Shown: in pieces, positions 1 to 24,000 of the stretch | Layout: each line of letters starts with the position of its first letter | Numbering within the stretch: the first letter of the stretch is position 1 | Origin: Galliscardovia ingluviei | GTDB taxonomy: Bacteria > Actinomycetota > Actinomycetes > Actinomycetales > Bifidobacteriaceae | Direction: 5' to 3' | Length of the DNA stretch: 24,000 nucleotides | Assembly (NCBI RefSeq): GCF_014635685.1 | Contig: NZ_BMDH01000006.1 | Span: 48,318-72,317 of the forward strand | Made by a program: the position numbers and the translations under genes | Notes under the pieces: generated by a model | What the model was told of the DNA's origin: nothing | Database searches by the model: none | What the model saw: only the letters and a program-made list of their open reading frames with translations

Positions 1-108
1 AATATCGCCGCCACACAAGCCAGCAACAACGACTACATCACCCTCAGTCGAGACCAATACGAACAACTCCAAGCACTCGCAAAAAACGCCATCAACAAGC
101 AACAGTAA
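1..108 (+). CDS. 3' end of a hypothetical protein (partial; starts upstream of the window)
   Basis: Frame 1 is open from base 1 to TAA at 106-108 (NIAATQASNNDYITLSRDQYEQLQALAKNAINKQQ*). Strand and A+C-rich composition match the downstream genes. Confidence 0.4.
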   Translation, partial: NIAATQASNNDYITLSRDQYEQLQALAKNAINKQQ

Positions 109-119
109 AAGGACACAAC

Positions 120-476
120 ATGCAGCAAACATGCGACATCTGCCTCCAAACACTCAATATCACGCAAACGCCACTCCTCGCCTACTACAAGAAAACCATG
201 CGCAACGGGAAAACAGCAGTCAGCTGCAAAAAAATCTGCCCTCAGTGCGCCACCAGTCACACCACAGGAGACAACCCCGACTACATCAACCCCGCGTGCA
301 GCCAATGCGGAACCCCATTCGACAAGCACGTGTTCGCAACAAGCCTATGGGACAGCAGTAAAGAATGGCAGCCCGACAACGGGTTCTTCCACATCATTTT
401 CACCCGCAACGCGCAATGGCGCATCAACAGCATGAAAAACGTCACCTGCAATAAGTGCGCCACACGACAACAGTAA
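120..476 (+). CDS. Cys-rich small protein with several CxxC pairs (zinc-ribbon-like)
   Basis: 118-aa ORF with AAAGGA 6 nt upstream of the ATG. CxxC pairs present: CDIC, CPQC, CSQC, CNKC. Confidence 0.6.
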   Translation: MQQTCDICLQTLNITQTPLLAYYKKTMRNGKTAVSCKKICPQCATSHTTGDNPDYINPACSQCGTPFDKHVFATSLWDSSKEWQPDNGFFHIIFTRNAQWRINSMKNVTCNKCATRQQ

Positions 477-492
477 AAAGGAAACAATCATC

Positions 493-702
493 ATGAGTAT
501 CACCACCATCGGCAACTATCCGACAAACGCTACCTGCGCGGCAAGCCACTGCAATAACAGCGTGGACGCGGAAAAAATCTACGACAGTGTAGAAGAGTTC
601 ACCGCCATGCTCCGCGCCCACGGATGGCAGGCAACCCCATACGAACAATACTGCCCCGTACACGCCTACACAAAACCGTCAAAACGGAAGCGGGGTGCAT
701 GA
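493..702 (+). CDS. small hypothetical protein (69 aa)
   Basis: AAGGA lies about 10 nt upstream. The stop TGA overlaps the next gene's start in ATGATG at 699-704. Confidence 0.5.
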   Translation: MSITTIGNYPTNATCAASHCNNSVDAEKIYDSVEEFTAMLRAHGWQATPYEQYCPVHAYTKPSKRKRGA

Positions 703-1157
703 TGCACGCGATACTACAAGCCAGACTAATCCAACTCGCAACCAGCACCCAACAGCATCGGGCACACGTAACCCAAACCGAAAACCGGGTGCGCAAACTC
801 AAAACCCAACTCGACCGGGCGGAACAAGTCACGGAAATAGAAACGCTCGCACGACAGCTTACGCAAGCGATAAGCAAACTACGAACCCTCAACAGCAAAC
901 TCAACCAAGAGCAAGCAGCATATGAGCGAACATGGGACATAGCGGACAAGCTCACCGAAGAAATCAGCCTCCCGACAACAGCAGCATGTGCGTGGAACAT
1001 TAACGGAACACAGTGTGAAAAGCCAACCGTAGACAACAGTAGATACTGCAAGCAGCACGCCTATCGTTGGTGTAAACAATGCCAACTCCACCATGCTACA
1101 GGAGGCAACAGTCCGCGTGCTCAATTGTGTGACCGGTGCAGAAAGGAGCAGCAGTGA
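699..1157 (+). CDS. coiled-coil protein with a C-terminal Cys-rich domain
   Basis: The ATG at 699 overlaps the previous stop. The listed 624 start would overlap the 493..702 gene in another frame. The N-terminal half is heptad-like and Q/L/R-rich. The C-terminus carries CEKP..YCKQH..CKQC..CDRC. Confidence 0.6.
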   Translation: MMHAILQARLIQLATSTQQHRAHVTQTENRVRKLKTQLDRAEQVTEIETLARQLTQAISKLRTLNSKLNQEQAAYERTWDIADKLTEEISLPTTAACAWNINGTQCEKPTVDNSRYCKQHAYRWCKQCQLHHATGGNSPRAQLCDRCRKEQQ

Positions 1158-1492
1158 ACGCGCAAACCATGCTCACTACGGTGTGCGACCAAATGGAAGC
1201 CTACCAGCTTGACCATGACGGTGAACACGTGAACACTACCGTTATCGCCATACTCAAATACGTGGAATCGCAAGACGAGAACACGAGTATCGTGGAAGCG
1301 TTACCAGACCTACAAACCGTGTACACGATGATACGGCGTATCGAAACGAACCTACTACACACTAGTGATTGGGAAGCTATTTTTTGGGAGTGGCTGTTCT
1401 ACGGGCTGCGCGATAACGAGTGTTTGCGTATGAGCTTGGCGCAACTCATGATAGTGCAGCAAATCGTGTTCAATAACGAGGAGGTGGAGTAG
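1154..1492 (+). CDS. hypothetical protein, local family A (MEAYQ..FW)
   Basis: GTG 1154 overlaps the upstream TGA (GTGA), with AAGGAG 5 nt upstream. It is a paralogue of 1492..1803, sharing MEAYQ.(D/E)HD near the N-terminus and (A/I)FW(Q/E).L(Y/F) later. ATG 1169 is an alternative start. Confidence 0.6.
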   Translation: MNAQTMLTTVCDQMEAYQLDHDGEHVNTTVIAILKYVESQDENTSIVEALPDLQTVYTMIRRIETNLLHTSDWEAIFWEWLFYGLRDNECLRMSLAQLMIVQQIVFNNEEVE

Positions 1493-1803
1493 TGTACGGA
1501 CTGCCACAACCAGTGGAGGCAAGCATAAAACTCATGGAAGCCTACCAGTCGGAGCACGACCCGAATACTCTACAGCAGGCGGTGCGAGAGCTGGAATCCT
1601 ACACGCAAACACGGGAAGCAGAAGAACCCATCATAAGCCAGCTTGGCGTGCAGCAAGCTACGGAACTCTACCAGCGGATAGCGGGCAACATTAACCGAAC
1701 CAGCGGAACGGAACAAGCATTTTGGCAGAACCTGTATATTGGAATACGATACACGGAATACGTGCCATACGCGCTCAAACAACTCCACAAACTGCAACCG
1801 TGA
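1492..1803 (+). CDS. hypothetical protein, local family A
   Basis: GTG 1492 shares a base with the upstream TAG. GAGGAGGTGGAG lies just upstream. Paralogue of 1154..1492. Confidence 0.6.
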   Translation: MYGLPQPVEASIKLMEAYQSEHDPNTLQQAVRELESYTQTREAEEPIISQLGVQQATELYQRIAGNINRTSGTEQAFWQNLYIGIRYTEYVPYALKQLHKLQP

Positions 1804-1813
1804 ACTCTACTCA

Positions 1814-1869
1814 TGCGGCAGTCAATGCGAAAACTAGCCCCACAGTGCACTACAGCATAGTATTAAAAC
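1814..1869 (+). promoter_or_regulatory. repeated promoter cassette, copy 1
   Basis: TGCGGCAG 1814-1821, AAACTAG 1831-1837, CTACAGCA then TAGTAT 1858-1863 followed by TAAAAC. The box1-to-hexamer gap is 36 nt. A G-poor leader and AGGAG precede ATG 1909. Confidence 0.55.
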
Positions 1870-1908
1870 TACACACGCAAACAGGTACACGCACGTTAGG
1901 AGCACATC

Positions 1909-2466
1909 ATGGAACCGAATCAGAACAACACTCTACGCCAAGAACTCACTGTATGGGCAAAATTATGGCTCAGGTGGGTTGATGATACCGTATCCCTTGA
2001 CGAGGAAGAGAGGGACGTTCTTGTCGAATTGGCTACGCGCAACCGTGAACTCCGTGACGTGTTCATTTATTCCGCTGTAAGCCACCTGAACATTGAAGAG
2101 CTTATAGCCTTATACAATCCACGAACAACCCACCATGAACTGGGTCGCATGATTAAAAAATCATGGAAATCGCCATTAAACTTGGAGCGCGTGCAGCTTG
2201 TATTAACTCGATTAGATGAGCTTGTGCAAGGCTTAGACATCACGGACGATAACCAGATTATGTTGGACACTGTGCGCGGATATATCGCGTACTGGAGTGC
2301 TCCACTAGTTGAGGACGGAGCGAAGCAGGTTGAACGGTATGTTGAGCATATTGACAGTTTGAAGCCTTACGCCACAGACCCCAAGAATACGATTATGGCT
2401 GAGATTATGCGCTACGGGGTTGAGCATGAAGTGTACCCGACTGGAGTGTTAGAACAAGCAGCGTGA
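1909..2466 (+). CDS. hypothetical protein (185 aa)
   Basis: AGGAGC RBS 7 nt upstream. The gene sits between promoter copy 1 and a terminator, so it appears monocistronic. Confidence 0.65.
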   Translation: MEPNQNNTLRQELTVWAKLWLRWVDDTVSLDEEERDVLVELATRNRELRDVFIYSAVSHLNIEELIALYNPRTTHHELGRMIKKSWKSPLNLERVQLVLTRLDELVQGLDITDDNQIMLDTVRGYIAYWSAPLVEDGAKQVERYVEHIDSLKPYATDPKNTIMAEIMRYGVEHEVYPTGVLEQAA

Positions 2467-2486
2467 TAGCTTGAACGTGCTCGCTG

Positions 2487-2520
2487 GTGGCTAGTAGAAA
2501 CGGCTAGCCACTACTGTTTT
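2487..2520 (+). terminator. intrinsic-terminator-like hairpin
   Basis: GTGGCTAG (2487-2494) pairs with CTAGCCAC (2504-2511) around a 9-nt loop. TACTGTTTT follows. Confidence 0.5.
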
Positions 2521-2575
2521 GCGGCAGCCAGTAGAGAAACTAGTACCCATCATGTTTACAGCCTAGTATTAAAAC
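2520..2575 (+). promoter_or_regulatory. repeated promoter cassette, copy 2
   Basis: TGCGGCAG 2520-2527, AAACTAG 2537-2543, TTACAGCC then TAGTAT 2564-2569 followed by TAAAAC. The gap is 36 nt. The leader TATACACAAACAAAGTTACACGCAAATAAGGAGC runs to ATG 2617. Confidence 0.55.
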
Positions 2576-2616
2576 TATACACAAACAAAGTTACACGCAA
2601 ATAAGGAGCAGGAATC

Positions 2617-3027
2617 ATGACCTACAAGATTGACACTATCCTCATGCAGACCATGCGCGCGCTCGACCGTAACATTCCACGAGGCTACAACTATGGTGTG
2701 GAAATCAATGAGGAAATGAGCACCAACACCACAACCTACTATCGTATTGAGATAGAAAAACGCTTGTCTGAAAACTACACTGCTAGAGCACTCATTAACT
2801 ATGACGTGACCAATAAGCGCGTAGAATCCGTGTCTTTTGTAAACCATCGTCTACACCAACGCGACTGGTATGGTGGCGTGCGAATCCTCAGGGGCAGTAA
2901 AAAGCTCACGTTGCGTCACGCTTTGCAGCTCATGCCTGAAAGCATACTGCTACTTGACGCTAAGCAGGCGTGTGAAGCGAATGACTTGTATGTGGATATG
3001 CTGCGCGCTGAACGTAATTATCTCTAA
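2617..3027 (+). CDS. hypothetical protein, local family F
   Basis: AAGGAGC RBS. The C-terminal part LTLRHALQLMPESILLLD and the terminal AERNYL are shared with 3442, 10708, 11543 and 6169. Confidence 0.65.
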   Translation: MTYKIDTILMQTMRALDRNIPRGYNYGVEINEEMSTNTTTYYRIEIEKRLSENYTARALINYDVTNKRVESVSFVNHRLHQRDWYGGVRILRGSKKLTLRHALQLMPESILLLDAKQACEANDLYVDMLRAERNYL

Positions 3028-3062
3028 ACAGGCGCGTTCGCACAAGTGAAGGAGGAATCTCT

Positions 3063-3350
3063 ATGGAAAAGGATGGCAGGAAAGCGAAATTCCTAAGAAA
3101 ATACTATGGTCGCGGGTTTGACGCTCACATGGTCTATCTCGATTACTTGTATCGTGGACATGAATACACGGTGTATGAGAATCGAGCCCGAGGCAATGAG
3201 CCGTTAGCGTGGCAACATCGTTCCGCACAGGCGCGGATAGACATGCTAATCGAGGAAGAGAATAGACCGAAGAAACCGTACCGGTACGAGGATTCAGCTG
3301 ACGCCGGTTTCGACCTATTCTGGCGACTCGTTGAGGGTGATGAGGAGTGA
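3063..3350 (+). CDS. hypothetical protein (95 aa)
   Basis: GAAGGAGGAA RBS 7 nt upstream. The composition is basic then acidic. I do not recognise a family. Confidence 0.65.
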   Translation: MEKDGRKAKFLRKYYGRGFDAHMVYLDYLYRGHEYTVYENRARGNEPLAWQHRSAQARIDMLIEEENRPKKPYRYEDSADAGFDLFWRLVEGDEE

Positions 3351-3441
3351 GCTACTATATCTAACCATGCTACTGGTGTGCTAAGCGCATGGGTTTGGCA
3401 CACCACTCTAGAGCATATACCTCTTGTAAAGGATACATATT

Positions 3442-3858
3442 ATGGAAACCACAATGATAAGCACTATGCTGAATGCCGTGCAGGATACGCTCAATTGTGA
3501 GGCGGAACGCTTACTGCGCCCTTATGTGTCTGACGATTACGAAATTACCGCGGAATTTTACGGAGACGAATTTTACAGCATTGATTCCATTAAAATCACG
3601 GTGATTCACCGTGACGATAATGGCGTGCGCGATGTGACATTGATAGCGGACGCGGAGAGAAACTATCTCATCAATAGCGCGAACGTAACCTATTTCAGGC
3701 ACGGATACGGCAACCGTAAAGGCTGGAAGAACCCGAAAACCACCCTAGAGCATATCGCGCCACGTATTCGTGAAGCGTTACGCTGGCTGGAGGCAGGCGA
3801 CACGGAACAAGCAAGCGCATACCTCGCGGGATTAACTCATTCCACATACACCAATTAA
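3442..3858 (+). CDS. hypothetical protein, local family F
   Basis: AAAGGA lies upstream. It contains AERNYL and TTLEHIAPRIREALRWLE, matching the family F motif. ATG 3454 is an alternative start. Confidence 0.6.
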   Translation: METTMISTMLNAVQDTLNCEAERLLRPYVSDDYEITAEFYGDEFYSIDSIKITVIHRDDNGVRDVTLIADAERNYLINSANVTYFRHGYGNRKGWKNPKTTLEHIAPRIREALRWLEAGDTEQASAYLAGLTHSTYTN

Positions 3859-3869
3859 GGAGCACCATC

Positions 3870-4376
3870 ATGCAATACACTATTTTTAGAGACCACAATG
3901 TCACGGTAGTGCATGTCACCACAGCGGACGATAAGAGCGTGCACGACCGTGAACATATTTGCGCTGGCTTTTATCTTACAGAAGATGATTATAAGACGAT
4001 TGCTCGCGAGTTCGGTATCCCTGTCGATAACGTTAATGATTTTATCGATATCATTAAAAATTGCATGGTGAAAACCGAAGAACACTACCAGTGCGAATGG
4101 TTTCCCAACAACGCCATTGAAGGCTACGACATTCGCTGCCGCTACGCGGTTGTATGGGCAGGTAAACTCACTGAGCGTGCTCTTCTTTTCATAACTGTGA
4201 AGGATAGGAAAATGTGCCTCTACGACAATGCGGAAGCGCAACGTTTAGTAGACGAGGACAGTTTAAGACGCGCTCAAGCACGATACCAGTCTGAGCTTTA
4301 TGAAGCGGAGTTGGAACAGCAAGCGCTCGATGACGCTTTTTGGGGCGAATGTCACCGGTCTGTTCGTGAGGCTTAA
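3870..4376 (+). CDS. hypothetical protein (168 aa)
   Basis: AAGGAGC RBS 7 nt upstream, only 11 nt after the previous stop. Confidence 0.65.
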   Translation: MQYTIFRDHNVTVVHVTTADDKSVHDREHICAGFYLTEDDYKTIAREFGIPVDNVNDFIDIIKNCMVKTEEHYQCEWFPNNAIEGYDIRCRYAVVWAGKLTERALLFITVKDRKMCLYDNAEAQRLVDEDSLRRAQARYQSELYEAELEQQALDDAFWGECHRSVREA

Positions 4377-4473
4377 CTGGAGCGGATTTCCCAAGCGGAG
4401 CGAGTGAAGAAAGAGCGTGAAGAGCTTGAAGAGAATCAACGGTTGTCCCATCATCTTTTTTGAGGAGGTCATC

Positions 4474-4851
4474 ATGAGAGCAGTTCAGCCAAAAATTGTC
4501 ATCGCTAAAATTCAGCGTCAATACTGGAACGCCATCGCACGAGGTGAAAAAACGCTTGAAATACGCGATGAATACATTCCTGCGCAATACATGGTGTTCA
4601 CTGACCTAGAGGGCGAGCGTGTGTATGGTGTTTGTCGAGTTAAGGGTATTACTACGCTGTCTGCCGGTTTGGTTGAGCTGCCTATTGGTGCTTGTTGTAC
4701 GGTTGCACAGTTGGCTGCGTGTTACCCTCATGCGGTAGATGAGGGGTGTACGGTTCGTCCGTTGTATGCGTATAGTGTTGAGCTACTATCTTGCGAGGCA
4801 GTGTTTACGAGGGTTATGCGAGAAAGCTCGGGATTTTTAATCCCGAGATGA
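4474..4851 (+). CDS. ASCH-like (PUA-fold) domain protein
   Basis: GAGGAGG lies 6 nt upstream of ATG 4474, so the listed 4417 start is an extension. The N-terminus IAKIQRQYWNAIARGEKTLEIRDEY matches the ASCH pattern (x..I..G.KT.E.R). The call rests on motif memory, not a search. A strong hairpin sits at the 3' end, CTCGGGAT 4827-4834 pairing with ATCCCGAG 4840-4847. Confidence 0.55.
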   Translation: MRAVQPKIVIAKIQRQYWNAIARGEKTLEIRDEYIPAQYMVFTDLEGERVYGVCRVKGITTLSAGLVELPIGACCTVAQLAACYPHAVDEGCTVRPLYAYSVELLSCEAVFTRVMRESSGFLIPR

Positions 4852-4910
4852 ATCACGCGGGACGCATGAACTACAAATAGCAACAGTCAATCGAAAAAAA
4901 GGAATACATT

Positions 4911-5579
4911 ATGAATACATGGATTATTCTCGCAGACGGCTCAGCGTCAAACAGTGATGGCACTACGTTGAGCGCTGAACAAGTAGAAGAGCTTGCTACA
5001 AACTATTTCGAGCGGTACGGCGAACCAAAACCAAAAGGGAATGGATACTACATCACACGGCACGGCGAACTCATTAAAAAAGTATGGAGAGGTGGCTGGG
5101 AGCATTACGACCTTGATAAGCAGGATTATACTGTATGGGCTACAGGTGAGGAAGAGACCCTAGATTGGAATGTTGTGCTCCAAGAGTTCGGTAAGGATGC
5201 CTTCCCAGTAAAGCGAGTTACTAAACCGATGCTCGCTAATCTTGCGCAATCCCCAACGGAAAAATGGACTATTCGCACAGACGGGGCAACACAATCCGGT
5301 GACAGTATTACGTTGAACGCTGAGCAAACACGAGCATTTATGCTTGCAACCTTGGAACAGTTTTTTGATGAACCAAAAGAGAAGGCGCCTTATGCCGCGC
5401 GCAATGGCGACCTACTGTGGAAAATCAGAGATGGTTATTGGTATCGTTTTACTTTTGAAGACTCTGGAGACTATCACTACATTGAAGATGGAAATTGGGA
5501 GGACATGCTGGAATCGTACGCGAGAGATGATTTGCCAGTGAAAAAACTGAGCAAACAGCTTTTCGCCAACCTTGTTTAA
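4911..5579 (+). CDS. acidic W/Y-rich repeat protein, local family C (internal 2x duplication)
   Basis: The two halves align: W(I/T)I..DG...S....TL.AEQ ... G.L..K...G.W ... (F/L)PVK(R/K)..K..(L/F)ANL. The module is shared with 6896..7978. Confidence 0.7.
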   Translation: MNTWIILADGSASNSDGTTLSAEQVEELATNYFERYGEPKPKGNGYYITRHGELIKKVWRGGWEHYDLDKQDYTVWATGEEETLDWNVVLQEFGKDAFPVKRVTKPMLANLAQSPTEKWTIRTDGATQSGDSITLNAEQTRAFMLATLEQFFDEPKEKAPYAARNGDLLWKIRDGYWYRFTFEDSGDYHYIEDGNWEDMLESYARDDLPVKKLSKQLFANLV

Positions 5580-5605
5580 TTCCGTAATAAGATTCAAGAT
5601 TACAG

Positions 5606-5661
5606 TGCGGCAACCAGCAAGAGAACATGACACTGTAATGCTCCACAGCCTACAATAAAAG
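5606..5661 (+). promoter_or_regulatory. repeated promoter cassette, copy 3
   Basis: TGCGGCAA 5606-5613, then CTCCACAGCC and TACAAT 5651-5656 followed by AAAAGC. The gap is 37 nt. The inverted repeat ATTACAGTG 5599-5607 / CACTGTAAT 5631-5639 overlaps it. The leader ATACACAAACACGCAAAGTAAGGAGT follows. Confidence 0.5.
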
Positions 5662-5693
5662 CATACACAAACACGCAAAGTAAGGAGTACACC

Positions 5694-6086
5694 ATGTCTG
5701 TTGCAATCGTAGGTAACACAGGAATTAACGCTATCGCTCACGCTGCAAGTTCGTTTATCTATGAGTATGGACAATTTCTCTCAACGGAAGAAAAACTGCC
5801 GATAACAACGTTTGATATTACAACTATTGGGCAGTACCTGTATCAGCGCAATATGGATGCTTTTAACCAGCGCTATTGCGGGGATAATCCTGCCCCACAG
5901 TTCAAGCCGTATTATAGCGATGATATTTCACCAGTATTCACGCTTGCCGCTATCGATGCTTACCTCTATCAAGTGTCCGACTTGTATGATGATAAACTCA
6001 CTTATCTGCTCACACAGGCACGCTTGTATACCATCGAAACAATGGACGGATATGACGAAGCATGGCGACAAGCCATGAGTAACTAG
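5694..6086 (+). CDS. hypothetical protein, local family B
   Basis: AAGGAGT RBS. Paralogue of 9898..10242, sharing MSVAI(V/L)GN.GI..IA.AA, LYQRN(M/I)DA(F/W)N, AY.YQV.DL.D and DGYD(E/D)AW. Confidence 0.7.
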   Translation: MSVAIVGNTGINAIAHAASSFIYEYGQFLSTEEKLPITTFDITTIGQYLYQRNMDAFNQRYCGDNPAPQFKPYYSDDISPVFTLAAIDAYLYQVSDLYDDKLTYLLTQARLYTIETMDGYDEAWRQAMSN

Positions 6087-6092
6087 TCTACA

Positions 6093-6124
6093 AGCGCTCG
6101 TATTGTTCGGGCGCTTTCTTTTTT
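6093..6124 (+). terminator. Rho-independent terminator
   Basis: AGCGCTCG (6093-6100) pairs with CGGGCGCT (6108-6115), with one G.U pair and a 7-nt loop. TTCTTTTTTT follows. Confidence 0.75.
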
Positions 6125-6168
6125 AGGGACGCATGAAGTTGTGATAACAACAAAGTAAGGGGAACACC

Positions 6169-6858
6169 ATGGAACTGAAACAACAACTTGAACAAGTAGC
6201 AACACCAATGTTCACCACATTCAAACTCAACGTGCGCACAAAAGACGGTATCACTTATGCGAACATTGAAGGCAGTATATCAAACGCTAAAAACCCACGA
6301 ATCGTGATAAACCTAGAAGTAGACGCGGGCAAACAGCTTATCAAATCGGTAAAAATATACGCGACCGACAATAGTAACGCTTTTTTCCCATGGAACATGT
6401 ACACGTGGAACGAACCCATATATGACAAGTGTCAAATACTACCCATATACAACAAGTATCGAATACTGCCTGTAGAGACATGCTTGCAACTATTACCCGA
6501 AGTTGTGCGCCATGCAAGCGCCAACCAACACGGCGCGGAACAGTCACTCTACGAAGCGTCCAAACACGTTGAAACAACCCTTCTAACATTTATCAACATG
6601 GTAGAGCATTGCGCGTCAAACGGAGAGCAAGTACACGTCTTAGATGTCAGCAAACAGGACGGAGTTTTCCGCATAGTCGTACAACCACCATACGAACAGT
6701 TCGACCGGTTTTTTCACACCACTTTGTTTGAAATCAACGTCAGTACGCTCACCCTACAGCGGGTTGCAACAAGAAGTATTAAAGGCTACTCGTCTGCACC
6801 GCACAACCTGCCACTCACTGCTATCCCGCCGGACGCGCTACGCGGACTTCTAACCTAG
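6169..6858 (+). CDS. hypothetical protein related to family F (two family-F-like halves)
   Basis: AAGGGGA RBS. LPVETCLQLLPEVVRHA mid-protein and LPLTAIPPDALRGLL at the C-terminus resemble the family F motif. It contains a 27-nt tandem duplication (6415-6441 / 6442-6468). Confidence 0.65.
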   Translation: MELKQQLEQVATPMFTTFKLNVRTKDGITYANIEGSISNAKNPRIVINLEVDAGKQLIKSVKIYATDNSNAFFPWNMYTWNEPIYDKCQILPIYNKYRILPVETCLQLLPEVVRHASANQHGAEQSLYEASKHVETTLLTFINMVEHCASNGEQVHVLDVSKQDGVFRIVVQPPYEQFDRFFHTTLFEINVSTLTLQRVATRSIKGYSSAPHNLPLTAIPPDALRGLLT

Positions 6859-6895
6859 AAGCATTCGCCCATGCCCCTATGGAAAGGAAAAACCC

Positions 6896-7978
6896 ATGAG
6901 TAACACACTACAGAATCTAGCATCCAATGTTACTGTAATCGAACACAACAACGGCGACACCGACCTCGTATTCTACACGAACGGCGTAGGATACATCACC
7001 CAAAAAATAACCATAAACAGCACACTCGCCCATCAGCTCTACCTTGAGCTCAAGCAACACTTTGAGCAGGAACTCTATGCCGAACCCGAAGAGCTCGGCA
7101 TGTACGTCACACAGCAAGGTAGTCTCCTACTCAAAGACAGGCGTGGCTGGTCATACTACACCAAGACAGCAGACGGCATAGACCAGTGGACGGGTGGCAA
7201 ATGGTATACAACCGACTGGCAGCTTGTTGTGGGCGACCTTGGAGCGGAAGCGTTCCCACTCGCGCCAATCAGCCAAGAACCGTTTGCGGAGCTTATTGCA
7301 GAAGCAAACGTGAAGGCAACGTTTACCCTACCACAAGAGCACGCGGACATACCAGAAGAACCCGTAGAGCCCGGCATGTATGCCGCACCAAACGGTCTCA
7401 CCCTATTCAAGGATGAGAACGGAGACTGGACGCGAAGAATGTATCCGTACTCGGAAGAAGAATTTTGGTGTGGAGAAATCTACCACGATATGGATGACTG
7501 GCGTGACATAACCCGGACGGTAGGCTATGGGATTTTCCCGCTGAAAAAAATAGAACTAGAGGACATCATACAGTTCGCAACCAAGCAACAAGACAAGGAG
7601 CAAAATATCACATCTAACATCTTTGAAGAACCCGAACCCGTGGGACTATATCTCACGCAAGACGGCAGAATCGTATCTAACGATGAATACGGGTACTGGA
7701 AGCTACGCACCCAAGAACTCGCATGGAATGACCCTGTTGCCGACTTGGACGAACAGCACTACGACACGGACTTTTGGGAGGATTTTGTCGAAGAGCACCT
7801 GCACGCTCGGGCGCTACCTCTCGTGCAGATAACGCCGGAAATGCTCGCCAACGCCTGCCTACAAGTAGTACACAACAGGCAAGAAGAAAACATAGAAGAG
7901 TTTATTAACCAGCCGTTCAGCAGTGCACTCATATTCCAGCAGCTCATTAACCAAACGCGAAACAACAGGAAGGACTAA
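6896..7978 (+). CDS. acidic W/Y-rich repeat protein, local family C (3 repeat modules)
   Basis: Three modules start at EPEELGMYVTQQGSL, EEPVEPGMYAAPNGL and EEPEPVGLYLTQDGR. Each ends in (F/L)PL...I......(A/F). They are homologous to the modules of 4911..5579. Confidence 0.75.
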   Translation: MSNTLQNLASNVTVIEHNNGDTDLVFYTNGVGYITQKITINSTLAHQLYLELKQHFEQELYAEPEELGMYVTQQGSLLLKDRRGWSYYTKTADGIDQWTGGKWYTTDWQLVVGDLGAEAFPLAPISQEPFAELIAEANVKATFTLPQEHADIPEEPVEPGMYAAPNGLTLFKDENGDWTRRMYPYSEEEFWCGEIYHDMDDWRDITRTVGYGIFPLKKIELEDIIQFATKQQDKEQNITSNIFEEPEPVGLYLTQDGRIVSNDEYGYWKLRTQELAWNDPVADLDEQHYDTDFWEDFVEEHLHARALPLVQITPEMLANACLQVVHNRQEENIEEFINQPFSSALIFQQLINQTRNNRKD

Positions 7979-7980
7979 CC

Positions 7981-8418
7981 ATGAACATCACAGCCGAAAC
8001 CATTAACCGAGAGTTCAAGCAACTTTTAGCCCACGAACAGTGGCTCGACAAGCATGTACGCCGATACACGCGACTACTCGACCAACCCGACACCATGTAT
8101 ATTGACCAACAGTACGACACGGAGCTTATTGGCGGCGTACTTGTCACCGTCCCAAACGTGCTACAAGTACACGTGCAGTGGCTCACTAACACGTTAGAAA
8201 CGTTCTCTATCCACGTGGTAACACCCGTCTGCCCACCTATCACCATGGGTTATCAAGCACCCATCAGCCAAACCCTACCAGCACTCGCCGGGCTACTCAC
8301 TCCTGACCATCGGAGCTTATGGATTACAGACGGCATCCCTAACGCGGGACTACTCGCCCAATACCTGCACGCCATCGGGATGAACCTACAAGTACCGGGC
8401 GATAAGCGGACGGAATAA
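7981..8418 (+). CDS. hypothetical protein (145 aa)
   Basis: The ATG lies 2 nt after the previous stop, with GGAAGGA upstream. Confidence 0.6.
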   Translation: MNITAETINREFKQLLAHEQWLDKHVRRYTRLLDQPDTMYIDQQYDTELIGGVLVTVPNVLQVHVQWLTNTLETFSIHVVTPVCPPITMGYQAPISQTLPALAGLLTPDHRSLWITDGIPNAGLLAQYLHAIGMNLQVPGDKRTE

Positions 8419-8437
8419 CAGGCTCACAGCGCATGTT

Positions 8438-8493
8438 TGCGGCGTACATTGAGGAAACTAGCCTCAATGTGCACTACGGCATAGTATAAAAGC
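8438..8493 (+). promoter_or_regulatory. repeated promoter cassette, copy 4
   Basis: TGCGGCGT 8438-8445, AAACTAG 8455-8461, TAGTAT 8482-8487. The gap is 36 nt. The AAACTAG box forms the loop of a perfect 9-bp hairpin, ACATTGAGG 8446-8454 pairing with CCTCAATGT 8462-8470. Confidence 0.55.
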
Positions 8494-8524
8494 GTACACG
8501 TAAACACGTTAAGGAGTACCCGCC

Positions 8525-8932
8525 ATGAGCAAACCAGACTACGATACTGTAAACAATCCAAAACACTACCATCGGCAAGGCATTAACTTCGAGTGTGTAG
8601 AACTATCCACGCTATTCCCCCACCCCGTAGCAAGCGCAATAGAATACGTATTCCGACATCAATGCAAGAACGGAATAGAAGATTTACGGAAAGCCATGTG
8701 GTGGCTACAGTATGCGCAAGCACACGAACAGCTCATTTCGTTCAGAGTAGACGGGGACACAGCAAACGAACGAAGCAAACAATTAGCGCAAACCGTTAGC
8801 GGAGCGGAGGCAGCGTTTTGGAATAGCCTAGCCCAGTTCTCAACCCCGCAAGGAATGAAACACAAGCAGGAAACAATCGGCAATATGCTGAAAACACTAG
8901 AGCAACTCATTAAACAAGAGGAAGAGCAATAA
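8525..8932 (+). CDS. DUF3310-like protein (family common in phages)
   Basis: AAGGAGT RBS. The N-terminal NNPKHY..QGINFECVEL......ASAIEYVFRH..KNGIEDLRKAMWWL matches my memory of the DUF3310 signature (NP.HY ... IE.I ... A.KY..R ... DL.KA..Y). Confidence 0.6.
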   Translation: MSKPDYDTVNNPKHYHRQGINFECVELSTLFPHPVASAIEYVFRHQCKNGIEDLRKAMWWLQYAQAHEQLISFRVDGDTANERSKQLAQTVSGAEAAFWNSLAQFSTPQGMKHKQETIGNMLKTLEQLIKQEEEQ

Positions 8933-8945
8933 TCATGCTCACGTT

Positions 8946-9001
8946 TACGGCTACTACTCATGAAACTAGCTCCACAACGTACTACAGCATAGAATAAAAC
9001 T
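8946..9001 (+). promoter_or_regulatory. repeated promoter cassette, copy 5
   Basis: TACGGCTA 8946-8953, AAACTAG 8963-8969, CTACAGCA then TAGAAT 8990-8995 followed by AAAAC. The gap is 36 nt. The leader is TGTACACGCAAAGTAAGGAGT. Confidence 0.55.
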
Positions 9002-9028
9002 GTACACGCAAAGTAAGGAGTGCATACC

Positions 9029-9379
9029 ATGAAACTAGAAATCACACAAGCACTAGCAACCATCGCCACTAAGTCAAGATACACTCGCATCGGCTTTGTT
9101 CAACAACTCGTAAGCGCCTATGAAGATTATCAACACAGCCCACGCGCACAGCGATACCAGCGATACTCTGTAAGAATCGCGCGTGCATGTCCGAAAATGA
9201 TGGAAGGGGCACACTATGCGCGACAAGTACTCGACAACGATATTGCGTTTGCTGGACGATACCGTGTCACCAGAGGCGCATATTTGCGCATGGTATACGA
9301 CATCTATACCGATAGCGATATGAACAAGGAAATTAGCTGGGAAGGAATTGCGAACACACTCCCACAACTATACAGCTAA
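9029..9379 (+). CDS. hypothetical protein (116 aa)
   Basis: ATG 9029 lies 8 nt after AAGGAG (9015-9020). The listed GTG 9020 start sits inside the RBS. Confidence 0.6.
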   Translation: MKLEITQALATIATKSRYTRIGFVQQLVSAYEDYQHSPRAQRYQRYSVRIARACPKMMEGAHYARQVLDNDIAFAGRYRVTRGAYLRMVYDIYTDSDMNKEISWEGIANTLPQLYS

Positions 9380-9422
9380 CACTGCAAACAACCGCACGCG
9401 CACAGAATGGAGAAACAACACC

Positions 9423-9776
9423 ATGTACCACATCGAAACCATAATTGACAACACCTGCAACAAAAACTTTAAGATTGGAGCATACCTCGTGCTCGCGGGA
9501 TTCCATAAAGATGTAGCCGAAATGGATGCGCAAGCCAACGAGTTCACCGCCATTAACGTGAACAACGCTATCGTGTACGCTAAACGCTACCGAACCGAAT
9601 TGTACGATGGTGCGCGAGCAGCACACAAGGCAATCATTAACGATTTTGCAACCATGGAATATCAACAGATTGCGGACTACATGCAATGCGTCTACCGAAT
9701 GCTCAAACAACCCGCCGTGGCGACTATAATGCGCCAATTCAGAGCGGAACTCATCGCTACCAAAGACCAAAACTAA
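9423..9776 (+). CDS. hypothetical protein (117 aa)
   Basis: ATG 9423 has GGAG 10 nt upstream. The listed 9348 start would overlap 9029..9379. Confidence 0.55.
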   Translation: MYHIETIIDNTCNKNFKIGAYLVLAGFHKDVAEMDAQANEFTAINVNNAIVYAKRYRTELYDGARAAHKAIINDFATMEYQQIADYMQCVYRMLKQPAVATIMRQFRAELIATKDQN

Positions 9777-9807
9777 ACGTGTACAAGCGTGGACAATAGT
9801 GCACGTT

Positions 9808-9863
9808 TGCGGCAGACAATCAAATAATTCGATTCACCATGTCTCACAGCCTATTATAAAAAT
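9808..9863 (+). promoter_or_regulatory. repeated promoter cassette, copy 6
   Basis: TGCGGCAG 9808-9815, CACCATGTCTCACAGCC, TATTAT 9852-9857 followed by AAAAA. The gap is 36 nt. The middle AAACTAG box is not conserved here. Confidence 0.5.
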
Positions 9864-9897
9864 ATAAACAAAAGCACACAAGACAAGGAGCATCACA

Positions 9898-10242
9898 ATG
9901 AGCGTAGCAATCTTAGGTAATCGAGGCATTGACACAATCGCACTCGCAGCGTACACTTACTTCCGCAACGACCCGCAAACCACAGGTCAATGGCTCTACC
10001 AGCGCAACATTGACGCATGGAACATGCACTATAATGAGCATGACACTGCACCAAAATTCCAACAAGACCTCAACTACTTGAATAGTATTGAAGTCCTTGG
10101 AGCTGTATCAGCCTACCGCTACCAAGTAGCAGACCTAGACGACCCAGAACTATTCAAGTTTTTGAACAAAATCGAGCGAGAAGCAATCGCTCACCTTGAT
10201 GGCTACGATGACGCTTGGCAGCTAGCTTTCAAGGAAGAATAA
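9898..10242 (+). CDS. hypothetical protein, local family B
   Basis: AAGGAGC RBS. Paralogue of 5694..6086. Confidence 0.7.
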   Translation: MSVAILGNRGIDTIALAAYTYFRNDPQTTGQWLYQRNIDAWNMHYNEHDTAPKFQQDLNYLNSIEVLGAVSAYRYQVADLDDPELFKFLNKIEREAIAHLDGYDDAWQLAFKEE

Positions 10243-10268
10243 ATACTTGCCCTTGTGCGTGTACAAGA

Positions 10269-10301
10269 GAGCACCCACCATTGTGTGGGTGCTCAATTTT
10301 T
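10269..10301 (+). terminator. Rho-independent terminator
   Basis: GAGCACCCAC (10269-10278) pairs with GTGGGTGCTC (10285-10294) around a 6-nt loop. AATTTTT follows. Confidence 0.8.
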
Positions 10302-10332
10302 GCCCGAAACAAACTATAGAAAGGAAACTATT

Positions 10333-10422
10333 ATGCAAACAAGGAATGCGCAACACACTACGGACAGTGCGGAATGGCGGAAGCTCGACCAGCAGGCACA
10401 AGAATACGGGATAGAACTCTAG
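10333..10422 (+). CDS. possible mini-ORF (29 aa)
   Basis: AAAGGAAAC lies 5 nt upstream of the ATG (MQTRNAQHTTDSAEWRKLDQQAQEYGIEL*). It is too short to judge. Confidence 0.25.
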   Translation: MQTRNAQHTTDSAEWRKLDQQAQEYGIEL

Positions 10423-10450
10423 TATTTAGAAAACGGAGGAACAACAATCC

Positions 10451-10600
10451 ATGCTTCGCATAACACCACGCGGGAAACATGCAAAACGCAACACCACAGC
10501 CAGCCAGTGGGAACGGTTATGGACGCAACCCGCAACAGTGGAAACAGTGCGCGGAATCATACACAACGCGCCACTCGACCTTAATGGTGCAAGCAAATAA
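10451..10600 (+). CDS. possible small ORF (49 aa)
   Basis: ACGGAGGAAC lies 9 nt upstream of the ATG (MLRITPRGKHAKRNTTASQWERLWTQPATVETVRGIIHNAPLDLNGASK*). The product is basic. Confidence 0.35.
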   Translation: MLRITPRGKHAKRNTTASQWERLWTQPATVETVRGIIHNAPLDLNGASK

Positions 10601-10613
10601 CCGTTGTAACCTT

Positions 10614-10669
10614 TGCGGCTAGGGCTCACGAAAGTAGCTCTAGCCACACTCAAAGCCTATTATCGAAAC
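10614..10669 (+). promoter_or_regulatory. repeated promoter cassette, copy 7
   Basis: TGCGGCTA 10614-10621, AAAGTAG 10631-10637, CTCAAAGCC then TATTAT 10658-10663. The gap is 36 nt. An imperfect hairpin (GCTAGgGCT / AGCtCTAGC) spans the middle box. Confidence 0.5.
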
Positions 10670-10707
10670 ATAAACAAAGAAAACACACAGGACAAGGGGC
10701 AAACATC

Positions 10708-11139
10708 ATGAACACGCTAGTCGCTGAAAACCTCAAAAACAACATGCTCAACATGCTGAACAAGCAGCTCGACAAGAGAATCCCCAACGAGTTTGAAATC
10801 GGGTACATCACCCCAGACCCCGAAAACAATCCACTCAATGGAATCATCACGCTCGCTAAATGCGATAGGTTCGTGAACCTTATCGCACAACTCGGCTACG
10901 ACTATGCGACAAACAGCGTACAGTACGTGACCATCAGCAAAGGTAAAACGTCCGAAAACAAGCAAGAACGAACCCTTTTCGCATTTGAACAACTAGAACT
11001 CGACAACATTCCACTACACGCAGCCTTACAAGCAATCCGCCCCGCACTCACCGTGTTAGACGCGGAACTGAACGTTACAGAAGCGATGAGCGTGTTTGAA
11101 GTGGAATGCCTACTAGCAGAAAGAAACAACCTTGAATAG
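10708..11139 (+). CDS. hypothetical protein, local family F
   Basis: AAGGGGC RBS. IPLHAALQAIRPALTVLDAEL and the C-terminal AERNNLE match the family F motifs. Confidence 0.7.
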   Translation: MNTLVAENLKNNMLNMLNKQLDKRIPNEFEIGYITPDPENNPLNGIITLAKCDRFVNLIAQLGYDYATNSVQYVTISKGKTSENKQERTLFAFEQLELDNIPLHAALQAIRPALTVLDAELNVTEAMSVFEVECLLAERNNLE

Positions 11140-11431
11140 CAACATGCTCAACGAAGCATTTCAAAGTGTGAGCGCGGACAGCAACTACTACCTTTATGCC
11201 ATGCGCGACCTACTGAAATACTTAGAATACGACCCGCAGTGCACAAAAAGTGAACTATGCGATTGGCTGTATCTTATTAACGAAGAAACATGGAGAAACA
11301 ACTATCAGACGCTCATACAGCCAGCCGTACACTTCGGGCTTATTGAACGGCAGGTGAACGCAGAGGATACCCGATATTCGGTTTCACCACTCGGAGAGCT
11401 GGTATTGCGCGTACTTAAACAATACTGTTAG
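11132..11431 (+). CDS. hypothetical protein, local family E (NYYLY..R.LL)
   Basis: TTG 11132 overlaps the upstream stop. An in-frame ATG at 11144 is the alternative start. It shares NYYLY(A/S)(M/V)R(D/Q)LL with the disrupted gene at 11998. Confidence 0.55.
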   Translation: MNSNMLNEAFQSVSADSNYYLYAMRDLLKYLEYDPQCTKSELCDWLYLINEETWRNNYQTLIQPAVHFGLIERQVNAEDTRYSVSPLGELVLRVLKQYC

Positions 11432-11462
11432 CGGAGCAGTGTGCCCCATGCTCCTTACAGCG

Positions 11463-11519
11463 TGCGGCAGGTAAGCAGTGAACTCGCGCCCACCATGTGC
11501 CACAGCATACAATAAAACC
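11463..11519 (+). promoter_or_regulatory. repeated promoter cassette, copy 8
   Basis: TGCGGCAG 11463-11470, GAACTCG 11480-11486, CACCATGTGCCACAGCA then TACAAT 11508-11513 followed by AAAAC. The gap is 37 nt. The leader is CGTACAAAGTAAGGAGC. Confidence 0.55.
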
Positions 11520-11542
11520 GTACAAAGTAAGGAGCATACATT

Positions 11543-11893
11543 ATGAGCACGTGGGAACACAACATCGAACAACAAGTACACGCCACACTAGACGCACACC
11601 TTCCAGAAAACTACCAGTATGAGCTTAAAACGCGAACATGCGGAACAGGAACACTCGTAATCAGAAACCACAACAACACTAACTGTATTGAACTGTATTT
11701 TGAAGCAATAAGCATTAACGAAAATCTTGTAGACAGCTATGTGCTCGCCGAAGGAAACAACGTCCATTCGGCAGTAGCTAGAGCAATCCCACTCACGGAC
11801 GCATTGAACGCCATACCAGCCACGCTCCAGCAGCTTGACAAGCACGGTATCAATAGCGCACTCAAAGAGTTCAGGTACAGGACACAAGGCTAA
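11543..11893 (+). CDS. hypothetical protein, local family F
   Basis: AAGGAGC RBS. IPLTDALNAIPATLQQLDKHG matches the family F motif. Confidence 0.7.
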   Translation: MSTWEHNIEQQVHATLDAHLPENYQYELKTRTCGTGTLVIRNHNNTNCIELYFEAISINENLVDSYVLAEGNNVHSAVARAIPLTDALNAIPATLQQLDKHGINSALKEFRYRTQG

Positions 11894-11904
11894 CAACAGC
11901 ATAA

Positions 11905-11961
11905 TGCAGCTGGTGTGCAGCAAACTAGTAGCATACTAGCCTCACAGCATACAATAGAACC
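11905..11961 (+). promoter_or_regulatory. repeated promoter cassette, copy 9
   Basis: TGCAGCTG 11905-11912, AAACTAG 11922-11928, CTCACAGCA then TACAAT 11950-11955. The gap is 37 nt. Confidence 0.5.
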
Positions 11962-11997
11962 GTACAAAACAGTTACACTCATTTTAAGGAGCAAACA

Positions 11998-12297
11998 ATG
12001 GCATACATGCAATTTAAGGGACTACCAGCAACACGAGTATCATTCGAGAACCACACAGATATTGCATTCTCAAGCAACATTTTCATTCAACGCTTTATCC
12101 ACGAGCTCATTGATAGTGAAACTATCCTCACACGTCTCACAGCTCTCACAGTGCAAAACGTGAGAGATTGGGAAGATTGCTATTTAGAGTTTGAACATCT
12201 TTGCACCATGATTGAACTGCATAACAGCTACTACAGTCAGCAAATCAGGGAAGAAATTAACTACTACCTGTATAGCGTGCGTCAATTACTTCGGTGA
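11998..12297 (+). pseudogene. 5' part of a family E gene truncated by the IS insertion
   Basis: AAGGAGC RBS. The frame reads ...EEINYYLYSVRQLL and then runs into IS end sequence (R*). The matching C-terminal frame resumes at about 13639. Confidence 0.55.
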
Positions 12298-12480
12298 CGA
12301 GCACCGGAGCTTGTCCCTGCCCGGCAGTGATAGCGGAAAAGATTTTTCCTCCTGCTTTTTGTTCCCTTTGAGGGGTGGCGGAACATCTAAGGGGTGATTG
12401 ACTGCACCCCGCCCAAGTTCAGAGCTTGTCCGACTGGGATTCAACGAGTTGCATATAGCCGATTCGTTGAATGTTCATAG
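12292..12480 (-). ncRNA. candidate omega RNA (reRNA) scaffold of TnpB
   Basis: In characterised TnpB systems the guide RNA derives from the tnpB 3' end plus the right end. Here that region holds the hairpins GGGGTG/CACCCC 12391-12410, GGAAAA/TTTTCC 12335-12349 and CGGTG/CACCG 12292-12306. A 10-nt direct repeat GAGCTTGTCC occurs at 12307-12316 and 12422-12431. The extent is not determined. Confidence 0.4.
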
Positions 12481-13543
12481 CTGCTACACGGTCGTCATTT
12501 GACTGGTATGAGCAGTTTGCACACCGGTATTCGTGCATACGCTTATTACGGTTTGTTTTACAAACCATCCCGCATCGAGGGCATGTTTGACTGGTGTATT
12601 TAGGGTCAATGGCTATGCAAGTGTGCCCATGCTGTTTTGCCTTGTACTCTATCATGGTGCGCAATTGATAATATGCCCAACTAACTTGCACATACCTGTC
12701 GCGTTTACGTACTTTTTGTGTGGCTTGCCGAATTCCGGTAAGGTTTTCCAGTACAAAGAGTGTGGGCTCAGCTTGTTGGCTGATAAGTGCCTGAGATACT
12801 TGATGGTTAATGTCTCGCATCCAACGGTTTTCTCTCTTGCCAATAGCTTGTAGCTTGCGTCTTGCACTGCGCGTACCTTTCTTCTGCAATTGAGCACGTA
12901 ACGTCTTGTAGTGTGCGCGTTTATTACTCACCTCCTTTCCGCTAAAGAACGTGGTATGACCGTCACTATCGTATGCGGTAGCGAGGAATCGTAATCCCAT
13001 GTCAATACCGACTATTTGCTGAGGCTGTTTTGGTTCAGAAATGGTTATGGTACTTGGGATAAGTAGTAGCCACTTGTTGTTTCTTTGTAAGATTCGCGCT
13101 GTACCAAACTTACCGTGTCGATACGGTTGAGGCATGTGTGACCAGTCTACTGTGAATTTGACGCGACCTTGTAGCGTGTTAATGCTGATTCTACCGTCTT
13201 TGAGTACACTGTAGTCACGGTTGTATACGAGGTCGTATCCCATAGTGTGGTAGTGGGGGTGCTTACCATGCCATGAACTGCCGTGGAGTTCTGCAATAGT
13301 TCGGTAGTTGCCGATAACGCGGATAATGGCGGACTGAGCCATTTGAGCGCCTACATGATACTCTTCGCGCAGTTTATGATAGGTGAGCTTGTTAAGTTTC
13401 TTTTGACTGATTGTCCGCTGCTGGTATGCGGTGTCGCTTACCGTGTTGCAACATGAGAGAAAAGCTGTACACGTGTCAGTGAGGAGCTGTGTTTCTTGCA
13501 TAGTGGTGTGTAAGCGCACTGCATACGTGAGTGTGTTCAGCAT
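12419..13543 (-). CDS. tnpB: TnpB (IS605 OrfB family RNA-guided RuvC nuclease)
   Basis: RuvC-like motifs IVGIDMGLRF, FVLENLTGI and NDDRVAAMNIQ are present, with the zinc ribbon CPRCG...CANC between the last two. The preferred start is ATG 13543 (MLNTLTYAVRLH...), preceded by GGAGGTG. The listed TTG 13570 start is less likely. Confidence 0.85.
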   Translation of the reverse strand: MLNTLTYAVRLHTTMQETQLLTDTCTAFLSCCNTVSDTAYQQRTISQKKLNKLTYHKLREEYHVGAQMAQSAIIRVIGNYRTIAELHGSSWHGKHPHYHTMGYDLVYNRDYSVLKDGRISINTLQGRVKFTVDWSHMPQPYRHGKFGTARILQRNNKWLLLIPSTITISEPKQPQQIVGIDMGLRFLATAYDSDGHTTFFSGKEVSNKRAHYKTLRAQLQKKGTRSARRKLQAIGKRENRWMRDINHQVSQALISQQAEPTLFVLENLTGIRQATQKVRKRDRYVQVSWAYYQLRTMIEYKAKQHGHTCIAIDPKYTSQTCPRCGMVCKTNRNKRMHEYRCANCSYQSNDDRVAAMNIQRIGYMQLVESQSDKL

Positions 13544-13581
13544 GTGCGGCACCTCCACAAAAACTTTCAATAACAGTAAAA

Positions 13582-13590
13582 ATTATAGCA
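13582..13590 (-). promoter_or_regulatory. extended -10 (TGCTATAAT) for tnpB
   Basis: The reverse complement of 13582-13590 reads TGCTATAAT, about 38 nt upstream of ATG 13543. Confidence 0.45.
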
Positions 13591-13638
13591 TACTATTGAA
13601 AAGAAAGGAAGGCGTTCCTCCCTAGCCACAAGGGCTAA

Positions 13639-13809
13639 GGTATCCACGCTAATAACAATCATGAAGCTATCGACGATATTGAAAACACGGAAATGCTACT
13701 CGCCATCTACATGGCACTCAAAGGGTTCTCCAAGAACGAGAAAGTAGTGTACAAGCGACCAAGCGAACCAGACGAATATTCTACGAGCCTATCAAGGTTC
13801 TTCGCCTAA
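13639..13809 (+). pseudogene. 3' part of the IS-disrupted family E gene
   Basis: An open frame GIHANNNHEAIDDIENTEMLLAIYMALKGFSKNEKVVYKRPSEPDEYSTSLSRFFA* begins right after the IS end, with no start codon or RBS of its own. Its tail weakly resembles the C-terminus of 11132..11431. Confidence 0.45.
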
Positions 13810-13820
13810 CATTCAAGGGG

Positions 13821-13867
13821 TGCGGGGGTGTGCGCGACAAGCGCGCACGCCACCACAGCCTAAAAAT
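13821..13867 (+). promoter_or_regulatory. degenerate copy of the promoter cassette
   Basis: TGCGGGGG 13821-13828, hairpin GTGCGCG/CGCGCAC, CACCACAGCC 13851-13860, then TAAAAAT. The spacing is shorter (32 nt) and the hexamer weaker. Confidence 0.3.
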
Positions 13868-13906
13868 CAACCAAACGCAAAAATCGAAACCAAGGAGCAA
13901 ACCACC

Positions 13907-14179
13907 GTGAAAAACAAGTACAAAATCGAAGTTGTATTTAACATGCTCAACCAGCTACCACAAGAACAAAAAGCCTACATGTACAGTGTCCTTGCAGCAC
14001 TATGGTTGGACTTGTCGGCAATAGTGCGCTCAATACGCGAACAAAAGGACGAAGCAAGCGCAAAAGCCTTAACCGACTACGTTTTCTATATCCTCGATAC
14101 CGTGGATGCGAAGCAAGCACAAGCCGCTATTCATGCTCATCGCCAAAAATTAGAGGAGACAACCGTTGAGCAACGTTAA
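13907..14179 (+). CDS. hypothetical protein (90 aa)
   Basis: GTG 13907 lies 8 nt after AAGGAGC. The listed 13820 start would span the promoter-like region. Confidence 0.5.
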   Translation: MKNKYKIEVVFNMLNQLPQEQKAYMYSVLAALWLDLSAIVRSIREQKDEASAKALTDYVFYILDTVDAKQAQAAIHAHRQKLEETTVEQR

Positions 14180-14573
14180 AGCCAGCCAAATAGCCACACT
14201 GAAAGCAACAATCTACCATAAGGACGGTTTCGCAAGCTACGAGTGGGACACCACGCCACAGAAGCTCATAGCCTACTTGCAGGAGCGCATACACGGCGAA
14301 CCGCCACTCATTCTCGAAGCGTTACCATTTGGCACGCCAGCATTACAGCGCCTAGCGCAACAATATTGTAAGCTATACAAGCCAACAATCCCGCTAGAAG
14401 AACGCCAACCAGTTGAACAGCGCATACAGTGCGAACTAGAAAAACTCATAGACGAGCCGATAGAAATACTCTGCCAACTAGCCACCTTGTGCGAATGGGA
14501 AGAACCCGACTTGGAACAGTGGACAGGTACGCTTACGGACGGGCAAACTATTGTAATTAACACTAGCATGTAG
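14166..14573 (+). CDS. hypothetical protein, local family D
   Basis: TTG start after AGAGGAGAC, overlapping the upstream gene by 14 nt. It is a paralogue of 14674..15120 (DEPI(E/T)ILC.LAT..E...PD.E.WTG.L..G..I). Confidence 0.6.
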   Translation: MSNVKASQIATLKATIYHKDGFASYEWDTTPQKLIAYLQERIHGEPPLILEALPFGTPALQRLAQQYCKLYKPTIPLEERQPVEQRIQCELEKLIDEPIEILCQLATLCEWEEPDLEQWTGTLTDGQTIVINTSM

Positions 14574-14587
14574 CGCGACATCACTTC

Positions 14588-14643
14588 TGCGGTAGTCGCT
14601 TTTGAAACTAGCCCCACCTTGTCTCACAGCATAGAATCTAATC
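14588..14643 (+). promoter_or_regulatory. repeated promoter cassette, copy 10
   Basis: TGCGGTAG 14588-14595, AAACTAG 14605-14611, CCCCACCTTGTCTCACAGCA then TAGAAT 14632-14637. The gap is 36 nt. Confidence 0.55.
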
Positions 14644-14673
14644 ATAAGCAAAAACACAAGGAAGGAATACACA

Positions 14674-15120
14674 GTGAACACTATTATTGCCAATCAAGTA
14701 TCTACCCTCACTTGCACACGAGTAGAAGATAGCGACACCTTTGAAACCACAGTGCCAGACCTCATTGATTACATGCAATTCCGCGCGACTAATAGTCCAG
14801 ACCTCATACACGATGAGCTCTACCACTATGGTGGTGAAATGTTCAAAGAACTCACCGAACAGTATCGAGCACTGTACAAGAAGGCAAACGCCGACCCTGT
14901 AGAAACCCCAGTACTACCAGCACCATACAGGCAACAGCAACAGCAGTTAGAACAGCAGATTATAGACAAGTTCACCAGCCTTGCAGACGAGCCTATCACC
15001 ATCTTGTGCTGTCTCGCTACGGTGTTCGAGTATCGAGACCCAGACGAAGAATCATGGACTGGTGTACTCAACAACGGGCACGAAATCATTATCGACATTC
15101 TTAAAATGCGCGTGCTCTAA
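14674..15120 (+). CDS. hypothetical protein, local family D
   Basis: GTG start after GGAAGGAA. Paralogue of 14166..14573. Confidence 0.65.
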   Translation: MNTIIANQVSTLTCTRVEDSDTFETTVPDLIDYMQFRATNSPDLIHDELYHYGGEMFKELTEQYRALYKKANADPVETPVLPAPYRQQQQQLEQQIIDKFTSLADEPITILCCLATVFEYRDPDEESWTGVLNNGHEIIIDILKMRVL

Positions 15121-15133
15121 AACCTTATAGCAA

Positions 15134-15169
15134 GGCGTGTAGTCGGCTTATACCCGCCAACTACACGCC
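15134..15169 (+). other. 10-bp perfect hairpin without a U-tract
   Basis: GGCGTGTAGT (15134-15143) pairs with ACTACACGCC (15160-15169) around a 16-nt loop. It sits between 14674..15120 and 15195..15569, where no cassette promoter is present. Confidence 0.5.
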
Positions 15170-15194
15170 ATCAATATCAAGAGAGGAATAAACC

Positions 15195-15569
15195 ATGAAC
15201 GACACAACCATCAACTTCACCATCACCATGAGCTCACAGGATATTGTGCACAGGATAGCAGAAAAAACCCACGGCACTATCAGCTACTACAAACGCTCAT
15301 ACAAGCTCAGCGCAAAAGCACGCAAAATGCTAGAAAAAACAGAAACATACCGTAATACTGAACAGCTCATAAACGAGCTAGAAGCCACGCCATACGAGTA
15401 CATTAACCAAGAAAAAATTGAACAGTTGCGCACGCAATGCGACAGAGCGTTTTGGCGTGCAGTAACACTATTCAGCGAAATGACCCCACGGGAGCAAGCA
15501 ATCATGGTGAACATGGTTCTCAACTATCCAACAGGTAGCGAACAGGAGCACGTGCAAGCACAAGCATAA
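15195..15569 (+). CDS. hypothetical protein (124 aa)
   Basis: AGAGGAA RBS 6 nt upstream. Confidence 0.6.
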   Translation: MNDTTINFTITMSSQDIVHRIAEKTHGTISYYKRSYKLSAKARKMLEKTETYRNTEQLINELEATPYEYINQEKIEQLRTQCDRAFWRAVTLFSEMTPREQAIMVNMVLNYPTGSEQEHVQAQA

Positions 15570-15575
15570 GCACCG

Positions 15576-15611
15576 TGAGCCTCAATAACGTACACAGGTT
15601 GTTGAGGCTCA
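15576..15611 (+). other. 10-bp hairpin without a U-tract
   Basis: TGAGCCTCAA (15576-15585) pairs with TTGAGGCTCA (15602-15611) around a 16-nt loop, directly after the stop of 15195..15569. Confidence 0.45.
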
Positions 15612-15647
15612 ACTTCGTGCGCGTGTGAGTTTCCCGAAGCAAAGTAG

Positions 15648-15666
15648 CACAGCCTATAATTAAATC
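15648..15666 (+). promoter_or_regulatory. promoter cassette core only (copy 11)
   Basis: CACAGCC then TATAAT 15655-15660 followed by TAAATC. The upstream boxes are not conserved. A G-poor leader runs to ATG 15716. Confidence 0.45.
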
Positions 15667-15715
15667 ACACACAAACACATAAACCCCAACCAACAGTAGA
15701 AACGGAGACAACACT

Positions 15716-16276
15716 ATGAGCGACCTCGCCCGACTAGCAGGACAATTAAACGACACCACACCAACCACCACCATACAAGCCACACCAACCCCACCCAAGC
15801 AGAAGCCAGTGGAGCGGACAGTAGACACCAGTATCCCCGTCACACCACCAGCCGCCGTATACACGGACAAATGGTACTACCATTCTAATCTTGTGCAAGC
15901 AGTCACATTCCTCACGCTAGTATCCTTATTTATCATCATTGACCATCTACCTCCACAAACCAAGCCAGAAGCCAGTGAAATATACCTCATAGTAAACGGG
16001 CTCATCGCCGCCGCAGTATTCGCAGGAATCGCCTATATTGCATTCAAAGTAGTGGAAGAGTTCACAGACAGAGCGCGCAACAATCAAATACGCAAAACTC
16101 TCGAAAACGCCTACGGTCTGAAAGTCAGCCACGTGCTACGCACCGTAGAAGGCTACACCATCACCACGCTGGAATCCGGCGGAGACAACACGTGGCATAC
16201 GAGAGACCAGCGCGTCTACGAGCATGGCACACACTTGTACTTGGGTGAAATCCTAGACGAAGGAGACAACCAGTGA
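15716..16276 (+). CDS. membrane protein with a Pro/Thr-rich N-terminus and two predicted TM helices
   Basis: ACGGAGAC RBS. Hydrophobic stretches are AVTFLTLVSLFIIIDHL and LIVNGLIAAAVFAGIAYIAF. Confidence 0.65.
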   Translation: MSDLARLAGQLNDTTPTTTIQATPTPPKQKPVERTVDTSIPVTPPAAVYTDKWYYHSNLVQAVTFLTLVSLFIIIDHLPPQTKPEASEIYLIVNGLIAAAVFAGIAYIAFKVVEEFTDRARNNQIRKTLENAYGLKVSHVLRTVEGYTITTLESGGDNTWHTRDQRVYEHGTHLYLGEILDEGDNQ

Positions 16277-16572
16277 AACAGCAACAGCCTGAAAACCTCC
16301 TCGAACAAGACGTGCAAGAATACGTGAACGAACACCCTAACGTGAGCGTTGCGGAAGCGTACAGGGACGGGCGTATCACCGACCCAACCGACCGTGAAAT
16401 CTTGGCGGCTAGCCGCTCTATCGGAAAGCATCATGCTCGCACAGTGAAGAAGAATCATGAGCCGGTATTGTACTGCCCGTCTTGTCTTGTGTTTTTTGAC
16501 AGTTGGACTGATGCGAATAAGCATGTGGTTGAGCAGTTGTTGGATGCTATGGCGTTTGAGCGGCAACTGTAG
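16273..16572 (+). CDS. small protein with a C2H2-like element (CPSC...H)
   Basis: GTG 16273 overlaps the upstream TGA (GTGA), with AAGGAG upstream. YCPSCLVFFDSWTDANKHVVE resembles a C2H2 zinc-finger-like segment. Confidence 0.55.
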   Translation: MKQQQPENLLEQDVQEYVNEHPNVSVAEAYRDGRITDPTDREILAASRSIGKHHARTVKKNHEPVLYCPSCLVFFDSWTDANKHVVEQLLDAMAFERQL

Positions 16573-16577
16573 CGTGG

Positions 16578-16635
16578 TGCGGCAGCTTGTTTTTCGGTTT
16601 TGGTTGAGCGTGGTTTCACAGCCTAGTATTACGGT
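16578..16635 (+). promoter_or_regulatory. repeated promoter cassette, copy 12 (drives the bro-ssb block)
   Basis: TGCGGCAG 16578-16585, TTTCACAGCC then TAGTAT 16624-16629. The gap is 38 nt, the middle box is not conserved, and the leader is longer (87 nt). Confidence 0.45.
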
Positions 16636-16716
16636 GCCACTTTTCAGAATCGCGTAATCAGGAGCGGAGTGTACCGCTGCCACAACGGTCGTAACAATAG
16701 TGAAAGGAACAAGATT

Positions 16717-17517
16717 ATGGAACAGAACAGTATCCAACAATACACATTCGAGAACAGTAACATTCGCACGATTGAAGAGAACGGCAATGTGTTGTTTTGC
16801 GGGAAAGATGTCGCTACAGCACTCGGATACACTAACCCAAATAAAGCAATTACAGACCATTGCCATGGGGTAACGAAACGTTACCCCATCGTAGATAGCC
16901 TTGGAAGGACACAAGAAGCACGCTTCATCACAGAAGGTGACGTATACCGTCTCATCGCATCAAGCAAACTCCCCCAAGCAGTCAAATTCGAGCACTGGCT
17001 GTTCGATGAAGTCGTACCCTCAATTCGCAAGCACGGCGCATACATGACCGAACAAACCCTCGAACAAGCACTCACCGACCCCGACTTCCTTATCAGGCTC
17101 GCAACCGAACTTAAAGAAGAAAAACAAGCCCGCCTACAAGCAGAACAAAAAATCCAAGAACTCGAACCCAAAGCCAAACTCATGGAGGACTTTATTAACC
17201 TCGACAGCACGTACAGCGTAGCCGACACCGCCAAACTCTTACGCAACGTAGGCATCAACATGGGGCAAAACCAGCTCTACCAGCAGCTCGCACAAATGCA
17301 CTGGATATTCCGGCGCGAAGGCGCGTGGAAACCCTACGAAACGCACGTGCAAGCAGGAGACTTAGCGCTCAGACCCTACACCAAGCAGGGCAAACACTCA
17401 GACGGCACACCATTCGCCTACCAACCACAGGTGCGTTTAACCGGACGCGGCATCATGCTCCTCACTGGACGGTTAAGTGAGCAGCAACTCCAGCAGGCAC
17501 TCCAAACAGCACTCTAA
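16717..17517 (+). CDS. Bro-N / KilAC-domain antirepressor-like protein
   Basis: ATG 16717 follows GAAAGGAAC. The N-terminus FENSNIRTIEENGNVLFCGKDVATALGY.NPNKAI is Bro-N-like. The C-terminus MEDFINLDSTYSVADTAKLL...GQNQLYQQL...PYETHVQAG is KilAC/ANT-like. Confidence 0.8.
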   Translation: MEQNSIQQYTFENSNIRTIEENGNVLFCGKDVATALGYTNPNKAITDHCHGVTKRYPIVDSLGRTQEARFITEGDVYRLIASSKLPQAVKFEHWLFDEVVPSIRKHGAYMTEQTLEQALTDPDFLIRLATELKEEKQARLQAEQKIQELEPKAKLMEDFINLDSTYSVADTAKLLRNVGINMGQNQLYQQLAQMHWIFRREGAWKPYETHVQAGDLALRPYTKQGKHSDGTPFAYQPQVRLTGRGIMLLTGRLSEQQLQQALQTAL

Positions 17518-17550
17518 CCAACCCACTTAGTCAAACAGAAAGTAACCATT

Positions 17551-17694
17551 GTGAGTGAAAAACAACTCAAAACCATCATCAGCCTCATTGACCAAGGGCA
17601 CAGTGACGCGGAAATCAGCCAACTCACGAACACGCAGCTCCCCGTCATCGCACAAATACGATGGGACTATAATCATAGAAAAATCAGCGTGTAG
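17551..17694 (+). CDS. possible small helix-turn-helix protein (47 aa)
   Basis: GTG start. VSEKQLKTIISLIDQGHSDAEISQLTNTQLPVIAQIRWDYNHRKISV* contains a classic HTH segment. The RBS is weak (GAAAGTAA). It competes with the 5' part of the listed 17555 ORF in another frame. Confidence 0.4.
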   Translation: MSEKQLKTIISLIDQGHSDAEISQLTNTQLPVIAQIRWDYNHRKISV

Positions 17695-17713
17695 ACGGGA
17701 GACTAAACCTACT

Positions 17714-17971
17714 ATGAGAAGCCCATGCCCACAATGCGGGTTCATACAGCTCGCTCTCACTACAAGCGGCTGGAAGTGCATGGCTTGCCAATACAAGCTA
17801 CAGACAGCAAGCCGCACACCACCAAGAACCGTAGCATGGAAGGCGCGCGCTAACAGCGGATACCTCGCCCCCGTCATCAGCTACACGAGCCCAAAACCAG
17901 CACCACCATCCTATGAGCCAACCACGAGCTCGCATCGAAAACGACACCGTAAACAACACCAACACCATTAA
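17714..17971 (+). CDS. possible zinc-ribbon protein with a low-complexity basic tail
   Basis: ATG 17714 has GGGAG 12 nt upstream. CPQCG...CMAC lies at the N-terminus. The P/S/T/H-rich tail could be a composition artefact. Confidence 0.35.
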   Translation: MRSPCPQCGFIQLALTTSGWKCMACQYKLQTASRTPPRTVAWKARANSGYLAPVISYTSPKPAPPSYEPTTSSHRKRHRKQHQHH

Positions 17972-17984
17972 GGAGAACAGTATT

Positions 17985-18419
17985 ATGGCAAACGAACCAC
18001 ACATTGAAATCACCGGATACGCTTCCAACGTGAAACACTGGCAGAACGAGCGCATCACGTTCAGCGTGGCAGTCACCCCATCATATAAAAACCAGCAAGG
18101 GCAGTGGGTGAACCAGCCGACCATGTTCTTTAACGTGTCATGCACGCGCAACGAAACCAAAAAAACGGCGCAGCAGATTGAACAGTTACTGAACAGCGGT
18201 AACGCGGTTCGCGTGCTGGTGACGGGAGCGTTCACTGAATCAGAAAACAAGCAGGGTGGCGCGGCGTTCAAGAATGTTATGCCTGACCGGATTGGTATTG
18301 TGGAATATCATCCGAAACGTAACAGTAGCGCGCCGAACGGTGGCGGTCAGCCGATGTTCCAGCAGCCGCAGTCGGCGGGCGGGCAGGCTTATGACCCTTG
18401 GTCACCTCAAGGCGTATAA
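17985..18419 (+). CDS. ssb: single-stranded DNA-binding protein
   Basis: ATG 17985 lies 9 nt after AAGGAG. The OB-fold-like N-terminus (IEITGYASNV...FSVAV...QGQWVNQPTMFFNVSC...NAVRVLVTGAF) is followed by a G/Q/P-rich tail ending in YDPWSPQGV. Confidence 0.8.
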   Translation: MANEPHIEITGYASNVKHWQNERITFSVAVTPSYKNQQGQWVNQPTMFFNVSCTRNETKKTAQQIEQLLNSGNAVRVLVTGAFTESENKQGGAAFKNVMPDRIGIVEYHPKRNSSAPNGGGQPMFQQPQSAGGQAYDPWSPQGV

Positions 18420-18438
18420 ACTGCCATTGGATATGGTT

Positions 18439-18494
18439 GAGCCTCCTTGTTTTCTGCACGTGTTGTGTGAGAAAGCTAGGAGGCTCTTTTGTTT
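18439..18494 (+). terminator. terminator after ssb
   Basis: GAGCCTCCT (18439-18447) pairs with AGGAGGCTC (18478-18486) around a large 30-nt loop. TTTTGTTT follows. It lies between convergent ssb and hicB. Confidence 0.55.
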
Positions 18495-18864
18495 AGGCGC
18501 TAACAGTGGTACGCAATAACTGATGTACGCGCTGGTAGCTAATACCAAGCAGTGCGCCAATATCCCTCAAGGTCATGCCGTTACTATGCAAACTGAGTGC
18601 GGCTTGACGCTGCTTGTGTTGCGCTTCCTGTTCGAGACGTTGTGCTTCTGCCTTGAGCTGTATAGATTCTTCTACCTCATTTGGAATGGCATATTGGATA
18701 TTGAGTTGTGGGTTTTGTTCGCCCGTAACGACCGTAATAAAGTCTTGTGCCATGCTGCGTATTTCTTTTACGTTAGTCGCCATGGTGTATTGGTCGAGTT
18801 CTGGGATTTCTAGTGCCCAGTATTTTCCGTCTGGTATGGCTCGCACGGTGTATGTTTGGCTCAT
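18493..18864 (-). CDS. hicB: HicB-family antitoxin with a C-terminal HTH
   Basis: YTVRAIPDGKYWALEIPELD..TMATNVKEIRSMAQDFI is HicB-like. The C-terminal MTLRDIGALLGISYQRVHQLL is an HTH. ATG 18864 overlaps the hicA stop (ATGA). GTG 18870 is an alternative start. Confidence 0.8.
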   Translation of the reverse strand: MSQTYTVRAIPDGKYWALEIPELDQYTMATNVKEIRSMAQDFITVVTGEQNPQLNIQYAIPNEVEESIQLKAEAQRLEQEAQHKQRQAALSLHSNGMTLRDIGALLGISYQRVHQLLRTTVSA

Positions 18865-19079
18865 TTCCACCAGTCCTTTCCAAGTTTTTCTGCGGCTTGC
18901 TTGTATATTGAAGCGGTTGTAAGCTCAGGTATTTCTTTATGCCTTGGAATGACAATCATTTTGCCGTCTAGTAGCCAAATGTCGTGGTTGCCTCCTTTGC
19001 GTGGGGCTTGCTCGAATGGCATGTTACGCGCTTTGGCGGCTTTTCGTAGTGCTTTGATGATTGCCTTTTGCTTTGTCAC
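18861..19079 (-). CDS. hicA: HicA-family mRNA-interferase toxin
   Basis: A 72-aa product with KGGNHDIW...IPRHKEIPELTTASIYKQ, matching the HicA pattern (GSH...vP.H.ei..gt...I.kq). GTG start with no RBS. Confidence 0.8.
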   Translation of the reverse strand: MTKQKAIIKALRKAAKARNMPFEQAPRKGGNHDIWLLDGKMIVIPRHKEIPELTTASIYKQAAEKLGKDWWK

Positions 19080-19086
19080 AAAAGCT

Positions 19087-19095
19087 ATTCTACCA
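19087..19095 (-). promoter_or_regulatory. extended -10 (TGGTAGAAT) placed for a leaderless hicA transcript
   Basis: The reverse complement of 19087-19095 is TGGTAGAAT. Only 7 nt separate the hexamer from GTG 19079. The 8-bp palindrome ACAGCTGT at 19106-19113 lies in the -35 zone. Confidence 0.45.
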
Positions 19096-19148
19096 CACTA
19101 GACAAACAGCTGTGAATATGTATCACCAAAAAACCACACCATTGTATT

Positions 19149-19182
19149 GTAGCCTAGTATTAAAGCAATAACACTGTATAAT
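19149..19182 (+). promoter_or_regulatory. promoter region of the nuclease/T4SS operon (cassette-like core plus consensus extended -10)
   Basis: GTAGCC then TAGTAT 19155-19160 followed by TAAAGC resembles the cassette core. TGTATAAT at 19175-19182 is a perfect extended -10, 41 nt before ATG 19224. Confidence 0.45.
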
Positions 19183-19223
19183 AGAACCAATAACCCAGCC
19201 ACCCCCACAGCAAAGGACAAACC

Positions 19224-20282
19224 ATGCGCACAAGCATAAAAACCACCATCACAACCCTCACCATCAGCGCCCTCACAATCCTCACCTTACCCGCCCTAGC
19301 ACAAGCCGACACCGCCCCAACAGCCATCAACACCCTCAACACGCTCACCGTCAGTCCGCAAGCCAACAACTACTCACAAAAACGAGACCGACCAGCAGAC
19401 TGGGCACAAGCCAACAACAATCCCGGCGACTACTCCACCACAAGAGACACCATACTCGCCAGAGACATGACCAACACCACATACAACAAATACCACCAAG
19501 TACAATCAGGCACACTCAACGACCCATACACCGGCAAAACCATCAACTTCCAACGCACCAACAGGGCAACAGGCACAGGTGACAGCACAGCCGTACAAAT
19601 CGACCACGTAGTAGCATTCGGCGAAGCATGGGAATCAGGTTTAAGCCAACAAAACAAAAACACCATCAACCAGTACTACAACGACCCATACGTGCTCATC
19701 GCCGTAGACGGCAAAGCCAACATGGCAAAAAGCGACAAAGACGCAGCACAATGGCTACCATCAAACGCAGGCAACCCGGACTACAACTGCTACTATGTTG
19801 CGCGACAAATCGGTATTAAACACAAATATCATTTAAGCGTTGATAACGCTGAAAAAGCAGCAATGGAGCATGTACTCGCCTCATGCCCAGCCATCACCAT
19901 TCCAACCGAAGGTGGCATCACATGGCAAACCAACACCAGCGCCAATACTGGAAACAATGACAGCAGCAACACCGGCAACGCCGGTAATGCTGAAAACTCG
20001 GGCAGCAGTGACAGTACGCCAACACCAGCAGAACAACCAAAACCAGAAACCAGCAACCCTACCAGCCCACAACAGCCACAATCCCCAGTAACCAACCCCG
20101 CTGACAGTGGACAACACGTGAGCACACAACCCAACCACACCAACAACACAACTACCAGCACGCCACGAGAACAACAACTCGCACAAACGGGCATAGCGTT
20201 AGGCACACTCACCACCATCGTGGTGGCGCTCACCATCGCAGGAATCGCACTCACCACAACACGACTGAAAGAAACACGATAA
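19224..20282 (+). CDS. secreted, LAxTG cell-wall-anchored DUF1524/HNH-type nuclease
   Basis: The signal peptide is MRTSIKTTITTLTISALTILTLPALAQA. The nuclease core is AVQIDHVVAFGEAWESG...AVDGKANMAKSDKDAAQWLP. A long N/S/T/P/Q linker follows. The C-terminus LAQTG plus hydrophobic helix plus RLKETR is a sortase signal. Confidence 0.75.
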   Translation: MRTSIKTTITTLTISALTILTLPALAQADTAPTAINTLNTLTVSPQANNYSQKRDRPADWAQANNNPGDYSTTRDTILARDMTNTTYNKYHQVQSGTLNDPYTGKTINFQRTNRATGTGDSTAVQIDHVVAFGEAWESGLSQQNKNTINQYYNDPYVLIAVDGKANMAKSDKDAAQWLPSNAGNPDYNCYYVARQIGIKHKYHLSVDNAEKAAMEHVLASCPAITIPTEGGITWQTNTSANTGNNDSSNTGNAGNAENSGSSDSTPTPAEQPKPETSNPTSPQQPQSPVTNPADSGQHVSTQPNHTNNTTTSTPREQQLAQTGIALGTLTTIVVALTIAGIALTTTRLKETR

Positions 20283-20283
20283 C

Positions 20284-22872
20284 ATGGCAAAATCAACCAA
20301 AAGTTTCATCGGCAGTATCAGCCGCAACGGGCTCATGAGAGCCTCCACCCCAGACAAACGTATATGGTTGTACGCTCGCGTACCCGCAGGCGGAGCGCTC
20401 CTCGAAGGCGCACAAGACAAGTCACGCGCACAAGCAGCCAGCACACTCGACTTATTCTTTGACGGACTCGCCAACCTCGTGCCACAAGCAGCAACACGAA
20501 ACCGCGACCTCATGCAATCTAAATACCGTGAGTTCCACCTCCTCACCGCAAGTATGCCCATCCACTACCAAATACCAGCCGCGCTGCGCGGCACAGAACT
20601 CGGCGTATGGTTATCCAAAAACTACAAGAACGAAAATATTCAACGCCAATTCACCGTTATAGGCGTACCCCTCATCAACAACGGGTTCGGCTTCGGTAGA
20701 CAGTACAAGCACGCCAGCCTCCTACGAAAAAGCCTCGTATGGACAAACCGCATGGCATATAGTATTAAAAACCACGCGCCACGCTTCGATGAATACGATG
20801 AGGACACGCACCGTATTGAACGCATCATGCTAGATGCTGGACTAGAACCATTCACCCGCATGGACAGGGACGAACGCGACCAGCTCATCCAACAAGTCAG
20901 CGGATTCTGGGTAAGTAACAATAATGTCACCGACCTGCCAATCATGGCGGAAAGCGACCATATTCACCTATTCGCAGACAGCCAGCATTGCGCCACCGCG
21001 GAACGGCTCTACGAACAACACGTAGACTGTAGAGACTGGAATATGCGCGGGCAAATGCCAGCAACCCTATGCACTGTAACCAACACCAGCTTCCACGGTG
21101 ACCCGATTATTAGCCCAGAAAACATGTGGGGGGCGCGCCTCATGACCGTGGCTACAGCGGGCGGCGCAAACGCCATCGCTGTGAGTGTGCGCGGGCGCGT
21201 AGAACCAGCACCAGTCACCGCGTCACAAATCCGCAAAAACGGGCAGAGTATCGACCAGAATACGCGCAAACGTGCTGAGCGTGGGCATGAAGCAACCGGC
21301 GAAATGATTGACACTCGCCGCGACATTGCCAGCGCGGAGGACATGTACACGATGAAAGATATGCCAGCCACGCTCATAGACTTGTCGTGCGTAGTGCTCG
21401 CAGACGGTGAATCACAAGACGCTACCGACAGTCTCCTCAGTATTGGTCAAATGGAGTTTGCTCCAGCGCCAACAGCTAACGAGCAGCTCATGCAGTTTAA
21501 GAGTATGCAAGTGTGCAGCCCCGTGCGTATTCCAAGCACACTGGAATGGTCAAGCACCATGGTTACGGGCGCAGGGTTCACCAGTTTCGCAGTCGCGGGA
21601 GACGCTAGTGGCGTATTCCTCGGCATGACCGAAGCGAACGAACAACCCGTGTACATTAGCCCAACCGCAGTGCAGGATGAAAGCAAAGCACCATTTTTTG
21701 TTATTGTCGGGCAAACCGGTAGCGGTAAAAGCATGGTGCTCGTGAACCTGATGCGACAGTTCGCTATGACTGTTTCCCGCACGGGAGGACGCACTTGCGC
21801 GATTCTCATCAACCCTAAGAGTGGTAATGATTTTGAAACCATCGCGGAGCATATCATCCGCATTGACAAGGATATTTCAGCAGGCACATTTGACCCGTTC
21901 AACGTGCTACTAAACATGAGTGAAGCTATTGAGCTTGCTGCCACTATCATTAACGACATTTTCCAATTCGGCGCAACCGACCAGATAGACGTGCAGTACA
22001 TGATTAGCTACGGTGCTCAGCATGGCGCGAAAACCACAGGTCAGGCGCTACGGTTCGCGGCGCAAGCGTACCAGAATCATGAGCAGGGAGCGAACCTTCC
22101 AGAAAGCACGTCACGCTTGTACGAGACTATTGTTCGCGCATGGGAATCCAGCCAGCAGCTCAGGCTCATTATCGGCATGAAACCTGTAGAAACACCGTTG
22201 CGTATCAGCGAGGGGCTTACGCTCATTAACGCTGGAGAACGCTCCCTCATCCCAGAAAAGGACGCGGCAAACACGGTGAGCGGGCGTATTAAACAGTGGG
22301 TGCTGCGCATGATTGTTACCGGCGCAGGATACTCGGTGCGCGGGCGTGACGGCGTGGTGGCGCTTGACGAGGCGTGGGTTGCTGTCAATGGTAGTAGCGG
22401 CACGGCAGCCACCTTGCAGGAGTGGGAGCGTATGGCTCGAAGCCAACGATTCCTGCCTATTCTCGCTAGTCAGAAGGTGAAAGAGTTCGTGGACGCGGGG
22501 CTCTCGGGTGGTATCAGTCGTGGTCTTATCTTGTCGTTGAAAGACCTTGAGGAAACTAACGGCATGGTGTCGGACGCGAAATCAGCGTTGCGCCTGTTCC
22601 ATATCAATGATGACCATGACCGTTTGCGTAGGCGTATGCCCCTTGACGCGGTGAAGAAGAATGGTGAAGCAAACTATCAGAGTATGAGAGCGTTCACTGA
22701 CCCGCATACGGGTCAGACGCGCGGCTCGGTTGCGTTTTTTATTGACGGTAACGAGCAGCCTGTTCCTGTGCGTATTGATATTAGTGCGGAAAGCCTCGCT
22801 TTGACGGGTACGAGCGCGCTTGAGAAGATTCGCCGTGAGCAAGCTCAAGGTGAGGTGGTGTCGCGTGGATAA
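20284..22872 (+). CDS. VirB4-like conjugative T4SS ATPase
   Basis: An 862-aa product with Walker A VGQTGSGKS, Walker B-like VVALDEAW, and the large N-terminal domain typical of VirB4/TrsE/TcpF-class proteins. It starts 1 nt after the nuclease stop. Confidence 0.75.
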   Translation: MAKSTKSFIGSISRNGLMRASTPDKRIWLYARVPAGGALLEGAQDKSRAQAASTLDLFFDGLANLVPQAATRNRDLMQSKYREFHLLTASMPIHYQIPAALRGTELGVWLSKNYKNENIQRQFTVIGVPLINNGFGFGRQYKHASLLRKSLVWTNRMAYSIKNHAPRFDEYDEDTHRIERIMLDAGLEPFTRMDRDERDQLIQQVSGFWVSNNNVTDLPIMAESDHIHLFADSQHCATAERLYEQHVDCRDWNMRGQMPATLCTVTNTSFHGDPIISPENMWGARLMTVATAGGANAIAVSVRGRVEPAPVTASQIRKNGQSIDQNTRKRAERGHEATGEMIDTRRDIASAEDMYTMKDMPATLIDLSCVVLADGESQDATDSLLSIGQMEFAPAPTANEQLMQFKSMQVCSPVRIPSTLEWSSTMVTGAGFTSFAVAGDASGVFLGMTEANEQPVYISPTAVQDESKAPFFVIVGQTGSGKSMVLVNLMRQFAMTVSRTGGRTCAILINPKSGNDFETIAEHIIRIDKDISAGTFDPFNVLLNMSEAIELAATIINDIFQFGATDQIDVQYMISYGAQHGAKTTGQALRFAAQAYQNHEQGANLPESTSRLYETIVRAWESSQQLRLIIGMKPVETPLRISEGLTLINAGERSLIPEKDAANTVSGRIKQWVLRMIVTGAGYSVRGRDGVVALDEAWVAVNGSSGTAATLQEWERMARSQRFLPILASQKVKEFVDAGLSGGISRGLILSLKDLEETNGMVSDAKSALRLFHINDDHDRLRRRMPLDAVKKNGEANYQSMRAFTDPHTGQTRGSVAFFIDGNEQPVPVRIDISAESLALTGTSALEKIRREQAQGEVVSRG

Positions 22873-23980
22873 GAATTGGAAGAATGTTGGTATTGCTGCC
22901 GGGCTGGCGGGCGTGATGCTGCTGCCTGTGCTTATGTTGGGTCAAGCTGCTGACGTGGTTGGTGCTGGTATTAGTGCCGCTACTGTGTCGCAGTCGGGCG
23001 GTAATACGGGGTTTTCATGGTGGCGTAATCACCGTAAATGTAGGCAGAATGATGCGAACGCTACTACGGGTAGTGTGATTGCAGTGGCGGACGGCAAGGG
23101 TAAAAACCCGTATCATGGGAAAACATGGGGTGAAATCACTTCTATGGTCACGGAGAAAACAGGAGATGCGGGCGCGTGCTCATCATACGATGTGGGACAG
23201 TGCACGTGGTGGGCGTGCATGAGATACCGTCTCGCCGGCATCACCGTAGACCCTTACATGGGTAACGGGCAAGACTGGGTAAACAGTGCGGTAAACAAGC
23301 TCGGCTGGGAGAAAGACAAGCTCGTAGTGGGTTCAGTTATTTCTAACCGTGCAGGAGCTCGCGTAGGCAGCTGGAACGCTGACCCAAAGTATGGGCATGT
23401 GATGGTGGTGGAAAGCATTGACGAAGCCACGAAAACTGTTATTGCTTCCAGTGGTGGTGCGGGATACGGTGGTGTTATTAGCACGGAAACCTTCCACTAT
23501 GACCCTCTACCTGAGGGCACTACGGTTGCCGCGCCAACCGCGAACGCGAAAAACGCTATCAGTGTTACCGGCACTCAAGATACGGGCACAGTCTGCGACA
23601 TGACGGACAGTTCAGGCGATACCACGCCAATAGCGGATAATCTCACCGTGGGAGACGGTTACCACGCTACAGCAGAAAAAGCTAAGGAGATTGCTCGCGC
23701 ACTCCTACCGAAAGTGTTCCCCGGAGCAACTGAGCAAGACTGGAAAGACCTAGAATGGTTATGGACTAAAGAATCTAGCTGGCGTTGGGATGCGGACAAT
23801 CCATCAAGTGACGCTTACGGTATCCCCCAAAGCCTACCCGGCGACAAAATGGCAGCGTATGGGGCTGACTGGCATGATAATGCGGCAACGCAAATCACGT
23901 GGGGGTTGCACTATATTCAAGAACGCTACGGTAGTATTGCTAACGCTCGTAGTTTTTGGGAAAACCACCACTGGTATTAA
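22865..23980 (+). CDS. conjugation-associated cell-wall hydrolase (N-terminal TM/signal, CHAP domain, C-terminal lytic-transglycosylase-like domain)
   Basis: GTG 22865 overlaps the upstream TAA (GTGGATAA), with GGTGAGGTGG upstream. The CHAP Cys/His residues are in GQCTWWACMRY and YGHVMVVESI. The C-terminus reads WTKESSWRWDADNPSSDAYGIPQSLPG. Confidence 0.8.
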   Translation: MDKNWKNVGIAAGLAGVMLLPVLMLGQAADVVGAGISAATVSQSGGNTGFSWWRNHRKCRQNDANATTGSVIAVADGKGKNPYHGKTWGEITSMVTEKTGDAGACSSYDVGQCTWWACMRYRLAGITVDPYMGNGQDWVNSAVNKLGWEKDKLVVGSVISNRAGARVGSWNADPKYGHVMVVESIDEATKTVIASSGGAGYGGVISTETFHYDPLPEGTTVAAPTANAKNAISVTGTQDTGTVCDMTDSSGDTTPIADNLTVGDGYHATAEKAKEIARALLPKVFPGATEQDWKDLEWLWTKESSWRWDADNPSSDAYGIPQSLPGDKMAAYGADWHDNAATQITWGLHYIQERYGSIANARSFWENHHWY

Positions 23981-24000
23981 CTGTGAGCAGCCATGCAAGC

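Follow-up and report, generated by a model that had tools for sequence, protein, structure and literature searches.

The establishment genes of the Bacillus plasmids p576 and pLS20 are variable, lie in several clustered operons and are marked by a repeated upstream regulatory sequence (EGeRS2, under the repressor Reg576; Val-Calvo et al. 2018, 2021; PMC6294495, PMC8708921). In the Bifidobacterium megaplasmid pMP7017, which is conjugative by experiment (PMC10832533, PMC8313286), 56 genes are driven by 19 promoters in which a motif overlaps the -10 box. The regulon covers 24% of the plasmid and also includes CRISPR-Cas, RNA ligase and sortase genes, and in established log-phase transconjugants the genes driven by six of the promoters are highly expressed (Dineen et al. 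2024, PMC10832533). The anti-defence islands in the leading regions of conjugative plasmids contain small unidirectional genes and ssb, with a toxin-antitoxin pair nearby and the transfer machinery adjacent (Samuel et al. 2024, PMC11541004).

Several of these features recur in a window of 24,000 nucleotides from a conjugative plasmid of the chicken-crop bacterium Galliscardovia ingluviei (Table 1). Six window proteins have identical records within GGI15454-GGI15464 on a 92.9-kb G. ingluviei contig. The original prediction was that an array of small genes next to ssb and the conjugation genes is a candidate establishment or anti-defence island.

Gene content of the array

Between positions 120 and 18,419 of the window, a tight gene model accepts 35 plus-strand ORFs, of which 31 have 90 aa or more and four are small. 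The array had been described as about 40 small genes on one strand; size and strand were right, but the count was slightly high. The products have a median size of 130 aa (range 47-360 aa), the coding density is 0.86 with the IS excluded, and about 20 products have a pI < 5.6. The sole minus-strand genes are those already named as exceptions, tnpB of the IS605-family element, which is not a member of the array, and hicAB just beyond its end. On the left, the array extends past the edge of the window, where an ORF ends at 116-118. There are four to six paralogue families inside the array, the genes at 14166-14573 and 14674-15120 are paralogues, and very acidic repeat proteins are present, as had been noticed, in two genes with three and two repeat units.

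Searches against Pfam, PHROGs, NCBIfam and PADLOC named only four domains among the roughly 35 genes (ASCH, DUF3310, Bro-N/KilAC and SSB), and most products are thus as unrecognizable as they had seemed. All four domains had been proposed and all four were matched, but the ASCH score and the Pfam score of SSB are below their cut-offs. Neither ArdA, Ocr, KlcA/ArdB nor PsiB was found in the window at E <= 0.01 in the same four collections, in line with the first reading of the sequence, and no other known anti-defence family was detected there. Structure models provided no functional lead. The small ORF at 17551-17694 appears helix-turn-helix-like when judged by eye.

Table 1. Coordinates of features in the G. 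ingluviei window
Feature	Position	Strand	Remarks
Cys-rich zinc-ribbon protein	120-476	+	first visible block (120..1803)
Small ORF	493-702	+	first visible block
Coiled-coil protein, Cys-rich C-terminus	about 699-1157	+	first visible block
Paralogue pair	1136-1492, 1492-1803	+	related to C-terminal half of DUF3310 protein
Promoter copy 1	1812..1869	+	-10 TAGTAT at 1858; drives 1909-2466
Terminator-like hairpin	2485-2513		after 1909-2466
Promoter copy 2	2517..2578	+	drives 2617-3027, 3063-3350
95-aa protein	3063..3350	+	65% identical to gp26 of Bifidobacterium phage BP1
Unit without repeated element	3442..5579	+	unknowns 3442-3858, 3870-4376, 4911-5579; ASCH-like 4417-4851
ASCH	4417-4851	+	borderline, 21.1 bits vs cut-off 21.2
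Acidic protein	4911-5579	+	two repeat units; paralogue of 6896-7978
Promoter copy 3	5605..5665	+	drives 5694-6086; terminator 6092-6116
Acidic protein, 130 aa	5694..6086	+	predicted helical bundle; paralogue of 9898-10242
Three-gene unit	6169..8418	+	includes 6896-7978
Very acidic protein, 360 aa	6896-7978	+	net charge -37; three repeat units
Promoter copy 4	8435..8496	+	drives DUF3310 gene
DUF3310	8525-8932	+	E 7e-7
Promoter copy 5	8943..9004	+	drives 9020-9379, about 9423-9776
Promoter copy 6	9805..9866	+	drives 9898-10242; terminator 10269-10294
Promoter copy 7	10612..10672	+	weaker match; drives 10708-11139, 11132-11431
Promoter copy 8	11461..11522	+	drives 11543-11893
Promoter copy 9	11904..11964	+	drives 11998-12297
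TnpB-only IS605-family element	12298..13650	-	tnpB 12419-13570; Pfam OrfB_IS605, Cas12f1-like_TNB
Gene remnant	13662-13810		beside IS605-family element
Two-gene stretch	13910..14573	+	90-aa product, then 135-aa product (14166-14573)
Promoter copy 10	14586..14646	+	drives 14674-15120
Unknown gene, 124 aa	15195..15569	+	hairpin upstream; no repeated element
Promoter copy 11	15624..15669	+	-10 core alone conserved; drives membrane protein gene 15716-16276, plus 16273-16572
Promoter copy 12	16577..16632	+	box A and -10 core; drives Bro-N/KilAC gene, 17551-17694, 17715-17971, ssb
Bro-N + KilAC/ANT	16669-17517	+	E 6e-23 and 2e-18
Zinc ribbon, small ORF	17715-17971	+	between 17551-17694 and ssb
SSB	17913/17985-18419	+	Pfam 22.7 bits, under its cut-off; TIGR00621 E 3e-5; PHROG 44 E 2e-6
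hicB-hicA toxin-antitoxin pair	18493..19079	-	between array and conjugation operon
Conjugation operon promoter	19142..19168	+	only -10 core AGCCTAGTATTAAAGC in common with array; no upstream boxes
Conjugation backbone	19224..23980	+	nuclease, VirB4-like ATPase, CHAP hydrolase
Secreted GmrSD_C/DUF1524 nuclease	in 19224..23980	+	LAQTG cell-wall anchor
VirB4-like AAA_10 ATPase	20284-22872	+	47% identical to pMP7017 ATPase
CHAP hydrolase	22820-23980	+	

A repeated promoter element

The main new result is a plasmid-specific repeated promoter of about 65 nt, which is present in 12 copies, all 12 on the plus strand and each heading a unit. The consensus reads TTTGCGGCAG - N~10 - GAAACTAGC - N~17 - CACAGC(A/C)TAnnAT(A/T)AAA(A/G)C.(R)TACACA, where the -10 TAnnAT is embedded in the conserved flanks CACAGC and AAAAC..TACACA. 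Further boxes are located at about -56 (TTTGCGGCAG) and about -38 (GAAACTAG) in 8-9 copies, and a good -35 is seen only in copy 3 (ATGACA, 18-nt spacer, TACAAT). The element is followed by an unstructured A/C-rich leader and then a strong AAGGAG ribosome-binding site. The 12-nt core ACAGCMTANNAT was observed 10 times against 0.13 expected, with 0 shuffles reaching 10, and box A (TGCGG) at a fixed spacing from the -10 was observed 8 times against 0.01 expected. A leave-one-out nhmmer search recovered 12/12 copies, nine with E <= 7e-6 and three with E 0.008-0.018, and gave no match on the minus strand. The separately promoted units of the original prediction are therefore borne out more strongly than it had stated, with 12 units that each carry a copy of the element.

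The same -10 core is also present before the conjugation operon and the coupling-protein operon, and part of the conservation may thus represent a general promoter type. This agrees with a reading in which the array is a general plasmid-specific regulon, where a standard strong promoter, perhaps with a plasmid-encoded transcription factor, serves constitutive accessory or maintenance genes that have no link to entry. However, boxes A and B occur in 8-9 promoters of the array, the promoter of the conjugation operon has neither, and the coupling-protein promoter has only a box-A-like sequence at another spacing, which suggests an array-specific layer of control.

The elements also bear on whether the array is a leading-region island as in F/ColIb, which would enter the recipient first and be transcribed from hairpin promoters on the incoming single strand. 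The strictly unidirectional genes, ssb among them, are directed toward the conjugation and coupling-protein genes, in keeping with such an island, and oriT might lie near these genes if, as we presume, the analogy with Tn916-type elements holds. Against this, the elements resemble ordinary -10 promoters, the consensus secondary structure of the 12 copies has 0 predicted pairs, and folding of the copies as single-stranded DNA gives z-scores that are for the most part unremarkable (+1.2 to -2.3). Because the copies have no common conserved single-strand hairpin, the Frpo route of the F plasmid is unsupported. The skew of A>T and C>G tracks the coding strand, also in the minus-strand tnpB and hicAB, and is thus attributed to codon usage rather than being a signature of the transferred strand. 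The window further differs from the leading-region islands in having neither Frpo/ssi-type hairpin promoters nor any of the catalogued anti-defence families (PMC11541004). Neither the window and the 8.9 kb on its right nor the plasmid relatives contain a recognisable relaxase or oriT; 17/17 relatives were typed as non-mobilizable, and the two pMP7017 papers name neither. We consider a leading-region island of this type improbable.

Relationship to pMP7017

Judged by its sequence, the element belongs to the family of conjugative Bifidobacterium megaplasmids whose type member is pMP7017. The conjugation backbones are syntenic and 37-50% identical, with the order ATPase - CHAP - FtsK-like coupling protein pair - 725-aa protein in both, although the match of the 725-aa protein is weak (25% over 146 aa). 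The type IV secretion genes that had been seen to adjoin the array are the VirB4-like ATPase and the CHAP hydrolase.

The promoter set corresponds to the promoter-motif regulon published for pMP7017: the layout is the same but the sequence differs. In both plasmids, the motif overlaps the -10 and reaches into the transcript start, recurs ahead of numerous units that share one orientation and consist largely of hypothetical genes, clusters in the arm that precedes the VirB4-like gene, and has ssb in its regulon (the copy 12 unit here, p0198 in pMP7017). The window copies differ by two additional conserved upstream boxes at fixed spacing; the host genus is also different, as is the G+C content, with about 48% here and 55% in the pMP7017 arm. 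The pMP7017-type motif, which is also used by other relatives, does not match the window even when up to 10 substitutions are allowed, and the window-type motif has no match in the relatives. We counted about 24 copies of the motif in pMP7017, spread around the whole plasmid, of which eight are located in the arm at 56-84 kb, which is syntenic and precedes the ATPase gene.

This spread, the activity of the pMP7017 promoters in log-phase carriers and the functional mixture of their genes (PMC10832533) also favour a general regulon. Since these promoters are active in established transconjugants and the regulon includes CRISPR-Cas, RNA ligase and sortase genes, it is not purely an entry arsenal, which argues against a strictly transient programme confined to entry.

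Cargo of the array

The cargo of the array is variable and phage-early-like, with a fast turnover. For the 27 unknown array proteins queried, no homologue was found in pMP7017 or among 72,556 plasmids. A tblastn search against the relatives matched only the nuclease, ATPase, CHAP and DUF3310 proteins, and the DUF3310 domain match, on contig L002, is the only array gene in common with pMP7017-type relatives. Phage genomes or phage-like contigs also contain three of the families, of which two are located within early regions. The gp26 gene of phage BP1, related to the 95-aa protein, is the terminal gene of an early arm that also encodes a methyltransferase, an SSB and a DNA polymerase. Homologues of the 95-aa protein are found in 26 IMG/VR contigs (60-69% identity), 21 of which contain pMP7017-type promoter motifs. 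In seven of the 26, which are of the sibling megaplasmid type, ardC is located 0.5-3 kb downstream of the homologue, in the same orientation and inside motif-promoter arrays, and its product has the domains ArdcN (E 4e-12) and Peptidase_M78. The family of the acidic 130-aa protein has 276 representatives at E<=1e-3 but neither a Pfam family nor a PDB relative. Its closest relative, 52% identical, is encoded by an early-region gene that lies downstream of a Cro-like gene on a phage-like, terminase-bearing contig of 36.5 kb (L012), in which an ASCH-like homologue (28% identical) lies about 4 kb away on the opposite strand.

The homologues in phage BP1 and the terminase-bearing contig, the phage gene types Bro/ANT, DUF3310, ASCH and SSB, and the filing of sibling elements as viral in IMG/VR would also fit the early region of a prophage or phage-plasmid rather than a plasmid establishment module. 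We think this unlikely, as capsid, terminase and tail genes are absent from the window and its right flank, and the array adjoins a conjugation system of the VirB4/CHAP/FtsK type that is syntenic with the experimentally conjugative pMP7017. The cargo also speaks against a general regulon, since phage-early-like, acidic, duplicated and fast-evolving genes are unlike maintenance genes, and ArdC and ssb are present in homologous arrays. Taken with the promoter evidence, the general regulon is a possible explanation but not one that we favour.

Discussion

The architecture of the array most resembles the establishment regulons of p576 and pLS20. In these plasmids as in the window, clustered variable operons adjoin a conserved conjugation operon, each operon is headed by one conserved sequence with a double-stranded promoter, gene content differs strongly among relatives, and a role in establishment and anti-defence has been proposed. 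The window differs in that it shows no sequence relationship to them and comes from an actinobacterium, the ribbon-helix-helix repressor and dual-heptamer operator were not identified in it, and ardC is found only in the sibling megaplasmids. [quoted passage not shown]

A role of the array in establishment or anti-defence, as originally predicted, is partly supported by these results, which fall short of proof. It is favoured by the conjugative nature of the element, the location of the array immediately before ssb and the conjugation operon, the variable phage-early-like cargo, the grouping of its operons into one regulon by a single repeated regulatory sequence, and the array-gene homologue upstream of ardC in the siblings; the absence of known anti-defence families from the window is against it. 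Layout, family membership, promoter repeat, turnover of the cargo and the links to phages are results of the analysis. We infer that establishment or host takeover is the most likely function, and propose anti-defence activity, expression timing and the identity of the regulator on the same footing. The region is the variable accessory arm of a pMP7017-family conjugative megaplasmid or integrated element, probably with an establishment or host-takeover regulon, a reading to which we assign a probability of roughly one in two.

The array is built from no fewer than 12 short transcription units, and each of them begins with an element-specific promoter cassette. According to this model, the units would be transcribed from ordinary double-stranded promoters. 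A candidate factor binding the conserved boxes would control the units in a coordinated manner, in parallel to the repressor-controlled establishment regulon of p576, and the regulon would include ssb and unrecognised inhibitors of host defences. The cargo evolves by local gene duplication and by exchange with phages of same-clade hosts and with sibling megaplasmids.

Gene content and layout of the array

The array at window positions 120-18419 contains about 35 ORFs on the plus strand, with a median product length of 130 aa (range 47-360 aa) and a coding density of 0.86 when the IS is excluded. The only minus-strand genes in the region belong to a tnpB-only IS605-family element and to hicAB. 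Searches against Pfam, PHROGs, NCBIfam and PADLOC recognised four products only: an ASCH protein, the match of which is borderline (21.1 bits against a cut-off of 21.2), a DUF3310 protein, a protein with Bro-N and KilAC domains, and a divergent SSB. About 20 products are acidic (pI < 5.6), and the product of 6896-7978 (ORFs are named by their window coordinates) has a net charge of -37 and three repeat units, which are related to the two units in 4911-5579. The original prediction had described the layout, the recognisable genes and the acidic repeat proteins accurately, while its estimate of about 40 genes was slightly high.

Several of the genes are paralogs. These are the families formed by 1136, 1492 and the C-terminus of 8525, by 4911 and 6896, by 5694 and 9898, and by 14166 and 14674, together with two weaker groups. 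A wider family (2617, 3442, 10708, 11543 and 7981) was weakly supported (E about 0.01-0.1 in a set of 36 proteins) and was dropped. PADLOC matches to PbeC, DndD, JetC and LmuB (E 5e-4 to 1e-2) were disregarded because they resemble non-specific hits on models of long coiled-coil (SMC-like) proteins; we suspect that they stem from the coiled-coil protein 699-1157.

The region of the IS605-family element (12298-13810) splits the array. The element encodes a TnpB of 383 aa, and a C-terminal gene fragment is left beside it at 13662-13810. The alignment to a near-identical Logan contig (L001) begins at 13851, approximately 200 bp past the element, and several copies of tnpB are present in elements related to the window. 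Two small ORFs close to ssb were not reported by the gene callers. One is a 47-aa ORF between the Bro/KilAC gene and ssb, which looks helix-turn-helix-like by eye; no domain was recognised in it in the domain search, and it is a candidate regulator. The other, within 17551-17971, is a zinc-ribbon ORF (CxxC...CxxC) that precedes ssb and overlaps its annotated start.

The coding strand is rich in A and C, with an A-T skew of up to +0.49 and a G-C skew down to -0.30 per kb (window 1-24000), and Gln, Thr and Asn are abundant in the products. A skew of this type could be read as a signature of the transferred strand. However, the minus-strand genes have the same excess of A over T and of C over G on their own coding strand, so that it reflects codon usage, and the transferred-strand explanation was ruled out.

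A repeated promoter cassette

Reading of the intergenic regions revealed a conserved element of approximately 65 nt upstream of 12 units, always on the plus strand (12/12). It consists of two boxes, a -10 region and a leader with a ribosome-binding sequence (see table). The 12-nt core was counted 10 times where 0.13 occurrences are expected, and box A is located at a fixed distance of 44-45 nt from the -10 in eight cases, against 0.01 expected. All 12 copies were recovered in a leave-one-out test with nhmmer. A scan with the sigma-70 consensus detected one of the 12 elements and missed the other 11 because the -35 position is non-canonical. Two promoters outside the array, those of the conjugation operon and the coupling-protein gene, have the -10 core; the former lacks both boxes, and the latter has a box-A-like sequence only, at a different spacing.

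Features of the array, the promoter cassette and the adjacent conjugation operon (window coordinates unless L001, the near-identical Logan contig, is named)
Feature	Position	Strand	Sequence or description
Box A			TTTGCGGCAG; first part of the promoter element
Box B			GAAACTAGC; about 10 nt after box A
-10 region			CACAGC(A/C)-TAnnAT-(A/T)AAA(A/G)C.(R)TACACA; about 17 nt after box B
Leader			A/C-rich, then AAGGAG 6-9 nt before the start codon; downstream of the -10 region
tnpB of the tnpB-only IS605-family element	12419-13570	minus	
47-aa ORF	17551-17694		Between the Bro/KilAC gene and ssb
hicAB	18493-19079	minus	
Conjugation-operon promoter	19142-19168		-10 core; no box A or box B
DUF1524 nuclease gene	19224-20282		First gene of the conjugation operon
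VirB4-like ATPase gene	20284-22872		862 aa
Coupling-protein gene promoter	L001 11047-11078		-10 core; box-A-like sequence at different spacing

Islands of anti-defence genes in leading regions carry single-strand hairpin promoters of the Frpo/ssi type, which the window promoters lack. RNAalifold predicted no consensus pairing among the copies (0 consensus pairs), the 12 copies had no common structure and inconsistent stability when folded as single-stranded DNA, and no match to the elements was found in Rfam. Hairpin promoters like those of the F plasmid were thereby ruled out, and the elements are best described as ordinary duplex promoters with conserved flanking boxes. Three copies (8454-8461, 10620-10648 and 11925-11940) contain a short, perfect inverted repeat that has box B or its CTAG core in its loop or arms, as in CATTGAGG-AAACTAG-CCTCAATG at 8446-8468. 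The repeat, which the remaining copies lack, might be an operator variant.

The element was absent from approximately 0.6 Mb of related and phage loci, and a pattern scan of metagenomes gave two matches, both of which were unrelated chance matches.

The array belongs to the pMP7017 megaplasmid family

Six proteins encoded in the window are identical to GGI15454-GGI15464 of G. ingluviei, which are encoded on a 92,946-bp contig at NCBI, with locus tags around GCM10007377_15970-16050. L001 is 98% identical to the window from 13851 on and adds 8.9 kb on the right side. The VirB4-like ATPase is 47% identical to its homolog in pMP7017, the conjugative megaplasmid of Bifidobacterium breve, and 46% identical to those of five B. 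longum megaplasmids. The Galliscardovia element shares with pMP7017 the conjugation backbone that defines the family, in which the gene for the ATPase is followed by those for a CHAP protein and two FtsK/SpoIIIE proteins in the same order. Identity to pMP7017 is 37% and 48% for the two coupling proteins, and the 725-aa protein after the pair is weakly similar to its counterpart (25% over 146 aa). The arm that precedes the ATPase gene in pMP7017 (55-85 kb) also consists of a long series of genes in one orientation, most of them hypothetical.

The family also has a RepB replicase with an iteron origin and a RepA homolog beside the coupling-protein gene; the replication region lies outside the window and L001. 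RepA of pMP7017 is conserved but not needed for replication, and its binding sites are eight direct repeats next to the coupling-protein gene (PMC8313286). The intergenic region between repA and the coupling-protein gene, which holds these repeats, also has a 35-bp palindrome. At the corresponding position (L001 10269-11263 versus pMP7017 96166-97895), the Galliscardovia element instead encodes an unrelated membrane protein of 238 aa with no match in Pfam. A TTTTGCGTGCAAAA palindrome is located upstream of the coupling-protein gene in the Galliscardovia element (L001).

A conserved 34-bp motif overlaps the -10 of 19 promoters in pMP7017 (Dineen et al. 2024, PMC10832533). It is predicted to drive 56 genes (24% of the plasmid) and does not occur in chromosomes; the authors proposed that it is a transcription-factor site (PMC10832533). 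The regulon includes ssb (p0198), an orphan methyltransferase (p0197), CRISPR-Cas, a WhiB-like gene and a DnaQ-like exonuclease (PMC10832533). We found about 24 copies of the motif in pMP7017 (allowing up to 9 substitutions), eight of which are in the arm that is syntenic with the window, and the promoters of three related contigs (L002, L003 and L004) are also of the pMP7017 type. The motif, AWAYATGYTATACTGAATATGTCCACATAAAAWA, had no match in the window at up to 10 substitutions. The two elements are alike in layout, with a -10 followed by 7-8 nt and a CACA box, but they differ in sequence and do not cross-match in either direction. Like pMP7017, the window has a plasmid-specific motif that overlaps the -10 and is repeated upstream of many co-oriented genes. 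The array represents the arm with the promoter-motif regulon in a megaplasmid, or an integrated element, of the pMP7017 family from a new genus, and it has its own version of the promoter cassette.

The conjugation operon has two further features. Its first gene encodes a protein with a GmrSD_C/DUF1524 nuclease domain that is 43% identical to the DUF1524 protein of pMP7017, and its stop codon is located one base before the start codon of the ATPase gene. Reading of the sequence indicates an N-terminal signal peptide, a low-complexity linker and a C-terminal LAQTG motif with a membrane anchor. The motif is of the type recognised by class E sortases, and the product is predicted to be a surface-anchored nuclease encoded inside the transfer operon. 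In Bifidobacterium, many relatives of the ATPase have a length of 1350-1450 aa and match the 862-aa window protein in two separate pieces, and one of these relatives is annotated as a LAGLIDADG homing endonuclease, which suggests that an intein is inserted in the conjugation ATPase of these relatives. The Galliscardovia ATPase has no intein-like insertion.

The cargo is almost entirely unshared and phage-related

None of the array proteins matched pMP7017 or six of its relatives (L003-L008) in tblastn searches, in which the nuclease, the ATPase and the CHAP protein were the only window proteins with matches; the DUF3310 protein has matches in another relative, L002. The concatenated set of 27 unknown array proteins gave no match among 72,556 plasmids. 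Among 50,697 phages, the sole match was to 3063-3350, which is 65% identical to gp26 of Bifidobacterium phage BP1, the terminal gene of a phage arm that also carries a methyltransferase, an SSB and a DNA polymerase.

A profile of the 5694/9898 pair identified 276 representatives of approximately 130 aa each among 1.84 billion proteins, and the family has no relative in Pfam or PDB. The closest relative (52% identical) is encoded in the early region of a 36.5-kb contig with a terminase and a G+C content of 48%. An ASCH-like homolog is encoded on the same contig, on the opposite strand and approximately 4 kb away. Structure prediction, which the original prediction had put forward as a check, yielded a confident five-helix bundle for 5694-6086 (pLDDT 74.5) but no informative match; no PDB match was better than E 0.29, and the only two other matches were viral and uncharacterised. 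The model of 4911-5579 was too poor for structure searches (pLDDT 61), and sequence searches against PDB with five further array proteins and one family profile gave nothing meaningful.

The paralog families within the array and the phage homologs indicate that it grows by local duplication and exchange with phages. The cargo is almost entirely unshared and phage-related. Phage homologs would also be expected if the array were the early region of a prophage. However, no linked virion, terminase or lysis genes were found in the window or its right flank, which contain conjugation genes instead, and the prophage explanation is unlikely.

Sibling arrays with ardC

Homologs of 3063-3350 (60-69% identical) were found in 26 contigs from IMG/VR, most of which are 105-217 kb long. 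Co-oriented promoter motifs of the pMP7017 type are present in 21 of these 26 loci, and some of the contigs contain pMP7017-like stretches, including tnpB or exonuclease segments. The contigs in the range of 105-217 kb (L014-L037) are probably bifidobacterial megaplasmids that have been filed as viruses, rather than phages. In seven contigs, a gene for ArdC (ArdcN, E 4e-12, and Peptidase_M78) is located 0.5-3 kb downstream of the 3063-3350 homolog on the same strand. A motif promoter upstream of the pair in one of them (L026) makes it plausible that the two genes are co-transcribed. A bona fide anti-restriction family is thus present in homologous arrays, but not in the window.

A possible role in establishment

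The original prediction regarded the array as a leading-region arsenal against host defences. No relaxase domain or oriT was recognised in the window, in the 8.9-kb right flank or in any relative, all plasmid relatives were typed as non-mobilizable (17/17), and neither oriT nor relaxase is mentioned in the two papers on pMP7017 (PMC10832533, PMC8313286). The RepA-repeat region of pMP7017, or its counterpart in L001 with the palindrome, could be a candidate for the oriT. Candidates for a relaxase would be the 725-aa protein encoded after the coupling-protein pair and any RepA-like protein. The array genes are unidirectional and include ssb; among known anti-defence or establishment genes, ArdC is present in sibling arrays only, and no anti-restriction, PsiB or methyltransferase families were found in the window (Pfam, PHROGs, NCBIfam, PADLOC).

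Mechanistically, the closest parallel is found in the Bacillus plasmids p576 and pLS20, whose establishment regulon has several variable operons clustered beside the conserved conjugation operon, each behind a copy of one regulatory sequence (PMC6294495, PMC8708921). In p576, this sequence is a strong promoter that is repressed by the plasmid protein Reg576, which results in a transient burst of expression in the recipient (PMC6294495, PMC8708921). As in p576 (EGeRS2), a conserved promoter-bearing sequence is located upstream of several clustered operons beside the conjugation genes in the window. The p576-type regulon also has an autoregulated repressor that acts on repeated operators, for which boxes A and B and the 47-aa ORF are the candidates here. 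HicB and the Bro-N protein are further candidates for a factor that would bind the boxes.

By this analogy, a role of the array in establishment or anti-defence is plausible. It is supported by the architecture, the association with ssb and ArdC, and the precedent, and it is weakened by the absence of known anti-defence genes here, by the lack of a recognised oriT that would give the transfer polarity, and by the activity of the pMP7017 motif promoters in steady state. A much stronger version is that the array is an arsenal of 30-plus new anti-defence and host-takeover proteins, which would be switched on after entry into a cell without the plasmid repressor (zygotic induction) through boxes A and B and the -10/CACA core, in Bifidobacteriaceae megaplasmids with no recognised relaxase. 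We consider this version unlikely, at roughly one chance in four. If it were true, the repeated promoter would be a search handle for anti-defence genes across the megaplasmid family, including the 100-217 kb "viral" contigs in IMG/VR.

Implications for the megaplasmid family

A screen of gut microbiomes detected megaplasmids of the pMP7017 family in approximately 10% of samples, for the most part those of infants and mothers; among Bifidobacterium longum strains, the share was approximately 11% (PMC10832533). Numerous large contigs that IMG/VR lists as viral are probably also plasmids of this family. The family has conserved the design of a promoter-motif regulon as far as a distant genus, while the sequence of the motif itself has diverged. 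The cargo behind the motif promoters is exchanged with phages and includes ardC in the sibling arrays. Candidates for establishment and anti-defence genes in Actinomycetota can thus be sought by a practical rule, which is to take whatever is located behind the family-specific promoter.

Follow-up and report, generated by a model that had tools for sequence, protein, structure and literature searches.

In a 24,000-nt stretch of DNA (the window) from Galliscardovia ingluviei, a bacterium of the chicken crop, a promoter-plus-leader module of about 95 nt precedes at least 12 gene blocks. Its core, CACAGCM followed by TAnnAT, is found 13 times on the + strand, where 0.86 copies are expected by chance, which bears out a preliminary description of this DNA. 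In our preferred reading, to which we give about half of our confidence, the module serves a pMP7017-like conjugative element as its private promoter-plus-leader cassette and combines a σA-type −10 with control by one element-encoded DNA-binding factor.

Placement and anatomy of the repeat

Both strands were scanned with the core query CACAGCMTANNAT, allowing at most one mismatch, and the chance expectation was taken from a first-order Markov model, which yielded a maximum of five copies in 500 simulations. The − strand gave no match, and 12 of the 13 matches on the + strand are intergenic. Within the + strand gene array, a copy occupies each of the 12 gaps that reach or exceed 100 nt, gaps of less than 100 nt hold none and the cassette-bearing gaps measure only 100–150 nt; the sole further gap of at least 100 nt (12298–12418) borders a − strand tnpB gene. 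A profile built from 12 copies scores these at 28–57 bits, and every match that it returns is on the + strand, including weak partial ones at 13847 (E = 0.02) and 19137 (E = 0.05). As the preliminary description had claimed, copies are located before the accessory genes, before the bro-ssb block and, in degenerate form, before the ‘T4SS’ operon (Table 1). Transfer-gene operons are preceded by weaker versions, and the profile search located another such version outside the window, at L001:11043, ahead of a gene for an FtsK-type coupling protein; this contig, L001, also contains cassette 10.

Table 1. Cassette copies and associated features in the window
Feature	Position	Strand	Hexamer (start)	Score (bits)	Particulars	Genes downstream
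Cassette 1	1814..1908	+	TAGTAT (1858-1863)	52.6	box 1 TGCGGCAG 1814-1821; box 2 AAACTAG 1831-1837; core TACAGCA; leader and RBS follow	1909-2466
Terminator-like hairpin	2485-2513				5' of cassette 2	
Cassette 2	2520..2616	+	TAGTAT (2564)	51.7		block from 2617
Cassette 3	5606..5693	+	TACAAT (5651)	47.4	37-nt gap; sole copy with a good −35 (ATGACA, 18-nt spacer)	5694-6086
Cassette 4	8438..8524	+	TAGTAT (8482)	52.2		DUF3310 gene 8525-8932
Cassette 5	8946..9028	+	TAGAAT (8990)	57.4		9029-9379, 9423-9776
Cassette 6	9808..9897	+	TATTAT (9852)	56.5	box 2 degenerate	9898-10242 (paralogue of gene 5694)
Cassette 7	10614..10707	+	TATTAT (10658)	44.4		10708-11139, 11144-11431
Cassette 8	11463..11542	+	TACAAT (11508)	51.7	37-nt gap	11543-11893
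Cassette 9	11905..11997	+	TACAAT (11950)	43.5	box 1 = TGCAGCTG	11998-12297
Degenerate copy	13821..13906	+	TAAAAA (13861)	10.4 (E = 0.02)	core CACAGCC; 3' of IS insertion	13907-14179, 14166-14573
Cassette 10	14588..14673	+	TAGAAT (14632)	57.3		14674-15120, 15195-15569
Core-only copy	15648..15715	+	TATAAT (15655)	38.6	core CACAGCC; without boxes 1 and 2	15716-16276, 16273-16572
Cassette 11	16578..16716	+	(16624)	28.5	box 1 perfect, box 2 absent; 38-nt gap; 87-nt leader	bro operon: bro 16717-17517, 47-aa HTH ORF 17551-17694, zinc-ribbon ORF 17714-17971, ssb 17985-18419
Candidate trans-acting factor (lead only)	17551..17694	+			47-aa stand-alone three-helix HTH, within cassette-driven operon	
Degenerate copy	19142..19223	+	TAGTAT (19155)	9.2 (E = 0.05)	GTAGCC TAGTAT TAAAGCA	surface-anchored DUF1524 nuclease gene (19224), AAA_10 ATPase gene (20284), CHAP hydrolase gene

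The cassette is composed, in this order, of box 1 (TGCGGCAG), 9 nt, box 2 ((G)AAACTAG), about 13 nt, CACAGCM and the hexamer. Box 1 and the hexamer are separated by 36 nt in seven copies, 37 nt in three and 38 nt in one, in exact agreement with the earlier measurements; box 2 (AAACTAG) precedes the hexamer by 20–21 nt, and the box spacings are constant or off by a single nucleotide. The spacers between the blocks are not conserved: the per-column information of box 1 (1.14 bits) and box 2 (0.85) exceeds that of the first and second spacers (0.22 and 0.26), and it is highest, at 1.27, in the core and hexamer. CACAGC, which adjoins the −10, is the best-conserved block. The hexamer follows the σA pattern, with T1, A2, A5 and T6 retained and positions 3 and 4 variable, and transcription is predicted to start about 7 nt 3' of it. 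CACAGCM, from about −19 to −13, directly adjoins the hexamer, and the composite site TGCGGCAG-N9-(G)AAACTAG covers 24 bp from about −56 to −33, with its centre near −44. The copies at 15648 and 16578 keep the core, although one or both upstream boxes are missing. The canonical −35 position, described earlier as a poor match, is indeed poor in 13 of the 14 copies and usable in one, and the TGn of an extended −10 is present in none of the 14. Upstream conservation, previously placed at about −50, reaches about −56, in discrete blocks of fixed register. Downstream, an A/C-rich leader of 22–48 nt ends in an AAGGAG ribosome-binding site, and our measurements confirm hexamer-to-start-codon distances of 29–55 nt, with larger values before bro (87 nt) and before the transfer-gene operon (63 nt). 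No ssDNA or RNA structure shared across the copies was found.

The TAnnAT hexamer, its fixed distance to the ribosome-binding site and start codon, the restriction to one strand and the intergenic sites together point to a promoter-plus-leader anatomy. Likeness between copies spans just 26–106 bp and stops at about the start codon, and only one pair of the genes downstream is paralogous (5694 and 9898). Because the pattern is block-wise, the downstream genes are mostly unrelated and the similarity ends at the start codon, we take the conservation to be functional and not a by-product of gene duplication. In GTDB representative genomes, JGI metagenomes and IMG/VR the cassette is absent, with single chance matches only. 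On two related contigs, L166 and L168, orthologous accessory genes are preceded by another cassette, GGGACGCATGAA, which fits an element-specific wiring.

Proposed control of the putative cassette promoters

In the preferred model, host RNA polymerase with σA would initiate at the cassette hexamers, and one element-encoded DNA-binding factor would dock on the composite site and control initiation. At least 12 transcription units would be switched together, namely the bro-ssb block and those of the ORFan genes of accessory or ‘establishment’ type; before the transfer-gene operons the cassette takes weaker forms. That the cassettes act as promoters, that such a factor exists and in which direction it acts are all inferred from sequence. 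A common protein-binding site is argued for by the conservation to about −56 in discrete, fixed-register blocks. Activation, by a class II-style activator that would replace the −35, is preferred because the promoters lack a −35 and the distance from the site to the −10 is strict; the position of CACAGC next to the −10 suits a repressor equally well. Since actinobacterial promoters are able to function without a −35, the cassettes could also be constitutive. Well-expressed promoters of Bifidobacterium breve and pMP7017 have as their hallmark a TTGACA −35 and a 17-bp spacer (PMC5746004, PMC10832533). A lead to the factor is the 47-aa ORF in the bro operon, earlier called an HTH protein: it has no Pfam match, but a confident structure prediction (pLDDT 94) agrees with that assignment, giving a three-helix HTH that resembles resolvase-, Pax- and IstA-like HTH domains (TM 0.75–0.88).

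The blocks, above all CACAGC, may alternatively be operators of an element-encoded repressor, and with a minor but appreciable probability the cassettes form a ‘zygotic induction’ regulon of intrinsically active promoters, whose genes fire briefly in a new transconjugant and are then turned off. Aca proteins provide a comparable shut-down of briefly active genes in phages. With ssb, bro and numerous small ORFans of one orientation beside transfer genes, the gene content resembles that of an establishment island, the best-conserved block overlaps the spacer and the −10 edge, and the small HTH gene, lying in a cassette-driven operon, would give negative feedback; the mechanism itself has been demonstrated for p576, the closest functional analogue (PMC6294495, PMC8708921). 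However, repressor-held promoters are usually strong and have a good −35, as in p576, whereas the cassettes have neither a −35 nor TGn. In addition, operators vary in number and position among the p576 promoters, in contrast to the strict register seen here, and the Reg576 operator TTATCCC was not found in the cassettes. Strict register also bears on the idea, which we consider unlikely, that no dedicated factor is involved and that a −10/leader/ribosome-binding-site module was copied by recombination before acquired genes and kept since it is functional with host RNA polymerase, the upstream blocks being contacts for polymerase or host factors, or recombination scars. Such promoter reuse is widespread before unrelated prokaryotic genes (PMC3575422), related elements put other standard cassettes before orthologous genes, and paralogous genes show active duplication in the element. 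Yet the copies are old, with spacers at background identity, and the GC-rich blocks from −56 to −33 nevertheless keep a register for which drift or generic polymerase contacts fail to account; they resemble neither an UP element nor a −35.

The preliminary description had proposed −35-independent promoters under either a common site or a dedicated sigma factor. Its promoter anatomy, the missing −35 and the common protein-binding site are supported; its alternative, the dedicated sigma factor, is less well supported, since the hexamer is an ordinary σA-type −10. The unusually strong conservation from −19 to +5 and the non-canonical −35 would agree with a private class of promoters, recognized by the element's own sigma factor or by a separate RNA polymerase instead of host σA, and in our reading of the sequence GAAAC looks like an ECF-type −35. 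We nevertheless regard such a class as very improbable: the hexamer keeps the σA pattern, the distances from GAAAC to the hexamer (22 nt) and to any CGT or TGT (about 13 nt), again in our reading, are wrong for ECF recognition, and neither the window nor L001 shows a gene for a sigma factor or RNA polymerase. Hardly credible, and disfavoured, are the readings that the copies are Frpo/ssi-type ssDNA promoters or that they act at the RNA level, for instance as sites of processing or antitermination within a long transcript. The single gene orientation and the presence of ssb are as in Frpo-using leading regions (PMC11541004), but the copies have no common fold (z-scores +2.0 to −2.0, 0 pairs by RNAalifold), the complement of the core is absent from the 250 nt to each side (4–6 mismatches at best, as in controls) and the gaps are merely 100–150 nt. 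Regarding an RNA element, no Rfam match was obtained, and TAnnAT at a fixed distance would be left unexplained.

Comparison with known plasmid and phage systems

The AAA_10-family transfer ATPase (the ‘T4SS’ gene) is 100% identical to WP_188355773.1 and 47% identical to its counterpart on the B. breve megaplasmid pMP7017, and the gene order ATPase, hydrolase, two FtsK-type genes and a gene of about 700 aa is common to both; judged by sequence, the element is a distant relative of pMP7017. In that plasmid, a 34-bp motif covers the −10 at 19 promoters, which drive 56 genes, and has been proposed to define a plasmid-specific regulon (Dineen et al. 2024, PMC10832533); these promoters were mapped by RNA-seq and the motif is absent from chromosomes. 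Our own scan of pMP7017 gave 26 motif copies. The motif and the cassette are both plasmid-specific, overlap the −10, run into the leader and precede many operons, and the genes that they front include in both cases ssb and a DUF1524 nuclease gene. However, the pMP7017 motif, ATATGT TATACT GAATATGTCCACATAAAA, has an extended −10 (TGn), an invariant GTCCACATA at about +1 and no conserved upstream boxes, whereas the cassette has CACAGCM TAnnAT without TGn and the composite site at −56 to −33. The cassette profile found no match in pMP7017 and the pMP7017 box scores well on just two of the 14 window copies, so that common descent of the two is unsupported. Expression of the pMP7017 motif promoters is high in established plasmid carriers (PMC10832533), a finding that is not in itself a sign of tight control.

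It had been claimed that no element-wide promoter cassette of this form was described; this is wrong, as the pMP7017 motif (PMC10832533), the EGeRS of p576 and pLS20 (PMC8708921, PMC6294495) and the CUP repeats of pKM101 are precedents. EGeRS2 of p576, with its repressor Reg576, and EGeRS1 of pLS20 are conserved regulatory sequences before establishment operons (Val-Calvo et al. 2018, 2021; PMC6294495, PMC8708921). Like the cassette, they recur in front of several clustered operons whose ‘establishment’ genes are variable, on Gram-positive conjugative plasmids, and they were used to define a regulon. EGeRS2, from a Bacillus plasmid, combines a strong canonical σA promoter with TTATCCC operators of variable number and position, and EGeRS1 is 400–750 bp long and GC-rich, with many inverted repeats and no promoter; in contrast, the cassette, of about 95 nt, is unstructured, lacks a −35 and keeps a strict register. 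Frpo/ssi promoters likewise serve one-directional early-gene arrays, including ssb, beside transfer genes, and need a long hairpin that renders the −35 and −10 double-stranded (PMC11541004); by fold z-scores, RNAalifold and complement search, this hairpin has no counterpart in the cassettes. The CUP repeats of the IncN plasmid pKM101, with ArdK/ArdR, lie before about seven leading-region transcription units (Delver and Belogurov 1997, as related in PMC6294495). In that account, they share with the cassette the repetition of conserved regions ahead of multiple transcription units, but exceed 400 bp, belong to a Gram-negative host and have another sequence and other regulators.

Among phages, the T4 middle promoters (MotA/AsiA) and those of Mu Mor and C and of P2 Ogr form activator-dependent classes. 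They resemble the cassette in having a σ70-type −10, no −35, a fixed-register box that replaces or flanks the −35, and many copies per mobile genome, and they are read with an element-encoded factor, as proposed for the cassette; their sequences and hosts are different. Homologues of the MotA/AsiA, Mor, C and Ogr activators were not found, and the Ogr-type TGT-N12-ACA is absent from the cassettes. Similar plasmid-wide promoter motifs are thus already published; what is new is the sequence of this cassette, together with the composite site upstream.

Sequence, placement and predicted anatomy of the cassette

The core of the cassette, CACAGCMTANNAT, is present 13 times on the + strand of the window and never on the - strand when one mismatch at most is allowed, against a chance expectation of 0.86 and a maximum of 5 in 500 simulations under a first-order Markov model, and 12 of the 13 matches are intergenic. 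Anchored on the hexamer, the consensus of this promoter-plus-leader module of about 95 nt reads (T)TTGCGGCAG-N9-(G)AAACTAG-N13-YACAGCM-TAnnAT-(T)AAAAC-nTACAC..AAAG-TAAGGAG-start, with box 2 (the AAACTAG block) located 20-21 nt upstream of the hexamer. The preliminary description of this recurring module was accurate and its distances were exact: seven copies have 36 nt between box 1 and the hexamer, three have 37 nt and one has 38 nt, and the start codon lies 29-55 nt past the hexamer, or 87 nt in the bro copy and 63 nt in the weak copy of the transfer-gene operon. In the + strand gene array a cassette copy occupies every gap of 100 nt or more and no shorter one. A sequence-only profile (R1), made from an alignment (A2) of 12 copies, gives these source copies 28-57 bits and matches the + strand without exception; it also detects weak partial copies in the window and a new one beyond it, on the Logan contig L001, directly 5' of an FtsK-type coupling-protein gene (table).

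Conservation is block-wise. Per column, box 1 carries 1.14 bits of information, box 2 0.85, CACAGCM together with the hexamer 1.27 and AAAAC 0.89; the first and second spacers have 0.22 and 0.26, and the leader has 0.43. Whole-gene duplication was rejected as the main cause of the repeat, since in self-BLAST the similarity among copies spans 26-106 bp and ends at the start codons, and a single paralogous gene pair lies behind cassettes. As the copies are old and their spacers randomised, yet the spacing is fixed and the blocks are intact, these patterns indicate that discrete sites in the cassette are under selection. Local paralogue pairs in the accessory array, one of them with internal repeats, show that duplication is ongoing within it.

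The hexamer has the form TA..AT in all 12 strong copies (TAGTAT, TACAAT, TATTAT, TAGAAT or TATAAT), which is the TAnnnT form of a sigmaA/sigma70 -10 element, with T1, A2, A5 and T6 conserved and positions 3 and 4 free. That the -35 region is poor, as had been stated, was confirmed: in 13 of 14 copies it is TAGCCC-like and matches TTGACA at 1-3 of 6 positions at best, and only 5651 has a good match (5 of 6). An extended -10 (TGn) is absent from the 14 copies, in which positions -15 to -13 are GCA or GCC. Because well-expressed promoters of Bifidobacterium breve and of its conjugative megaplasmid pMP7017 are of the form TTGACA-N17-TATAAT (PMC5746004, PMC10832533), which the cassettes are unlike, the latter are predicted to be intrinsically weak or to depend on something else. 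With the hexamer set at -12 to -7, CACAGCM occupies -19 to -13, and TGCGGCAG-N9-AAACTAG forms a 24-bp composite site that extends from about -56 to -33 around a centre near -44 and has an invariant internal spacing of 9 nt. Three cassettes carry inverted repeats of their own (9-10 bp, e.g. ACATTGAGG..CCTCAATGT) between box 1 and the core; their sequence and position vary, and they are common to no other copies. In a single instance, a 10-bp inverted repeat upstream of cassette 8 pairs with the ribosome-binding site (RBS) of that cassette, which could be masked in read-through transcripts and not in cassette-initiated ones.

Coordinates of features in the window and in compared contigs (window positions unless a contig is named)
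Feature	Location	Details
Weak partial cassette copies	13847; 19137	profile R1
Partial cassette copy beyond the window	L001:11043-11086	profile R1
bro cassette	16575-16649; L001:2743-2810	
Paralogous pair behind cassettes	5694-6086 / 9898-10242	only such pair (self-BLAST)
Local paralogue pairs	1154/1492; 4911/6896; 14166/14674	regions 1154-1803, 4911-7978 (internal repeats), 14166-15120
Cassette-specific inverted repeats	5598-5639; 8458-8482; 10631-10658	
Inverted repeat of cassette 8	11449-11458 / 11525-11534	TGCTCCTTAC / GTAAGGAGCA
Second repeat, GGGACGCATGAA	4859-4870; 6126-6137	two copies, in two gaps without the main cassette
Second repeat, GGGACGCATGAA	L166: 1660(-), 2964, 3455, 4993, 6706, 9947	seven copies counted in L166
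Second repeat, GGGACGCATGAA	L168: 908; L002: 907	
Third repeat, TTAGAGCACGCACACAACAAAAA	L167: ~9935-9960; 11385-11410	before two genes
Candidate factor	17551-17694	47-aa ORF, cassette-driven bro-ssb operon
TnpB-only insertion	12419-13570	- strand; region 12298-13808
Truncated ORF remnant	~13630-13808	after the TnpB insertion
First gene of the transfer block	19224-20282	DUF1524/GmrSD_C nuclease domain

Gene content, distribution and a second cassette

The window encodes an AAA_10 (VirB4-like) ATPase, a CHAP hydrolase, a Bro-N/KilAC protein, a single-stranded DNA-binding protein (SSB), a HicAB pair, a TnpB insertion and about 30 ORFans; neither a relaxase nor an oriT was identified in the window or L001, and no homologue of the leftmost window gene was found elsewhere. 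The ATPase matches Galliscardovia ingluviei WP_188355773.1, encoded on a 92,946-bp contig, at 100% identity, and its next relatives are from Bifidobacterium (44-50% identity). Many homologues of this ATPase have lengths of 1350-1450 aa and align with the query over just 56% of its length (P0007, P0008, P0010, P0011, P0019-P0023, P0025 and P0028). One of them bears the annotation LAGLIDADG homing endonuclease, so that inteins are apparently present in this gene in related elements. The first transfer-block gene encodes a secreted protein with a signal peptide, the nuclease domain, a low-complexity linker and an LAQTG sortase-type anchor, probably a cell-wall-anchored nuclease. The coding strand is unusually A/C-rich and G/T-poor at 1-1000, 6000-12000, 14000-16000, 17000-18000 and 19000-21000 (AT skew reaching +0.49, GC skew falling to -0.30), and this bias is missing at 2000-6000 and 21000-24000, which suggests that the window is built from blocks of different origin. 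The IS200/IS605-type TnpB insertion breaks the one-directional gene array, and L001 starts just past it, consistent with the assembly having broken at a repeated IS.

IMG/VR, 185,579 GTDB genomes and JGI metagenomes were scanned with two patterns, one strict and the other more permissive, the latter recovering 6 of 11 window copies. These scans yielded at most single chance matches in unrelated taxa, which makes a generic repeat of host or phage origin unlikely. The cassette lies over the -10 before many operons and is element-specific, its absence from chromosomes being judged from the GTDB and metagenome pattern scans. Among relatives only L001, 98% identical to window positions 13851-24000 and reaching 9 kb beyond, carries it; no other close relative was found, and the cassette is missing from L002-L005 and L110-L113 (46-50% ATPase identity) and from L166-L169 (accessory genes in common). 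In the bro cassette of L001, the ACAGC core is changed to its exact reverse complement GCTGT, three changes in 5 bp, and a 117-bp insertion downstream duplicates the first bro codons.

Homologues of the cassette-driven gene 5694-6086 occur in Logan contigs at 52-73% identity, and four gene families are common to the window and L166/L168. The main cassette is entirely missing from these two contigs, where the unrelated GGGACGCATGAA is the dominant repeat and occupies the intergenic gaps, usually behind a terminator hairpin plus T-tract, at 10-60 nt upstream of a start codon and oriented to the next gene, with no TAnnnT at a fixed distance from it. Orthologous accessory genes thus carry different standard cassettes by element, a pattern that speaks for control, or at least homogenisation, at the level of the element rather than for regulation gene by gene. 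Three cassette types are visible, namely the window type, GGGACGCATGAA in L166 and the pMP7017 type. A wider proposal, which we regard as doubtful, is that each element of the bifidobacterial group owns a private promoter class through an element-encoded factor and that moving accessory genes are re-fitted with the recipient cassette; the window class may in that case be the -35-replacing composite site TGCGGCAG-N9-GAAACTAG plus CACAGC, and the cassette would be an exchangeable regulatory 'skin', providing one switch for establishment genes and, more weakly, transfer-gene operons. L167, a phage-like contig with a terminase gene, has a homologue of gene 5694 and a third repeat.

Possible mechanisms and their implications

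We give an even chance to a reading in which the cassettes are sigmaA-type -10 promoters and a single DNA-binding factor, encoded by the element, governs them by docking on the composite site. Activation by such a factor is favoured over repression, because -35 and TGn elements are lacking, the register is strict and a site centred near -44 is typical of -35-replacing activators. A repressor acting on the same promoters ('zygotic induction') is the less expected arrangement and somewhat unlikely, although its mechanism is proven in the plasmid p576 and the CACAGC block adjoining the -10 suits a repressor. That a constitutive module has simply been reused is rather improbable on our estimate; promoter reuse in general is documented (PMC3575422).

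A private sigma factor or polymerase we consider very improbable; no ECF-, SigF/B- or sigma54-like promoter spacing fits the cassettes, in part by direct sequence reading, and neither does the Ogr-type TGT-N12-ACA. Single-stranded DNA or RNA mechanisms have next to no likelihood: 12 copies folded as DNA have no common fold (z-scores +2.0 to -2.0), RNAalifold predicts 0 pairs on the cassette alignment, the complement of the core is not found within 250 nt on either side, the intergenic gaps measure only 100-150 nt, and no Rfam model reaches its gathering threshold in any part of the window. A Frpo/ssi promoter, for which a long imperfect hairpin pairing -35 and -10 with a nearby complement is required, and RNA elements were on these grounds rejected as far as sequence analysis reaches. 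Integron attC-like boundaries, considered for the gene-repeat arrangement, were also rejected, as the repeat has no inverted-repeat structure and carries a -10 and an RBS; no tRNAs were found.

For the proposed factor, the 47-aa protein of the bro-ssb operon is a lead, and no more than a candidate for binding the boxes. It is predicted with confidence as a three-helix HTH (pLDDT 94), and in a fold search its model resembles DNA-binding domains of serine recombinases, Pax proteins and IstA; Pfam and PHROGs give no family match for it, the Cys-rich proteins or the zinc-ribbon ORF.

Bifidobacteriaceae include probiotic and gut species, and to our knowledge conjugation and plasmid regulation have barely been studied in them. 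Should all cassettes be read by one factor, the early/accessory programme of a conjugative element of this family would be under the control of a single protein-DNA pair. The cassette delimits a regulon from sequence alone, comprising about 30 ORFan genes with candidate establishment or anti-defence roles, and, with its promoter activity predicted, offers a compact, portable expression module for Bifidobacteriaceae. The significance would be greater if the factor were found and cassette swapping between elements proved general.

Comparison with known systems

The same logic is found outside the group in the EGeRS2 sequences of p576 with the Reg576 repressor, the EGeRS1 sequences of pLS20 and, as cited in the papers on these two plasmids, the CUP repeats of pKM101 (PMC6294495, PMC8708921). 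EGeRS2 combines a strong canonical promoter, dual TTATCCC operators and a ribbon-helix-helix repressor, whereas the cassettes have no -35; TTATCCC is missing from the + strand of the window and from every cassette, and family scans of the window proteins gave no ribbon-helix-helix match. EGeRS1 is GC-rich, 400-750 bp long and has multiple inverted repeats and no promoter, in contrast to a cassette of about 95 nt with a -10 and no common structure. The CUP repeats, in the account cited there, exceed 400 bp, precede leading-region operons and have ArdK/ArdR regulators; Pfam and PHROGs scans gave no ArdK/ArdR sequence-family match, and the R388 ArdK structure ranked only 20th (probability 0.30) in the fold search with the HTH model.

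Closer to the window is pMP7017, whose ATPase is the best plasmid match (47% identity over 98% of length) and which has in common with window/L001 the gene order ATPase, hydrolase, two FtsK-type genes and a gene of about 700 aa. Dineen et al. 2024 described in it a conserved 34-bp motif, AWAYATGY TATACT GAATATGTCCACATAAAAWA, which overlaps the -10 of 19 promoters predicted to drive 56 genes (24% of the plasmid), is missing from bifidobacterial chromosomes and was read as a transcription-factor site of a plasmid-specific regulon (PMC10832533). The earlier view of hexamers with no usable -35 and upstream blocks in fixed register stands, but its claim that no element-wide promoter cassette had been described is refuted by this motif. 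Our scan found 26 copies in pMP7017, including those before ssb and the DUF1524 nuclease gene, both of which lie behind cassettes in the window; the pMP7017 nuclease is 43% identical to that of the window.

The pMP7017 motif has no sequence match to the window cassette. A matrix of its box (GTCCACATA) ranks only copies 8482 and 8990 (named by hexamer start) high and does not score across the full set of window copies, and R1 has no match in pMP7017 or other relatives. Versions of the motif read CACGTGA TAyACT N6 GTCCACrCAAAA in L002, TGc TATACT GGAAnn GTTCACAT in L113 and TGC TATACT GATnnn AnATACA in L111. A hexamer followed after 5-6 nt by GTmCAC is found in only two window copies, and the layout of 8482 and 8990 (hexamer, 6 nt, GTACACGyAAA) matches L002. 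Shared ancestry, for which GTmCACryAAA after the hexamer in 8482, 8990 and L002 was promising, failed the all-copy matrix test. With the matrix and R1 both negative, the principle of one standard motif is common to the group, and common descent of the motif is suggestive only; the upstream composite site and CACAGC are, among the sequences compared, specific to the window's lineage. Comparison of pMP7017, L002, L113 and L166 suggests that one standard promoter module per element is kept while its sequence changes, which makes promoter-factor co-evolution directly testable. The cassette is a new sequence version of a phenomenon published for the same broad plasmid group, to which it adds an upstream composite site.
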